From an uncultured Solirubrobacteraceae bacterium (GTDB lineage: Bacteria > Actinomycetota > Thermoleophilia > Solirubrobacterales > Solirubrobacteraceae), in the NCBI GenBank assembly GCA_964588985.1, contig CAZPQW010000001.1, positions 128,001 to 192,000 on the forward strand: a stretch of 64,000 nucleotides of DNA. The letters are read 5' to 3'. The position numbers and the translations under genes were made by a program. The notes beneath the pieces are model-generated. The model had not been told where the DNA came from and made no database searches. It saw only the letters and a list, made by a program, of their open reading frames with translations. Position 1 is the stretch's first letter. The number at the start of each line of letters is the position of its first letter. Positions 1 to 64,000 of the stretch are shown piece by piece.

Positions 1-422
1 AAGACGTGACGCAGCAGGTGTTCGCGAAGCTGATCCACGCGATCGGGAAATACGAGGAGCGTCGCGTGCCGTTCTTCGCGTGGCTCCTGCGGGTGGCGCG
101 CAATCTCGCGATCGACCACCTGCGCGGCCAGCGGATGATCCCCGTGGAGGAGGTCAGGATGAGCGACGAGGGCAGTGGCGACCCGGCCGGCGGCAGGCCG
201 ATGGCCGATCTCCAGGACGCTCTCTCGACGCTGCCCAGCGATCAGCGGGAGGTGCTAGTCCTACGTCACTTCGCCGGCCTTTCGCCGATGGAGATCGCGG
301 CGCGAACAGGCCGATCGGAAGGGTCGATTCACGGCCTTCACCATCGTGGTCGCAGGGCGCTCAGGGTCGAGCTGACAAGTCGCGGCGCGGCCCCGGCGAC
401 GATGTCGCCCAAACGCCCGTAG
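1..422 (+). CDS. ECF-type sigma-70 factor, 5'-truncated by window edge
   Basis: Region 2 (DVTQQVFAKL...FFAWLLRVARNLAIDHLR) and region 4 (LSTLPSDQREVLVLRHFAGLSPMEIA...SIHGLHHRGRRAL); the frame is open to the window start. Confidence 0.9.
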   Translation, partial: DVTQQVFAKLIHAIGKYEERRVPFFAWLLRVARNLAIDHLRGQRMIPVEEVRMSDEGSGDPAGGRPMADLQDALSTLPSDQREVLVLRHFAGLSPMEIAARTGRSEGSIHGLHHRGRRALRVELTSRGAAPATMSPKRP

Positions 423-478
423 CCCGCGGCGACGCCTGTAGAGGGCGGGCGCTCAGGACGCCACGCCGCCCCGGTCGC

Positions 479-742
479 TCACGATCCGGCCGCCTGCTCG
501 AGCTTGGTGGCGATCAGCCCGGAGATCCGCTCGATGGAGCCGAAGTTGCTCGGCACGACGTCGGCGTCGCCGATCGCGATGCCGTACTCCGACTCCAGCC
601 ACGCCACCATCCGCAGCAGCAGCATCGAGTCGATCACATGCTGCTCGATCAGGGGCAGCTCGTCGGTGAGCTCCGCGCGAGGCCCGTCCCAGTTGGCCTC
701 TTCGATCAGGAAGTCTCGGATCCGCTCCGCTTGTTGGGTCAT
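479..742 (-). CDS. Stand-alone acyl/peptidyl carrier protein (PltL/RedO-like)
   Basis: 87 aa acidic protein with IDSM phosphopantetheine site and VVPSNFGSI tail; last gene of the A-domain/dehydrogenase operon. Confidence 0.88.
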   Translation of the reverse strand: MTQQAERIRDFLIEEANWDGPRAELTDELPLIEQHVIDSMLLLRMVAWLESEYGIAIGDADVVPSNFGSIERISGLIATKLEQAAGS

Positions 743-766
743 GCCTGGTTGCCCCTTTGGTTGAAG

Positions 767-2323
767 CTACTGCTGCAAGGCCCGCCGGTCGATCTTTCCG
801 GTCGACGATTTCGGCAGCTCCGGTCGGAGCTCGATCTCGTCGGGGATCATATGGCTCGGCAGCCGCTCGCGGCACAGGCGGGCGATCCGTGCCTCGGTGA
901 TCGGTGTGCCGGTCACGACGAACGCCTTCAGGCGATTTGTGATCGTCTCGTCCGGCACGGCTATCACGGCCGCCTCGACCACGCCCTCGATCGCGCTCAG
1001 CGCCGCTTCGATCTCGCCGAGCTCCACGCGGTATCCGCGCGTCTTGATCTGCGAGTCGCGACGGCCGGCGAACAGCAGCTCGCCGTCGGAGCGCCGGCGC
1101 ACGAGATCGCCGGTGCGGTAGTGGCGAATGCCGTCCTCCGAGTGCAGCGCGCGAGCCGTCCGCTCTGCATCGTTCCAGTAGCCGTGCATCACCGTCGGGC
1201 CTCCGATCACGAGCTCGCCCAGCTCACCGTCGGGCGCGGGGGTCCCATCCTCGAGCTCGATCGCCGCGCTCACGCCGGGCAGCGGCACGCCGATCGGCAG
1301 CTCGGCCGTGGGCGGGTGCTCGCGCGGCACCTCGTGCCACGTGCATACGTTGGTCTCGGTCGGGCCGTAGAAGTTGAGATACCTGGGCATCGGCACCAGC
1401 TCCATCAGGCGCGCGAGGTACTTGATCGGGAACACCTCGCCGGCGAAGATCACCACGCGCAGCGCCGGCAGCGGCGTCTCCTCGAGCTCCCCGCGGAGCA
1501 CCAGCGCGGTGAGCGCGGAGGGCACCGAGTACCAGACCGTGATCGTCTGCTCGGCGATGAAGCGCGTGAGCATCACCGGGAAGATCGACAGGTCGCGCGG
1601 GACGAGCACCACCGCCGCGCCGCCGTGGGCGGCCGCGAACAGGTCGAAGGTGGAGAGGTCGAAGTGAAACGGCGCGTGGCTCGAGAGTCGATCCTCCGGC
1701 GTCACACCCACCTCGCGCGCGGCCCAGTCGACGAACGCGAGGCAGTTCGCGTGCGAGAGCATCACGCCCTTCGGCTCGCCGGTCGAGCCTGAGGTGTAGA
1801 GGATGTAGGCGAGCGCGTCGGGGTCGCTCGCGACGGGTGGGGCCTCGGGTGCGAAGGCCTCGACCGCGCTCCAGGACAGCCACTCCACGCCTCCCTTCGC
1901 GTCGCGGCCCTCGGCATCGCCCCCGCCAGCGCCGGCGCCAACGATCGTCTCGAGCGGCACGCCCTGGGCGAGCAGCTCTCTGCACACGCCAGCCCTCGCG
2001 TCCGAGCTCACGACGCAGCGCATACCCGCGTCGCGCGCGATGTAGGCGAGGCGGTGCACGGGCGCCTGGTCGTCGAGCGGCACGTACACCGCGCCCGCCT
2101 TCAGCACGCCGTAGATCGCGATCACCGCCTCGATCGACTTCTCGAGCGCCAGCCCAACGCGATCTCCGGGCGCGACGCCACGGGCGGCCAGCGCAGCGGC
2201 GAGGCTGCTGGACCGCGCGTCGAGCTCGGCGTAGGACAGCTCGCGCTCCCCATCGACCACCGCGATCCGCGCGCCCCCGCTCCGCGCCGCTGCGGAGAGA
2301 AGATCGTGAACCACGGCGCTCAC
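767..2323 (-). CDS. Stand-alone adenylation enzyme, L-proline--carrier ligase type (PltF/RedM-like)
   Basis: YTSGSTGEPKG, FDLS, YGPTETNVC, YRTGD, PKSSTGK; manual code about DLFYIAFVCK; GTG at 2323 overlaps the upstream TGA, so the ORF-track extension to 3343 is shadow. Confidence 0.88.
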   Translation of the reverse strand: MSAVVHDLLSAAARSGGARIAVVDGERELSYAELDARSSSLAAALAARGVAPGDRVGLALEKSIEAVIAIYGVLKAGAVYVPLDDQAPVHRLAYIARDAGMRCVVSSDARAGVCRELLAQGVPLETIVGAGAGGGDAEGRDAKGGVEWLSWSAVEAFAPEAPPVASDPDALAYILYTSGSTGEPKGVMLSHANCLAFVDWAAREVGVTPEDRLSSHAPFHFDLSTFDLFAAAHGGAAVVLVPRDLSIFPVMLTRFIAEQTITVWYSVPSALTALVLRGELEETPLPALRVVIFAGEVFPIKYLARLMELVPMPRYLNFYGPTETNVCTWHEVPREHPPTAELPIGVPLPGVSAAIELEDGTPAPDGELGELVIGGPTVMHGYWNDAERTARALHSEDGIRHYRTGDLVRRRSDGELLFAGRRDSQIKTRGYRVELGEIEAALSAIEGVVEAAVIAVPDETITNRLKAFVVTGTPITEARIARLCRERLPSHMIPDEIELRPELPKSSTGKIDRRALQQ

Positions 2324-3501
2324 AGCCCGAGGTGGCGCGCGATCACGTTGCGCTGCATCTCCGAGGTTCCCGAGTAGATCCGCGAGCCGAGCGCGTCGCG
2401 CACGTCGCGCTCGAGCCCGGTCTCGGTCATGTAACCCGAGCCGCCGTGTACCTGCAGCGCGTCGAGGCTCGACTGTACGAGCGCCTCGCTCAGGTGCAGC
2501 TTCGTCATCGCCGCGTCCAGGTCGGTTGCGGCGCCGGCGTCGAGCAGGGCCGCGATCCGATACAGCATCAGGTGAGAGGTCTGCAGGCGCAGGCGCATGT
2601 CCGCAAGCGGGTGCGAGACCGCCTGGAAGGAGCCGATCGGCGCGCGGAACTGGACGCGCTCGCGCGCATACGCGACGCAACGCTCGAGCTGGCGGCGCAT
2701 CGTGCCGACCGCGGCCGCGAGGATCAGGCTGCGCTCCCAGCGCATGGAGCTGTTGAAGATCGCCATCCCGCCGCCCGGCTCCCCAAGCAGCGCGTCGGCG
2801 CCCACGTGGCAGTCGGCGAGGAACAGCTCGCCAAGATGCGACGTTCGCAGCCCCATCTTCGAGAACGGCGAGCCGATCTCCAGCCCCGGCGCTCCACGCT
2901 CCACCACGAACGCGCACAGGCCCGCGAACCCGAGACGCACGTCGGTGGTCGCGAACACTATGAACAGATCGCTGTCGGGGGCGTTGGTGACGAACGTCTT
3001 CGAGCCGTTGAGCAGCCAGCCGTCGTCTGTGGGCGCAGCGGTCGTGCGCAGAGCAAACGCGTCCGAGCCCGATTCCGGCTCGGTCATGCCGTGCGCGGCG
3101 AGCAGCGAGCCGTCGCACAGCCCAGGCAGCCAGCGGCGCTTCTGCTCCTCGGTGCCGAAGTGCACGATCGGCATCTCGCACGCCCACATGTGCGCGTTCA
3201 ACGAGAAGATCAGCCCGTTGTCTGGGCAGCCGTAGCCGAGACCTTCGAGCGCCGCCGCGATCGTCGTCGCCGACGCGCCGAGGCCGCCGTACGCGGGGGG
3301 GACCGGCAGGCCCTGCAGGCCGAGCTGGGCGCACTTGAGCCACTCCTCCTTGGAGAACGTCCCCTCGTGGTCGCGGCGGTCGAGATCGTGGCCGAGCTGG
3401 CTCTGGGCGAAGGCGACGATCGACCGTTGCAGGGAGCGCTGCTCCTCGTCCAGAGGGTCGGGGTGAAGCGCGATCGCGCTCTGCGCTGTGGGGTTGCTCA
3501 T
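2320..3501 (-). CDS. Acyl-CoA dehydrogenase family, probable prolyl-carrier dehydrogenase (PltE/RedW-like)
   Basis: MTEPESGSDAF, LNGSKTFVTNAP, KMGLRTS, RVQFRAPIGSFQAV, QVHGGSGY, IYSGTSEMQR; ATG 3501 in ATGA overlap. Confidence 0.9.
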   Translation of the reverse strand: MSNPTAQSAIALHPDPLDEEQRSLQRSIVAFAQSQLGHDLDRRDHEGTFSKEEWLKCAQLGLQGLPVPPAYGGLGASATTIAAALEGLGYGCPDNGLIFSLNAHMWACEMPIVHFGTEEQKRRWLPGLCDGSLLAAHGMTEPESGSDAFALRTTAAPTDDGWLLNGSKTFVTNAPDSDLFIVFATTDVRLGFAGLCAFVVERGAPGLEIGSPFSKMGLRTSHLGELFLADCHVGADALLGEPGGGMAIFNSSMRWERSLILAAAVGTMRRQLERCVAYARERVQFRAPIGSFQAVSHPLADMRLRLQTSHLMLYRIAALLDAGAATDLDAAMTKLHLSEALVQSSLDALQVHGGSGYMTETGLERDVRDALGSRIYSGTSEMQRNVIARHLGL

Positions 3502-4400
3502 CGTGGGGCGGGGGCGGCGCTCGCCGGACGGGCCGGCATCAGGTAACGGGCGTAGGTCGTAAACGGACGGTAGCCGAGCCCCAGCCACACCGGAGCGCCG
3601 AGCCCCGAGGTCTGACACAGTGACAGTCGCGCGCCGAGCTCGCGGTAGCTGAGCTCGAGCGCCGCCCACAGGCAGCTCTGCGCGAGTCCGCGGCGCTCAC
3701 CCGGAGGGCCGGAGCGCGGAAGTCGCTGCCCCGGCTTCGGCCGGCGGATCGTCGCGGCCTGGCAGCCGAGGGCAACCTCGTGTGTGACGAGCGTCATCGC
3801 GGCTGACAGCGGCATGTCGTCGTAGTAGGCGACGAACGCCGCCACGTTCGGAACGTCGAGACTGTCCGGATCGAAGAACACCTTCGCCGCGACCTCACGC
3901 GGCATCGACGCCATCCCCCAAGCGTCGGCGACGAGGTCGAGGTAGTCCTCGCGCGTGCGCGCGTCCGCGGCGCGCCTGATCTCGACGCCGTCCGGCGGCG
4001 GCACGTACTCGGGCAGCTGCTCGAGCACCAGCTCCGGGAGGCGCTCCAGCTCGTGCAGCCCCTGTTGTGTCGCGGTGCGCTCCAGGTCGCCGTCGCCGTG
4101 CTCGCGCGCCCACAGCGCGTAGCCGCTCTTGCGCGGCCCGAAGAAGCTGTCGGCCAGGCGCAGGACCTCCTGCGGGCTCAGGGCCTCGCTGAGGCGCAGC
4201 GCGCCGTTGCGGTAGGGGTTCGGCTGCCGGTGGGCGCCGGCGAACAGGAGAAGCCCGTCCTCCTCGGCGAGCGCGCCTCCGTAGCGCGCGAGATACCGAA
4301 GGTACTCGGCCAGCGTCAAGTCGGCCAGGACGAGCAGATCTTTGCGCGCGCTCAGCTCGTCCGTGGCTGGCGTGTGCACTGCAGTTGCCCGCGTGTCCAC
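3498..4400 (-). CDS. GNAT-fold acyltransferase-like protein
   Basis: C-terminal half has GNAT motif A/B pattern (AAT...ERRGLAQSCL...LGARLSLCQTSGLGAPVWLGLGYRPF); translationally coupled to the dehydrogenase. Confidence 0.65.
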   Translation of the reverse strand: MDTRATAVHTPATDELSARKDLLVLADLTLAEYLRYLARYGGALAEEDGLLLFAGAHRQPNPYRNGALRLSEALSPQEVLRLADSFFGPRKSGYALWAREHGDGDLERTATQQGLHELERLPELVLEQLPEYVPPPDGVEIRRAADARTREDYLDLVADAWGMASMPREVAAKVFFDPDSLDVPNVAAFVAYYDDMPLSAAMTLVTHEVALGCQAATIRRPKPGQRLPRSGPPGERRGLAQSCLWAALELSYRELGARLSLCQTSGLGAPVWLGLGYRPFTTYARYLMPARPASAAPAPR

Positions 4401-4431
4401 CGTCGCGTGATCGTAGTGGATACGTGGATGC

Positions 4432-4467
4432 GACGAATGTCCATTGGAGACGATTGTCCATTACGAT
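4432..4467 (+). promoter_or_regulatory. 14-bp direct repeat plus -10 box in the GNAT/wzm divergent region
   Basis: GACGAATGTCCATT (4432-4445) and GACGATTGTCCATT (4449-4462), followed by TACGAT (4462-4467). Confidence 0.5.
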
Positions 4468-4554
4468 ATGTGTGTGCTAGAGGGAACTAGCTCCGACTTG
4501 TCGGTCGAGGGGGGGCCGCCGAGTGACACTTCACGTTCGCGTGAGGGGGCGGCT

Positions 4555-5397
4555 GTGCGGCCGCGCGAGCCCCGTCCCGAGATCTGGTTCCACCGCAAGG
4601 TCAACTTCATCTCCGCGGTAAAGGAGCTGTGGCGCTTTCGCGAGCTGACGGTCACGCTTGCCGAGCGCGATCTGCGCGTCCGCTACAAGCAGGCGGTGCT
4701 CGGTGTGGCATGGGCGGTTGTGGCGCCGGTGGTGATGATGATCGCCTTCAGCGTGCTCATCAATCGCGTCACGAAGATCAACACCGGGGGCGCGCCGTAC
4801 CCGCTGTTCTCATATCTGGGGCTGCTGCCGTGGACGTTCTTCTCCAGCTCCCTGTCCACCGGCGGCCTCAGCCTGGTCTCCAACAACGAACTCCTCAACA
4901 AGCTCTACTGCCCGCGCGAGGTCTTCCCGATCGCCGCCATCGCCGACGCCGCCGTCGACGCGGTGATCGCCACGTGCGTGCTGGCGGTCCTTTTCCCGAT
5001 CGAGGGATTTGCCCCAAGGGCCGAGATCTTCTACGTGCCGCTGCTCCTGGTCGTGATGCTGATGTTCACCCTCGGCGTGACGCTTGCCGTGTCCGCAATC
5101 GTCGTATACGCCCGTGACCTGCGCCTGGTGCTGCCGCTCGCGATCCAGGTGGGGTTGTTCGTCACGCCGGTCGTCTACAGCACGGGATCGATCACCAGCT
5201 CAAAACCGCTCCTGCTCTTGTTCTCGGCGATCAACCCGCTGGTGCCGGTGATCGACGGCATGCGCGCCACGATCCTCACCGGCAATGCGCCGGAATGGGC
5301 TTCGCTGGGCGTCGGCGCGGGCAGCGCGCTGATCTTCCTGCTCGGCGGGTTCCTGCTGTTCAAGCGCCTCGAGACGGGGATGGCCGACATTGCGTGA
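4555..5397 (+). CDS. wzm: ABC-2 polysaccharide export permease (Wzm/RfbA type)
   Basis: ELWRFREL...RDLRVRYKQAVLGVAW, LLPWTFFS, KLYCPRE, FVTPVVY, NPLVPVIDGMR; GTG 4555 follows GAGGGGG; earlier starts (4444, 4468) are possible. Confidence 0.92.
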   Translation: MRPREPRPEIWFHRKVNFISAVKELWRFRELTVTLAERDLRVRYKQAVLGVAWAVVAPVVMMIAFSVLINRVTKINTGGAPYPLFSYLGLLPWTFFSSSLSTGGLSLVSNNELLNKLYCPREVFPIAAIADAAVDAVIATCVLAVLFPIEGFAPRAEIFYVPLLLVVMLMFTLGVTLAVSAIVVYARDLRLVLPLAIQVGLFVTPVVYSTGSITSSKPLLLLFSAINPLVPVIDGMRATILTGNAPEWASLGVGAGSALIFLLGGFLLFKRLETGMADIA

Positions 5398-6583
5398 GGG
5401 AACGATCGTCGCGGAGGAGATCTGGAAGCGCTTTCGCATGGACGAGCGCCCGACCTACCTGCAGGATCGGCTCTCCGGCGTCGGCGATCGCCTGCGCGGG
5501 CGGCAGGCCGACAGCTGGCGCTGGGCGCTGAACGACGTCAACCTGCGTGCCGAGCCCGGCGAATCGTGGGCGCTGGTCGGCGCCAACGGAGCCGGCAAGT
5601 CGACGCTCTTGAAGATCGTCTCGCGTGTCATGTACCAGACGGCCGGCCGTCTCGACATGGCCGGACGGGTCGGCGCGCTGATCGAAGTCAGAGCCGGGCT
5701 CACTCCGCTGCTGACCGGTCGCGAGAACATCTACCTGACCGGCTCGATCATGGGCCTGCGCCGGCGCGAGGTCGCCCAGCGCTTCGACGAGATCGTCGCG
5801 TTCGCCGAACTGGAGCGCGCGGTCGACCGTCAGGTCAAGTACTACTCGTCCGGCATGCAGATGCGGCTCGGCTTCTCGGTGGCCGCCCACCTGCAGCCCG
5901 ACATCCTGCTCGTCGACGAGGTCCTGGCGGTCGGGGACGCGAGCTTCCAGCAGCGCTGCCTGGACCAGATTCGCGCGGTGCTGAACGAAGGCACCACGCT
6001 GCTGTTCGTCTCACACGACCTGGCCGCGGTGGAGGCCACCTGCGCCAACGGGATCTGGCTGCACAACGGCGAGGTGCGCACCAGGGGGCCGATCCGCGAG
6101 GTTCTGTCCGCCTATCGCGGCGCCGTCGAGGGCGACGCCAAGGCCCGCGCCGACATCGAGGGGCTGATCAAAGTCACGAACGTCGAGGCGGTCTCCCCCG
6201 ACGGAGGGCTGGCCAAGACCGGCGGGCAGCTCGACGTCAAGCTCACCATTCACAGCGACGCGAGCCATCGAGCCTGGATCTACCTCGGGGTGACCGAGGG
6301 CGCCGCCACGCCGATCTTCCTCCTGAACCCGGGACGCGAGGTGCTGCTCGAGCCGGGCGAGACCCAGGTGATGTGCACGATCCCGTCGCTGCCGCTGCCG
6401 AGCGGACGCTTCTACGTGTGGGGTGGGATCTACAAAAACTGGACCCAGGGCGACGAGCTGATCGGCTGGCAGCCGCTGACGGAGTTCGACGTCTATGGAC
6501 CCGAGATGGATGCGGCCCCGCGCGCGGTTGTGCGCCTGTCGCCGATCCACGTCGACTCGAGCTGGGAGATCGAGGGGGCCTGA
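5390..6583 (+). CDS. wzt: Polysaccharide ABC ATPase (Wzt) with C-terminal Wzt_C-like domain
   Basis: GANGAGKST, LTGRENI, YSSGMQMRLGFS, LLVDEVLAVGDASFQ, VSHD; about 150 aa beta-rich C-terminal extension. Confidence 0.93.
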   Translation: MREGTIVAEEIWKRFRMDERPTYLQDRLSGVGDRLRGRQADSWRWALNDVNLRAEPGESWALVGANGAGKSTLLKIVSRVMYQTAGRLDMAGRVGALIEVRAGLTPLLTGRENIYLTGSIMGLRRREVAQRFDEIVAFAELERAVDRQVKYYSSGMQMRLGFSVAAHLQPDILLVDEVLAVGDASFQQRCLDQIRAVLNEGTTLLFVSHDLAAVEATCANGIWLHNGEVRTRGPIREVLSAYRGAVEGDAKARADIEGLIKVTNVEAVSPDGGLAKTGGQLDVKLTIHSDASHRAWIYLGVTEGAATPIFLLNPGREVLLEPGETQVMCTIPSLPLPSGRFYVWGGIYKNWTQGDELIGWQPLTEFDVYGPEMDAAPRAVVRLSPIHVDSSWEIEGA

Positions 6584-6611
6584 ACCGGCCTCTGGGCCGC
6601 CGAGGCCGGTT
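6583..6611. terminator. Hairpin between convergent wzt and kamA
   Basis: AACCGGCCTC-N9-GAGGCCGGTT, perfect 10-bp stem. Confidence 0.6.
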
Positions 6612-8019
6612 AGGTGACGATCGCCGGAGCTTGCGCCGGGTGCGCGCCGTCGGGCGTCTCACCCGAGCTCGCGATCTCGGCTTCCCACCACGCCTGCCCG
6701 GCCGCGGGGAGCTCGTGGATCGGGTCGTAGTACTCGAATCGCCGCATCAGCGCTTCCGGATCCTCCGCGTCGACCGATGTGAGGTAGTTCTTGGTCCAGT
6801 AGGAGATCCCGCGCTCGCGGTCGTAGTCCACGATCTGGTCGACCCAGCGCTTGCCCACGTAGGGCACGTCGCACACGAGCCGCGGCGTGGCGAAGCCCGG
6901 CAGGTAGCCCATGATCGCGCGCTGGAGTTCCTGCGCCTCGGCGACCGACAGGCGCCAGTGCTCGGATGCGGGGATCATGTCGCAGAGGTAGAAGTAGTAC
7001 GGGAGCACCCCGGCGCCGTCGAGCACCGCGAAGCACAGGTCCAGCAGCGCGTCCGGTGTCGAGTTCACTCCCCGCAGCAGCACGCCCTGGTTGCGGATGT
7101 GACGGACTCCGGCTTCGGTCATCGCCTTGGCGGCATCGGTGAACGTCTCCGTGACCTGCGACGCGACGTTGATGTGAGTGTGAATCGCGAGGCTGATGCC
7201 GCGGTCGAACGCCTTCGTGGCCACGCGCTCCACGCCGCTGCGCATCTCATCGGTGAGCCAGTGTTGCGGGAGTGACATCAGGCCCTTGCTCGCGAGCCTG
7301 ATGTCGCGGATGTTCTCGATCTCCATCAGGCCGTCGAGGAACGCCTCCAGACGTGGCCACGGCAGGTTGGTGAGGTCGCCGCCCGATACGACCACGTCGC
7401 GGACGGTGGGCGTCTTGCGCAGGTACTCGAGCATCTGCTCGCGCCGGTCGGGGGCCTTGGTCGTGAAGTGCTGTTTGGTGACCTGCGGCGTGGAGGGCCC
7501 GACGAGGTCCATGCGCGTGCAGTGCCCGCAGTACAGCGGGCAGGTGGTGACCATCTCCGCGAGCACCTTCGTGGGATAGCGGTGTATCAACCCCTCGACC
7601 GCCCACATCTCGGCCTCGTGCAGCGAATCGCGCGACGCGCGGGGGTGGGTCGGCCAGCGCGGATGCCGATCGGACGCGGCGGGCAGCACGTAGCGGCGAA
7701 CCGGGTCCGCGTAGAGCCCTTCGGTGGAGGGGACCTCTTCGGGCACCATCGTGTTCAGCACCTGGGGCGTGATCAGGATCGACATCGTCGCGTGGGTGGC
7801 CTGGTCGCGCTTGACGTCCTCGTAGAAGGAGTCCTCTACGAGGTCGCCGAGCACGGTGCGCAGGGCGCGAAGCGTTTTGATCGAGTTCGTCCGCTGCCAG
7901 CGCACGTCGCGCCACTGCGCCCTGGTGACGTCGCGCCAGCCTGGGAAGCGCCGCCACTCCGGCTCGACCGGCTCGAAGCGACGGTAGTGATACGGCTGGC
8001 GAGCGGGTGTGTCGCTCAT
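6610..8019 (-). CDS. kamA: KamA-family radical SAM/PLP 2,3-aminomutase (lysine 2,3-aminomutase-like)
   Basis: HRYPTKVL, CPLYCGHCTR, VVVSGGD, HTHIN, NQGVLLRGVN, PYYFYLCD, VGKR PLP-lysine region; ATG 8019 overlaps the NRPS stop. Confidence 0.9.
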   Translation of the reverse strand: MSDTPARQPYHYRRFEPVEPEWRRFPGWRDVTRAQWRDVRWQRTNSIKTLRALRTVLGDLVEDSFYEDVKRDQATHATMSILITPQVLNTMVPEEVPSTEGLYADPVRRYVLPAASDRHPRWPTHPRASRDSLHEAEMWAVEGLIHRYPTKVLAEMVTTCPLYCGHCTRMDLVGPSTPQVTKQHFTTKAPDRREQMLEYLRKTPTVRDVVVSGGDLTNLPWPRLEAFLDGLMEIENIRDIRLASKGLMSLPQHWLTDEMRSGVERVATKAFDRGISLAIHTHINVASQVTETFTDAAKAMTEAGVRHIRNQGVLLRGVNSTPDALLDLCFAVLDGAGVLPYYFYLCDMIPASEHWRLSVAEAQELQRAIMGYLPGFATPRLVCDVPYVGKRWVDQIVDYDRERGISYWTKNYLTSVDAEDPEALMRRFEYYDPIHELPAAGQAWWEAEIASSGETPDGAHPAQAPAIVT

Positions 8020-11000
8020 CGTCCGCTCGCTCCGTTCACGGTCCCGACCGGGTGCGCGACGCCGTTTCCGTTGCCGTTGGTCTTCTGCGCGGGCTGCGCG
8101 GCGCCGCCCGCCGCGTCCATCGCCGCTTCGAGCGCGGGAGCGAGATATTCGATGAGCGTCGGGGCGCCGTTGCCTTTGGTGATGTTCTCGTGCGTCATGT
8201 CCGGCCCGACGACCTGGTGGAGCACCACGCCTCCACGTGCAATCGGGTGCCACGGCGTCGGCTGGTCCCCGGGAGCCGTCTGCGGGCGGAAGTAGTCGAT
8301 GCGCACGTCGGAGGGCGGCGGCGAGTACATCTTCGCCGCGTGGCTCGAGGCGACGTGCACGAGGTTCCACGGCCGCCGTGGCGCCGGCAGGCCGGTCTTG
8401 CGGAGCACGTTCAGCGCGTAGTGGCCGCTGCGGAAGTAGAGCCTCGACCTGAGCCGCACCAGGCGATCGCGAACCCACACGGCTCGCTCCCTGAGGCCGC
8501 CGTCTCGGAATTCTTCGAGCTTGATGCGCCGGTTCTCCTCCTTGCTGGGCCCGCGCGTGCCCCGCGGAAAGGCGTCGATCAGCGCGACCATCCCCAGCTC
8601 CTCACCCTGCTCGGTCAGCTGCCGCGCGATCTCGTAAGCGACCACGCCGGCGAAGCAGAAGCCGCCGAAGAAGTACGGGCCGTGTGGCTGCACGCCGCGG
8701 ATCTCCTCGATGTAGTGAGTGGCGAGATCCTCGATCCGCGAGAGCGGCAGCCGGCTGCCGTCGACCCCCGGTGCGTGCAGCCCGTACAACGGCACGCTCT
8801 CCGGGAAACCCTCGACGAGCGCGTGATATCCGATCAGCCTGCCGGCGACGACGTCGACCAGGAAGAACGGAGGTCGCTCGCCCTGCGTCCGCATCGGTAC
8901 GACCGACGCCCACGTCTGCTTCTGCGTCGATGAGCTCTGCTCGTCGATCATCCGCGCGAGCTCGGCGATCGTCGCGCTCTGGAACAGCGACGCGAGCGGC
9001 AGGCGGGCGCCGAGGCGATCCTCGATCATCGCGAACAGGCGCACCGCGAGCAGCGAGTGCCCGCCCAACGCGAAGAAGTTGTCGGTGACGCCGATCTCCT
9101 CGACGCCGAGGATCTCGCGCCAGATCGCCACGAGTTGACGCTCGCTCTCGGTGCGCGCCGCCACGAGCTCGCCGGCCTCTTCCGCGCGGTCGAAGTGCGG
9201 CTCGGGCAGGGCGTTCACGTCGACCTTCCCGTTGGGGGTCCGTGGCAGCTCGTCGAGCGGCACCCACGCGGTCGGGATCATGTAGCCCGGCAGCAGCTCG
9301 GCGGCGAACGCGCGCAGCTCCTCCGGGCCCGGCGACTCGCACGCGTCCGCCGGGACCAGGTAGGCGATCAGGCGCGGCGCGCCGCTCTCGTCCTCCCGGT
9401 CGGTGACGGCCGCGGCGCTGACACGGGGGTGACGTTCGAGCACCGACTCGATCTCGCCGGGCTCGATCCTGAAGCCGCGGATCTTGAGCTGGCGGTCGCT
9501 GCGTCCGATGAATTCGATCGACCCGTCGGCGAGCCAGCGGGCGAGGTCGCCGGTGCGGTACATGCGCGCGTCGGGCTCGTCGCTGAACGGATCCGCGGCG
9601 AACCGTTCGGCGGTCAGCTCGGGGCGGTTGAGGTAGCCGCGCGCCACGCCGACGCCGCCGATGCACAGCTCGCCCGGGATCCCGATCGGCTGTGGCTCGA
9701 GGTTGGCGTCGAGCACGTACACGCGCGTGTTCGGGAGCGGCTGGCCGATCGGGACGAAACGCCCCGGGGGGAGATCCGCGTCGGGGGCGGGCTCGAAGTA
9801 CGTGCTGTCCATCGTCGCCTCGGTCAGGCCGTAGGAGTTCACCAGCCGCGTCGCGGGGCCGAGCACGCGCTTGAACTGCGTGTACTTGTCGTTTCGCCAC
9901 GGCTCTCCGCCGATCGCGAGGAACTTGAGGAAGTCGATCGGCTTGCCCTCGCGCTCGGCGTAGTCGAACAGCATCGTCGCGGTCGCCGGCACGAGCTCGG
10001 CGGCGTCCACGCCCTCGCGGGCCATCAGCGCGTACACGCTCGCCGGGTCGAGCACGACGTCCATCGGGCACAGCACGAGCTTCGCGCCCGCCGGCAGCGC
10101 GCGGACGATGTCGCCGCTGAACACGTCGAAGGAGGGGCTCGCCATCTGCAGATGGGCGCTCAGCTCGCGGAGGCGGTACTCGCCCTCGTAAGCGAAGTAC
10201 ACGCTCGCGAGGCTGCGGTTGGTGATCATCACACCCTTCGGCTTCCCGGTGGACCCGCTCGTGTAGATCACATACGCGAGGTCCGCGCCGCCTGAAGTGG
10301 TCGGAGGATCGTCCTCCGAGGCGCCGTCGAGCGCTCCGGGCGCGTCCAGCGTGACGAGCGCCGCGTCGGTGTGCGGGAGCGGGCCCGCCACGAGGCTGTG
10401 GGTCACGAGCACGTCGGGCTTGGAGTCCGCGAGCATGAACTCCAGTCGGTCCGCCGGGTACATCGGGTCGAGCGGCACGTAAGCGCCGCCGGCCTTCATG
10501 ACGCCGAGCACGGTCGCGACGAGGTCCAGCGACTTCTGCATCAGGATCCCGACCAGCTTCCCCGGCTCCACGCCGCGCTCGCTCAGCAGGGAGGCAATGC
10601 GGTTCGCCTGCCGGTTGAGCTCCGCGAACGTCATCCGCTCCTCGCCGAGCACGACGGCTTCGGCGTCGGGTGTCCGCTTCACCTGCGCCTCGAACAGATC
10701 CTTGATCGAGTCGCTCGGCTGCGCCGGCGCCTGCGAGAACCCGTTCCACGACACGAGCACCTTCGAGCGCTCCGACTCCGACAGCATGGACAGCTGCGAC
10801 AGGCGCCGCTCGGCGCCGCTCGCCGCGCTTTCGGCGAGCGCCCGGAAGTGCTCCATCATGCGGTTGACGGTCGCCGGCTTGAACAGCTCGGTGCTGTACT
10901 CCCACGTCGTGTTCATGCCGAGCTTGCGCTCGCTGACCCCGAGCAGCACGTCGAACTTCGACCAGCCCTTCGCGTGCGAGATCTCCGTGCAGCGAATGCC

Positions 11001-12254
11001 CAGCGGTTCGAACCGCGGGCGATTGTCCTGCCACGCGGGGTTGTGGTAGACGATCATCGCCTGGAAGACGGGCGTCTGACTGAGGTCGCGCTCGGGGTTC
11101 GTGGCTCGAACGACCGTCTCATATGGCACGTCGGCGTGCTGGAAGGCGTCGAGCGTGGTGTCGCGCACGCGCATGAGCAGCTCGCTGAAAGTCGGGTCGC
11201 CCGACAGGTCGACCCGCAGCGCGAGCGGATTGATGAAGTAGCCGACCATCGATTCGAGCTCGGTCCGGTTGCGTCCGGCGAACGGTGTCCCGATCACCAC
11301 GTCGTCCTGCCCGGAGTAGCGCGAGAGCAGCGTCGAGAACAACGCGAGCGTCGCGACGAACAGCGTCGTGTCGTTGCCGCGCGCCGCCGCGTGCAGGCCC
11401 TCGCGCGACGGCATGTCGAGCATCATGCTCATGTGGTCGCCGAGGTAGGAGCGGATCGGCGGCCGCGGGAAGTCGGTCGGCAGATCCAGGCGCGAGGGCG
11501 CGCCCGCGAGCTTGCGCTTCCAGTAGCCGAGCTGCGCGTCGGCGACCCCGCCGTCGAGCCACTCGCGCTGCCACACCGCATAGTCGGCGTACTGGATGGG
11601 GAGTGTCGGCAGCGATGGCTCCTCGTTGCTCGCGAAGGCGTCGTAGAACACGCTCAGGTCACGGAAGAGGGCGGTGCGCGAATAGCCGTCGGTGGCGACG
11701 TGATGCAGGTTCAGCATCAGGATGTTCTCGTTGTCCGACAACTGGATCACGGTCGCGCGCATGATCGGACCGTTGACGAGGTCGAATGCGAACCGCGACT
11801 CGTCCTTGAGGATCCTCTGCGCCTCCGCCTCGCGCTCGTCAGAGGGTTGATCGCGCAGATCGACCACGTTCAGGTCAACCGGGGCCGTCGCTCCGATCAC
11901 CTGCATCGGTCGACCGTCGATCACCGTGTAGGTGGTGCGCAGGATCTCGTGCCGCTCGATCAGCGCCTCGAACGATCGTCTGAGGACATCGAGATCCAAA
12001 GATCCCTCGAGGTGAAAAGATCCCGGAGCGTTGTATGCGACGCCGTCGTCGAACACCTGGCTGAGCAGCCACAGGAGCTCCTGCGAGTTCGACAGCACGG
12101 ACGGGCTGTGAACCTCCCGGCGCGAGATCGCGTTGCGTCGCGCCACGTCCGTCCTGCGCTGCATCAGGCGCTGCTCGAGCAGCGCGCGCTGCGCTGGAGT
12201 CAGATTCTCGAGCCGCTGCGCTACGCGGGGATCCTTGCCACCGTCAACGCTCAT
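8016..12254 (-). CDS. NRPS termination module C-A-T-TE (A: basic amino acid; TE with Cys nucleophile)
   Basis: HHVATDG; YTSGSTGKPKG; code about DVGEAGSMDK; GGHSLL; GFCFAG; ATG 12254 has a GAGAGG RBS (GTG 12278 is an alternative start). Confidence 0.93.
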   Translation of the reverse strand: MSVDGGKDPRVAQRLENLTPAQRALLEQRLMQRRTDVARRNAISRREVHSPSVLSNSQELLWLLSQVFDDGVAYNAPGSFHLEGSLDLDVLRRSFEALIERHEILRTTYTVIDGRPMQVIGATAPVDLNVVDLRDQPSDEREAEAQRILKDESRFAFDLVNGPIMRATVIQLSDNENILMLNLHHVATDGYSRTALFRDLSVFYDAFASNEEPSLPTLPIQYADYAVWQREWLDGGVADAQLGYWKRKLAGAPSRLDLPTDFPRPPIRSYLGDHMSMMLDMPSREGLHAAARGNDTTLFVATLALFSTLLSRYSGQDDVVIGTPFAGRNRTELESMVGYFINPLALRVDLSGDPTFSELLMRVRDTTLDAFQHADVPYETVVRATNPERDLSQTPVFQAMIVYHNPAWQDNRPRFEPLGIRCTEISHAKGWSKFDVLLGVSERKLGMNTTWEYSTELFKPATVNRMMEHFRALAESAASGAERRLSQLSMLSESERSKVLVSWNGFSQAPAQPSDSIKDLFEAQVKRTPDAEAVVLGEERMTFAELNRQANRIASLLSERGVEPGKLVGILMQKSLDLVATVLGVMKAGGAYVPLDPMYPADRLEFMLADSKPDVLVTHSLVAGPLPHTDAALVTLDAPGALDGASEDDPPTTSGGADLAYVIYTSGSTGKPKGVMITNRSLASVYFAYEGEYRLRELSAHLQMASPSFDVFSGDIVRALPAGAKLVLCPMDVVLDPASVYALMAREGVDAAELVPATATMLFDYAEREGKPIDFLKFLAIGGEPWRNDKYTQFKRVLGPATRLVNSYGLTEATMDSTYFEPAPDADLPPGRFVPIGQPLPNTRVYVLDANLEPQPIGIPGELCIGGVGVARGYLNRPELTAERFAADPFSDEPDARMYRTGDLARWLADGSIEFIGRSDRQLKIRGFRIEPGEIESVLERHPRVSAAAVTDREDESGAPRLIAYLVPADACESPGPEELRAFAAELLPGYMIPTAWVPLDELPRTPNGKVDVNALPEPHFDRAEEAGELVAARTESERQLVAIWREILGVEEIGVTDNFFALGGHSLLAVRLFAMIEDRLGARLPLASLFQSATIAELARMIDEQSSSTQKQTWASVVPMRTQGERPPFFLVDVVAGRLIGYHALVEGFPESVPLYGLHAPGVDGSRLPLSRIEDLATHYIEEIRGVQPHGPYFFGGFCFAGVVAYEIARQLTEQGEELGMVALIDAFPRGTRGPSKEENRRIKLEEFRDGGLRERAVWVRDRLVRLRSRLYFRSGHYALNVLRKTGLPAPRRPWNLVHVASSHAAKMYSPPPSDVRIDYFRPQTAPGDQPTPWHPIARGGVVLHQVVGPDMTHENITKGNGAPTLIEYLAPALEAAMDAAGGAAQPAQKTNGNGNGVAHPVGTVNGASGR

Positions 12255-12321
12255 CGCGGTTGCCTCTCTTCGAGCCACGGTGAGAGATCCTTGGCCATCC
12301 GTGCCTCCCCCGCAACCTCGC

Positions 12322-12394
12322 TCACATGTCCTTTGCGAGCGGAAATCTTAGCATAGGAAATTCACATCGTCGGGAGACTCGTTGCCTCTCACAT
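12322..12394 (-). promoter_or_regulatory. Internal promoter with extended -10 and three ATGTGA repeats
   Basis: Minus-strand TGCTAAGAT (12345-12353); TCACAT at 12322, 12362 and 12389 in an AT-richer gap. Confidence 0.45.
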
Positions 12395-12423
12395 GGTGGA
12401 AAACACTCACGGTTCCCCATGGT

Positions 12424-15400
12424 CTAGTCAACTCCCTCGACCTCCGCCAACAGGGCGGAGAGCTCATCCTCGTCGGTCGCGCCGTACAGCTCAGCGGTGA
12501 TGATCGCCGCAAGCCCGCGGACCGTCGAGTGCTCGAACACGCTGTGCAGGAAAAGCTCGAGGTCGAAGGTCTCCCGCAGTCGCGAGAACATCTTCACCGC
12601 CAGCAGCGAGTGGCCGCCGAGATCGAAGAAGTCGTCGTCGAGCCCGACCCGCTCGACACCGAGGATCTCGCTCCAGATCGACGCGAGCGACTGCTCGACA
12701 GGAGTCTCGGGCGCCGCGTACGTGCGCTCCATCGCGGGTCGCGACCCGTCGGGCGGCGGCAGCGCCGAGCGATCGAGCTTGCCGTTCGCGGTCACCGGGA
12801 ACGCGTCTAGTGCGACGAACGCCGAGGGCACCATGAACGGCGGCAGTCGCGTCTTGCACAGTCGCCGCAGTTGCTCCGCGTCCACGGCGCGATCGCCCAC
12901 CGGCACGACGTAGGCCACGAGCCGTTGGTCGCCGGGGCTGTCCTCGCGCACGATCGCCACCGCCCCCGACACGTCCGGATGCCCGTCGAGGACGGCCTCG
13001 ATCTCGCCCAGCTCGATCCGAAAGCCGCGCAGCTTCACCTGCTGGTCGATCCGCCCGAGGAACTCGAGCGTCCCGTCCTTGCGCCAGCGGACGAGGTCGC
13101 CCGTGCGGTAGAGGCGTGCGCGGGCTCCCATCGAGAACGGGTCGCCCACGAACTTCTCCGCCGTCAGCTCCTCACGGTTGCGGTAGCCGAGAGCGAGTCC
13201 GTCTCCGCCGATCAGCAGCTCCCCGGGGACTCCGATCGGCACCGGCTGACGGTTGGCGTCGAGCACGTAGAAGCGCGTGTTGGCGATCGGCCCGCCGAGC
13301 GGTATCGGTCCCTCGCCCGGCTCCAGCTCCAAGATCGAGGACCACACGGTCGTCTCGGTCGGCCCGTACATGTGCCACAGCGACGCGCAGCGCGACTGCA
13401 GCTCCTCCGCCAGCGCGCGCGAGAGCGCCTCGCCGCCGCAGACGATCTTCAGCGCGGCGCTCCCCGTCCAGCTCGCGTCGACGAGCACCTGCCACGTGGT
13501 GGGCGTCGCCTGCACGAAGCTCGCCCCGGCGCGCGCGAGCCAGTCGGCGAGTTCCACTCCGTCGAGTGTCGCCTCGCGGGGGACGATCACGAGCCGAGCG
13601 CCGCTCGTGAGCGGCAGATACCAGTCCGGCACCGAGAGGTCGAACGCGGGCGTGGTCAGGTTCGCGACGACGTCGTGCTCCGACAGGCCCGGACGCTCGC
13701 GCATGTGGGAGACCAGGTTCGCGACCGAGCGGTGTGTGATCTCGACGCCCTTCGGCTGGCCCGTCGAGCCCGAGGTGTAGATCACGTACGCGCGCTGCTC
13801 CGGGTCGACCTCGACGCCGACCGGCCCCGCGGGACGTTCCTCGATCCTCGCGAGGTCGCGATCGACGCAGATCACACGTGCGCCGCGTGGGTCGACCGCG
13901 CCGAGGAGCCGGCTCTGCGTGATCAGCGCCGGCGCCTGCGCGTCCGCGAGCATGAACTCCTGGCGTTGAGGAGGGTATGTCGGGTCGATCGGCACGTAAG
14001 CGGCGCCCGTCTTGAGAACCGCGAGCATCGAGACGAGCAGGTCGACCGAGCGCTCGAGGCACATGCCGACGAGGCTTCCCGGCTCGACCCCCGCGTCGAT
14101 CAGCTCGTGCGCCAGCTGGTTCGAGCGCGCGTCAAGCTCGCCATACGTCAGCCGGTCGTGCTCGAACACGACCGCGATCGCCTCGGGCGAGCGCGCCGCC
14201 TGCTCGGCGAAGAGCTCGTGCAGGCAGCGGCGGTCGTACGGCTGCCTGGTCGCGTTCCAGTCGACGAGCATCGTCTGGCGCTCCTGGGCCGTGAGGATCG
14301 GCAGTCGCGAAAGTCGCTGCTCGGGGTCGCGCCCGACCGCCTCCAGCAGCGTCCGCAGGTGGCCGATCAGGCGCTCCACGGTCGAGCCGTCGAACACGTC
14401 GGTCGCGTGGCCGACGTTGAGGTGCAGGGCGCCGTCTGGCAGGTCGTGGGCGATGATCGACAGGTCGAAGCGCGCCGACTCCCAGCCCGGCACCGGAACC
14501 TGCTCGGCGTTCGCGCCGGCCAGTGAGCGCTGGCGCGTTCCCACGATGTCGTAGCCGAAGAGGACCTGGAAGATGGGGGAGTGGCTGCGCGCCCGCTCGG
14601 GATTGAGCACCTCGACGAGCTTCTCGAACGGCAGCTCCTGATGTGTGAGCGCACCCAGCATCGTCTCCCTGACGCGTTCGAGCAGCTCCGCGAAGCTCGG
14701 GTCCGCCGACAGATCCGTCCGCAGCGCGAGCGTGTTGGAGAAGAACCCGAGCAACGGCGCGATCTCCTCGTGGTGACGCCCCGACACCGGCGCGCCGACG
14801 ACCAGGTCCTCCACGCCGGTGTATCGGTGCAGCAGGACCTTGAACCCTGCCAGCAGCACCATGAACAGCGACACGCCCTCGCGCTGCGCCAGCTCGCGAA
14901 GCGGTGCGACCTCCTGCGCGGGAACGCTCGCCTCGTACCAGGAGCCGCGGTAGCTCTGCGCGCTCGGCCGGGGCCGGTCGGTCGGCAGCTCCAGCCGATC
15001 GGGCGCTCCCGCGAGTCGTCCGGTCCAGTAGTCGATCGACTCCGTCAGCGGCTCGCCGTCGAGATGGGCGCGCTGCCACCGCGCGAAGTCCGAGTACTGG
15101 ACCGCGAGCGGCGCCAGCTCGGGCTCGCGACCGTTCTCGATCGCCGTATACGCGGCATCGAGCTCGGCGAACAGCAGGCCCCCGGACTGGTGGTCGGAGG
15201 CCATGTGATGGAGCACCACCAGCAGCAGATCCTCGCCGTCGCGGACGTGCACGAGGGCGGCGCGCAGCAGCACGTCGTGGGCGAGGTCGAACGGGCGGCG
15301 GACGAGCTCGCCGAGGATCTCTCGGGCGTGGCCGTCGGGGTCCGGCAGCGACGCCCGCCGCAGGTCGGTGACCTCGAGCTCGAACGGCGCGGGTGGGCTG

Positions 15401-15663
15401 ACCTCCTGCACCGGCGCCCCGTCGATCAGCCTGATCGTCGTGCGCACTATCTCGTGCCGCTCGACCACGTGGTCGAAAGCGCGACGCAGCGTGTGCTCGT
15501 CGAGCGTGGCGGCGATCCGGTACAGGGTCGGGACGTTGTAGGCCGAGCTGCCCGGCATGATCTGGTCCAGCAGGAACAGCCGCTCCTGCGGGAACGACAA
15601 CGGCGCCGGACCATCGTCTGTGCGCCGCGTGATCGTCGTGGCGTCAGCGCGCGCCGCGCACAT
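12424..15663 (-). CDS. NRPS module C-A-T (A: Gly-like variant)
   Basis: LSFPQERL, HHMASDH, YTSGSTGQPKG, code about DLPQVGMVWK, GGHSLL, acidic C-terminal tail; ATG 15663 in TGATG overlap. Confidence 0.92.
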   Translation of the reverse strand: MCAARADATTITRRTDDGPAPLSFPQERLFLLDQIMPGSSAYNVPTLYRIAATLDEHTLRRAFDHVVERHEIVRTTIRLIDGAPVQEVSPPAPFELEVTDLRRASLPDPDGHAREILGELVRRPFDLAHDVLLRAALVHVRDGEDLLLVVLHHMASDHQSGGLLFAELDAAYTAIENGREPELAPLAVQYSDFARWQRAHLDGEPLTESIDYWTGRLAGAPDRLELPTDRPRPSAQSYRGSWYEASVPAQEVAPLRELAQREGVSLFMVLLAGFKVLLHRYTGVEDLVVGAPVSGRHHEEIAPLLGFFSNTLALRTDLSADPSFAELLERVRETMLGALTHQELPFEKLVEVLNPERARSHSPIFQVLFGYDIVGTRQRSLAGANAEQVPVPGWESARFDLSIIAHDLPDGALHLNVGHATDVFDGSTVERLIGHLRTLLEAVGRDPEQRLSRLPILTAQERQTMLVDWNATRQPYDRRCLHELFAEQAARSPEAIAVVFEHDRLTYGELDARSNQLAHELIDAGVEPGSLVGMCLERSVDLLVSMLAVLKTGAAYVPIDPTYPPQRQEFMLADAQAPALITQSRLLGAVDPRGARVICVDRDLARIEERPAGPVGVEVDPEQRAYVIYTSGSTGQPKGVEITHRSVANLVSHMRERPGLSEHDVVANLTTPAFDLSVPDWYLPLTSGARLVIVPREATLDGVELADWLARAGASFVQATPTTWQVLVDASWTGSAALKIVCGGEALSRALAEELQSRCASLWHMYGPTETTVWSSILELEPGEGPIPLGGPIANTRFYVLDANRQPVPIGVPGELLIGGDGLALGYRNREELTAEKFVGDPFSMGARARLYRTGDLVRWRKDGTLEFLGRIDQQVKLRGFRIELGEIEAVLDGHPDVSGAVAIVREDSPGDQRLVAYVVPVGDRAVDAEQLRRLCKTRLPPFMVPSAFVALDAFPVTANGKLDRSALPPPDGSRPAMERTYAAPETPVEQSLASIWSEILGVERVGLDDDFFDLGGHSLLAVKMFSRLRETFDLELFLHSVFEHSTVRGLAAIITAELYGATDEDELSALLAEVEGVD

Positions 15664-18600
15664 CAGCCCTGGCCAGCCTCGGGCTGCAGATCCTCGGCCA
15701 GCAGCCGCCGCGCCTCCTCGTCGGACATGCCCTCGAGCTCGGCCATCAGCCGGGCCGTCTCGTCGCCCTCGGAGTCGCTCATCATGCCGACGATCTCGGC
15801 TGCGAGGCTCGCGACCGTGGGATACGTGAACAGGCTGTGCAACGGCAGGTCGACGGCGAAGTCGCTGCGCACCTGCGCCACGACCTGGGTGGCCAGCAGC
15901 GAGTGGCCGCCCAGCGCGAAGAAGTCTTCCTCGACACCGACCCTCGGCATCCCGAGCACCTGCGCCCAGATCGTGGCCACGGCCTCCTCGAGCGGAGTGC
16001 TCGGCGCCACGTAGTCGGCGCCGCCGTCGGCGCTCACGAGGTCCGGATCCGGTAGCGCCAGCCTGTCGATCTTCCCGCTCGGAGTCCGCGGCAGCTCCTC
16101 CATCACGACGATCGCCCCTGGCAGCATGTATTCCGGCAGCCACTCGGCCAGATGCCCGCGCAGCCCGGCATCGTCGACGCCCTGCTCGATCGAGCAGTAG
16201 GCGACGAGCCTCATGTCGGCGCCGGCGACGACGTGGGCGACCGTGATCGCCTCGCGCACCCCGGCGTGGCGTCTCAGCGCCGAGTCGACCTCTGCCGGCT
16301 CGACGCGGTAGCCGCGGATCTTCACCTGCTCGTCGATCCGGCCCATGAACTCGAGGCTGCCGTCCGGCAGCCAGCGCGCGAGGTCGCCTGTGTCGTACAC
16401 CCGCGCCCCCGCATCGGCCGCGAACGGGTCGGCGTAGAACCGCTCCGCGGTCAGCTCGGGCTCGCCGACGTAGCCTCGCGCGACCCCCGCGCCGCCGATC
16501 AGCAGCCGGCCGCTAACGCCCACCGGCGTGGGCGCCCCGCCGGCGTCCACCACGTAGCAGCGGGTGTTGGAGATCGGGCGCCCGATCGGCACGCTGGCCG
16601 GCTCGTACTCGCCCGGCCCCTCGTCGACGACGAACGTGCACGAGCCGACGGTCGTCTCGGTGGGGCCGTAGTGGTTGAGGATCGCGCAGCTCGACAGCCC
16701 GCGCACGCGCTCGACGAGGTCCCAGCCGGCCCGCTCGCCGCCGAGCACGAGCCAGCGCCGGGGCAGCACGCGGGCATCGCCCGCCGCCAGCAGCGCGCCG
16801 ACGTGAGACGGGGTGATCTTCAGCACGTCCACCGGCGTGGACTGCATCAGCGCGGCGAGCGCGCCCGGGTCGCCGGCCGCCGCCTGGCTCACGAGCACGA
16901 GCGTGCCGCCCGAGCACAGCGCGCCGAATATCGACGTGTTCCCGAGGTCGGTGGACACGGAGGTCACCAGCCCGAACGACAGCTGCTCCTCGTCGGCCCC
17001 CAGGCGACGGACGATGTCCGCGGCGTAGTTGGCGAGGTTCCCGTGCGTGACGTCGACGCCCTTGGGGGCGCCGGTGGAGCCGGACGTGAAGATCACGTAC
17101 GCGCGGTGCTCCAGCCCCGCTCCGCCCTCCAGCGGCTCGGCGGGCTCGCGCTCGATCGCCTCGCGGTCGCGGTCGAGGCACACGACCTCGCCCTCGAAGC
17201 CGTGCAGCCGCTCAAGCAGCGCCTCCTGGGTCACGACCGTGCTCGCTCCCGCCGCAGCGAGCTGGTGGCACAGTCGCGCCGGCGGATGCTCGTGGTGCAG
17301 CGGCACGTATGTGCCGCCCGCCTTCAGGATCCCGAGCAGGCCGACGACCATCTCCACCGAGCGGTCCGTGCACAGTCCCACGGTCACGTCCGGTCCCACG
17401 CCTGCGGCGTGCAGCCGCCGCGCGAGCCTGTTCGCGCTCGCGTCCAGCTCGCCGTAGGTGAGCGAGCGCTCGCCGTCGGTCACCGCCGTGCGCCCGGGAG
17501 TTGACCGGGCGTGGCTCGCGAACAGCTCGTGCACGCACTCCGCGGGCGCCGGTGCGCCGGTGTCGTTGAACTCCCGCAGCACGCGTGCTCGCTCCCGCTC
17601 CGAAAGCAATTCGATCCCGCCAAGCGCCGCGCTGGGGTCCGCGGCGGCCGCGGCGAGCACTCCGCGCACACCCTCGGCGAGGCCCTCGACCGTCTCGCGC
17701 CGGTGGCGTGCGGGGTCGAAGGCGAGGCTCACCGCGAGCCGCTCGCCGTCGGTCCCGCACATCGCGAGCAGGCGCAGCTCGGGTCCGGAGCACACCATCG
17801 CCTCGATTCGCACGCTCACGCCCTCGGGCTGTGCGAGCGCGAGCGGGTACTCGGCGAAGCCGATGTCGAGCCCCCCGCCGTCGGCGGGTGCGTAGTCCTG
17901 CCTGACGAGCGCCTGCTCGCGCGCCTGCACCACGTCGGCGAGCGCCTCGGCGAAAGTGCGCGAGCCCTCGACGCGCACGCTCACGGGCACGGGCCGAGCG
18001 AACGTGCCGACCGCGCCATCCAGGTCCGGGTGCCGCCGCTCTCCGGCGAGATATGCGCAGGTTGACTCCTCCTCGTTGGAGTAGCGGGCCAGCACCGCGT
18101 GCCACGCGGCCTGCACGGCAGCGGCTGGGCCGGCTCCGTAGCGGGCCGTCTGCTCGCGCAGCCCCCGCGCGAGCGCCTCGTCGATCGCCACCACGACCTC
18201 CTCGAGCGGCTCCGAGACGTCCTTGCGCGTGAACGGGAGCGCCGGCGCGGCTGCGCCGGCGTCCTGCGCCCAGAAGGCGCGCGCGGCGGCGGCCTCCTCG
18301 TCGTCGGACTCGCTCAGCTCGTGCTGCCACGCGGCGAAGTCGGCGTACTGCAACGGATCTTGCACCAGCTCGGTCGAAGCCAGCACGCCCGCCACCTCGC
18401 CGAGCACGAGCGCGGCCGACGCGCTGTCCGCGCACAGCGCGGAGATCGTCAGCACGAGCGCGAACGCCTCTCCGTCCGTCGTGAGGATGCTCGCGCGTAC
18501 GAGCGGACCCTGGTTCGTGTCGAAGGGCGCCGCGAGCTCCGCCGCGCGCACCTCGGCCAGCCGCCGCTCGCGCTCCGGCGCTGCAGCGGTGTCCACCACG

Positions 18601-18869
18601 AGCGTCTCGACGTGCGGGTCGAGGCGCTCGGCGACGACCTGCAGCGGTACGCGCAGCCCCGCCTGCGCGGCGAACGTCGTGCGCAGGATCTCGTGCCTTG
18701 CCACGCACGCGCGCAGCGCGTCCGCGAGCGCGCCCGGCTCCAGCGGGCCATCGATCGACAGCACGCCCTGCACTCGCGCCGCGGGCCCGTCGGGCTCGGC
18801 TTCCCAGACCCGCGCCTGCTGCGGCGACATGTGGAAGCTGTCGACGCTCCCTGACATTCCGTTGTCCAC
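15663..18869 (-). CDS. NRPS module I(interface, C-like)-A(Asp)-T
   Basis: FHMSPQQ N-terminus; C-like domain with ISALCADSAS replacing HHxxxDG; STDLGNT, LKITPSH, NHYGPTETTVG give DLTKVGHVGK; GGHSLL. Confidence 0.9.
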   Translation of the reverse strand: MDNGMSGSVDSFHMSPQQARVWEAEPDGPAARVQGVLSIDGPLEPGALADALRACVARHEILRTTFAAQAGLRVPLQVVAERLDPHVETLVVDTAAAPERERRLAEVRAAELAAPFDTNQGPLVRASILTTDGEAFALVLTISALCADSASAALVLGEVAGVLASTELVQDPLQYADFAAWQHELSESDDEEAAAARAFWAQDAGAAAPALPFTRKDVSEPLEEVVVAIDEALARGLREQTARYGAGPAAAVQAAWHAVLARYSNEEESTCAYLAGERRHPDLDGAVGTFARPVPVSVRVEGSRTFAEALADVVQAREQALVRQDYAPADGGGLDIGFAEYPLALAQPEGVSVRIEAMVCSGPELRLLAMCGTDGERLAVSLAFDPARHRRETVEGLAEGVRGVLAAAAADPSAALGGIELLSERERARVLREFNDTGAPAPAECVHELFASHARSTPGRTAVTDGERSLTYGELDASANRLARRLHAAGVGPDVTVGLCTDRSVEMVVGLLGILKAGGTYVPLHHEHPPARLCHQLAAAGASTVVTQEALLERLHGFEGEVVCLDRDREAIEREPAEPLEGGAGLEHRAYVIFTSGSTGAPKGVDVTHGNLANYAADIVRRLGADEEQLSFGLVTSVSTDLGNTSIFGALCSGGTLVLVSQAAAGDPGALAALMQSTPVDVLKITPSHVGALLAAGDARVLPRRWLVLGGERAGWDLVERVRGLSSCAILNHYGPTETTVGSCTFVVDEGPGEYEPASVPIGRPISNTRCYVVDAGGAPTPVGVSGRLLIGGAGVARGYVGEPELTAERFYADPFAADAGARVYDTGDLARWLPDGSLEFMGRIDEQVKIRGYRVEPAEVDSALRRHAGVREAITVAHVVAGADMRLVAYCSIEQGVDDAGLRGHLAEWLPEYMLPGAIVVMEELPRTPSGKIDRLALPDPDLVSADGGADYVAPSTPLEEAVATIWAQVLGMPRVGVEEDFFALGGHSLLATQVVAQVRSDFAVDLPLHSLFTYPTVASLAAEIVGMMSDSEGDETARLMAELEGMSDEEARRLLAEDLQPEAGQG

Positions 18870-18947
18870 GTGGACGCTACCCCCGCTTGTTGAGCAATTC
18901 CATTAAAGGCGGAGGGTAACGGTTCATTTCATTACCGCAAGGGAAGA

Positions 18948-20414
18948 TCAGCGCCGTGCACGGCGGCCGATCGAACGCCCGGCCGGCCGGCGCGAACCGC
19001 GGCCGTGCTCTAGTGCGAGCGCGAGTACGGGCTCGTCGGGATAGCGGACTACCTGCTCGAGCATCGCCCGCAGATCCTGCTCGAAGCCGGCGACCGTCGA
19101 GCCGTCGAAGAGGTCGCGGTTGTACTCGAAGTAGCCCGCGAGCGCCGTCGGGCCCAACTCGAGCTCGAGCGCCAGGTCGAAGCGCGAGAACCCGATGTCC
19201 ACGGGCAGCGGCTCGACTGCGATCCCCGGCAGCTCCAGCGCGGGGCGCTCCGTCGCCTGCGCGCGGAAGTTCACCTGGAACAGCGGGTTGTAGGAGGGGT
19301 CGCGCCGCGGCGCGAGCTTCTCGACGACCTTCTCGAACGGGAGGTCCTGGTGGTCGTAGGCTCCCAGCGCCGTCGCGCGGGCACGCGTCACGACCTCCCG
19401 GAACGAGGGGTTGCCGCCGACCCGCACGCGCAGCGCCATCGTGTTCGTGAAGAAGCCGATCAGGCTCTGCAGCTCCAGGTCGTTGCGGTTGGCGATCGGG
19501 CTGCCGATGACCACGTCCTCCTCGCCGCTGAGCCGGTACAGCAGGACCGCGAAGGCCGCCAGCATCGTCATGAAGAACGTCGCGCCCCCCTCACGACCGA
19601 GCGCCGCCAGCGCGTCGCCGAGCTCGCGCTCGAGCACAAAGTGCACATGCGAGCCCTCGTGCCGCTGCAGCGCCGGCCGCGGTCGGTCGGTCGGCAGTCG
19701 CAACAGCTCGGGCGCGCCCTCCAGCGCCGTGGCCCAGTAGGTGGTCAGTCGCTCGAGCTCCGCCCCCTGCAGCCGTCCGCGCTGCCACACCGCGAAGTCC
19801 GAGTACTGGATCGGAAGCTCCGGCAGCTGCGGCTCGCGGCCGGCGCACGCGGCCGCGTAGCACTCCGCGAGCTCTGAGAACAGCACCCTGTCGGAGTGCG
19901 CGTCCGCCGCGATGTGATGCATCACGAGCAGCAGCACGTGGTCCTCGCCGCCGAGCTCCACGAGCGTCGCGCGCAGCATCAGGTCGGAGGCGAGGTCGAA
20001 CGGTTCGCGCGAGAGCTCGCGCAGCAGCGGCTGGAGGGCGTCGAGGTCGTCGACCGCGGTCACGCGCAACTCGAACGACCACCGCTCGAGCACGACCTGC
20101 ACCGGCTCGCGATCGCCCGAGAAGACGGTCCGCAGGCTCTCGTGGCGCTCGAGCACCGTCTCGAACGCCCCGCGCAGCACGTCCACCTCGAGCGGTCCGC
20201 GAAGCCTGAACGCCCGCGCCCCGTTGAACGCTGGGCTCTCCGGCTCCCACTGCTGCAGGAACCACATCCGCTGCTGGGAGAAGGACAGCGGCGCGGGGCC
20301 GCTCCCCTCCCGGCGGGGGATCGTCGTGGCGGCGCCCGCCGCCTGGCGTCGCTGTTGGAGCGCCCGTTCGAGCAGGGCGCGCTTGGCTGGCGAGAGGCCT
20401 CCGACGTCGGTCAT
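18948..20414 (-). CDS. Stand-alone condensation domain protein
   Basis: LSFSQQRMWFL, RHESLRT, HHIAADA, LPTDRPRP, HQDLPFE; no A or T domain. Confidence 0.92.
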   Translation of the reverse strand: MTDVGGLSPAKRALLERALQQRRQAAGAATTIPRREGSGPAPLSFSQQRMWFLQQWEPESPAFNGARAFRLRGPLEVDVLRGAFETVLERHESLRTVFSGDREPVQVVLERWSFELRVTAVDDLDALQPLLRELSREPFDLASDLMLRATLVELGGEDHVLLLVMHHIAADAHSDRVLFSELAECYAAACAGREPQLPELPIQYSDFAVWQRGRLQGAELERLTTYWATALEGAPELLRLPTDRPRPALQRHEGSHVHFVLERELGDALAALGREGGATFFMTMLAAFAVLLYRLSGEEDVVIGSPIANRNDLELQSLIGFFTNTMALRVRVGGNPSFREVVTRARATALGAYDHQDLPFEKVVEKLAPRRDPSYNPLFQVNFRAQATERPALELPGIAVEPLPVDIGFSRFDLALELELGPTALAGYFEYNRDLFDGSTVAGFEQDLRAMLEQVVRYPDEPVLALALEHGRGSRRPAGRSIGRRARR

Positions 20415-20430
20415 TCGCGGAGGCTAGAGG

Positions 20431-21336
20431 CTAGGACCAGCCGAAGTCGATGCCTGTGAGCTCGCGCAGCCGCTCGTTGTGTGGGCTGAAGTACTCGCGC
20501 AGCCGCGCGCGGGTCTCCTGGTCCATCGGCTCGTAGGACCCGGCGTTCAGCGTCGGAAGCTCTCCGTTGCTGTGAGGCGGGAGCCCGAGGTGCTCGTGGA
20601 TCTGCTCGAGCGTGCGCTCCGGCGCGGCGACGACGTCCTCGAACTTGAGGAACAGGAACTGCTCGCGCGGGAACACCTCCAGCCATCGCTCGAGATGCTC
20701 GGCGTAGCGGCTCGTCCGCAGGTAGCCCCACCGGTAGACCCGCCAGCTGTGGTAGCCGGGTTCCCTGATCTCGCGAGCCTCCTCGCCGCGCAGGCGCTCC
20801 TCCTCGCTCGCGATCGCCTCCTCGAAGGTCTCCAACGGCTCCGATCCCCTCCTGCGGAAGTAGTGGTACTGCGAGTACGAGCGGTCCGCCGGGTCGCGCA
20901 GGCACACGACCAGCCGGGCGTTCGGCACCAGCTTGGCGGCGCGGCTCGGCGTCCAGTAGTGGGCCAGGTAGGAGGCCGTCGCCTCGCCTGAGATGAACGG
21001 GCGGCCGTGCTCGGCCGCGAACGCGTCCCGCTCGCTGGCGTAGGGGAAGTAGCACCGGTACCAGTCGGCGCGCCGGCCGTAGTTCATGTTGAAGAAGTGG
21101 ATCTCCTTTTTGGTCGGCGCGACGAATGGGTGTTCGATCAGCCAGCCGTGCATGCTCGTGGTCCCGCACTTGGTGGACCCGACGATCAGGAAGTCGGGCA
21201 GCAGCCGGCCGCGACCCGGGTTGCGGCGGGCGAGCGTACGTCCCGCGTAGTAGACGCCCTTGAGCGAGTCGTAGGTCGAGCGCGGCACCGCCCGGCGGAT
21301 TCGCGCGTCGATCGTGTGCCTGTTGATCCGCTGCAC
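20431..21336 (-). CDS. PAPS-dependent sulfotransferase 1 (heparan 3-O/N-sulfotransferase-like fold)
   Basis: 5'-PSB PDFLIVGSTKCGTTS, KEIHFF, GEATASY, 3'-PB LRDPADRSYSQY; GTG 21336 follows GGAG. Confidence 0.92.
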   Translation of the reverse strand: MQRINRHTIDARIRRAVPRSTYDSLKGVYYAGRTLARRNPGRGRLLPDFLIVGSTKCGTTSMHGWLIEHPFVAPTKKEIHFFNMNYGRRADWYRCYFPYASERDAFAAEHGRPFISGEATASYLAHYWTPSRAAKLVPNARLVVCLRDPADRSYSQYHYFRRRGSEPLETFEEAIASEEERLRGEEAREIREPGYHSWRVYRWGYLRTSRYAEHLERWLEVFPREQFLFLKFEDVVAAPERTLEQIHEHLGLPPHSNGELPTLNAGSYEPMDQETRARLREYFSPHNERLRELTGIDFGWS

Positions 21337-21416
21337 GTGGAAGCTCCAAGACCCGCCCGTGGGTGCACTACCGTGGCCGACGAGCAGCAATTCGGCGATA
21401 CTACCGAGGCTGTCGC

Positions 21417-22514
21417 ATGCTACCGCGCTCGCTGTTCCCCCCGCGAATCCCCGGTCCGCGCGCCCGCCCCGCGGGTGCGCCGCCGCTCGCCGGGATCGAT
21501 CCGCCGCTCTTCACGCCGCTGCCCGCACGGCCATTCGCGGTGGCGGTCTCCCCGGACGGGGCGCGGGCGTTCGTCTCGATGCCACGCCCGGATGCCCGCG
21601 GGCTGCTCGTCCTGACGCCCGGCGCGCCGTGGCGCCTCGAGCGGGTGCTGTGGCTCGATCCGGCCGTCGTCCCGAGGGGGATGACGACCGATCGGGCCGG
21701 GCGCTATCTGCTGGCGGCCAACAGCGCCGGCGGCCTGATCGTCGCGCAGGCCGATGCGCTCGCGGCCGGCTCGCCCGATCCGCTCGTGTCGGTGCTCGAG
21801 TCGCCGTCGACCGGCTCGATGCAGGTGATCCTCGACCCGGACGACCGCTTCGCGTTCGTCACCGACGAGCACAGCGCCACGCTGTCGGTGTTCGACTTCG
21901 AGGACTCGCTGCGCTCGCCGGCTCCGCGGGCGCGACTTGTGGGGCAGGTGCGGACGCCCCCGGCGCCCGTCGGGCTGGCCCTGACGCCGGACGGCGAGCA
22001 TCTGCTGATGACAAGTCAGGGCAGCGGCGAGCGCGGGATGCTGTCGGTGCTCGCGACGCGCGACGCCACGCACGATCCAGCCCGCGCCGTCGTCGCCTCG
22101 GTGCATGCCGGGTGCCAGCCGGTCCGCGTGGCGATCGCTTCCGAGGTGGCGTGGGTCACCGCCCGCGGCAGCAACTCGGTGCTCGCGTTCGACCTCGAGC
22201 GGCTGATCTCCGGGGCCGGGCGTCCGCTTCGCGCGGCCGTGCGGGTCGGCGCGGCGCCCGTTGGGCTCGCGCTGCTCGATCGGGGCTCGACGGTGGTGGT
22301 TGCGAACTCCAACCGCTACGGGCCCGACGCGGAGCAGCCGCAGACGCTCTCGGTGATCGACGCCGATGCTGCGCTGAAGGGGCGCAGGGCACTGGTCGGG
22401 AGCGTCCCCGCCGGGGCGTTCCCGCGCGAACTGGCGCGCCTGCCGGACGACCGCGGCGTGCTCGTCACGAACGTCTTCTCCCAGAATTTGCAGGCGATTT
22501 CTGTGTTACCCTGA
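21417..22514 (+). CDS. YVTN/lactonase-like beta-propeller protein, no obvious signal peptide
   Basis: Repeats PFAVAVSPDG, PVGLALTPDG, VWVTARGSNSV, PVGLAL, GAFPREL. Confidence 0.75.
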   Translation: MLPRSLFPPRIPGPRARPAGAPPLAGIDPPLFTPLPARPFAVAVSPDGARAFVSMPRPDARGLLVLTPGAPWRLERVLWLDPAVVPRGMTTDRAGRYLLAANSAGGLIVAQADALAAGSPDPLVSVLESPSTGSMQVILDPDDRFAFVTDEHSATLSVFDFEDSLRSPAPRARLVGQVRTPPAPVGLALTPDGEHLLMTSQGSGERGMLSVLATRDATHDPARAVVASVHAGCQPVRVAIASEVAWVTARGSNSVLAFDLERLISGAGRPLRAAVRVGAAPVGLALLDRGSTVVVANSNRYGPDAEQPQTLSVIDADAALKGRRALVGSVPAGAFPRELARLPDDRGVLVTNVFSQNLQAISVLP

Positions 22515-22553
22515 ATGACTTGCGCTGGGCGTAAAATCTCGAACGGATTCGTA

Positions 22554-23537
22554 ATGGCAACGTCCCGACCGCGCCCACCGGAGCAAGCACGCGACCGGGG
22601 GCGCAACCTCACCGGAAAGTCGCGAGTTCACCAGCTGTTGCAGCAGCGGTTGCCTCCGGCTGCGTTCGAGCTGGCGGTCGGCGGCTATTACGGCCTGCGC
22701 CGAGCCGCCGGACGGGGCCCCGGCCGCGGTCGGGTGCTGCCGGACTTCCTCGTCGTCGGCGCGGCCAAGTGCGGCACGACGAGCCTGTTCGACTGGATCT
22801 GCCTGCACCCTCTCGTCGCCCGCCCGAGCACGAACGGGCAGCAGCGCAAGGAGCTGCTGTTCTTCGACTACAACTTCCACCGCGGCGCTGACTGGTACCG
22901 GATGCACTTCCCGCTGGAGGTCGAGCGCGACGAGTTCGAGCGCGAGCACGGCCGGCCGTTCGTCACGGGCGAGGCCACCGCGTCATACCTGACCGGCCAC
23001 TGGGTGCCGGGGCGGGTGCGGCAGGTGGCGCCCGATGCCAAGTTGATCGTGACGCTGCGCAACCCGGTCGACCGCGCTTACTCGGCGTTTCAGATGTCGC
23101 GTCGGGAGCGGCTCGAGGAGTGCGAGAGCTTCGAGGAGGCGATCGCGCTGGAGGAGCAGCGGCTCGCCGGCGAGCTGGAGCGCGTGCGCCGCGATCCCCG
23201 GTACAACCCTCCGCTGCCGCCGCCGTTGGGCTATTGGTCCTACCTCCACCGCAGCCGCTACGCGGACCACGTCGCACGCTGGCTCAAGGTGTTCCCACGC
23301 GAGCAGATCCTGTTCCTGAGGTTCGAGGACATCGCCGCCGACCCGTCGGGCGAGCTCGATCGGGTTCACGACTTCCTCGGGCTGCCGCCGCATCGCGGCG
23401 GCGAGCTGCGCAAGCTCAACGCCGCCGACTACAGCGGCATGAACCCCAAGACGCGAGCTGAGCTCGTCGAGCACTTCCGGCCCTACAATCGACGCCTGCG
23501 CGAGCTCACGGGGATCGACTTCGGATGGGATCGGTGA
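22554..23537 (+). CDS. PAPS-dependent sulfotransferase 2 (paralog of 20431-21336)
   Basis: PDFLVVGAAKCGTTS, GEATASY, LRNPVDRAYSAF, ends LRELTGIDFGW like the paralog; TAAAAT -10 candidate at 22532-22537. Confidence 0.92.
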   Translation: MATSRPRPPEQARDRGRNLTGKSRVHQLLQQRLPPAAFELAVGGYYGLRRAAGRGPGRGRVLPDFLVVGAAKCGTTSLFDWICLHPLVARPSTNGQQRKELLFFDYNFHRGADWYRMHFPLEVERDEFEREHGRPFVTGEATASYLTGHWVPGRVRQVAPDAKLIVTLRNPVDRAYSAFQMSRRERLEECESFEEAIALEEQRLAGELERVRRDPRYNPPLPPPLGYWSYLHRSRYADHVARWLKVFPREQILFLRFEDIAADPSGELDRVHDFLGLPPHRGGELRKLNAADYSGMNPKTRAELVEHFRPYNRRLRELTGIDFGWDR

Positions 23538-23541
23538 AGCC

Positions 23542-34778
<11,237 letters not shown>

Positions 34779-34782
<4 letters not shown>

Positions 34783-37700
34783 GCGACTTTCGCCTCTCTC
34801 CCCAGCAGGCGTTCCTGCTCGGACGCGGCCCGTCGGCCGAGGTGTCCCAGATCGTGCTGGAGCTCGAGGCAGGTCCCGCGGGCGACGAGCTGCGGGCCCG
34901 GCTGGAGGCGCTCGTGCACCGCCACGAGGCGCTGCGGACCACCTTCGTGACGCCTACGGGTGCGCGCGCTCCGGTGGCGCAGACGATCCACGACCGCCTC
35001 GAGCCGGGATGGGACACGGTCAGTGGCGGCGAGGATCCGCTGGCCGATCGGGCGGCGCGCGAGGGCGTCCTCGCCGGCGAGGCGGCCCGCGTCGATCCGG
35101 GGCACGGTCCGAGCATCCGCGCACTGCTCGTCGAGCCCTCCGATGGCGGCAGAGCCCTGCTGCTGACCGCGCTCGCCGCGAGCGCCGACGCCCGCTCTCT
35201 GGTCCTGCTCGGCCGCGAGCTGCTTGCGGCGGCGACCCAGCGGTCCGGAGGAGACCCGATCCAGCACGCCGACTACGCCGAGTGGCGCCACGAGCTCCTG
35301 AACGGCGACGATCCTGACGCGGCGCGAGGCAGCTCGTTGTGGGCCTCGGCGGTCGAGGAGATCCGTCGCGAGACGCTGCTGTTCGGCGCGCGCGCGCACC
35401 GCGGCGGCGCGCGCGCGAAGGTGTATGTCCAGATCGATCTCGACCCTCACGACCGCAAGCGCCTCGACGATGCCGCGGCGGGCGCCGAGCTGTTCCTCGA
35501 CGCGGCGTGGCACGCGCTGCTCGCTCGCCTAACCGGCGCCACCGAGCTGTTGACGGCCGAGCTCGTCGACGGCCGATCGCAGCCCGACCTCGAGGATGCG
35601 ATCGGTCCGTATGCGCAGGTGACTGCGATCAGGCTCTCGATCGGGGCTGACACCCGATTCGTCGAGCTGATCGACCACCTCGCTCGAGTCCGCGCGGACG
35701 CCCGCAGGTGGCTCGACTACGCCGTCGAGGCGGACCTCGGTCGCGTGGTCGACGCCGCGACCGCCGGCTTCGACGCCGTCGCGGCCTCGTCCGACGCGGC
35801 CGTTCCTTTCCTCTCCGCCAGCGCGACCGGATGCCCGATCGAGCTGCGTTGGCTGGGCGGCGGCGCCCTCGAGCTGCGCTACGACTCGACCATCTACGAC
35901 GAGCGCGACGCCGAGGACATCTCGCGTCAATTCACGACACTGCTCGGTGCAGCACTTACCGATCCCTCGCAGCCGCTCGGCGAGCTGCGCCTGCTCGACG
36001 ACGCCACGCGCGCGGAGATCTACGCCATTGGTGGCGGCGAGCAGCCGGCCGGCGGATCCGACTGCGTGCACCACCGCTTCGCGCGCCAGGCGGCGAGCAC
36101 CCCCGATCTGGTCGCGGTCGCGGGGGACGGCGTGGCGGTCACGTTCCGGGAGCTGAACGAGAGCGCGAACCGGCTCGCCCACCACCTTCTCGACCTGGGC
36201 GTCGAGCGCGATCAGCCGGTCGGGCTGTGCATGCGCCGCTCGCCGGCGATGGTCGGCGCCCTGCTGGGCGTCATGAAGGCCGGCGGCGGCTACGTGCCGA
36301 TCAACTTCGCGCACCCGCCGGGCCGGATCGCGCACCAGCTCGCCGAGGCGGGCGTTCGCGTTCTCGTGACCGAGGCCGAGTTGGTCGAGCACCTGCCCGA
36401 GCAGGACACGACTACGGTCGTGTGCGTCGATCGCGACGCCGAGCGGATCGCGACGCGTCCCTCCGAGGATCCGCCGCGCAGCTCGCGGCCAGCGGACCTC
36501 GCGTACGTGATCTACACGTCCGGCTCGACCGGCCTGCCCAAGGGCGTGGCGGTCACGCACGCCAACCTCGACAACTACACCGCCGCGATCGTGGAGCGAC
36601 TCGGCGCGTCGGAGGCTATGGGGTTCGCGCTCGTCTCGGAGATCAGCACCGACCTCGGCAACACCGCGGTCTTCCCGCCGCTCGTCACCGGCGGCTGCCT
36701 GCACGTGATCGACAACGAGACCGCGATGGATGGCGGCGCGCTCGCCGCATACGCCGCGGAGCACCCGATCGACGTCGTCAAGATCACCCCCACCCACCTG
36801 CGAGCGCTGCTCGCGGCCGACGAGCGGGTTCTTCCCCGGCGCTGGCTCGTAGTCGGGGGAGAGGCGCTGTCGTGGGAGCTGGTGGAGCGGATCGAGGCTG
36901 CCGGTTCCGGCTGTCGCGTGCTCAACCACTACGGCCCGACGGAGACGACCGTCGGCTGCTGCACCTTCGAGGTCAAACCCGGCGCGCAGAGGCCGCCATC
37001 GGCCACCGTGCCGATCGGACGTCCTCTCCCCGGCGCCCGCGCGTACGTGCTCGACGCGCAGCTCGAGCCTGTGCCGGTCGGGGTCGCCGGCGAGCTGTGC
37101 GTCGGCGGGGCCGGAGTGGCCCGCGGGTATGTGAATCGGCCCGATGAGACCGCCGAGCGGTTCGCCGAGGATCCGCAGGGCGGGCGCATGTACAGGACCG
37201 GCGACCGCGTGCGCTTCCTGCGCGACGGCTCGATCGAGTTCCTCGGACGCCTCGACCACCAGCTCAAGATCCGCGGCTACCGCGTCGAGCCCGGCGAGAT
37301 CGAGACCGCGCTGGCGCGCCATCCGGCGATTCGCGAGGCCGCCGTGGTGCCGGTCGGCGACGGAGACGGGGACCCCCGGCTGGTCGCGTACTTCGTCGCC
37401 GCCTCAGAGCCGTCGCTTGACGATCTGCGGGAGTTCCTCGCGCAGTCGCTGCCCGAGTACATGCTGCCCTCCCGCTGGGTGCCGATCGGCGCGTTCCCGC
37501 TGACTCCAAGCGGCAAGGTCGATCGTCTCGCGCTCCCCGATCCAGACTCGGTGCAGTCGCAGCGGCGGGTGGAGTTCGTCGCCCCGCGGGACGAGGTCGA
37601 GACCGAGATCGCGGCGATCTGGTCTGCGCTGCTGGGGGTCGAGGACGTCGGCGTGCTCGACGACTTCTTCGCGCTCGGTGGCCACTCCCTGCTGGCGACA

Positions 37701-37823
37701 CAGGCGATCATGCGGATTCGTCGGGTCTACGGCGAGATCCCGCTGGGTGCGCTCTTCAACTCGCCGACGGTGGGCGCGCTGGCCGACGTGATCCGAGCAC
37801 GGATCTCTGCCGACGCGCCGTAG
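34779..37823 (+). CDS. NRPS module I(interface, C-like)-A(Asp)-T
   Basis: MSDFRLSPQQ start in ATGA overlap after GGAGGAG; ALAASADARS replaces HHxxxDG; code DLTKVGHVGK; GGHSLL; no TE. Confidence 0.9.
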
Positions 37824-37843
37824 ACCTTCCGCGGCGTTCTCCG

Positions 37844-39790
37844 CTATCGCAGGGTGAACGGCTTCGTGACCACGACGGGCGATCCGCCCGTCGGAGTGAA
37901 GGTACCCCGGCCCGTCAACTTGATCCGGCGACCGTGCTTGAGCAGGCTCTTGCCACGCGCCGTGAGCTTGAGCGCCAGCTTCCACACGCCTTTCGTCGTG
38001 ATGGTGGCCTGGCCGCTCGCCACGAGGATCGGCTTGGCGCTCGCGAGGTGGGCCCCCTTCGGAAGCTCGTACCAGGAGATCGCGACTGGGCCGGCGGCGG
38101 GCGCGTCGAACGTCACCTGATAGCCGCGGTGCTTGCGGACCGAGGCGATACGACCCGCCTTCCCGATGGGCAGCAGCGCGCCCAGCAGCGCCGCCTGGAT
38201 CTGGGCCGGGTTGGGCGCAGCTTCGCCGCCGCCGGAGCCACCTGAGCCGCCGCCCGATCCGCCGCTGCCGCCTGTCCCGCCACCGCCTGTCGATGGCGTC
38301 GTGACCGTCCAGTCGTAAGTGGCGGTGTTGGTGTTGCCGGCGGAGTCGGTGGCCTGGACCTGGAAGCTGTGGGCGCCCGCGCCGAGCGCTGTGTAGGACT
38401 GGCTGGTGGGAGTGGCGCACTGCGTCCAGATGCCTGAGTCCAACTGGCACTGCACGGTTGCGACTGCGTCGTTGACGGAGAAGGCGAAGCTCGCTGATGT
38501 GAGAGCGGTCGGGTTGGGGGGCTCCGATTCGGCGGCGATCGTCGCTTCGACCGGTTCGGGATCGAGTGTGATCACGGACACCGTGCCGGTCAGTTCTGGG
38601 CCTTCGGGCTGCAGCGCGAAGGGGGGGAAGGGGGTCTGGTGCTGCGTCGAGAGGTTGGTCGAGGTGGCGATCACGTGGCTGCCCGTCGGATCGAGGTCGA
38701 GCCCGGTGGTGGAATGAAGGTGCGCCGGGTCGCTGTAGCTCGCGAGCAGTCGCGGGCTGAGCGGGTTGGAGATGTCGATGACGGCGATGCCGGCGGCTTC
38801 GGAGGCGGAGACGAACGCCATGTTTCCTCGCACCCGGATCCGGTAACCGCCTGCGAGCGCGGAGTTCGCGAGGAACCCGACGACCTTCGGTTCTTTTGGG
38901 TTGCTGATGTCGACAGCAGCCAGCGGCCCGTTCGATTTCTGGTTGATGACGTACGCGTAGCTGCCGCTGATCGCCACGTCGACGGGGAACGTGAAGTGCG
39001 TGGTGTCGTGCAGCGAGGTGACGAGCTTCGGTTCGACGGGGTTGGCGATGTCGACCACTGTGAGGCGGTCCTGGTAGGCGGCGGTGAGGTACGCGTAGGT
39101 GCCCGAGATCGCGACAGCGGTGACGTGGCTGAAGGCTTCCGGTTCGGCTTCGCTACGCAGCGTGGCGACTATCTTCGGCGCTTCCGGGCCGGCGATTTCG
39201 ATTACGTCCAGGGCGTTGCCCACGGAGGGGTCCGGGCATGGCTGTTCTTTTCCGAGGGTGAGGCATCCCTGCGAGGCGACGTACGCGTAGTTGCCGGACA
39301 CGGCGATCCCGTAGGCGCCGAACAGGCTGTTGGGGTCGCGCACCGAGCCGACGATCGTGGGTTTGGCCGGGTTGGTGTGGATGTCGAGAATCGTCAGGCT
39401 GTTGCCCGAGCCGTCGTCGTTGCTTCCAGAGACTTTGGCTTCGTTGCGGTTCTTCGAGACGACGAACGCATAGCCGCCGGCGATGTTGACCGTGTCCCCG
39501 TTCTCCAGTTCGTTGCTTGACGCGCTCGACCCCACGAGGAGCGGCGAGGAGGGAAGCGAGATGTCGATCGCGCTGAGCCGGCCAGCGAAGTAGTCGGTCA
39601 CGTACGCGTAGATACCTTCGACCGCTACGGAGTCGACGCCCGGAAGCGTCGCGGAGTCGCTCACCGAGCCGGCGAGCACCGGGTTGACAGCCGCCTGCGC
39701 GGACACGGGCGCGAGCAACACCGCGGCCGCGACCAGAGTCGCCCAGCGCGCCGTGATCCAGACCGTCCCTCGAGTCCCGCGGAGGGTCAC
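37844..39790 (-). CDS. Secreted LVIVD-repeat propeller protein with Ig-like domain, Gly linker and basic C-terminal domain
   Basis: Signal peptide ending VSAQA; repeats V.ISG.YAYV....L..VDISNP..P; GGGGTGGSGGSGGG linker; GTG 39790 is 2 nt after the upstream stop. Confidence 0.8.
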   Translation of the reverse strand: MTLRGTRGTVWITARWATLVAAAVLLAPVSAQAAVNPVLAGSVSDSATLPGVDSVAVEGIYAYVTDYFAGRLSAIDISLPSSPLLVGSSASSNELENGDTVNIAGGYAFVVSKNRNEAKVSGSNDDGSGNSLTILDIHTNPAKPTIVGSVRDPNSLFGAYGIAVSGNYAYVASQGCLTLGKEQPCPDPSVGNALDVIEIAGPEAPKIVATLRSEAEPEAFSHVTAVAISGTYAYLTAAYQDRLTVVDIANPVEPKLVTSLHDTTHFTFPVDVAISGSYAYVINQKSNGPLAAVDISNPKEPKVVGFLANSALAGGYRIRVRGNMAFVSASEAAGIAVIDISNPLSPRLLASYSDPAHLHSTTGLDLDPTGSHVIATSTNLSTQHQTPFPPFALQPEGPELTGTVSVITLDPEPVEATIAAESEPPNPTALTSASFAFSVNDAVATVQCQLDSGIWTQCATPTSQSYTALGAGAHSFQVQATDSAGNTNTATYDWTVTTPSTGGGGTGGSGGSGGGSGGSGGGEAAPNPAQIQAALLGALLPIGKAGRIASVRKHRGYQVTFDAPAAGPVAISWYELPKGAHLASAKPILVASGQATITTKGVWKLALKLTARGKSLLKHGRRIKLTGRGTFTPTGGSPVVVTKPFTLR

Positions 39791-39792
39791 AG

Positions 39793-42700
39793 CTACCGCT
39801 CCAGGTACTCCTGCAGCCGCTCGGCGACGAAGCCGACGGCCGGCTCCTGCATCACCTGACGGTTGTTGTCGTGCTCGCCGGGCACTGCGTAGCTGATGAC
39901 CGTGCCGAGCGACTCCCAGCCGAGCGTCGGGTCTTCGTAGAGCTCCTGCCCGTAGAAGACGAGCAGCTCCCCGGGGTAGGGGGTGGGGACGTAGCTTTTC
40001 TCCGCGTCGCTGTGCAGGTTGAAGAAGAACTCCTCGCGGTCGCGCTCGGGCACCGGGCGGCCGAGTGAGAGCAGCAGCCGCGTACGCGGTGTGCGCGTGT
40101 ACCGGTAGAAGCCGCTCACCAGTTTGTGAGGTTCGACGATCGCCCGCGGGAGGCGCGCGATCAGCTTGAACGGCGCCAACAGCCTCCGCTTGCGTCGGCG
40201 GGCGCGACGGACGTGCGGCGGGGGCATCGGCTCGCGCGAGCGCTTCGCGCGCCAGCTGGGCTGGTTGGCGTAGTAGCCCCACTGTTTGACCCACAGGGGG
40301 CTCGGACCGTTGAACATCGCCACGAGCTGCACGTCCTCGCCGGCAGCCAGGAGCTGCTGTGCGATCTCGAATGCGACGATCGTGCCGAAGCAGTAGCCGG
40401 CGATCAGCCACGGGCCGCCCGGATGCACCTGGCGCATCTCGGTGATGTAGTGCGACGCCATCTCCTCCACTGTCCGCAGCGGCGAGCTGCCGCCGTACAG
40501 CCCGCTCGACTGCAGGCCGTAGAACGGCTGCTCCGTTCCGAGCCGGCGAGCGAGCCGATGCAGGTGCAGGATGGTGCCCGCTCCGCCGTGGATGCAGAAG
40601 ATCGGCGGGCGTGAGCCGAGCGGCTGGATCGGCACGAGCGAGGTCCAGCGCGAGGAGTCCGCGCCGGCCTCGATCAGCTTGGCGAGCGCCTCGATCGTGG
40701 GAGCCCTGAATATCGCCCCCAGGGGCAGGCTGTCGCCGAGGTCGCGCTCGATCGCGGCGAACAGCGTCGCCGCCACGATCGACGAGACGCCGAGGTCGAA
40801 GAAGTTGTCGGTGACGCCGATCGGGTGGATGTCGAGCTCGCGTTCCCAGGTCGAGACCAGTCGGCGCTCCAGGTCGGTGCGAGGGGCGATCAGCTCGTGT
40901 CCGCTGGAGCGTTCGCGGACCGGCTCCGGCAGCGCCTTGCGGTCGACCTTGCCGTTGGGCGTCAGGGGGAACGCCTCGAGCGTGGTCACGGTCGAGGGGA
41001 CCATGTACGCGGGCAGCGTCTCGCCCAGGTACCCGCGCAGCTCGTGGGCCGGCAGCGCCTCTCCCCGCGCGGTTACGTATGCGGCGAGCTCCGCCTCGGC
41101 GTCGCTGCCTCGGGCTACGACGACGGCTTCGACGATGCCAGGGTGGCGCGCGAGCACGGTCTCGATCTCGCCGAGCTCGATGCGAAAGCCGCGCACCTTG
41201 ACCTGGTGGTCGATCCTGCCGAGGAACTCGACGTCCCCGTCCTCTCGGTAGCGGGCGAGGTCCCCCGTCCTGTAGATACGCGCTCCGGGCGTGTCGTCGA
41301 ACGGGTGCGCGACGAATCGTTCGGCGGTCATCTCGGCCTGCCCGCGGTAGCCGCGGGCGAGTCCGTCGCCGCCGATCCACAGCTCGCCGGCGACCCCGAC
41401 CGGCACGGGTTGCATCGCCGCGTCGAGGATGTACAGGGTGGTGTTCGCGATCGGGCGCCCGATCGTCAACGGCTGGCCCTGTGTCGTCACGCGGTCGCAG
41501 GTCGACCAGATGGTCGTCTCGGTCGGCCCGTACATGTTCCACAGCTCGAGGCCCGCGTCGACGAGGCGGTCGGCGAGCGCGACCGGCAGCGCCTCGCCGC
41601 CGCACAGGGCCTTCAATCCCGGCCTGCCGACGAGGCCGCTGTCGACGAGCATCCGCCACGTCGTCGGCGTCGCCTGCATGACGGTCGCCTGTGAGCGGTC
41701 GAGCAGCTCCGCGAGCGCCCGCGGGTCCTCCGCGGTCTCGCTCGGGGCGATCACCACCCGCGCCCCCGTCGTCAGCGGCAGGTACAGCTCGAGGCCCGCG
41801 ATGTCGAAGGAGAGCGTCGTCACGGCCACGAGCACGTCCTCGGCGGTCAGCCCCGGCCGCTCCCTCATCGTGGTGAGGAAGTTCACCAGCGCGCGGTGGG
41901 GGATCTGCACGCCCTTCGGGTTGCCCGTCGAGCCGGACGTGTAGATGACGTAGGCCAGCTGCTCTGGGTCGCCGGCGACATCAGGGGGGGTGCTCGGCCG
42001 TTGGGCGATCGCGCTCCAGTCGGTGTCCAGACAGACGACGTGAGCGTTGCCCACGGGCAGGGAGTCGCGCAGCTCCTCCTGCGTGACGATCACCGGCGCT
42101 TCGGAGTTGGTGAGCATGTACGTCTGGCGCTCGGCCGGGTAGGCGGGGTCGATCGGGACGTAGGCGCCGCCCGCCTTGAGGATCCCGAGAAGCCCGACGA
42201 CCATCGCGGTCGAGCGCCTCGTGCAGATGCCGACGAGCACGTCCGGGCCGACGCCGAGGTCGAGGAGGTGGTGGGCGAGCTGGTTGGCGCTCGCATCGAG
42301 CTCCGCGTACGTGAGCCGCTCCTCGCGGCACTCGACGGCCACCGCGTCCGGTGTCGCGGCCGCCTGTTGCGCGATCAGCTCGTGCAGGCACGCAACGGGG
42401 TAGGGGGCGGCGGTGTCGTTGAGCTCGATCAGCAGCCTGGCGCGCTCCTGCTCATCGAGCAGTGGCAGTGCGCCGACGGCGATGCCAGGATCGGCAAGCG
42501 CCGCCGCGAGCAGGGTGCGCAGATGCCCGACGAACCTCCCGTTCACGCCCGCGGCCTCGCCGCGGAGCTCGAGCTCATCGCCGCCGGGGCTGGCATACAG
42601 GCAGGGCTCCGGCAGCGGGCTGTCAGCGGGGCCTCTGCCGACGGCGACCACGGCGTCCGTGGGGCCGTGGCCGTTCTCGCCCTCGACCCCGCCTTCGAGC

Positions 42701-42915
42701 GCCTCGCGCACCTGCTCCAGGAGCTCGGAGAATGCGAGCTCTCCGTCGAGGCGGACCGGGAGCGCGCGCGGCTGGGCCGCCCCGCCGGGGGCGTACCCGA
42801 CGAGGACCTCGGAGCGGTCGCTGTAGCGGTGGAGCAGCGCCGCCACGCCCGCGATCAGTTGGCAGCCGAACTCGTCCTCCCGCTCGGCGGGTTGCGTGAT
42901 CTGTTCCGTGGAAAT
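39793..42915 (-). CDS. Single-module NRPS: C remnant-A(Gly)-T-TE(Cys)
   Basis: LLHRYS...LPVRLDG C-remnant; code DILQLGMIWK; FFDLGVSS; GYCFG; start uncertain (ATT 42915 or ATG 43032). Confidence 0.88.
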   Translation of the reverse strand: MSTEQITQPAEREDEFGCQLIAGVAALLHRYSDRSEVLVGYAPGGAAQPRALPVRLDGELAFSELLEQVREALEGGVEGENGHGPTDAVVAVGRGPADSPLPEPCLYASPGGDELELRGEAAGVNGRFVGHLRTLLAAALADPGIAVGALPLLDEQERARLLIELNDTAAPYPVACLHELIAQQAAATPDAVAVECREERLTYAELDASANQLAHHLLDLGVGPDVLVGICTRRSTAMVVGLLGILKAGGAYVPIDPAYPAERQTYMLTNSEAPVIVTQEELRDSLPVGNAHVVCLDTDWSAIAQRPSTPPDVAGDPEQLAYVIYTSGSTGNPKGVQIPHRALVNFLTTMRERPGLTAEDVLVAVTTLSFDIAGLELYLPLTTGARVVIAPSETAEDPRALAELLDRSQATVMQATPTTWRMLVDSGLVGRPGLKALCGGEALPVALADRLVDAGLELWNMYGPTETTIWSTCDRVTTQGQPLTIGRPIANTTLYILDAAMQPVPVGVAGELWIGGDGLARGYRGQAEMTAERFVAHPFDDTPGARIYRTGDLARYREDGDVEFLGRIDHQVKVRGFRIELGEIETVLARHPGIVEAVVVARGSDAEAELAAYVTARGEALPAHELRGYLGETLPAYMVPSTVTTLEAFPLTPNGKVDRKALPEPVRERSSGHELIAPRTDLERRLVSTWERELDIHPIGVTDNFFDLGVSSIVAATLFAAIERDLGDSLPLGAIFRAPTIEALAKLIEAGADSSRWTSLVPIQPLGSRPPIFCIHGGAGTILHLHRLARRLGTEQPFYGLQSSGLYGGSSPLRTVEEMASHYITEMRQVHPGGPWLIAGYCFGTIVAFEIAQQLLAAGEDVQLVAMFNGPSPLWVKQWGYYANQPSWRAKRSREPMPPPHVRRARRRKRRLLAPFKLIARLPRAIVEPHKLVSGFYRYTRTPRTRLLLSLGRPVPERDREEFFFNLHSDAEKSYVPTPYPGELLVFYGQELYEDPTLGWESLGTVISYAVPGEHDNNRQVMQEPAVGFVAERLQEYLER

Positions 42916-43062
42916 TGCCCTTCGCCTCCGTGCCCGAAGATGATCCGATGCGGTGCGATGCCCCGGTACCCCATCCGTCCGCGCATCCTGCGCGATCCGT
43001 CCCAATCCTGGCCAAATGGTACCGGATGTCATTACTATTCGTGCGTGGTGTTGGCCGTCGAC

Positions 43063-43839
43063 ATGGGGGAAACCGTCGTGGGAGCACCGGACGAGCCTTG
43101 CGTGCCCACGACCCTGCCCGCGAACGAGGTCCACGTGTGGCGGGACTCGCTGTCGCGGCCGCCCGCGGAGGTCGCCCGGCTGCGGACCCTGTTGGCGCCG
43201 GATGAGCGCCGCCGCGCCGACCGTTACAGGTTCGAGCGCCACCGCTCGCGCTACGTCGTCGGCCGCGCGACGCTGCGTTTGCTGCTCGCGCGCTACCTCG
43301 ATGTCGGGCCCGGCGAGATGGAGATCGGCTATGGCGAGTTCGACAAGCCCTACCTGGCGGGCGGACCCAGCTTCAACCTCTCCCACTCGGGGACCGTCGT
43401 CCTCTACGCCTTCGCGGCCGCCGGCGAGCTCGGGATCGACGTCGAGCTCGACGACGCCGGCTTCTCGAGCGAACGCATCGCCGAGCGATTCTTCTCCCCG
43501 TCGGAGGTGAGCGTGCTGCGAGCCCTGCCGGCAGACGCTCAGCCGCGGGCCTTCCTCGCGTGCTGGACGCGCAAGGAGGCATTCATCAAGGCGCGCGGAG
43601 ACGGGTTGAGCTTGGCACTTGACAGTTTCGATGTCACACTTTCGCCTGACGCCCCCGCCGCGCTGGTGCGCACCGCGTGGTGCAGCGAGGAGCCGGGGCA
43701 CTGGAGCATGGAGGACTTGAGTGACAGTCGGGCCGGATACGTAGCGGCAGTGGCGATGCGCGGCAACGGATGGCACGTGGTCGAACGACAGATAGAAGAC
43801 ACGATCGAGGGCGGCATGCCCGGACAGGAGCAAGGATGA
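43063..43839 (+). CDS. Sfp-type 4'-phosphopantetheinyl transferase
   Basis: DERRRADRYRF, KP, FNLSHSG, LGIDVE, WTRKEAFIKARGDGL. Confidence 0.93.
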   Translation: MGETVVGAPDEPCVPTTLPANEVHVWRDSLSRPPAEVARLRTLLAPDERRRADRYRFERHRSRYVVGRATLRLLLARYLDVGPGEMEIGYGEFDKPYLAGGPSFNLSHSGTVVLYAFAAAGELGIDVELDDAGFSSERIAERFFSPSEVSVLRALPADAQPRAFLACWTRKEAFIKARGDGLSLALDSFDVTLSPDAPAALVRTAWCSEEPGHWSMEDLSDSRAGYVAAVAMRGNGWHVVERQIEDTIEGGMPGQEQG

Positions 43840-44891
43840 GCGCAGAACAGGAGCCGTCGGGTGCAATGGGGGGCCTGAGGGGCATGCGACGCAAGGCGGT
43901 GGAGACGACGGAGCTGGTGCAGACCGGCTTTCTGCCGGGCAACGAGGGGCGCCTGCCGTTGGTGATCACACCGGCGGTCGACAATGTCGATCTCGCTGCT
44001 TGGTGTGCGAGTCACCTGGAGGACGTCGAAGGTCATCTGGACCGTCACGGGGCGATTCTGTTCCGCGGCTTCCCGCTCGCGGGCGCCGAGGACTTCGAGG
44101 CCGTCGCGTCGACGATCGCCGGCGATCTGTTCGCCGAGTACGGCGACCTGCCGCCCGAGGAAGCAGGCCAGAAGATCTACCACTCCACGCCCTACCCGCC
44201 GGACAAGATGATCCTGTTTCACAACGAGAGCTCGCACTTCTCCAGCTGGCCCCTGCGGCAGTTCTTCTTCTGCGTGGTCCCGTCTCGGGAGCAGGGTGAG
44301 ACGCCGCTGCTGGACTGCCGGGAGGTCTACGAGAAGCTCGACAGGGAGATCGTCGAGGCGTTCGAGAGCAAGGGCCTCGTGTACGTGCGTAACTTCTCCG
44401 AGGGCGTCGACGTGCCGTGGCAGGACTTCTTCCACACCGACGACAAGGCAGCCGTCGAAGACACCTGCGCCAAAGCCGGGATGACGTGCGAGTGGACAGA
44501 GCTGGGCCTGCGCGTCAAGCAGCTCGCGAAGGGCGTGCGGACGCACCCTCGCACGGGCGAGAAGCTGTTCTTCAACCAGGTGCAGCTGCACCACATCGCG
44601 TGTCTGGACGAGGAGACGCGGACGGCGCTGCGCCAGCTGTTCGACGACGAGGACCTTCCCCGCAACGTGTACTACGGCGACGGGACGCCGATTCCGGACG
44701 AGGTGATGGACCGGATCGGCGAGGTCTACGAGGAGCTGTGCGTGGAGGCTCCCTGGGAGGCGGGCGATCTGATCGCGCTGGACAACATGATCGTCGCGCA
44801 CGCTCGTCGCCCGTTCGTGGGCGAGCGCAAGATCATCGTCGCGATGGGCAAGATGCAGCACGCCGAGGATGTCGCACCTGCGGCGGCGTAG
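43836..44891 (+). CDS. TauD/SyrP-like Fe(II)/2-oxoglutarate dioxygenase, probable aspartyl-carrier beta-hydroxylase
   Basis: HGAILFRGF, STPYP, FHNESSH (HxE), GETPLLDCR, FFNQVQL, DNMIVAHAR; ATG in ATGA overlap. Confidence 0.9.
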   Translation: MSAEQEPSGAMGGLRGMRRKAVETTELVQTGFLPGNEGRLPLVITPAVDNVDLAAWCASHLEDVEGHLDRHGAILFRGFPLAGAEDFEAVASTIAGDLFAEYGDLPPEEAGQKIYHSTPYPPDKMILFHNESSHFSSWPLRQFFFCVVPSREQGETPLLDCREVYEKLDREIVEAFESKGLVYVRNFSEGVDVPWQDFFHTDDKAAVEDTCAKAGMTCEWTELGLRVKQLAKGVRTHPRTGEKLFFNQVQLHHIACLDEETRTALRQLFDDEDLPRNVYYGDGTPIPDEVMDRIGEVYEELCVEAPWEAGDLIALDNMIVAHARRPFVGERKIIVAMGKMQHAEDVAPAAA

Positions 44892-44939
44892 GCAGGACGT
44901 GCACCGGTCGCGCGGGTCCTGCCTGACCTGCGCGACCGG
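44890..44939. terminator. Long hairpin between convergent genes
   Basis: CCGGTCGCGCGGGTC-N6-GACCTGCGCGACCGG (44904-44939, one G-U pair). Confidence 0.6.
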
Positions 44940-44960
44940 CCGGAGCGCCGGGGGCGGCGG

Positions 44961-47900
44961 TTACGGAAGCGTTCCGCCGCCGAAGTTCGTCAGCCTGACC
45001 GCGCCATCCCGGGCGGTGAGGTTGAGGTAGCCGGCGCCCTGGTAGGTGCTGTCGGTCGCCGACAGGATCCGTGTCCAGGCGCCGGCGTCGAATCGCCACA
45101 GCTCCAGTTTCGTGCCGATCGCCCGGAGCAGCAGCTGATCGCCTGGGTTGAGCGTGGGGCCGTTGACGCTCGCGAGCGTGATGCTCGTGGTCCCGTTGAC
45201 GCGGCAGATGATCTTGTACTGATCCGCCTGGCTGGAGCGATAGATGTAGTACGCCTGGTAGCCGCTCGCGTTGGCCGCGCCGGGGTTCTGGAAGCGAAGC
45301 CCGAGCACGACCGGGTCCTGATCGAGGTTCGGCTTGACGGCCACGGTGATCCACACCTCGCTGTTGGGGCCGTACGTCTGGGGGTTCCAGAAGTCGGCGT
45401 TGCTGCCTGAGCGTCCTGTGATCTGCTGTTTTGTGACGAACAGATCGTTGGTGGAGCTGGTGCTCGAGACGAGCATGTGCGTCCAGTTGGGGCCCGGCGG
45501 TCCGGTGTTGTCCGCGCGCGCGAAGTTGTCCAGCAGCGGCGTCTGCGGTCCCGCCGCCGAGGCCACGACGCCGCTGGCGGTCGAGCTGGCCGCTGTGGAG
45601 CCGGCGACGTTGCTCGCGGTCACCGTCACGATCAGCGTGGAGCCGACGTCAGCGGAGAGCGCGGTGTAGCTCGACGCGGTCGCGCCCGCAATGGCGGCGC
45701 AGCTCTGCCCGAGGCTGTTGCACCGTTCCCACTGGTATGCGAGCGAGGGCGCCGGATAGCCCGACCAGGAGCCACCCGAAGCCGTCAGCGTGGCTCCCTC
45801 CGTGGCGCTGCCCGAGATCGACGGCGGCGAGACGCTCACGGGCGGTCCGGTGACGACGGCGCTCACGGCCGAGCTGGCCTGTGCGGAGCCGACGCCGTTG
45901 GACGCCTGCACGATCGCCGCGACCGTGGAGCCGACGTCCGCCGCTTCGAGTGTGTAGGTGGAGGCGTTCGCGGCGGCGATGGGGTTGCAGTTGGCGCCGT
46001 TCTGGTCGCAGCGCTGCCACTGGTAGGCAAACGTCGGCGCTGGGTAGCCCGACCAGGAGCCGGGGGATGCCGACAGCGTCTGCCCCTGTGTGGCCGACCC
46101 CGAGAGCATCGGGGGGGAGGTGATCGCGGGGGGCCCGGTGACGATCGCGCTCGGGCTCGACGTTGCTTGCGCGGAGCCGGCGCTGTTGGACGCTTCCGCG
46201 ACCACCACGATGGTCGAGCCCGCGTCTGCGGCTTCGAGTGTGTAGGTGGAGGCGTTCGCGGCGGCGATGGGGTTGCAGTTGGCGCCGTTCTGGTCGCAGC
46301 GCTGCCACTGGTAGGCAAACGTCGGCGCTGGGTAGCCCGACCAGGAGCCGGGGGATGCCGACAGCGTCTGCCCCTGTGTGGCCGACCCCGAGATCGTCGG
46401 TGGGGAGGTGCTTTCCGGTTTGGCGGTCACGACGGCCGTCTGGCTGGATTCGGCGAAGGCCGAGCCCGCGCTCGTGGTGGCGGTCACCTGCACCCTGAGG
46501 GTGAGCCCCATGTCGGCGGCTTCGGGTGTGTAGCCGGCTGAGGTCGCGCCGGTGATGGGCCAGCAGCTCATGCCGTTGACGTCGCAGCGCAGCCACTGGT
46601 ACGTGAACGTCGTCGGAGAACCCGTCCAGGAGCCGGTGGAGGCGCTCAGGGCCTGTCCGACGGTCGCCGATCCGGAGATTTCGGGGAGTGACGTGTTGGC
46701 CGGTGCGACGACGGTCCAGCTGTAGCTGGCGGTGACGGCTTTTCCGGCAGCGTCCGCAGCCTGCACGACGAACTTGTGGGAGCCCGCCCCGAGTGTGCTG
46801 TACGCCTGGCTCGTTGGGGTCGTGCACGGTAGCCAGGAGCCGCTGTCGAGCTGGCACTGCACCGTCGAGATCGCGTCGTTAACAGAGAAGCTGAAGTTCG
46901 CGGAGGTTTGCGCGGTCGGGTTGGCCGGTCGCGAGGCCGCCGTGATGCTCACCGCGATCGATGACGGATCGAGGGTGATGGCTGTGACCGTCCCGGTCAA
47001 CGTGGGCCCGCCCGTCTGCAACGCGTACGGCGGATAGAGCGGCTGGCTCTGAGTGGAGAGGTATGGAGAGCTCGCCACCACATAGCGTCCCGTCGGGTCC
47101 ACGTCCAGCCCGGTCGTCCTGTGCATATGGGTGTCGTTGGCGACTGTGGCTGCGATCCGCGGGCTCAGCGGATTGGAGATGTCGACCGCCGCCACGGTCG
47201 CCACCCCTGACGCCGACACATACGCAAAGGCCCCGTGCACCCGCACCCGATATGCCCCGTTCAACGTCGAGCTGGCCACTGACGTCACCACCTGGGGATT
47301 GGCCGGATTGCTCACATCCACCACCGTCAGGCGCCCGGGTGAGATCTGATCGGTGACGTACGCGTACTGGCCGCTCACCGCCACGTCCACCGGGAAGTTC
47401 AGGTTCGTGGTGTCCTTGAGCGACGCGACGATCGTCGGGTTGAGCGGGTTGGAGATGTCCAGCACGGTCAGGCGATCCTGGCTGGCCGCGGTGACGTAGG
47501 CGTAGTTACCGGAGATCGCGACCGACGTCGCGTGCCCAAACGCGCCTGACCCGGTCCACGGCGCCGGAAGCGCGTTGTTGTGCAGCGCCGCGACGATCGA
47601 CGGCGACGCCGGATTGCTGATGTCGATCACCGCGAACGCGTTGCCCACCGAGGAGTTCGGACACGGCTGACCGCTCAAGCAGCCCTGTGCGGCGACGAAC
47701 GCGTAGTGACCCGAGACCGCCACGCCGTAAGCGCCGAACAGACTGTTGGCATCTCTCACCGAGCCGACGATGGCGGGAGACGCGGGATTGGTCGCGATAT
47801 CGAGGATCGTGAGGCTGTTCCCCGTCCCATCGTCATTGCTGCCCGATCCACTCGGACCATTGCGGTTCTTCGAAGCTACATAGGCATAGCCGCCGACGAT

Positions 47901-48236
47901 GTTGACCGTGGATCCGTTCAGGAGCCCGTTGCTGGCTTCGCTCGAGCCCGCGATCGTCGGCAACGCCGGATTCGAGATGTCGATCGCGGTCAGCCTGCCC
48001 GCGTAGTAGTTCGTCACATACGCGTAGTGGCCCGCCGCCGCCACCGACGTGGTGCCCGGCAGCGTCACCGAATCGCTGATCCAGCCGCTCACCAACGGAT
48101 TCACGACCGCCTCGGCACTCGCCGGCCCGAGAGCCATGGTCGCCGCGATGGCGACGATCACCGACCATGAGCGCAACAGACGCCCGATGAGCGAACTCCT
48201 GCCATCGGCCGATCCCTGCCGCTTACAACTCTCCAC
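44961..48236 (-). CDS. Secreted LVIVD-repeat protein with tandem Ig-like repeats and a C-terminal lectin-like beta-sandwich
   Basis: Signal peptide ending ASAEA; N-terminal part paralogous to 37844-39790; four P.ISGSAT.G..LSAS.GSW.G.P...YQW.RC repeats; GTG 48236 follows GGAGG. Confidence 0.82.
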   Translation of the reverse strand: MESCKRQGSADGRSSLIGRLLRSWSVIVAIAATMALGPASAEAVVNPLVSGWISDSVTLPGTTSVAAAGHYAYVTNYYAGRLTAIDISNPALPTIAGSSEASNGLLNGSTVNIVGGYAYVASKNRNGPSGSGSNDDGTGNSLTILDIATNPASPAIVGSVRDANSLFGAYGVAVSGHYAFVAAQGCLSGQPCPNSSVGNAFAVIDISNPASPSIVAALHNNALPAPWTGSGAFGHATSVAISGNYAYVTAASQDRLTVLDISNPLNPTIVASLKDTTNLNFPVDVAVSGQYAYVTDQISPGRLTVVDVSNPANPQVVTSVASSTLNGAYRVRVHGAFAYVSASGVATVAAVDISNPLSPRIAATVANDTHMHRTTGLDVDPTGRYVVASSPYLSTQSQPLYPPYALQTGGPTLTGTVTAITLDPSSIAVSITAASRPANPTAQTSANFSFSVNDAISTVQCQLDSGSWLPCTTPTSQAYSTLGAGSHKFVVQAADAAGKAVTASYSWTVVAPANTSLPEISGSATVGQALSASTGSWTGSPTTFTYQWLRCDVNGMSCWPITGATSAGYTPEAADMGLTLRVQVTATTSAGSAFAESSQTAVVTAKPESTSPPTISGSATQGQTLSASPGSWSGYPAPTFAYQWQRCDQNGANCNPIAAANASTYTLEAADAGSTIVVVAEASNSAGSAQATSSPSAIVTGPPAITSPPMLSGSATQGQTLSASPGSWSGYPAPTFAYQWQRCDQNGANCNPIAAANASTYTLEAADVGSTVAAIVQASNGVGSAQASSAVSAVVTGPPVSVSPPSISGSATEGATLTASGGSWSGYPAPSLAYQWERCNSLGQSCAAIAGATASSYTALSADVGSTLIVTVTASNVAGSTAASSTASGVVASAAGPQTPLLDNFARADNTGPPGPNWTHMLVSSTSSTNDLFVTKQQITGRSGSNADFWNPQTYGPNSEVWITVAVKPNLDQDPVVLGLRFQNPGAANASGYQAYYIYRSSQADQYKIICRVNGTTSITLASVNGPTLNPGDQLLLRAIGTKLELWRFDAGAWTRILSATDSTYQGAGYLNLTARDGAVRLTNFGGGTLP
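45943..46393. repeat. 163-bp direct repeat, two copies with 288-bp period
   Basis: 45943-46105 and 46231-46393 read identical and encode adjacent Ig-like repeats. Confidence 0.85.
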
Positions 48237-48373
48237 CGCCGCCTCCGTGCCTTCTCGATGTCGGTGCTGCCGCCATTCCAGGGCTTCGAAGGCAAATCGT
48301 AGCGCAGGCAATTGTCATTGACTAGGGCTTGCAAGCCGCCGCGCAACGACTGCTCCAGGATTAATGTCCAGAG

Positions 48374-48487
48374 TTGGGGCCCGAAGCTCGATGTTCGTCG
48401 CGGGTGCTCCGATGAGCACTCCATAGCCACTCGCAGCCGGCCGATCGGGGGGCACTCCGAGGCGCTGCCGTAGCCCACGGGCCCCAA
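48374..48487 (+). promoter_or_regulatory. Candidate structured 5' leader
   Basis: TTGGGGCCCG...CGGGCCCCAA closing stem with internal hairpins, abutting the AAGGAG RBS. Confidence 0.35.
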
Positions 48488-48498
48488 AAAGGAGTCTC

Positions 48499-49929
48499 AT
48501 GTCAGTGCTGTCAGCTCGGCGCTCGTCGGCGGCCAAAGGCCGCTCGCTGATCATCGGTGCAATCTTCTGGTGCATCCTCAGCCTGACGCTGATGGCAAGC
48601 GCAGGCTCGTCTCGCGCGGCCGGCGCTCACACGTCAGCGAAGGCGAACCAGCGTGCGAGGTCCGCTGCATCACGTAGCTCGTGCGTCCCGGCTGGACGTC
48701 GTCGTGCGCGGCGGACCGCGGTCAAGCCATGCAAGGCCACGGGGCACAAGCGGTCGCAGCTCAGGATCTCAGTCGGCAAAGTGCGTCGAAAGAAGCCCGC
48801 GACCGGCGCATCGGGGCAGGCGCAGTTGCCCACGACGCTGGTCGGAGCGACGCTTCCGAGCGAAGCGACTCCTCCGGTTGAACAGGCTCCGCCAGCCGAA
48901 AAACGGGTTCCACCGGTAGCCCCTCCGGTCAAGGCGCCTCCCGTCGAAGCTCCGCCGGTCGAAACCCCGCCCGTCGAAACCCCACCGGCCGTCGAAACCC
49001 CACCGGCCGAACCCGCTCCATTCCGCTTCTTCGCTCCGACGAGCTTCTGGAACGAACCGGTTCCTGCGGGTGCGCTCCTGGACTCGAGCTCCGCCTCGGT
49101 GGTGGCTGCGTTGAACGCGGAAGAGCTGGCTGAGCAGAGCGCCAAACACGGCCCCGCGATCAACACGACGAGCTGGTCGGTGCCGATCTACACGGTGCCG
49201 TCCGGCCAGCCGACGGTCACCGTGTCGCTCGTCAACCACGTCGCGGCCTCGTTGCAGTCGGCGTGGAACGCGGTTCCGCTGCCGGCAAACGCCCAGGCGG
49301 CAGCCGGAACGGACAAGCACCTCGTGGTCTGGCAGCCGAGCACGGACCGGATGTGGGAGTTCTGGCGTCTGGAAAAGGTCGGCGAAGCGTGGAGCGCGTC
49401 GTGGGGCGGAGCGATGCAGGGCGTGTCCGGCAGGGGAGGTGTGTACAGCTCCGAAGCGTGGCCGGGTGCGTCGAGCACGTGGGGTGCGTCGGCGTCATCG
49501 TTGCCGCTCGTCGGCGGGCTCATCACGCTCGAGGATCTCGAAAAGGGCAAGATCAACCACGCGCTGGCGATTTCCATTCCGAACGTGCGCGCGGGCGTTT
49601 ACGCGTCGCCGGCTCAGCGCACGGATGGCACGTCGGCAGAACCGTCCTCGTTGCCCGAGGGTGCGCATCTGCGGCTGGATCCGACTCTCGATCTTTCGTC
49701 GCTGCATCTGCCGCCGCTGACGTTGATGATGGCCGAAGCCGCTCAGCGCTACGGGATCTTCGTACGGGACAAGGCGTCGAACCTGGCCTTCTACGCCGAA
49801 GATCCCACGCCGACCGGCAGCAACCCTTACTCGGGCTCGCACGGCTATTTCGAAGGGCAGTCGCCATCGAAACTGCTGGCCTCGTTCCCGTGGAGCCACC
49901 TCCAGCTACTCAAGATGGAACTGCACTGA
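48499..49929 (+). CDS. Secreted protein, basic and Pro-rich linker, C-terminal domain of unknown function
   Basis: Hydrophobic N-terminus, PPVE(T/A) repeats, about 300 aa domain duplicated in the next gene; AAGGAG RBS. Confidence 0.8.
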   Translation: MSVLSARRSSAAKGRSLIIGAIFWCILSLTLMASAGSSRAAGAHTSAKANQRARSAASRSSCVPAGRRRARRTAVKPCKATGHKRSQLRISVGKVRRKKPATGASGQAQLPTTLVGATLPSEATPPVEQAPPAEKRVPPVAPPVKAPPVEAPPVETPPVETPPAVETPPAEPAPFRFFAPTSFWNEPVPAGALLDSSSASVVAALNAEELAEQSAKHGPAINTTSWSVPIYTVPSGQPTVTVSLVNHVAASLQSAWNAVPLPANAQAAAGTDKHLVVWQPSTDRMWEFWRLEKVGEAWSASWGGAMQGVSGRGGVYSSEAWPGASSTWGASASSLPLVGGLITLEDLEKGKINHALAISIPNVRAGVYASPAQRTDGTSAEPSSLPEGAHLRLDPTLDLSSLHLPPLTLMMAEAAQRYGIFVRDKASNLAFYAEDPTPTGSNPYSGSHGYFEGQSPSKLLASFPWSHLQLLKMELH

Positions 49930-49993
49930 ACCACATAGGTGGAACTGCGGTGAACTGCGTCGCTGTATAGCGGTGTACATGTAGGCTGCCGCG

Positions 49994-51004
49994 ATGATCG
50001 TTGCTCTGGGGGCCGCGGCTCGTTCGTGCCTGATCGCGCTCGTGCTTCTCGCGAGCGCGGGCGCCTCCGCGTCTCCGGCCGACCCCTTCCGGTTCTTTGC
50101 TCCTGGAAGCTTCTGGAACGCGGTGCCGCCGGCCGGCGCCCCGCTGGATAACGGCTCCACCGCGGCGGTGGCCGCCCTGAGGAAGATCGAGCTGGCTGAG
50201 CAGAGCGCCAAACACGGCCCTACGATCAACACGACGAGCTGGTCGGTGCCGATCTACACGGTGCCGTCCGGCCAGCCGAAAGTGCCCGTGACGCTTGTCA
50301 ACAACGTAATGGCCTCGTTGCAGTTGGCGTGGAACGCGGTTCCGCTGCCGGCAAACGCGCAGGCGGCTGCTGGGGGGGATGAGCAGCTCGTGGTCTGGCA
50401 GCCGAGCAGGGACCGGATGTGGGAGTTCTGGCGTCTGGAAGAGGTCGACGAAGCGTGGAGCGCGTCGTGGGGAGGTGCGATGCGCGAAGTGAGCGCCAAC
50501 TCGGGTGTGTACGGCCCCGAAGCGTGGCGGGGCGCGTCGAGCACGTGGGGTGCGTCGGCGTCTTCGTTGCCGCTCGTGGGTGGGCTGATCACGCTCGAGG
50601 ATCTCGAAAAGGGGACGATCAACCACGCGCTGGCGATTTCCGTTCCGAACGTGCGCGCGGGCGTTTATGCGTCGCCGGCTCAGCGCACGGATGGCACGTC
50701 GGCAGAACCGTCGTCGCTACCCGAGGGCGCGCATCTGCGGCTCGACCCGACTCTCGACCTCGCGTCGCTGCACCTGCCGCCGCTGACCTTGATGATGGCC
50801 GAAGCCGCTCAGCGCTACGGGATCTTCGTGAGGGACAGGGCCTCGAACCTGGCCTTCTACGCCCAGGACCCGACACCGACGGGCTCCAATCCCTACCTGG
50901 GCGTAGGCGGCTATTTCGAAGGGCAGTCGCCATCGAAACTGCTGGCTTCGTTCCCCTGGGGCCACCTCCAGCTGCTCAAGATGGAACTGCACGCAACCTC
51001 ATAA
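49994..51004 (+). CDS. Secreted paralog of the C-terminal domain of 48499-49929
   Basis: Signal peptide ending GASA; near-identical sequence from FRFFAP to LQLLKMELH. Confidence 0.8.
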   Translation: MIVALGAAARSCLIALVLLASAGASASPADPFRFFAPGSFWNAVPPAGAPLDNGSTAAVAALRKIELAEQSAKHGPTINTTSWSVPIYTVPSGQPKVPVTLVNNVMASLQLAWNAVPLPANAQAAAGGDEQLVVWQPSRDRMWEFWRLEEVDEAWSASWGGAMREVSANSGVYGPEAWRGASSTWGASASSLPLVGGLITLEDLEKGTINHALAISVPNVRAGVYASPAQRTDGTSAEPSSLPEGAHLRLDPTLDLASLHLPPLTLMMAEAAQRYGIFVRDRASNLAFYAQDPTPTGSNPYLGVGGYFEGQSPSKLLASFPWGHLQLLKMELHATS

Positions 51005-51036
51005 AGGCCGAGGCGCGGCGCTAGAGTTGAACGTGG

Positions 51037-52200
51037 ATGGCCAGCTCGCACGCCGAACAGCAACTCATCCTGCTCAGCGCCGGCACGGCTGCCAGACGGC
51101 GGGCGATGGGAGAGCGCGCCGAGCGGCTGGTGGCGGACGTGGACTGGCCACGACTCGCCGAGACGCTGCGCCTTCGCAGGCTGCTCCCCACACTCGGTCC
51201 ACGCATCGTCGAGCTCGCGCAGGGACGTGCGAGTGACGATTTCGGCGCGACGGTGGAGCAGGCGATAACGGCAGGGCGTCGGCACGGAGCCTTCCTGCAA
51301 CTCGTATCCCTGCGCGCCATCGCCATGCTCGCCGACGCGGGGATTCGCTCGGTCGCACTGAAGGGGCCGCTCTTGGGCGAGGCCATATACGGCGATCCCG
51401 GACGGCGTCCCTCCAGCGACATAGATCTGCTGGTCGCACCGGAGCAGCTGCAGGCGGCGGTGGAGGTGATACGCCGGCTCGACTACGGTGCGCCGACCGA
51501 TTACGTGGACGACCGTGGTCTGCCCCTGCTGCACCTGATGCTTGTCCACGAGCGGGAAGAGCTGCCACCGGTCGAGCTCCACTGGCGCGTGCACTGGTAT
51601 GAGGAGAGCTTCGCGCGCGAGCGGCTGCTGCCGGCTGCCGTGGAGCCCCTGGGCCGCTGGCGCCCCGCGCCTGCCGACGAGCTGACCGGCCTGCTGCTGT
51701 TCTACGCGAGGGATGGCTTCGTCGACCTGCGCTTGGCGAGCGACCTGAGCGCCTGGTGGGACATCCATGGCGCCGACCTGCCCTCCGGCGCGCTCCAGGA
51801 GCAACTGCGCGCCTATCCGGCGCTTGCGCGCGTGATCCCGGCTGCGGCCAGGGTGGCCGAGAAGACGGTGGGCCTGCCGGCGGCGCAGATCATCGGGGGC
51901 ATTCCGAGGCTGGGTGTCCGCCAACGCATGGCTGTGCGGCTCGCGAATCCCAATCCGCACTCGAGCCGATCGCAGCTCTTCGCCGACATCGGCCTGATCG
52001 ACGGGCTGTTGATGCCACATGGTGACTTCGGTGCGTTCGTGCGGCGCCAGGTGCTGCCTCCACCCGAGGTCTTGGATCAGCACGCGCGGCACGCCGCGAG
52101 ACGACGAGCCAGAACGCCCCTGGGCCGCGGCGCGGGCGTGCTGGGGCGGTATGGGCTGACCATGACTCGACTGCTGCGCGCCCCCGAAACGCTGCGCTGA
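51037..52200 (+). CDS. Uncharacterised nucleotidyltransferase family protein (NTP_transf_5-like)
   Basis: LKGPLL...YGDPGRRPSSDIDLLV, VELHWR. Confidence 0.8.
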   Translation: MASSHAEQQLILLSAGTAARRRAMGERAERLVADVDWPRLAETLRLRRLLPTLGPRIVELAQGRASDDFGATVEQAITAGRRHGAFLQLVSLRAIAMLADAGIRSVALKGPLLGEAIYGDPGRRPSSDIDLLVAPEQLQAAVEVIRRLDYGAPTDYVDDRGLPLLHLMLVHEREELPPVELHWRVHWYEESFARERLLPAAVEPLGRWRPAPADELTGLLLFYARDGFVDLRLASDLSAWWDIHGADLPSGALQEQLRAYPALARVIPAAARVAEKTVGLPAAQIIGGIPRLGVRQRMAVRLANPNPHSSRSQLFADIGLIDGLLMPHGDFGAFVRRQVLPPPEVLDQHARHAARRRARTPLGRGAGVLGRYGLTMTRLLRAPETLR

Positions 52201-52203
52201 GGC

Positions 52204-53244
52204 TCACTGCGCCGAGCGTCGACTCCCGTCGAGCGCCGCCGCCGAGTACAGCTTTCGTAGGCGAGCGTCGATGGTCTCGACGCTTCGCGTCTCCAGGCAG
52301 AACCGCCGGCCGCGTTCGCCCATGGTCCGCGCGAGCTCGGGGTCGGCCAACAGGTCCGTGAGGCGGTCGGCGAGGCCGATCTCGTCATCGACCGGGACGA
52401 GCACACCGCCTCCCTCGCCGGCGAGCTCGGGGATGCCTCCAACCGGTGTGCTCACGAACGGCCGTCCCAGGCTCATCGCCTCCGCCAGGACCATCGGCAT
52501 TCCCTCCGCGCGCGAGGGCAGAGCCACGACCCGGGCGCGTCGCAGGATCTCCTTCATCTCCGCCGGATCGGCCGGCGGGCGCACCACGAGGCGCTCCGTG
52601 TCGGGAGGCGCGAAGTCGCCTGCTGGGCCTGCCATCAGGCAGCTTGCTTCGGGGCGTCTTTGCGCTACCAGCTGCCATGCGCGAAGCAACACGTCGGCGC
52701 CCTTGCGCAGGCCGATCTCGCCGGCGAATACGACGAGCTCGTCGGTCTGGTCCGCGGGCAGGAAGCTGTCGTCGACGAACACGGGATTGGGCACGATCTC
52801 GGAGTGAACGTCGGGCGCGCGGCGTCTGACCACATCGAGCACTTCCTGGTCCAGGCAGGTCACGAGGTCGGCGCGTCTCAAGACAGCGGAGACGAGTCGT
52901 GGGTGCTTGCTCGCGAAGGGTACGAATGACGCACCGTGAATCGTGGCGACCGTGACGAGCCCTCTCCTGTCTGCCAGTGCGACCAGTGCCCCCTCTCGGA
53001 GGAAGGAGCCTCTCTCTGAGAGATGTATGTGGGCCACCTGGCCGGCGGGCATCCGCAACAGCGCCCGAGCCGAAGCGGCGAAGAGACGAGTTGTGGCCAG
53101 GAGCGACCGCGGGCTCCAAGTCGCATGGAAGTCGACGATGTCGCCTCCGATCCCGTGCTCGGTGAGCACCCGGATCACGGTGGCCATGCCGCCGACGGTG
53201 GCCGGATCCGGCCCGAAGTGACGAACGACCAAGCCGCGTGTCAC
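52204..53244 (-). CDS. Glycosyltransferase family 4
   Basis: GGMATV, TIHG, RKGADVLL, LPSRAEGMPMVLAEAMSLG, VGGIPE; GTG 53244 overlaps the upstream stop. Confidence 0.9.
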   Translation of the reverse strand: MTRGLVVRHFGPDPATVGGMATVIRVLTEHGIGGDIVDFHATWSPRSLLATTRLFAASARALLRMPAGQVAHIHLSERGSFLREGALVALADRRGLVTVATIHGASFVPFASKHPRLVSAVLRRADLVTCLDQEVLDVVRRRAPDVHSEIVPNPVFVDDSFLPADQTDELVVFAGEIGLRKGADVLLRAWQLVAQRRPEASCLMAGPAGDFAPPDTERLVVRPPADPAEMKEILRRARVVALPSRAEGMPMVLAEAMSLGRPFVSTPVGGIPELAGEGGGVLVPVDDEIGLADRLTDLLADPELARTMGERGRRFCLETRSVETIDARLRKLYSAAALDGSRRSAQ

Positions 53245-54542
53245 ACGGCTCGCGGGATCGGCGCTCGCTTTGTCGCGATGCCAGGCAAGCTCAGGGCGGC
53301 AACGACGATCAGCGCGGCCGCGTAGCACGTGGGGCTGTTGAGAAGCGTGTTGTCCGCGAGTGAGTTCACGAGACAACCGGCGATGACGGCGAGTCCAAGC
53401 GCCGGTGCGTTGAGCGTGCCCGCACCCAATGTGCCGTCGATCTTTCGCATGCGGAAGAAGCGAAGGATCAGCATTGTCAGGCTCGCGAGCAGGATCATCA
53501 GACCGACGACGCCGGTCTCGACGAGGTATCGCAGATATTCGTTGTGGGGCAGGAGATAGTTCAGCCGATTCTTGGCGGTGCTTTCGGTGGTGGTCGTCGT
53601 GCCAAGTCCTCGGCCCACGACGGGGGATTTTTCCCACTCCGGTAGGAGTGTCTTCCACCTATACAGACGCGTGTCGAGCGAGCTGGTTGTTTCCCCGCGA
53701 TCGGCGGCCGCGAGGCTTGTCGACGACTCGCCCGCGACGCGCTGGGAGCCGAGTGGCGTCGCGAAGAACACCAGGACGACGGCCGCCGCGATCGCGCAGG
53801 GCACGAGCTTGACTCGGAAGGAACCGGTGTGCAGCGCGCCAAATGTGACCAGCATCGCGGCCAGGGTCAGCAGGCCGTCGATGCTGAAAGTCGCGACCAG
53901 AGCTGCTGCGAACAGTGTCACGAGAAGCGCGTCGGATCGCCGTTTCCCGCTGTCGAGGTACAGCCAGAGCGAGGCTGTGGCCGCGATCGCAAAGAACATC
54001 GCCGCGCTGTTCGGATGTGCAAACGTTCCGTTTGCCCGGATGTTGTTCGCGACGAGCTTGCCTGTGTGCGTCGCGAGCTGGTAGAGGGCGAGGATCGCGG
54101 GAGCGAAGCCGATGAGCTGAACCAGACGAGCGGCGGTGGGAACGTTCACTGCGCCACGTGCGTTGTACACGATCACCGCAAGCGCGAGGACCGAAACCTC
54201 GCGCACACCCTCGCGAAGCGTCTCGGTCGATGCGCCGCTGGTGTTCAGCGCTATGGCTGTCCATACACACAGCCACACCCCAGCCACGACCGTGGGCACC
54301 ATGCCGCGGCGACGGCGCAGCAGCAGACCCACCGCCAGGAGGATGAACAGCACGGCGATCACTCCCGACAGGTTGAGACTGCCGGAGTGACGGCTGTCCG
54401 GCGCGGAGCGGTCGTCGTTCAGCACGCGCACGAACAGCATCGCGCCGAGAAATGGCACCAGCAGGAGGTTGAGACCGCCCGCCAAGCCGAGCCCACGACG
54501 CCACGTGGACAGACTGGTTCGCTGTGATGGCCAAGCGCTCAT
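53241..54542 (-). CDS. O-antigen ligase/Wzy_C family membrane protein
   Basis: Multi-TM; RANGTFAHPN, SLDTRLYRW, PVVGRGLG, PHNEYLRYLVETGVVG; alternative start 54593. Confidence 0.88.
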   Translation of the reverse strand: MSAWPSQRTSLSTWRRGLGLAGGLNLLLVPFLGAMLFVRVLNDDRSAPDSRHSGSLNLSGVIAVLFILLAVGLLLRRRRGMVPTVVAGVWLCVWTAIALNTSGASTETLREGVREVSVLALAVIVYNARGAVNVPTAARLVQLIGFAPAILALYQLATHTGKLVANNIRANGTFAHPNSAAMFFAIAATASLWLYLDSGKRRSDALLVTLFAAALVATFSIDGLLTLAAMLVTFGALHTGSFRVKLVPCAIAAAVVLVFFATPLGSQRVAGESSTSLAAADRGETTSSLDTRLYRWKTLLPEWEKSPVVGRGLGTTTTTESTAKNRLNYLLPHNEYLRYLVETGVVGLMILLASLTMLILRFFRMRKIDGTLGAGTLNAPALGLAVIAGCLVNSLADNTLLNSPTCYAAALIVVAALSLPGIATKRAPIPRAV

Positions 54543-54620
54543 CCGGGCACCTCTGCTTCTTCGGGCCACCGGCAAAAGGCCCCCTCTAGACATATACGAG
54601 GTCGGGTAGTCTACAGGTCA

Positions 54621-55403
54621 GTGGCTCCCGTCAACCGTGTCAAGGAACGACTAGAGGCAGGCGAAACCGTGTTTGGCACGTGGCTTCAGACCGCGTCGCT
54701 CACCGTGGCCAACATCCTTGCCCACAGCGGGATGGATTTCGTGACAGTGGACATGGAGCACGGTCCCGCCAGCTTCTCGGAGGCCGAGGCGATCATGTAC
54801 GCGGTGGAGGCGGGGGGCAGCACGCCCATGATTCGCCTCGGCGACGGAAGCGCCCCGAATATTCTGAAGGCTTGCGATGTTGGGTGTCAGGGCATTCTCG
54901 TCGCCCACGTGCAGACCGCGGATGAGGCCGCGGACATCGTTCGCGCGATGCGGTTCGCGCCTGAGGGGGAGCGAGGCATGGCCCCGTTCACCCGCTTGCA
55001 CGACTGGTCCGCCGAAGATCTCGCACGGAAGTTGGCTGACGCCAACCGCTGGCAGCTGGCGGGCATTCTGGTTGAGGATCGGGTCGGCCTCGAGAACCTC
55101 GACGACATACTCGCGGTCGACGGGCTCGACCTCGTCTACCTCGGTATCTACGACATATCGCAGGCCGTCGGCCTTCCTGGGCAGGTCGATCACCCCGCGG
55201 TGCTGGAGACCGTGTCGTCGGCCGTGAGCCGTATCAACGACGCGGGCAAGGCGGCGGGGGCGGTAGCGCGTGACGCCGACCATCTCAGATGGCTCCTGAA
55301 AACCGGATTTCGCTATATCTCCTATCTCTGCGACACCGCGCTGATCACGCAGCGGGCGCGAGCTGTGAGAGCCGACTTCGAGGAGATCGTGCGCAATGGC
55401 TGA
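54621..55403 (+). CDS. HpcH/HpaI class II pyruvate aldolase
   Basis: GMDFVTVDMEHG, ILVED, LENLDDILAVDGLDLVYLGIYDIS. Confidence 0.9.
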   Translation: MAPVNRVKERLEAGETVFGTWLQTASLTVANILAHSGMDFVTVDMEHGPASFSEAEAIMYAVEAGGSTPMIRLGDGSAPNILKACDVGCQGILVAHVQTADEAADIVRAMRFAPEGERGMAPFTRLHDWSAEDLARKLADANRWQLAGILVEDRVGLENLDDILAVDGLDLVYLGIYDISQAVGLPGQVDHPAVLETVSSAVSRINDAGKAAGAVARDADHLRWLLKTGFRYISYLCDTALITQRARAVRADFEEIVRNG

Positions 55404-56457
55404 TTCGAGCGAAATCCTTCGCGTGGGCGTGGCCGGCTATGGAAGCACCGGGCAGATACGGCGAAAGCACATCGACGCCCATCCACGCATGCAGACCGTT
55501 GCCGTGTGCGATCGCACCGTGGCCACGGCGGGTGAGACGGTGGATGGCGTGCGGATGTGGACCAATTGGGAGCAGCTCCTGGAGGAGGAGCTGGACGTGC
55601 TGTTCGTGTGCCTCTGGAACGACATCGCTCCGACGGTGGTGATGGAAGGCCTCAAACGCGGTCTGCACGTTTTCTGCGAGAAGCCACCCGGTCGCACGAT
55701 CGAGGATGTCATCAGGGTTCGCGAGGTGGAGCAGGCCCATCCTCAGCTCAAGCTCAAGTACGGGTTCAATCACCGTTACCACCAGTCGGTGCGCGACGCT
55801 CTCAAGATCATCCAGAGCGGCGATCTCGGCGCTGTGGTGGATCTACGTGGCGTGTACGGAAAGTCGAAGATGATCCGCTTCGATCAGGATTGGCGGACGA
55901 AGCGAGAGATCGCCGGTGGGGGGATCCTCCTCGATCAGGGGATTCACATGGTCGACATGATGCGCCTGTTCGCCGGTGAATTCGTGGATATTCACTCCCA
56001 CATCTCCAATGCCTTCTGGTGTCATGACGTCGAGGACAACGCGTATGCGCTGATGCGCACCGCGGATGGAATCGTCGCCATGTTGCACTCGTCGGCCACC
56101 CAGTGGCGGCACCGCTTTGGGCTCGACATCACCCTCAAGGAGGGCGGGCTCTCGCTCTCGGGGATCCTGTCCTCGTCCAGGAGCTACGGCGCTGAGACCC
56201 TCACCGTGGTTTACAGGGGCAACGACGATCTCGGCGATCCCCGTGAAGTGACGACCCGCTACAACGAGGACCAGTCTTGGCACGACGAGATCGAGGAGTT
56301 CGCACGGGCGATCATCGCCAACCGCGAGATCCGCCACGGGTCCTCGCTGGAGGCTCTCAAGACCATGCAATTGGTGTACGACATATACGCCGCGGACCGA
56401 GACTGGGCGGCCCGCTGGCTGGAACCCGCGGAGGCGCTGCCGGGGGGAGCGCGGTGA
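55396..56457 (+). CDS. Gfo/Idh/MocA oxidoreductase
   Basis: GVAGYGSTG, HVFCEKP, GFNHRY, GGGILLDQGIH. Confidence 0.92.
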   Translation: MADSSEILRVGVAGYGSTGQIRRKHIDAHPRMQTVAVCDRTVATAGETVDGVRMWTNWEQLLEEELDVLFVCLWNDIAPTVVMEGLKRGLHVFCEKPPGRTIEDVIRVREVEQAHPQLKLKYGFNHRYHQSVRDALKIIQSGDLGAVVDLRGVYGKSKMIRFDQDWRTKREIAGGGILLDQGIHMVDMMRLFAGEFVDIHSHISNAFWCHDVEDNAYALMRTADGIVAMLHSSATQWRHRFGLDITLKEGGLSLSGILSSSRSYGAETLTVVYRGNDDLGDPREVTTRYNEDQSWHDEIEEFARAIIANREIRHGSSLEALKTMQLVYDIYAADRDWAARWLEPAEALPGGAR

Positions 56458-57068
56458 ACAACGTCGAGCGGCTCTTTCACGAGCATCCGGAGGCGGTTGA
56501 CTTCGCCGACGGTTATCTGAGCTATCTGAGCCACGTGTTCGCGCGGATCGATCGCGACGCGATCGCGGCGTTCATCGATGTGCTGGAGCGCGCGCGCACC
56601 TCGGGTGGGACCGTCTTCTTCTGCGGGAACGGCGGCTCGGCGGCTACCGCGAGCCATTTCCAGAACGACCTCACACGGTGGCGCACGAACCCGATGAGGG
56701 TCGTGAGCTTGACCGACAACGTGGCCGTCATCACCGCCCTCGGGAACGACTACGGCTACGAGCGCATCTTCGTGATGCAGCTCGAGCCGCTGCTCACCGA
56801 GGGCGACGTCGTCGTGGCGATCTCCGCGTCGGGCAACTCGCCCAACGTCGTGCAGGCGATCGAGTTCGCCAACGAGCGCAATGCCACGACAGTTGGACTC
56901 ACAGGTTTCGACGGAGGCCGGCTCGGCGAGCTCTGCGGCATCCACGTCCACGTACCGTCGGCGCGAGGAGAGTACGGGCCGGTCGAGGACGCGCACATGG
57001 TGCTGGACCATCTCGTCATGTCCTATCTGTGGGAGAAGTGGGCGCGCGAGGGCAAGGACGACACGTGA
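56454..57068 (+). CDS. SIS-domain sugar-phosphate isomerase (GmhA-like)
   Basis: GNGGSAATASH, TALGNDYGY, ISASGNSPNV, LTGFDGG, VEDAH. Confidence 0.9.
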   Translation: MNNVERLFHEHPEAVDFADGYLSYLSHVFARIDRDAIAAFIDVLERARTSGGTVFFCGNGGSAATASHFQNDLTRWRTNPMRVVSLTDNVAVITALGNDYGYERIFVMQLEPLLTEGDVVVAISASGNSPNVVQAIEFANERNATTVGLTGFDGGRLGELCGIHVHVPSARGEYGPVEDAHMVLDHLVMSYLWEKWAREGKDDT

Positions 57069-58015
57069 GCGAGCGGGACCCCACGCCCGTGGCGGTCACC
57101 TCCCGCTCCTTCTCCCGCAACGAGGTTCTCCGAGCTGAGACGCTCGCGCGCTACGAGCGGGTCAAGTTCAACGACGAGGGCCTTTCGCTCGACGGAGACT
57201 CCCTGGTCGACTTTCTCGCCGGCCACCCGCTGGCGATCACCGCCCTGGAGAAGATCGACGACGAAGTCCTCGAGCGCCTCCCGGACCTCGAGGCGATCTC
57301 GAAGGTGGGAGTGGGGATCGACATGATCGACCTCGAGGCGATGGAGCGTCACGGCGTGCGCCTCGCCTGGTCGCGCGGAACCAATTCGCGTTCGGTATCC
57401 GAGTTGGCGCTCTCGTTCATGCTCGCGCTTCTGAGACATCTGCCGTCCGTCACGAAACTGGCGCGTCGGGGAGAGTGGCGCCAGGTTCAGGGCAACACGC
57501 TCACCGGTCGAACAGTGGGCATCGTTGGCTTTGGGCATGTGGGACGCGACCTTGCCGGCCTGCTGTCCGCCTTCTCCTGCCGGGTGCTCGCATATGACGT
57601 CGCGGCGCTCGCGGACCTCCCCGCCCACGTCGAGCAGTCGAGCCTGGAGTCGCTCCTGGCCGACAGCGAGATCGTGACGCTGCACACGGTGCTCAGCGAG
57701 GACACGCGGAACCTCCTCGACCGGGAGCGGATCGACTCGATGCGTTCGGGTGCGCTGGTGATCAACACATCGCGGGGGGGCTTGGTCGACGAGGAGGCGC
57801 TCTACGACGCGCTGTCTTCGGGGCATCTGGCCGGCGCCGCGCTGGACGTGTTCTCGAGTGAGCCGCCCGGGGATCATCCTCTGCTCGGCCTCGATCAGGT
57901 GATCGTCACTCCTCACATCGGTGGGAGCACCGCAGAGGCGGTTCTGGCGATGGGCAGGGCCGCGATCATGGGGCTGGCCGAGGCGACTCCCGTCCGGGAG
58001 TTGAGCGGCGGCTGA
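57065..58015 (+). CDS. D-isomer 2-hydroxyacid dehydrogenase
   Basis: GVGIDMID, GIVGFGHVG, INTSRGGLVDE, LDVF..EP, TPHIGG. Confidence 0.92.
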   Translation: MSERDPTPVAVTSRSFSRNEVLRAETLARYERVKFNDEGLSLDGDSLVDFLAGHPLAITALEKIDDEVLERLPDLEAISKVGVGIDMIDLEAMERHGVRLAWSRGTNSRSVSELALSFMLALLRHLPSVTKLARRGEWRQVQGNTLTGRTVGIVGFGHVGRDLAGLLSAFSCRVLAYDVAALADLPAHVEQSSLESLLADSEIVTLHTVLSEDTRNLLDRERIDSMRSGALVINTSRGGLVDEEALYDALSSGHLAGAALDVFSSEPPGDHPLLGLDQVIVTPHIGGSTAEAVLAMGRAAIMGLAEATPVRELSGG

Positions 58016-58097
58016 TCGATCGGGAGAGTCGGGGGTTAGACGCACGCGGCAACTCAGGGGGTATCGTTCGCGTTCCAATGAGCCGAACTTCCCAGCG

Positions 58098-58832
58098 ATG
58101 ACCGTGCGAGCGGTTGCCAAGGCAGCGCTTCGTCGCGTTGGATTGGAAGATCAAGCCAGGCAGCTGTTCGCAATGCGGACTGCGCATAGCCGGCGCGGGC
58201 TGCGTGACGATCGCCAGCTCGGATATTTCATGACGGCAACCCTGAGGCACGATTCCAACTGTGTGGATGTCGGCGCTCATAGAGGCGCGGTGCTCGAGCA
58301 AATGGTGAGACTCGCCCCCGCAGGTCGCCACCTCGCCTTCGAGCCAATCCCTACTTTTTGTCAGACCTTGTGCGAGCGGTTTCCAAAGGTGGAGGTACAC
58401 GGTTGCGCTCTCGCCGACGTCGATGGTGAAACGACGTTCCACGTCGCGGAGAACCCTGAATTGAGTGGGATTCAGCAGCGCGAATGGCTGAATACCGGCT
58501 ACGACTCGATCGAAGTGCCGGTGCGTACCCTCGACAGCGTCGTGGCTGCCGACCGGCAGGTCGACTTTCTCAAGATCGATGTCGAGGGAGCTCAGGTGCT
58601 TGTTCTTCGTGGTGCCGAGCGCATCCTCTCGACCGACCGTCCCGCAATCTGGGTCGAGCATGGCGCACGCTCGGCCAGCGCTCACGGCACGGAGTCACAT
58701 GAGCTCTGGGAGATCCTGAGCCTGCACGGGTACCGCATGTGGACGGCTGACGGCGAGGGTCCTCTGGACCTGCCGGCCTTTCTCTCGTCGGGTAGGGACA
58801 AGCCGATGTGGACGTTCATGGCCCACCGCTAG
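58098..58832 (+). CDS. FkbM-family methyltransferase
   Basis: VDVGAHRG, AFEP, TLD, FLKIDVEGAQ. Confidence 0.9.
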   Translation: MTVRAVAKAALRRVGLEDQARQLFAMRTAHSRRGLRDDRQLGYFMTATLRHDSNCVDVGAHRGAVLEQMVRLAPAGRHLAFEPIPTFCQTLCERFPKVEVHGCALADVDGETTFHVAENPELSGIQQREWLNTGYDSIEVPVRTLDSVVAADRQVDFLKIDVEGAQVLVLRGAERILSTDRPAIWVEHGARSASAHGTESHELWEILSLHGYRMWTADGEGPLDLPAFLSSGRDKPMWTFMAHR

Positions 58833-58853
58833 GTCTCACCCACCACGTCAGCC

Positions 58854-59579
58854 CTAGACCGGCGTGAGAGGCTCCTGTGGAGCGGGCGGAGAGAGCAATT
58901 GGCCAGCTTCGCGGTCCACGAGCAGGATGGCGTTCTTCGGCTCCACGCGACCGGCTGGGATGGTCGGATCGGACGCTGCAAGCCTACGGCACATCTCGGC
59001 TTTCGATGGCCCGACGGCCAGCCACAGGAGCCTCTCCGCGCGGTTGATGAATGGATAGGTCATGCTCATCCGCGCCAGACCGTTGAATGCATCCACGCAC
59101 CAGATCCCACGATCTGCGATTTCGAGGATGGGGTCCCCCGGAGCCAGCGAGGCGGTGTGGCCGTCGTCGCCCAGGCCCAGCTGGAGAATGTCGAGCGCCG
59201 CCCCGTCCGTGACGCGCAGCAACTCGTCTTCGTAGCGTCGGCAGGCCGCCACCAGATCCTCGCTCTCCACCGGCATCGGGTGAACGTTCTCGCTTGGGAT
59301 GGGTACGCGCTCCAGAAGGCAATCCGTGAGCTGCGTGAGGTTCCGGTCGCCGTCGCCGGCGGGCGCGACGCGCTCGTCGACCTGGAATATGTGCACTCGG
59401 CTCCATGGCATGGGCAGCGCAGCGAGCTCGCGGAACATGACCTGAGGGGTGCGTCCTCCGCTCACGCCGAGCGAGTAGCAGCCTGGCCGAGTCGCGAGCG
59501 TCTCTTCGCAGTGATCGAGAATGAGTTTCGCCGCCGATCGCGCCAGATCACGCGCATCGACGAAGCTCCTGACCTCCAT
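58854..59579 (-). CDS. pgl: 6-phosphogluconolactonase
   Basis: SGGRTP, VDERV, LGLGDDGHTASL, RMSMTYP. Confidence 0.85.
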   Translation of the reverse strand: MEVRSFVDARDLARSAAKLILDHCEETLATRPGCYSLGVSGGRTPQVMFRELAALPMPWSRVHIFQVDERVAPAGDGDRNLTQLTDCLLERVPIPSENVHPMPVESEDLVAACRRYEDELLRVTDGAALDILQLGLGDDGHTASLAPGDPILEIADRGIWCVDAFNGLARMSMTYPFINRAERLLWLAVGPSKAEMCRRLAASDPTIPAGRVEPKNAILLVDREAGQLLSPPAPQEPLTPV

Positions 59580-59621
59580 GAAGGAAGGATATCCGCGACC
59601 GCGCTATGCGATGATGGGGGT

Positions 59622-60314
59622 ATGGACAGCGAGCGCCAGCCCAAGATCGCGGCGATCGTGCCGATGCGGCATTTCAGCCGCCGCGTGTCTGGAAAGAACT
59701 ATCGGATTCTCGGCGACAAGCCGTTGTATCGCTACATCGTCGACACGCTGCTGTCGGTGCCGGAGATCACCGAGGTGATAGTCGACACCGACAGCGATCT
59801 GATCATCGAGGATGTGGAGCAGCACATTCCTCAGGTCCGGATCGTGCGGCGTCCGGAGCATCTCCGCAGTGAGATGCAGGTGATGAACGAGATCCTGCTC
59901 AACACGGTCACGCAGGTGGAGGCGGATTACTACCTGCAGACCCACAGCACCAACCCGCTGCTGAAGCGTGAGACGATCAGCCATGCGATCGCGATGTTCC
60001 TCGCCGCGCGCGACACCCACGACTCGCTGTTCTCCGTAACGCCTCTCCAAACTCGCCTGTGGACAGCGGACGGTCGTCCGCTGAATCACGATCCGGACCA
60101 CCTGATCCGCACGCAGGATCTCGAGCCGGCGATGGAGGAGAACTCGTGCATCTACATCTTCCGGCGCGACATCCTGGAGGCACGGAACAATCGCATCGGC
60201 GCCCATCCGCTCGTGTTCGTCATGGATCCGGCGGAGGCGATCGACATCGACACCGAGCTGGACTGGCGGATCGCCGAGGCGACGCTTGACCTTGCGGAGA
60301 GCCCGACGGCGTGA
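59622..60314 (+). CDS. Acylneuraminate/ulosonate cytidylyltransferase (NeuA/KdsB family)
   Basis: PMRHFSRRVSGKNYR, VDTDS, THSTNPL, EENSCIYIF, IDIDTELDW. Confidence 0.9.
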   Translation: MDSERQPKIAAIVPMRHFSRRVSGKNYRILGDKPLYRYIVDTLLSVPEITEVIVDTDSDLIIEDVEQHIPQVRIVRRPEHLRSEMQVMNEILLNTVTQVEADYYLQTHSTNPLLKRETISHAIAMFLAARDTHDSLFSVTPLQTRLWTADGRPLNHDPDHLIRTQDLEPAMEENSCIYIFRRDILEARNNRIGAHPLVFVMDPAEAIDIDTELDWRIAEATLDLAESPTA

Positions 60315-61156
60315 ACCTCAACGATCCGATCGGCAGCGCGGATCACTGGCTGAAGTGCTTCCATCGCGCGGCGGAGCGCGCCACCGAGGAGCTCGATCGT
60401 CGCCCGGACATCGATTCGCGTCTGCGCGAGGTCGGAACCGTCGGTGCCGGAGGGGACCGCACTCTCGAGATAGATGCGCTGGCCGAGGACGCCGTGTTCG
60501 ACGAGCTGGATGGGCTTGCCCGTGAAGGGGCCTCTTTCACCGCGGTGTCGGAGGAGCGGGGCGTGGTGACCTATGGCACTGGCGAAATGCGCGTGGTCAT
60601 CGACCCGATCGACGGCTCGCTGAACGCCAAGCGAGGTCTGGGCCACTGCGCGATGTCGATCGCGGTGGCGGATGGGCCGACGGTCGAGGACCTGGCGTTG
60701 GCGTTCGTGTGGGATTTCGGTACGCGCGAGACTTTCCACGCGGTGCGCGGCGGTGGGGCGTTCTTGGACGGGGCGCGGGTCGAACCGCTCTCAGAGGAGC
60801 GCCTGACCGAGGATGGGCGGTTGGAGCTGCTGTGCGTCGAGACGAGCGACGCGCGACGGACGGCGGAGATGGCGGCGCCGCTCGCTGAGATCGCGTACCG
60901 GTGGCGCATCCTCGGCTCGATAGCGTCGGCGATGTGCCAGGTGGCGACGCCTCGGGCCGACGCGATGGTGAACGTCACGCGCTGCCGTATCGTCGATGCG
61001 GCGGCGGGCGCGCTGATCGTCCGCGAGAGCGGAGGGGTCGTGCGATTCGAGGCGGGCGAACGCGTACCCCTGGACCTGGCGCAACGCACGTCGCTGTGCG
61101 CCTCGCGCACTCCTTCGCATGCCGGCAAACTGCTAGCGTGCCTTGCCGCTGCCTGA
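60311..61156 (+). CDS. Inositol monophosphatase/FBPase family phosphatase
   Basis: GAGGDRT..ID..AE, VSEE, IDPIDGSLN, VDAAAG. Confidence 0.88.
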   Translation: MNLNDPIGSADHWLKCFHRAAERATEELDRRPDIDSRLREVGTVGAGGDRTLEIDALAEDAVFDELDGLAREGASFTAVSEERGVVTYGTGEMRVVIDPIDGSLNAKRGLGHCAMSIAVADGPTVEDLALAFVWDFGTRETFHAVRGGGAFLDGARVEPLSEERLTEDGRLELLCVETSDARRTAEMAAPLAEIAYRWRILGSIASAMCQVATPRADAMVNVTRCRIVDAAAGALIVRESGGVVRFEAGERVPLDLAQRTSLCASRTPSHAGKLLACLAAA

Positions 61157-61174
61157 TGTAATCACCAGCCGACG

Positions 61175-62743
61175 ATGACCGTTAGCGATCTGAACATCAT
61201 GCGTATGCCTCGCCGGTTTGGTGGGGGACGCTCACCCGTCGGCCTCGGTGTTCTAGGGATCGCAAGCGCCGGCGTATCCGTCGGCCTGGGCGCCCTCGTT
61301 GCCAGCGAACACTACTCCAAGGTCGTCGAGGGCCTGCTCGTCTTCATAGCGCTCGTGATGCTGATATCGCGCTTCGGGCTGGGCATCTGGCTTGCCCTCC
61401 TCGTACTCGGCAGCATCGATGCCCTGCCCGGATCCGAGCTCGAGACCATCGAAACGCCGCTGCTGCACATCTATGTGACGGATACGTTGATCGTGGTCCT
61501 GATACTCACCCTTTTGGCTGACAACTATCGCGACGACTTCAGGCGCCTCGTCGATACGCCCGTGCGTCGCATGCTCTGCATGTGGTCAGGCGCGCTTGTT
61601 CTGCTTTGGCTGGTCACGGTGGCGCGCTCCTATGGATGGGCGGAAATCCCGCTCACCCACGCGATGGACTTTGGGCGAGACTTCCTGTTCTTCGCCCTGC
61701 TGCTGCCTCTCTTCGCGGCGACGCTCTCGCGGGCGCGTGTACGACTGGTGATGCTGGCCACGTTGGCGGTCGGCGTGGTAATGGTCGACGTCACCGAGAT
61801 CCTTTCCACCGTCACCCACAAAGCGTTGACATTCTGGGTCCATGCCCAGAAGCGCACGGTTGAAGGTGCCGGTATCACGCGCCTCTACGTGAGCTCCCAG
61901 TACCTGTCGGTCGCCGCCGCGATGCTCGGCGTTGGGCTGCTGCTCCTGGCGCGGGACCGGAGGCTGAGGCTGCTGGGAGCTCTGTTGGCACTGCTTTCGA
62001 TAGCCGCGGTGGCGCTGGAGCGCACGCGAGCTCAGTATGTGGGCGGCATTGTCGGTCTGGCCGTGGCGCTGATCGTGTGGTTGGCGATCAATCGAAACGC
62101 GGCTCGCCTCAGCAGGCGACGCGTGGCTCGGCTGTTTCTTGGGCTGACCACACTTGGCGTGGTGGTAGCGCTCGCCGGTCCCCCTCAGATAACCAACAAC
62201 GCGCTGAGCGGCATCGAAGAACGATTCTCCTCGGTGATTACAGCTCTCTCGTCGAACAACTCAGCGACGTCCACGGTGGCGTATCGCGAGAAAGAGGCAT
62301 CGGGGTTGGAGCAGGTGCTTGGATCGAAATGGGCCTTTGGGCTCGGCTTCCTCGACCCGAGGAGCCATTACATCGTGAGTCTCCGAAGAGGCTCCATTCG
62401 CAACGGCGACGTGGGTGTGCTCAACGCCGTGATGACGATGGGCGTAATCGGCGCATTCCTCATCTACTTTCCACTCGTGTTCATACTGGCTGGTCTGATC
62501 CGGCGCGCCGCATCTGGTCTGGAGCCGCCACACGAATCGTGGATCACGTTTGGAGTTGTCGCGTGGATCGTGTCGTCGCTCACCTCGTCGGTGACCCTGG
62601 TGAGTCTGTTTGGGGCTCCGGGCCTTTGCATCGCGGCATTGACGCTGGCCATCGGGACGACATGCATGACGCCCGAGCTCGCCGACGCCAAGCAGCGAAT
62701 CGCGCGACGGCATGCGCTCAGGGCGCCGCAGCCAGCCTCTTGA
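61175..62743 (+). CDS. O-antigen polymerase/ligase-like polytopic membrane protein
   Basis: Many TM segments, TRA motif, large loop with STVAYR, FGLGF, MTMGVIG. Confidence 0.7.
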   Translation: MTVSDLNIMRMPRRFGGGRSPVGLGVLGIASAGVSVGLGALVASEHYSKVVEGLLVFIALVMLISRFGLGIWLALLVLGSIDALPGSELETIETPLLHIYVTDTLIVVLILTLLADNYRDDFRRLVDTPVRRMLCMWSGALVLLWLVTVARSYGWAEIPLTHAMDFGRDFLFFALLLPLFAATLSRARVRLVMLATLAVGVVMVDVTEILSTVTHKALTFWVHAQKRTVEGAGITRLYVSSQYLSVAAAMLGVGLLLLARDRRLRLLGALLALLSIAAVALERTRAQYVGGIVGLAVALIVWLAINRNAARLSRRRVARLFLGLTTLGVVVALAGPPQITNNALSGIEERFSSVITALSSNNSATSTVAYREKEASGLEQVLGSKWAFGLGFLDPRSHYIVSLRRGSIRNGDVGVLNAVMTMGVIGAFLIYFPLVFILAGLIRRAASGLEPPHESWITFGVVAWIVSSLTSSVTLVSLFGAPGLCIAALTLAIGTTCMTPELADAKQRIARRHALRAPQPAS

Positions 62744-62777
62744 TCTGCTCAGCGATCAGACGACTTGGTGGACGCAG

Positions 62778-63719
62778 TTGAAACGCAGCCTGGTGGCAGT
62801 TGTCCTCTCCTACGGTGACGGCATGCAGTGCCTGGGGCTGCTCGCCGACCTTGCCGCGCACCCCGATCTCGACGCCAGTCGAGTTGTCGTGGTGCACAAC
62901 CCAAGTCGTGCCGGTGAGGTTCTGCGATTCACCGACGACGTGCAGGCAACGATCGTCGAGAACCCGTCGAACCTCGGCTACGCGGGTGGTATGAACGTGG
63001 GGATCGCGCGAGCGCTCGATCTGGAGACTGAGTCGGTGCTCTTTCTCACGCACGATGTTCGCATCGGCGTCAGCGACATCGATGCGCTGTGCGATGCCCT
63101 TGCATCCGATCGGCGATTCGCCGCCGTCGGGCCGGTTCTGTCATCGCCCGATGGCTCGGTCTTCTCCACCGGCATGACACGTAGTGGGCTGCGAGTGAAA
63201 CACCGTGCCACGCGCCGACCGGAAAGCCCGCTTCAGCCCTGGGAGTGCAACGGCTTGGACGGATCTGTGATGCTGTGGCGTGCTTCCGTGCTTGCAGAGC
63301 TCGGAGGGTTCGATAGCCGGTTCTTCATGTACATGGAGGATGTCGAGCTTTGCGCTCGCGCCGCACGTGCCGGCTGGAAGGTCGGCTCGGTCGACGGCGC
63401 GTTCGCGGTGTCAGTCCCGGGCGGACCGCAAAGGAAAGCCGCTCACGCGTACTTGAGGGCTCGCAACGGCTTGGAGTGTGCCCGTGGTCAGGGGGCTCGA
63501 TATGTTGCCCTCGAGGCGGCGGCGCTGCTGCTGGATTACTGGAGGCACACTCCGAAGCCAGGCGGTAGTCGCTTCGGACAGCGCGATTTTCATCTCGCCG
63601 CCCGGGCGTTTCGCCGTGGTGCAACGCTTGGCATCCTCGATTTTCTCCGCGGGCGGTGGGGGCCTCCACCTGCTCGGCTGCTGGGCGAAAGCGATATCGG
63701 CTCCACAAGCGCCAGCTAG
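62778..63719 (+). CDS. Glycosyltransferase family 2
   Basis: NLGYAGGMNVG, LGGFDSRFFMYMEDVELCARA; start uncertain (62712-62823). Confidence 0.88.
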   Translation: MKRSLVAVVLSYGDGMQCLGLLADLAAHPDLDASRVVVVHNPSRAGEVLRFTDDVQATIVENPSNLGYAGGMNVGIARALDLETESVLFLTHDVRIGVSDIDALCDALASDRRFAAVGPVLSSPDGSVFSTGMTRSGLRVKHRATRRPESPLQPWECNGLDGSVMLWRASVLAELGGFDSRFFMYMEDVELCARAARAGWKVGSVDGAFAVSVPGGPQRKAAHAYLRARNGLECARGQGARYVALEAAALLLDYWRHTPKPGGSRFGQRDFHLAARAFRRGATLGILDFLRGRWGPPPARLLGESDIGSTSAS

Positions 63720-63739
63720 CGCTCAGCCTCTCTCGAACG

Positions 63740-64000
63740 CTATTTGGTGAGTCGTCGACTCGCGAGGCCAACCAGCGTCTCGGTGTACGACTCGCACACG
63801 GCCTCCCACGAGTAGCGCTCGCGAATGATCGAACGACCGCGCTGCGCCATCTCCTCTTGCAGCGATCCGGATCCCGTGACAGCCTGAATTCGGTCGGCGA
63901 GCGCGCGGGCGACGTGCGGAAACCGCTGCTCGGGGTAGGGCAGCACCTCGGCGTTGAACGGCGTGTCCAGTGCCAGGGTCGGCGCTCCAGCGCCGAGTGC
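63740..64000 (-). CDS. Glycosyltransferase family 4, C-terminal fragment (runs off the window)
   Basis: ALGAGAPTLALDTPFNAEV...RYSWEAVCESY. Confidence 0.7.
   Translation of the reverse strand, partial: ALGAGAPTLALDTPFNAEVLPYPEQRFPHVARALADRIQAVTGSGSLQEEMAQRGRSIIRERYSWEAVCESYTETLVGLASRRLTK

Follow-up and report, generated by a model that had tools for sequence, protein, structure and literature searches.

Two modules composed of an interface domain, an Asp-activating A domain and a T domain (I-A-T), combined with a free-standing hydroxylase of the TauD family, are an arrangement which is treated as a siderophore-specific chelator pathway in those parts of Reitz and Medema that are considered here (PMC12971057). 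According to the SulM/SulN logic of monobactam formation, a sulfotransferase acts on the last residue while it is bound to the carrier, the beta-lactam ring is closed by a Cys thioesterase (TE), and the hallmarks of such a SulTE given in the relevant part of PMC11298585 are a Gln-Cys-Asn motif and an Asp at position II. Precedents for the shuttling of units from one T domain to another are found in the sections of PMC8748450 and PMC7966384 dealing with this reaction. The locus described here belongs to an uncultured soil actinobacterium from a MAG lineage of the Solirubrobacterales and was analysed in a window of 64,000 nucleotides, of which positions 479-44891 (about 44 kb) quite probably represent a single intact and functional-looking NRPS gene cluster of an uncharacterised family.

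Results

Genes were called from third-position GC and assigned to families by Pfam and NCBIfam, and gene content, domain order, active-site motifs and co-occurrence in relatives were all read with computational tools. The inventory comprises six NRPS genes as well as a free-standing C domain, a phosphopantetheinyl transferase (PPTase), an ABC-2 exporter, a tandem-GNAT gene, a KamA-family aminomutase, a cassette of PCP, Pro-adenylase and prolyl-PCP dehydrogenase, two PAPS-type sulfotransferases and a TauD hydroxylase. At five junctions, stop and start codons share bases as ATGA or GTGA, and at two more the gap is 0-4 bases; therefore, an earlier sequence-only reading was fair in calling the genes mostly translationally coupled.

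The pyrrole cassette expected from that reading is located at 479-3501 on the minus strand. It starts with g02 (479-742), coding for a free-standing, PltL-like peptidyl carrier protein (PF00550, 21.7 bits) with an IDSM serine that is invariant across 15 homologues, followed by g03 (767-2323), which codes for a free-standing, PltF-like adenylation enzyme of the Pro type (PF00501, PF13193; TIGR01733, 387 bits, above the cut-off). The specificity code of g03 is DLFYIAFVCK, and its best single-stretch PDB match is 6o6e, the L-proline-[L-prolyl-carrier protein] ligase PltF (335 bits). The product of g04 (2320-3501) carries three acyl-CoA dehydrogenase Pfam domains and resembles the L-prolyl-PCP dehydrogenases PltE, RedW and PigA, with NCBIfam scores of 436 bits for RedW (NF045652), 425 bits for PigA (NF053553) and 285 bits for the next family, all under the curated cut-offs. 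Since g04, the aminomutase g08 and the PPTase g20 score under the NCBIfam curated equivalog cut-offs, their exact substrates are only predicted. The adjacent gene g05 (3498-4400, minus strand) yielded no match in Pfam and NCBIfam scans and is assigned as a tandem-GNAT-fold acyltransferase by fold evidence: it falls into GNAT clusters of the ESM Atlas at 0.96, 61 of its 81 remote homologues match GNAT Pfam families, and its AF2 model (pLDDT 92) retrieves 4ius as best Foldseek match (E 1.8e-14), followed by tandem GNATs. Its structural relatives include MshD, FemX, Sbb17 and glycine N-acyltransferase, which are acyl or aminoacyl transferases. The genes g04 and g05 are neighbours in 20/20 loci, and g05 is flanked in 15 of these 20 by g06 (4444-5397, plus strand; PF01061), the permease of an ABC-2 type exporter whose end is overlapped by the start of the ATPase gene g07 (5390-6583, plus strand; PF00005). 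The tandem-GNAT gene, the exporter pair and the PPTase had gone unmentioned in the sequence-only reading, as had the N-terminal T domain of g16 without an A domain and the two LVIVD-repeat proteins described below.

The largest NRPS, g16 (23542-34782, plus strand; 3746 aa), shows the layout T0-C-A-T-C-A-T-C-A-T-C, with the successive A codes DLTKIGHVGK (Asp), DILQLGMIWK (Gly) and DFWNIGMVHK (Thr); its T0 domain has no A domain and retains the serine of the GGDS motif. An ATGA overlap joins it to g17 (34779-37823, plus strand), one of the two I-A-T modules, the other being g11 (15663-18869, minus strand). Both have the A code DLTKVGHVGK (Asp), and the HHxxxD motif is missing from the I domains preceding these A domains and kept in all seven true C domains, including the free-standing one encoded by g12 (18948-20414, minus strand; PF00668, 320 bits; HHIAADA). 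The C-A-T module g10 (12424-15600, minus strand; start codon uncertain) has the code DLPQVGMVWK, a Gly-like variant which is invariant across the cluster family and for which we know of no substrate assignment; its A domain scores highest against the two that are Gly-coded, at 543-545 bits, the others giving about 350. Taken together, the A-domain codes are Asp, Gly, Thr, Asp, Asp, the Gly-like variant and an Orn-like variant, in addition to Gly (g19) and the Pro type (g03), where we presume the canonical assignments for Asp, Gly, Thr, Orn and Pro and take the code positions to follow the GrsA numbering. These codes lead to the same residue order, X-Asp-Gly-Thr-Asp-Asp-Gly*-basic, as the earlier reading. 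A separate gene, g19 (39793-43032, minus strand; start codon somewhere between 42846 and 43032), encodes a C-domain remnant followed by A-T-TE, with the code DILQLGMIWK (Gly). Its TE carries Cys in the motif GYCFG and Asn at the usual Asp position, and both residues are found in 113/113 homologues of this type, the canonical GxH histidine in 101/113 only. The A(Gly)-T-TE(GYCFG) gene occurs together with a T-first NRPS gene in 6/6 loci with both regions read.

The aminomutase predicted earlier is a KamA-family radical-SAM/PLP 2,3-aminomutase, g08 (6610-8019, minus strand). The Pfam scan was blank for this gene, the NCBIfam scores of 172 bits (TIGR03820) and 167 bits (TIGR00238) are both under the cut-off, and PDB 2a5h is matched at E 4e-43. 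Its residues C125/C129/C132, R134, D293 and D330 align to identical residues of 2a5h, i.e., the iron-sulfur cysteines of LAM are kept together with the other three positions. The enzyme probably acts on a basic amino acid, with beta-Lys as the predicted identity. An ATGA overlap joins g08 to g09 (8016-12278, minus strand), which was recognized as the terminal C-A-T-TE module by domain and motif analysis; its code, DVGEAGSMDK, resembles that for Orn but with a wider pocket. The last A domain shows Ala299/Gly301 in 3/3 KamA-positive loci with a readable code, two further ones being unreadable there because of frameshifts, and (Ile/Val)299/Ser301 in 10/10 KamA-negative loci. The A domain of g09 retains D235, which is unusual for A domains with a beta-amino acid substrate and thus counts against such a substrate at this position. 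The two Cys thioesterases of the sequence-only reading were recovered in g09 and g19: the g09 TE has its Cys nucleophile in GFCFA and an Asp 27 residues downstream, which aligns to the position-I Asp of the AB3403 TE, and the Cys residues of both TEs align to that of AB3403.

The twin sulfotransferases noted before are g13 (20431-21390, minus strand; PF00685, PF13469; loops KCGTTS and RDPADRSYS) and g15 (22515-23537, plus strand; PF00685), which score 80 and 85 bits for PF00685 and are 54% identical. The PAPS loops are kept in both, and both resemble PAPS-dependent heparan sulfate sulfotransferases, g15 giving its best PDB matches (E 5e-26) with 3-O- and N-sulfotransferases of this kind. An APS kinase is encoded in the host genome. 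Among relatives, the number of sulfotransferases is one, two or three and does not vary in step with the hydroxylated residues. The beta-hydroxylase also proposed in the earlier reading corresponds to g21 (43836-44891, plus strand; PF02668, 156 bits), a TauD/SyrP-like Fe(II)/2-oxoglutarate enzyme with the motif HNE and the distal His, which is a probable Asp beta-hydroxylase. It probably starts with the ATG at 43836, overlapping the stop codon of g20, and its homologues align from residue 23 on. The Sfp/HetI-type PPTase is encoded by g20 (43063-43839, plus strand; PF01648, PF22624; NF042922, 168 bits, under cut-off). Beta-propeller proteins are encoded by g14 (21363-22514, plus strand, starting at 21363 or 21540; YVTN/lactonase-like, weak PF10282 and TIGR02276), which is not conserved in most relatives and has a homologue only in locus G045, and by g18 (37844-39721, minus strand; PF08309, 116 bits), an LVIVD-repeat protein with a Big_13 domain. 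A conserved neighbour, g22 (44961-48311, minus strand; PF08309, PF23197), codes for a large secreted LVIVD/Ig-domain protein with 63-73% identical homologues beside the clusters of G019, G041, G042 and G044.

Discussion

From family knowledge, we infer the following biosynthetic scheme. Pro would be loaded by g03 onto the carrier g02 and oxidised by g04 to pyrrolyl-2-carboxyl-S-PCP, the predicted starter unit. The main line would run from g16 via g17, g12/g11 and g10 to g09 and build the chain [unit on T0]-Asp-Gly-Thr-Asp-Asp-X-Y, where X may be Gly or another small residue and Y a basic residue, most likely a beta-amino acid provided by g08. The two Asp residues on the I-A-T modules would be converted to beta-OH-Asp by g21, and the two PAPS-dependent sulfotransferases may sulfate hydroxyls of Thr or beta-OH-Asp, or possibly an amine. 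The chain would be released by the Cys thioesterase of g09, maybe via cyclisation onto the conserved Thr, and exported by the ABC-2 pair. As product, we expect a small, strongly anionic and probably sulfated peptide, combining three Asp-type residues, sulfate and a pyrrole-2-carbonyl group.

As to the initiation of this chain, we tentatively suggest one possible route, in which g19 would load Gly onto its own T domain, g05 would cap this residue using pyrrolyl-S-PCP as acyl donor, and the atypical g19 thioesterase, with its invariant Cys and Asn for the triad Asp, would serve as a built-in acyl shuttle moving the capped unit to T0 of g16. SyrC, CmaE, CysB and LgnA, to which we liken it by role, perform such shuttling in trans. 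The use of a carrier-bound donor by g05 and transfer instead of hydrolysis by the g19 TE are speculative, and the same gene set also fits other wirings, in which the pyrrolyl group is moved to T0 or Gly is transferred to a side chain.

The two I-A-T modules and the TauD-family hydroxylase could alternatively serve a beta-OH-Asp siderophore or metallophore, binding Fe(III) by two beta-OH-Asp residues and a third ligand and induced by the ECF sigma factor under metal starvation. The sigma factor gene (C-terminal part at 3-422, plus strand; Pfam Sigma70_r4_2, Sigma70_r2 and Sigma70_ECF) extends beyond the window start and is conserved beside the cluster, with homologues adjoining the PCP gene in L017, L019, L022, L030, L033, L034, G041, G042 and G044. 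However, the FecCD permease (PF01032), present in 14/14 control genomes, was not found in the 96%-complete genome, which weighs against a classical siderophore; the sole PF01497 binding protein of the genome is encoded on another contig, and PF00593, PF01032 and PF01497 are absent from the subset of ORFs scanned across the 64-kb window and a portion of the 20 kb that precede it. A hydroxamate or catechol pathway is absent as well, sulfation of the beta-hydroxyl would destroy the chelating group, and beta-OH-Asp peptides which are not metallophores also appear in the consulted parts of PMC12971057. We therefore regard a siderophore function as unlikely, and give a classical recycled siderophore a lower rank than an exported anionic peptide that either binds metal or Ca or acts as an antibiotic.

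The operons are divergent, the pyrrole cassette lacks its own C or KS partner, and the domain order does not make plain how it connects to the assembly line, so two or more unrelated clusters might lie side by side, with the cassette, the GNAT and the exporter serving another small molecule. The distribution of the genes makes this very improbable. The cassette, g05, sulfotransferase(s), g19, the TauD gene and NRPS genes stay together in 7/7 relatives with wider loci read (G018, G019, G041, G042, G044, G045 and L031) despite changes in order, as the sequence-only reading required of its sub-cassettes; the six G loci share the gene set in differing orders. In L031 and the likewise more distant L036, the order is g19-g02-g03-C-(I-A-T)-g05-g04, all in one direction. 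Moreover, the cluster is bordered directly by housekeeping genes (dnaX, recR, aspartate kinase) on the left and by polysaccharide genes on the right. For the single cluster that we favour, part of the gene set recurs in 20/20 species loci fetched with g05.

An N-sulfonated monobactam or other strained-ring product made by SulM/SulN logic is hardly credible: the likeness drawn in the earlier reading holds for the Cys nucleophile of the terminal TE, the sulfotransferase genes and the predicted side-chain amine of the last residue, but the last A-domain code is Orn-like with no Dap-synthesis gene seen in the cluster, family variants ending in Pro keep the same Cys TE, and PDB 6vap, which we take to be the SulM TE (listed just as 'Thioesterase'), matches the g19 TE at E 1e-3 only and is unlisted for that of g09. 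The likeness does not extend to the SulTE motifs in the cited part of PMC11298585 either, the TEs showing Phe-Cys-Phe (g09) and Tyr-Cys-Phe (g19) instead of Gln-Cys-Asn, and the g09 Asp being at position I, not position II.

In accordance with the earlier reading, a full-text literature search retrieved no characterised cluster of this make-up, and the best 120 listed homologues each of g05 and of the g19-type A-T-TE carry generic names only. The marker gene g05 was found in 20 species genomes and in only 3/401 genomes drawn from the order, and the cluster therefore appears as a patchy accessory trait. The family is known only from uncultured Solirubrobacterales (Actinomycetota) of soil and rhizosphere. 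No product of the predicted kind is known, making the cluster a good, if unproven, lead for new chemistry.

Organization of the Gene Cluster

Genes were called from third-position GC and frame plots and named by Pfam, then by NCBIfam; because the G+C content of the window lies at 65-73%, the raw list of 133 open reading frames of at least 150 amino acids consists mostly of noise. Twenty genes (g02-g21, numbered in window order) occupy positions 479-44891, leaving no intergenic space big enough for a further one. They encode a free-standing carrier protein (PCP; g02, PF00550), a free-standing adenylase (g03), an acyl-CoA-dehydrogenase-family enzyme (g04) with RedW and PigA as its top NCBIfam models, a 300-amino-acid protein without Pfam or NCBIfam family (g05), an ABC-2 permease and ATPase (g06/g07), a KamA-family radical-SAM aminomutase (g08), six NRPS proteins (g09, g10, g11, g16, g17, and g19), a free-standing C domain (g12), two sulfotransferases of PF00685 (g13 and g15), a weakly matching beta-propeller (g14), an LVIVD-repeat protein (g18), a HetI-like PPTase (g20), and a TauD-family oxygenase (g21, PF02668). 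The twin sulfotransferases of the earlier sequence-only reading are thereby recovered. The pairs g05/g04, g04/g03, g09/g08, g16/g17, and g20/g21 each share an overlapping stop and start codon (ATGA or GTGA), and 0-4 bases separate g14 from g15 and g15 from g16. A crude regular-expression search of all six frames returned no MbtH-like motif, which is weak evidence of absence.

The left flank carries an ECF sigma gene followed by the housekeeping genes dnaX, ybaB, recR, and aspartate kinase, while a large LVIVD/Ig protein and then a polysaccharide locus follow on the right. Two LVIVD-repeat beta-propeller proteins are thus encoded on the minus strand, one inside (37844-39721, g18) and one beside the cluster (44961-48311), the larger one also having Ig-like AIR9/SCAB domains and a signal-peptide-like N-terminus. 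Homologues of 61-73% identity adjoin the cluster in four related genomes (G019, G041, G042, and G044), and in three further loci (L028, L031, and L036) g04 or the PCP gene has an LVIVD protein as its neighbour; these proteins may be functionally linked to the cluster, through binding, immunity, or surface display. The polysaccharide/sugar-nucleotide locus (48499-63719) codes for an NTP_transf_5 protein, a GT4 glycosyltransferase, a Wzy_C O-antigen ligase-like protein, an HpcH/HpaI aldolase, a GFO/IDH/MocA oxidoreductase, a SIS-domain protein, a D-2-hydroxyacid dehydrogenase, and a CMP-sugar cytidylyltransferase, a content which suggests an acidic (KDO- or nonulosonate-like) sugar pathway. Its first part (48499-49929) encodes a Pro-rich extensin-like protein, and 49994-51004 matches no Pfam family.

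NRPS Modules and Predicted Residue Order

The domains of the window itself, used as queries against the NRPS proteins, gave the layouts. The largest protein, g16, reads T-C-A-T-C-A-T-C-A-T-C and begins with a T domain without an A domain of its own (T0); g17 and g11 are both I-A-T, where I denotes a C-like interface domain, g12 is a single C domain, g10 is C-A-T, g09 is C-A-T-TE, and g19 is A-T-TE preceded by a C remnant of about 200 amino acids. HHxxxD is kept in all seven full C domains, and the histidine pair is absent from both I domains. The remnant (residues ~1-215 of g19) corresponds to the C-terminal half of a C or I domain and seems dispensable, because many metagenomic homologues are only 850-920 amino acids long; it hints that the g19 module was cut out of a longer synthetase. 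As to the start of g19, either an ATG at 43032 or a GTG at 42846 (the database gene call, 1017 amino acids) comes into consideration. With the ATG, g19 and g20 diverge with about 30 bp between their start codons (43032-43063), which would place the promoters inside each other's coding or leader regions.

Specificity codes were read via motif anchors from an alignment of the nine A domains, with anchors placed by GrsA numbering and codes interpreted by their canonical meanings; the exact Thr code of the third A domain of g16 served as internal check on the anchors. The three A domains of g16 carry DLTKIGHVGK (Asp), DILQLGMIWK (Gly), and DFWNIGMVHK (Thr), those of g17 and g11 both DLTKVGHVGK, which we take to be an Asp code, that of g10 DLPQVGMVWK (a Gly-like variant), that of g09 DVGEAGSMDK (Orn-like), that of g19 DILQLGMIWK (Gly), and that of g03 DLFYIAFVCK, presumably of the Pro-carrier type. 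The residue order X-Asp-Gly-Thr-Asp-Asp-Gly*-basic amino acid, previously proposed, is reproduced by these codes. Note that the code of the last A domain (g09) looks Orn-like and not like one for 2,3-diaminopropionate (Dap).

The Putative Pyrrole Cassette and the Tandem GNAT

The DS serine of g02 is invariant in 15 aligned homologues, and PltF (6o6e) is the top single-stretch PDB match of g03 (335 bits). With the L-prolyl-PCP dehydrogenase models, g04 reaches 436 bits for RedW and 425 bits for PigA, short of the curated NCBIfam equivalog cut-offs of 650 and 500, respectively, and the next acyl-CoA dehydrogenase family follows well behind them at 285 bits. With its free-standing PCP, putative Pro-type adenylase, and acyl-CoA-dehydrogenase-family enzyme, the cassette resembles the PltL/PltF/PltE-type systems (RedO/RedM/RedW, PigG/PigI/PigA), and its three genes are adjacent and coupled. 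Those systems pass on to a PKS ketosynthase or to a sugar acyltransferase, where the downstream partner here is an NRPS starting with an A-less T domain. In addition, the cassette is joined by a tandem-GNAT gene in every locus (20/20), and this cluster contains no halogenase.

This tandem GNAT is g05, for which the ESM Atlas indicates a GNAT (0.96) and an exhaustive HMMER search yielded 635 cluster representatives at E ≤ 0.001. In an alignment of g05 with 80 of the 150 representatives listed, chosen for being near full length, 61 of the 81 members match GNAT Pfam models, g05 itself matching none, and the Gly of the GNAT pyrophosphate-binding loop is nearly invariant. The AlphaFold model calculated from this alignment (pLDDT 92, pTM 0.88) has as its top Foldseek match a GNAT of unknown function (4ius, E 1.8e-14), with further matches to MshD, the clavulanate tandem GNAT, FemX, Sbb17/Sba18, and glycine N-acyltransferase. 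On these grounds, g05 is predicted to adopt a GNAT fold with a pyrophosphate-binding loop.

Two Thioesterases with a Cysteine Nucleophile

Both TE domains have Cys at the nucleophile position (GFCFA in g09, GYCFG in g19), which in the HMMER alignments matches the Cys of the AB3403 TE (4zxh); among solved structures, a Ser-type TE (7crn/7dxo) and AB3403 come closest to them. The Asp at +27 of the g09 TE aligns to the position-I Asp of AB3403, and the g19 TE has Asn there. The same patterns recur among relatives, with Cys and Asp at +27 in the terminal TE of 17 distinct loci and GYCFG and Asn at +27 in the g19-type TE of nine. Among 113 aligned A-T-TE proteins of at least 850 amino acids, taken from the best 120 of 1068 metagenomic homologues of g19, the Cys and the Asn are invariant (113/113 each), and the canonical GxH histidine is present in 101.

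Sulfotransferases, Aminomutase, and Putative Hydroxylase

The two sulfotransferases share 54% identity and keep both PAPS-binding loops; g15 resembles heparan sulfate 3-O- and N-sulfotransferases, and the window's own genome (G000) encodes an APS kinase. This kinase lies in an open frame of 692 amino acids (contig C7, 62793-63245), about 19 kb from an array in which five or more additional sulfotransferase paralogues, 29-37% identical to g15, follow one another in tandem (C7, 81751-86287). Similar arrays occur in many genus members, and the one in G000 looks like a sulfated-glycan locus. A sulfotransferase homologue from genome G039 (44% identity) was dropped as unrelated, since no NRPS neighbours were detected there among the cluster proteins searched.

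The aminomutase g08 aligns to lysine 2,3-aminomutase (LAM; 2a5h, E 4e-43) with identical residues at C125, C129, C132, R134, D293, and D330, so that CxxxCxxC, Arg134, Asp293, and Asp330 are common to g08 and the KamA of beta-lysine antibiotics; in the LAM structure paper, the cysteines are reported to hold the Fe-S cluster and Arg134, Asp293, and Asp330 to bind the substrate. It differs from 2a5h in an insertion of about 30 residues and a longer C-terminus, and its scores remain below all NCBIfam cut-offs, those of the KamA subfamily (TIGR00238, 167 bits against 199) as well as of the lysine equivalog (TIGR03820, 172 against 525). Its gene is translationally coupled to the last NRPS module. 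KamA is present in four of the 20 related loci fetched, plus the window; where the code of the last A domain is readable in KamA-positive loci, it contains Ala299/Gly301 (3/3, with two more unreadable), and all ten KamA-negative loci have (Ile/Val)299/Ser301. This is suggestive of the last A-domain code tracking the aminomutase and is not a statistical test, because the loci are kin.

The oxygenase g21, a candidate Fe(II)/2-oxoglutarate hydroxylase, matches PF02668 with 156 bits and has the HxE...H motif. In g11 and g17, the partial PF00668 matches without HH motif each directly precede a DLTKVGHVGK A domain.

Related Loci and Variants of the Cluster

When genomes, one for each species, were scanned with the g05 alignment, 20 loci emerged; the MAGs they come from all bear the title Solirubrobacteraceae, Solirubrobacterales, Thermoleophilia, or Actinomycetota. 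The genes for g04 and g05 adjoin in 20/20 of them, the ABC pair occurs in 15, and the PCP in 17. Wider loci were read in six genomes (G018, G019, G041, G042, G044, and G045), which have in common the pyrrole cassette (of which the G018 stretch, cut by a contig end, shows g04 alone), g05, at least one cluster-type sulfotransferase, the A(Gly)-T-TE(GYCFG) gene, TauD, two I-A(Asp)-T modules, the DLPQVGMVWK module, and a T-first NRPS; the PPTase was detected in all these stretches except that of G019. The sub-cassettes, on whose co-occurrence the sequence-only reading depended, are found together in a gene order that varies among the six. In two more distant loci (L031 and L036), g19, PCP, A(Pro), C, I-A-T, g05, and g04 run in a single direction. 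In several related MAGs (L025/G019, L030, L033, L034, and L022/G044), many genes of the cluster appear as two to six separate pieces on the same strand; these breaks look like long-read indel or assembly errors rather than decay.

Natural variants occur at both ends of the assembly line. A long N-terminus, T-C-A(Asp)-T-C-A(Gly)-T-C-A(Thr)-T-C, occurs in the window, G018, and G045 together with two to three sulfotransferases, and a short one, T-C-A(Thr)-T-C, in G041, G042, and G044 with one sulfotransferase at E ≤ 1e-40. The C-terminus comes in three variants, namely KamA with DVGEAGS(M/I)D-TE, an Orn-like DVGE(I/V)S(A/S)IDK-TE, and an Orn-like module followed by a Pro module with TE.

At E ≤ 1e-40, g05 was found in three of 401 genomes sampled evenly across the order, counting G000; these comprise two of 122 other family members and none from the other five families, and close homologues of the cluster sulfotransferase in two of 24 genus members sampled; this rarity indicates an accessory, patchily distributed cluster. 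A metagenome collection at 90% identity contains at least 302 homologues of g05 at E ≤ 0.001, and the best 120 of these, like the best 120 of the 1068 of g19, all bear generic names. Sequencing runs containing this DNA all date from 2019 and bear a rhizosphere metagenome label, which gives a habitat hint, possibly from one campaign including the source.

Proposed Biosynthesis and Alternatives

The anatomy of the cluster is solid, and its chemistry is wholly predicted. From established family knowledge, the pyrrole cassette would make pyrrolyl-S-PCP, and collinear assembly would give [T0 unit]-Asp-Gly-Thr-Asp-Asp-X-Y, with g21 beta-hydroxylating the Asp residue on each of the two I-A-T modules, the sulfotransferases catalyzing PAPS-dependent sulfation, the g09 TE freeing the chain, and the ABC-2 pair exporting the product. 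Release may plausibly occur by lactonisation onto Thr, because Thr is the only residue with a side-chain nucleophile kept in all variants upstream of the acidic block.

The seven C domains account for the seven bonds from T0 to the last module, and therefore the pyrrole and the Gly of g19 cannot both enter via C domains; some other catalyst has to attach one of the two. This could be either the tandem GNAT, whose gene invariably adjoins that of the dehydrogenase, or the atypical TE of g19. In the wiring that we prefer by analogy, g05 would place the pyrrolyl group on Gly-S-T(g19), and the g19 TE would then move the capped unit to T0, an order of events which we put forward as tentative and somewhat doubtful. 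Free-standing carrier-to-carrier shuttles are described for the transferases SyrC, CmaE, and CysB and the type II TE LgnA, along with PacP as A-T-TE0 (PMC8748450, PMC7966384). These systems likewise comprise a separately encoded A-T unit, an A-less T domain in the main line, and an available hydrolase-fold domain, the likeness being one of logic alone. SyrC, CmaE, and CysB are free-standing, and the candidate transferase of the present cluster is the TE domain of the A-T protein itself, with an invariant Cys and an equally invariant Asn in place of the triad acid. Two other assignments fit as well, namely a transfer of the pyrrolyl group to T0 with Gly being placed on a side chain, and a role of the GNAT as resistance acetyltransferase.

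A classical siderophore is an alternative product. Two I-A(Asp)-T modules with one free-standing TauD-family gene, i.e., interface domains with a stand-alone hydroxylase, represent an arrangement for beta-hydroxyaspartate that is used as siderophore marker (Reitz et al., 2019, as cited in PMC12971057), and the TBH_Asp/SyrP-like siderophore NRPSs share both the C-like domain without catalytic His before an Asp-coded A domain, present twice here, and the free-standing TauD-family gene. However, the present cluster stems from an actinobacterium, and includes sulfotransferases and no other chelating-group pathway. PMC12971057 asks for two of PF00593, PF01032, and PF01497 with a cluster as criterion for an NRP metallophore, whereas none of the three was found among the ORFs scanned in the window and upstream. 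PF01032 (FecCD permease) was not found in the 3.41-Mb, 96%-complete G000, with the control genomes positive in 14 of 14 cases, and a single PF01497 protein is encoded on another contig (C38). With no FecCD detected in the genome, a lone off-contig PF01497 protein, and none of the three families among the ORFs scanned around the cluster, a classical siderophore is rather unlikely. That PF01032 was not detected in G000 is in itself unusual for a free-living soil actinobacterium.

A monobactam logic as in sulfazecin biosynthesis was rejected. The sequence-only reading had cited SulM/SulN as precedent, which holds insofar as a chain-terminating Cys TE and PAPS-type sulfotransferase genes are likewise present in an NRPS cluster. 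For the SulM-type TE, PMC11298585 gives as criteria a Gln-Cys-Asn motif and a catalytic Asp at position II, after strand beta7. The motif is absent from the g09 and g19 TEs, as well as from their counterparts in 17 and nine distinct related loci, respectively. By alignment, the Asp of the g09 TE appears to occupy the common position. A SulM-type line would also call for a last A domain specific for Dap and for a supply of Dap, whereas the code here looks Orn-like and the Pfam matches of the cluster include neither an SbnA/SbnB-like gene nor any other PLP gene for Dap synthesis; in addition, some family variants end in Pro. Among Cys TEs of solved structure, the nearest is the uncharacterised AB3403 (4zxh) and not SulM. 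Two unrelated neighbouring clusters were considered and rejected, as was a decaying cluster, the open frames of all genes in the window being free of internal stops.

Joining the preferred wiring with the tailoring functions, peptide synthesis would begin in a manner not described before, with a tandem GNAT that caps carrier-bound Gly from a carrier-bound pyrrolyl thioester instead of an acyl-CoA, and with a fused TE, rewired to Cys, His, and Asn, as built-in shuttle loading T0. The product would be a multiply O-sulfated, beta-hydroxyaspartate-rich cyclic depsipeptide, exported as a polyanion (a Ca/metal-dependent antibiotic or a rhizosphere mineral-binding agent), not a siderophore, and would constitute the first natural-product family of the Thermoleophilia. 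That all of these parts hold together is improbable.

Significance

Thermoleophilia and Solirubrobacterales are abundant, rarely cultured actinobacteria of soil and rhizosphere. Neither a natural product assigned to them nor a cluster or compound with the present combination was found in the full-text literature searched, which covers subscription journals to a small extent; within these bounds, the earlier statement that no characterised cluster is known to combine these features stands. We regard the system, which recurs in 20 species genomes, as a family of NRPS clusters that is unusual in its set of initiation genes and its mix of tailoring functions. It joins features each of which is rare in NRPS chemistry, namely sulfation, Cys thioesterases, a pyrrole unit, and beta-hydroxy-Asp without siderophore transporters, and its natural variants (long or short N-terminus; beta-Lys-like, Orn, or Orn-Pro C-terminus) ease comparisons of structure and function. 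The g05 and g19 proteins could supply parts for NRPS engineering, as carrier-dependent GNAT and fused acyl shuttle. If the product turned out to be an ordinary metallophore, its value would be lower and still real for soil iron ecology; if the predicted product is made, these organisms would contribute a new anionic peptide scaffold.

What the first reader, a model, noticed from the sequence alone, without database searches (positions are those of the whole stretch)
4555..6583. The only exporter inside the NRPS cluster is a lipid-linked glycan Wzm/Wzt: possible peptide-decorated surface polysaccharide
Seen: wzm/wzt sit between the pyrrole cassette and kamA. No peptide exporter or siderophore uptake gene is in the window, and GTs and O-antigen-ligase-like genes follow the cluster. 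Established: Wzt C-terminal domains recognise terminal caps of the glycan. Inference: the NRPS product (or pyrrolyl, glycyl or sulfate groups) may be installed on an exported glycan, giving an NRPS-glycan hybrid envelope polymer.
Basis: inference. Interest (0 to 1): 0.78.

Follow-up and report, generated by a model that had tools for sequence, protein, structure and literature searches.

The report
Glycan-type ABC exporter fixed inside NRPS cluster
A two-gene exporter of the kind that normally moves lipid-linked sugar polymers sits inside a large peptide-synthetase gene cluster, and stays there in many related soil bacteria, so the two are probably linked, though the exported molecule is unknown.

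Summary
Window 4555-5397 (+) and 5390-6583 (+) encode an overlapping Wzm/Wzt pair. The permease is an ABC-2 type closest to Wzm. The ATPase is of the Wzt/TagH type with the YSSGMxxRLGF signature. Its C-terminal domain folds like solved Wzt carbohydrate-binding domains, although no Pfam model matches it. The pair lies between a pyrrole cassette and a KamA-family gene followed by NRPS genes. It is the only transporter found in the window.

Of 42 genomic loci with a full-length relative (one of them partial), 28 have NRPS genes within 10 kb. These form two groups in the Wzt tree: Solirubrobacterales, and a Jatrophihabitans/Propionibacteriales group. Thirteen relatives have no NRPS gene within 10 kb; five of the six annotated sit in ordinary glycan loci.

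Points for a sugar-containing cargo:
- Both sulfotransferases in the NRPS operons resemble glucosamine sulfotransferases.
- A priming sugar-phosphate transferase lies just upstream in the closest loci.
- The binding domain shows no context-specific divergence.

Points against: three distant NRPS loci show no glycan genes nearby, and the NRPS has two thioesterase domains typical of free peptide release.

The peptide-decorated glycan idea is plausible (about 0.4) but unproven. Export of a free peptide (0.3) and an unrelated glycan (0.2) remain open.

The parts
4555..5397 (+). wzm: ABC-2 permease of the Wzm/TagG type (280 aa)
   Evidence: Pfam ABC2_membrane 1.1e-16. NCBIfam galactan Wzm/RfbD permease 5.3e-17, below cut-off. 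PDB: A. aeolicus Wzm 9.4e-20, mycobacterial Wzm 4.7e-13, TarG 2e-9. GTG start with GAGGGGG upstream.
5390..6583 (+). wzt: Wzt/TagH-type ATPase (397 aa). NBD about residues 1-245, hinge helix, and a C-terminal beta-sandwich carbohydrate-binding-type domain about residues 255-397 (DNA about 6131-6583).
   Evidence: Signature YSSGMQMRLGF read, invariant in alignment A1. 8-bp overlap with wzm.
6584..6609 (.). 9-bp GC-rich inverted repeat (ACCGGCCTC ... GAGGCCGGT) between the convergent stops of wzt and the KamA-family gene; likely a bidirectional terminator
   Evidence: Read directly. Not tested further.
3498..4400 (-). GNAT-like protein (300 aa, no Pfam hit), last gene of the pyrrole operon, divergent from wzm
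   Evidence: ESM Atlas nearest clusters are all GNAT, 0.96. Profile best PDB hit is a GNAT, E 0.038. The L040 homologue (32% id, E 2e-36) hits Acetyltransf_6 at 2.9e-5 and sits directly upstream of wzm on the same strand. The family has only 301 members at E <= 1e-5.
479..3501 (-). Pyrrole cassette: PCP 479-742, proline-type A domain 767-2323, prolyl-PCP dehydrogenase 2320-3501
   Evidence: ProlPCPDhRedW 8e-131, 436 bits, below its 650-bit cut-off.
3..422 (+). ECF sigma factor (5' end cut by the window edge)
   Evidence: In L001, L003, L004, L008 and L021 it is preceded by a Bac_transf gene.
6610..8019 (-). KamA-family radical SAM aminomutase-like gene
   Evidence: NCBIfam TIGR03820 1.6e-50 and TIGR00238 6.8e-49, both below cut-off. 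CPLYCGHC at residue 160.
8016..21336 (-). NRPS line 1, in transcription order: sulfotransferase ST1 (20431-21336), free C domain (18948-20414), C*-A-T (15663-18869), C-A-T (12424-15663), C-A-T-TE (8016-12254)
   Evidence: ST1 best PDB match is heparan sulfate glucosamine 3-O-sulfotransferase, 2.9e-23.
21363..37823 (+). NRPS line 2: beta-propeller protein, sulfotransferase ST2 (22638-23537), T-C-A-T-C-A-T-C-A-T-C (23542-34782), C*-A-T (34779-37823)
   Evidence: ST2 best PDB match is heparan sulfate 3-O-sulfotransferase, 2e-26; StaL only 1.5e-3.
39793..42846 (-). A-T-TE NRPS protein. The longer ORF reaching 43866 is spurious at its 5' end.
43117..44891 (+). PPTase (about 43117-43806) followed by a TauD-family dioxygenase (43836-44891)
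   Evidence: tblastn of the L009/L020/L040 PPTases, 43-58% id. TauD 1.9e-45. The same adjacent pair lies within 10 kb of wzt in L009, L020, L038, L040, L049 - directly after wzt in L038, L040, L049.
37844..39790 (-). Secreted LVIVD-repeat/Ig-like protein 1
   Evidence: Signal-peptide-like N-terminus.
44961..48161 (-). Secreted LVIVD-repeat/Ig-like protein 2
   Evidence: Homologues in L009 and L012.
52204..63719 (.). Glycan genes after the NRPS: GT4, Wzy_C, HpcH aldolase, GFO oxidoreductase, SIS, 2-hydroxyacid dehydrogenase, FkbM methyltransferase, CTP_transf_3 cytidylyltransferase, IMPase-like, Wzy_C-like, GT2

Best explanation
What is shown. The pair is a genuine Wzm/Wzt type-V ABC exporter with a Wzt-style carbohydrate-binding domain (CBD). 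It is a fixed component of one NRPS cluster family in soil Actinomycetota.

Proposed mechanism (inferred). The pair exports the cluster's product as a lipid-linked, sugar-containing conjugate.
1. A polyprenyl-phosphate sugar primer is made by the Bac_transf enzyme encoded just upstream in orthologous loci. It may be extended by the flanking glycosyltransferases.
2. The sugar is sulfated by the two glucosamine-type sulfotransferases, which are probably co-transcribed with the NRPS genes (gaps of 4 and 16 bp).
3. The sugar receives an NRPS-made pyrrolyl or peptidyl group. Transfer could be by a TE domain, the free C domain or the GNAT-like protein.
4. The Wzt CBD recognises the finished terminus, and Wzm/Wzt moves the conjugate across the membrane.
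5. Wzy_C-type or other enzymes then fix it in the envelope.

Status of each step. Shown: family, fold and conserved linkage. Inferred from what the families are known to do: lipid-linked cargo and cap recognition. Speculative: the chemical joining of peptide and sugar.
For: Family and fold. The Wzt signature YSSGMQMRLGF is read; the motif definition comes from passages of PMC11539658.

Linkage to the NRPS.
- 28 of 42 loci with a full-length Wzt relative (one partial) have NRPS genes within 10 kb.
- In the Solirubrobacterales group, 25 of 25 loci do. The other flank varies: pyrrole cassette, glycan genes or housekeeping genes.
- The distant loci L038, L040 and L049 repeat the order wzm-wzt-TauD-PPTase-C-NRPS. 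L040 adds the GNAT-like gene directly upstream of wzm on the same strand.
- The GNAT-like family is tiny, 301 proteins in 5.8 billion. 29 contig lengths are shared between its top 120 hits and the Wzt top 120.

Sugar chemistry.
- ST1 and ST2 are closest to heparan-sulfate glucosamine 3-O- and N-sulfotransferases (1e-23 to 1e-26), against 1.5e-3 for the peptide sulfotransferase StaL.
- They open or directly precede the NRPS operons, with gaps of 16 and 4 bp.
- Bac_transf lies 5-7 kb upstream of wzm in L001, L003, L004, L008, L021 and L022, and about 2 kb upstream in L020.
- Glycan genes abut wzm in L007, L014, L015, L016, L018 and L020, and lie directly downstream of wzt in L009.

No sign of a change of function. 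CBD identity tracks NBD identity whatever the context: glycan-context L025 against NRPS-context L020 is 79% in the NBD and 62% in the CBD. The nearest NRPS-free relatives sit in classical glycan loci.
Against: - L038, L040 and L049 have no glycosyltransferase or other glycan gene in the 10-kb flanks. In L040 the transporter is flanked by NRPS genes on both sides.
- The NRPS has eight modules, a pyrrole starter and two TE domains. That is the usual design for a released peptide. No multi-module NRPS is known to me to decorate a glycan (recalled).
- The 45-kb NRPS core of the window contains no glycosyltransferase.
- Several flanking glycan loci are of the Wzx/Wzy type, with Polysacc_synt, Wzy_C and BY-kinase-like genes. 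They may not need Wzm/Wzt.
- The Pfam Wzt_C model does not match the C-terminal domain, and the profile match to the A. aeolicus CBD is only E 0.04.
- The glycan genes of L025 have no close orthologues beside NRPS-context relatives, so no single conserved glycan is visible.
- Most of the 28 loci are related by descent. The association needs only one or two origins.
Confidence: 0.4

Rival explanations
1. Co-opted product pump. The Wzm/Wzt pair has been recruited as the dedicated exporter, and possibly the immunity pump, for a free, perhaps sulfated, pyrrole-capped nonribosomal peptide. No glycan is involved. The former carbohydrate-binding domain now binds the peptide or only serves in dimerisation and allostery. 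The GNAT-like protein may be a self-resistance acyltransferase.
For: It is the only transporter in the window's cluster. It is conserved next to NRPS genes in 28 loci and embedded between NRPS genes in L040, with no glycan genes within 10 kb in L038, L040 and L049. The NRPS has TE-terminated lines. A related type-V ABC system, DrrABC, with a non-homologous C-terminal domain on its ATPase, exports the polyketide lipid PDIM (passages of PMC11539658). That its genes lie in the PDIM locus is recalled. L036 and L037 relatives lie beside lasso-peptide-like genes.
Against: The NBD scores much higher for TagH and Wzt (186 and 160 bits) than for DrrA (99 bits). As far as I know (recalled), every characterised member of the Wzt/TagH subfamily moves polyprenyl-linked polymers. 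The CBD and Wzm show no extra divergence between glycan and NRPS contexts. The sulfotransferases are of the carbohydrate type.
Confidence: 0.3
2. Unrelated neighbour. Wzm/Wzt exports an ordinary wall or surface glycan of the surrounding glycan locus. The NRPS genes are an island that settled beside it, and the adjacency persists through common descent or shared regulation, for example by the ECF sigma factor. There is no chemical link.
For: Glycan genes flank the region on one or both sides in many Solirubrobacterales loci and in the window. The closest NRPS-free relatives, L025 and L034, lie in glycan loci and sit inside the same 100%-supported clade. The 25 Solirubrobacterales loci are not independent observations.
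Against: The flank opposite the NRPS changes between genomes while the wzt-NRPS junction is kept in 25 of 25. A second Wzt group in other orders is again joined to the same NRPS family, without visible glycan genes. In the window the nearest glycosyltransferase is 45 kb away, while NRPS-pathway genes touch both sides.
Confidence: 0.2
3. Self-protection copy. The peptide attacks lipid-linked wall precursors or their exporter, and the cluster carries a resistant or extra Wzm/Wzt so that the producer's own polymer export continues.
For: Only by analogy with resistance-by-target-duplication in other clusters (recalled). L011 has two PAP2 phosphatases upstream.
Against: No second copy could be looked for, because only the window and 10-kb flanks are held. 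Nothing in the sequences points to it.
Confidence: 0.05

Closest known systems
Aquifex aeolicus WzmWzt O-antigen ABC transporter (PDB 6m96, 7k2t, 8dku, 8dl0; CBD 6o14, 8dky)
   Same: Best sequence and fold match for both subunits. Two-gene pair. Wzt signature motif. Helix after the first strand. Hinge helix followed by a C-terminal beta-sandwich CBD.
   Different: Only about 30% identity over the full length and 16% in the CBD. The host is a Gram-positive-type actinobacterium without LPS. The pair sits in an NRPS cluster rather than an O-antigen locus. The CBD ligand is unknown.
Wzt CBDs of Raoultella terrigena/Klebsiella O12 (5hno, 5hnp; Kdo cap) and E. coli O9a (2r5o)
   Same: Top structural matches of the C-terminal domain: TMq 0.63 and 0.55. 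In these systems the domain recognises the chain-terminating cap (abstract of PMC9445017 as shown in the listing; PDB titles).
   Different: No sequence-level Pfam match. Cap chemistry here is unknown. No WbdD-like terminator gene was seen.
TagGH/TarGH wall teichoic acid exporters and mycobacterial Wzm-Wzt galactan exporter (7dd0, 6jbh, 9cfl, 9qfx)
   Same: Same NBD and permease subfamily. Gram-positive or actinobacterial envelope polymers on polyprenyl carriers.
   Different: The TarH/TagH and mycobacterial Wzt (RfbE) chains matched here are 260-280 aa and the matches cover the NBD only. Here the CBD is conserved in all 27 actinobacterial relatives aligned; L043, from another phylum, is cut short.
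DrrABC (PDIM) and DrrAB-type ABC-2 exporters in megasynthase clusters
   Same: A type-V ABC exporter with a C-terminal extension on the ATPase, thought to handle the substrate (passages of PMC11539658). That it is encoded beside PKS genes is recalled.
   Different: The DrrA family model scores only 99 bits against 186 for TagH. The DrrA C-terminal domain is not homologous to the Wzt CBD (same paper).
Carrier-protein-dependent decoration of envelope glycans and glycolipids: Dlt D-alanylation of teichoic acids; PapA/Stf0 sulfolipid-1; Pks13 TE transfer to trehalose; glycopeptidolipids (all recalled, not tested)
   Same: Precedents for adenylation or carrier proteins, free C-domain acyltransferases, TE domains and sulfotransferases acting on sugars of the envelope.
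   Different: None of them uses Wzm/Wzt for export, and none uses a multi-module NRPS to decorate a polymer. No DltB/MBOAT or MmpL gene is in the window.

Membership tests
Wzm/Wzt (TagGH) polymer-exporting type-V ABC transporters | ABC-2 permease related to Wzm/TagG | tested here: met
   Pfam ABC2_membrane 1.1e-16. The best PDB hits are all Wzm/TarG/TagG permeases: 9.4e-20 to 2e-9. The NCBIfam galactan permease model scores 62 bits, below its equivalog cut-off of 380, so it is not that orthologue.
Wzm/Wzt (TagGH) polymer-exporting type-V ABC transporters | NBD of the Wzt/TagH subfamily with the modified signature Y-S-S/T-G-M-x-x-R/K-L-A/G-F and a helical insertion after the first beta strand | tested here: met
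   YSSGMQMRLGF at residues 152-162, invariant in 28 of 28 aligned sequences. The model has helix 24-35 after strand 5-16. TagH 186 bits against DrrA 99 bits. The motif definition is from passages of PMC11539658.
Wzm/Wzt (TagGH) polymer-exporting type-V ABC transporters | Adjacent, co-transcribed permease and ATPase genes | tested here: met
   8-bp overlap at 5390-5397. The same order is seen in the 39 actinobacterial loci (L001-L041, L049) where both genes are on the contig; in three distant loci (L050-L052) wzt comes first.
CBD-bearing Wzt (cap-dependent O-antigen exporters) | C-terminal beta-sandwich carbohydrate-binding domain | tested here: met
   By fold. The domain-only model (pLDDT 82) has Wzt CBDs as its top PDB hits, 2.4e-7 to 4e-4, TMq 0.55-0.65. 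The full-length model aligns over 375-385 columns to full-length A. aeolicus Wzt. The profile's best PDB sequence hits are the A. aeolicus CBD, E 0.04-0.05.
CBD-bearing Wzt (cap-dependent O-antigen exporters) | Match to the Pfam family model for the Wzt C-terminal domain | tested here: not met
   No Pfam family at E <= 10 for residues 241-397, and none precomputed for homologues. That Pfam holds such a model (Wzt_C) is recalled.
CBD-bearing Wzt (cap-dependent O-antigen exporters) | Binds a chain-terminating cap on a polyprenyl-diphosphate-linked glycan; a dedicated terminator enzyme is encoded nearby | not testable with these tools
   No WbdD-like kinase or methyltransferase lies beside wzt in the window. 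Methyltransferases do follow wzt in the glycan-context relatives L025, L027 and L034.
ABC-transporter-dependent glycan locus | Priming transferase and glycosyltransferases in the same locus | tested here: inconclusive
   Window: GT4, GT2 and Wzy_C lie 45 kb or more from wzt. Bac_transf lies 5-7 kb upstream in six orthologous loci, and about 2 kb upstream in L020. None is present within 10 kb in L038, L040, L049 or L011.
DrrAB-type antibiotic exporters of biosynthetic clusters | ATPase of the DrrA subfamily | tested here: not met
   TIGR01188 drrA scores 99 bits against a cut-off of 312, well below the TagH and Wzt scores.
Dlt-like carrier-protein-dependent decoration of wall polymers | MBOAT (DltB) and DltD partners beside the adenylation and carrier proteins | tested here: not met
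   No such Pfam family among the window's proteins.
GNAT acyltransferases (for the 300-aa protein at 3498-4400) | Sequence or profile match to a GNAT family | tested here: inconclusive
   No Pfam or NCBIfam hit. ESM Atlas neighbours are all GNAT, 0.96. The profile's best PDB hit is a GNAT at E 0.038. The L040 homologue hits Acetyltransf_6 at 2.9e-5.

The most novel reading that the evidence does not exclude
A family of soil Actinomycetota builds an envelope glycoconjugate whose lipid-linked, sulfated sugar part carries a multi-residue, pyrrole-capped nonribosomal peptide. A Wzm/Wzt exporter checks the finished NRPS-made terminus with its carbohydrate-binding-type domain before export. This would be a true NRPS-glycan hybrid polymer pathway.
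Probability: 0.3. Interest if true: 0.85.

Novelty: new variant of a known kind. Interest (0 to 1): 0.62.

Why it matters
Wzm/Wzt exporters are known only as movers of polyprenyl-linked sugar polymers: O antigens, teichoic acids and galactan. NRPS clusters normally carry drug-type pumps.

A CBD-bearing Wzm/Wzt kept inside one NRPS family across at least two actinobacterial classes therefore leaves two possibilities. Either it points to an undescribed peptide-glycan conjugate of the cell envelope, or this exporter class can be recruited for a non-glycan natural product. Either answer would widen what is known about type-V ABC exporters and about how Wzt binding domains read their cargo.

It also flags a large, vertically conserved NRPS cluster in abundant, small-genome, mostly uncultured soil Solirubrobacterales whose product is unknown.

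The question can be tested directly: mutants or heterologous expression, product analysis, and CBD binding assays.

Tried and rejected
1. First working idea: wzm/wzt is a housekeeping envelope gene that merely borders a variable NRPS. This came from the 75-94% identity of more than 120 homologue clusters. It was rejected because the NRPS itself is conserved beside it in 25 of 25 loci of that group.
2. Pfam on the C-terminal domain alone at E <= 10: no hit. Fold comparison was needed instead.
3. Is the GNAT-like protein the same family as the Acetyltransf_6 gene near wzt in glycan-context L025 and L034? BLASTP gave E 0.23 and hhalign probability 0.6%. It is not.
4. Is the unknown 336-aa protein (49994-51004) an HPr-kinase-like protein, as in the lasso-like neighbours of L037? 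There is no similarity. The NTP_transf_5 proteins are only weakly alike, 2e-7.
5. Do L025's glycan genes recur beside NRPS-context relatives? Only weak hits: DegT 39-40% in L009 and GT4 40% in L020.
6. A single clade of all NRPS-linked Wzt is rejected by the AU test (p 5.8e-5, group named after seeing the tree). With L025 and L034 included, the set is already one side of a branch with support 50. One gain plus one loss, or two gains, both remain possible.
7. Rfam scan of the whole window: 0 matches.
8. Literature. Searches for Wzt or Wzm with NRPS terms, Solirubrobacter clusters, carrier-protein aminoacylation of polysaccharides and pyrrole with sulfotransferase and NRPS listed no paper whose title or abstract start bears on such a link. 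Only listings were seen. Subscription journals are not covered.
Full report
**Source and gene map**

The window has about 64-74% G+C, so raw ORF lists are useless. I called genes with a codon-usage model. Homologues named by their sources come from Solirubrobacterales and Solirubrobacteraceae MAGs.

Gene order, with evidence:
- ECF sigma factor, 3-422 (+).
- Pyrrole cassette on the minus strand: PCP 479-742, A domain 767-2323, prolyl-PCP dehydrogenase 2320-3501.
- A 300-aa protein with no Pfam hit, 3498-4400 (-).
- wzm 4555-5397 (+) and wzt 5390-6583 (+).
- KamA-family radical SAM gene, 6610-8019 (-).
- NRPS line 1 on the minus strand: sulfotransferase ST1, free C domain, C*-A-T, C-A-T, C-A-T-TE.
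- NRPS line 2 on the plus strand: beta-propeller protein, sulfotransferase ST2, T-C-A-T-C-A-T-C-A-T-C, C*-A-T.
- Secreted LVIVD protein; A-T-TE; PPTase and TauD; a second LVIVD protein.
- Two secreted unknown proteins; NTP_transf_5.
- Glycan genes: GT4, Wzy_C, a CMP-sugar-like pathway, a second Wzy_C-like gene, GT2.

**Checking the observation**

The coordinates are exact.
- Wzm is an ABC-2 permease. All seven of its solved matches (E <= 0.01) are permeases of this kind; six are Wzm or TarG/TagG chains.
- Wzt scores 186 bits for TagH and 160 for Wzt/RfbE, against 99 for DrrA. It matches the A. aeolicus Wzt NBD at 1.7e-53.
- Wzt carries YSSGMQMRLGF. This fits the Wzt-family signature quoted in PMC11539658 (passages).
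- The genes overlap by 8 bp. A 9-bp GC-rich hairpin separates wzt from the convergent KamA-family gene.

The C-terminal 150 residues match no Pfam model even at E <= 10. Three other lines identify them as a Wzt-type carbohydrate-binding domain (CBD).
- A profile of 20 homologues has the A. aeolicus Wzt CBD as its best PDB sequence hit, E 0.04-0.05.
- The full-length model (pLDDT 80) aligns over 375-385 columns to full-length A. aeolicus Wzt at 1e-31 to 1e-33, against 1e-23 for NBD-only chains.
- The domain-only model (pLDDT 82) has Wzt CBDs as its top matches: 5hno/5hnp, 6o14/8dky and 2r5o, with TMq 0.55-0.65.

No other transporter or uptake gene is among the called genes.

**Is the transporter tied to the NRPS?**

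My first guess was that it is not. More than 120 homologue clusters are 75-94% identical, which looks like a core envelope gene.

Of these, 42 hold a relative covering the CBD; L023 is partial and L039 is a 1.9-kb contig.

tblastn of all window proteins against the loci gave:
- 28 loci with NRPS genes within 10 kb: L001-L024, L041, L038, L040, L049.
- 13 loci without: L025-L037.
- 1 uninformative locus.

In the Solirubrobacterales group all 25 loci have the NRPS. An orthologue of the C-A-T-TE protein is at 61-70% identity in most of them. The flank on the other side of wzm differs between loci:
- the pyrrole cassette with the 300-aa gene, in about 14 loci;
- glycan genes directly abutting wzm in L007, L014, L015, L016, L018 and L020 (GT4, GT2, Wzy_C, Wzz/BY-kinase-like, Bac_transf, hexapeptide acyltransferase, Wzx-like); in L009 the glycan genes follow wzt;
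- housekeeping genes in L011.

The distant loci L038, L040 and L049 have Wzt at 49-50% identity. One is from Jatrophihabitans, one from Propionibacteriales and one from an unclassified actinobacterium. They show wzm-wzt followed by TauD, PPTase, a C domain and NRPS. The TauD-PPTase pair also occurs in the window and in L009 and L020. In L040 a homologue of the 300-aa gene (32% identity, E 2e-36) sits directly upstream of wzm on the same strand, and NRPS genes lie on both sides.

**The NRPS-free relatives**

I annotated six of the 13: L025, L026, L027, L034, L035 and L037.
- L025 and L034 (63-65% identity) lie among GT4, GT2, DegT aminotransferase, methyltransferase and GNAT genes.
- L026 lies among two sulfotransferases and GT4s.
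- Kitasatospora L027 lies among five GT4s, GT2, a BY-kinase-like gene, deacetylases and a methyltransferase. The six other Kitasatospora loci were not scanned.
- L035 lies among NeuB, a UDP-sugar dehydrogenase, glycosyltransferases and Wzy_C.
- L037 lies beside lasso-peptide-like genes.

The wider family is therefore a normal glycan exporter family.

**Tree**

I built a tree of 40 full-length Wzt sequences. Dropped rows: L019, L022 and L041 (internal stops), L023 (partial), and L042 and L044-L057 (NBD-only matches from other phyla).
- The NRPS-linked rows fall in two groups. Glycan-linked rows lie around them, and L025 and L034 are nested beside L020 inside a 100%-supported clade.
- Holding all NRPS-linked rows together is rejected (p-AU 5.8e-5). 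The group was chosen after seeing the tree.
- Adding L025 and L034 gives a set that the best tree already unites, with support 50.
- The link therefore arose once with one loss, or twice. Most of the 28 loci are not independent observations.

**What the cargo might be**

Four observations favour a sugar-containing cargo.
1. The CBD and Wzm show no jump in divergence between contexts. CBD identity follows NBD identity: L025 against L020 is 79% and 62%, and the ratios elsewhere fit the same trend.
2. ST1 and ST2 open or directly precede the two NRPS operons. They are closest to heparan-sulfate glucosamine 3-O- and N-sulfotransferases (2.9e-23 and 2e-26). The peptide sulfotransferase StaL scores 1.5e-3 for ST2 and is absent from the ST1 list.
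3. In the window's closest relatives a Bac_transf priming transferase lies between aspartokinase and the ECF sigma factor, 5-7 kb upstream of wzm (L001, L003, L004, L008, L021, L022). The same gene probably lies just left of the window.
4. The 300-aa protein is probably a GNAT-type acyltransferase. It belongs to a tiny family of 301 proteins at E <= 1e-5.

Four observations go the other way.
1. L038, L040 and L049 have no glycan gene in 20 kb.
2. The NRPS has eight modules and two TE domains.
3. There is no glycosyltransferase in the 45-kb NRPS core.
4. Several flanking glycan loci look Wzx/Wzy-dependent.

**Verdict**

I put about 0.7 on the transporter's cargo containing the NRPS-made moiety.
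- 0.4: a lipid-linked sugar conjugate.
- 0.3: a free peptide exported by a co-opted pump.
- 0.2: an unrelated glycan whose exporter merely neighbours the NRPS.
- 0.05: a self-protection copy.

The chemical joining of peptide and glycan is entirely inferred.

**Novelty and limits**

Five literature searches (listings only) listed no paper whose title or abstract start bears on a Wzm/Wzt-NRPS link. The established role of Wzt CBDs in recognising modified glycan termini is stated in the abstract of PMC9445017 (listing).

Left unchecked:
- genes beyond the 10-kb flanks;
- any second Wzm/Wzt copy in these genomes.

No supplementary files were consulted.

Noticed in passing
window 42846-43866: The long minus-strand ORF of the A-T-TE NRPS gene overruns a plus-strand PPTase gene (about 43117-43806, 43-58% identical to the PPTases of L009, L020 and L040) that directly precedes TauD. 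The first 490 residues of the long ORF have no Pfam hit. The true NRPS start is probably near 42846.
   Followed up: yes
window 6584-6609: A perfect 9-bp GC-rich inverted repeat lies between the convergent stop codons of wzt and the KamA-family gene. It is a likely bidirectional terminator.
   Followed up: partly
L036 7824-11355; L037 11143-15985; L024 1-3231: Lasso-peptide-like gene sets (Transglut_core3, HPr_kinase_C-like, asparagine-synthase/GATase, NTP_transf_5, and in L024 an ABC-2 permease of their own) lie beside Wzm/Wzt relatives. In L024 they lie beside the NRPS cluster.
   Followed up: partly
window 48499-51004; L005 2750-3649; L008 3433-5031; L009 18258-19277; L022 about 4088-5008: Two paralogous secreted proteins of unknown family, one with a proline-rich extensin-like stretch, recur next to the cluster in other genomes, but on the opposite side of it. 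This indicates rearrangement around a conserved core.
   Followed up: partly
window 37844-39790 and 44961-48161: Two large LVIVD-repeat beta-propeller proteins with Ig-like domains and signal-peptide-like N-termini are embedded among the NRPS genes. Homologues lie in L009 and L012.
   Followed up: no
window 54669-61156: A run of HpcH aldolase, GFO oxidoreductase, SIS isomerase, 2-hydroxyacid dehydrogenase, FkbM methyltransferase, CTP_transf_3 cytidylyltransferase and an IMPase-like phosphatase. It looks like a pathway for a CMP-activated acidic sugar.
   Followed up: no
L019, L022, L041 (Wzt match regions); L008, L021: The Wzt reading frames carry 2-9 internal stops, and neighbouring genes give fragmented matches. 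Assembly indels in these MAGs or real decay could both explain this. The three rows were left out of the tree.
   Followed up: no
L007 12508-13407; L014 11204-12397; L018 5447-6625; L020 11212-12351 (also L003, L010, L012, L015, L016, L017, L023): An alpha/beta-hydrolase (Esterase_PHB-like) gene recurs in 11 loci within the NRPS cluster: directly after wzt (convergent) in L014, L016, L018 and L020, and within about 2 kb of it in L007, L015, L017 and L023. It has no counterpart in the window.
   Followed up: partly
L026 369-2296: Two sulfotransferase genes lie a few kb upstream of wzm in an NRPS-free glycan locus of an Acidimicrobiales MAG. Sulfation may be a recurring theme for this exporter family.
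   Followed up: no
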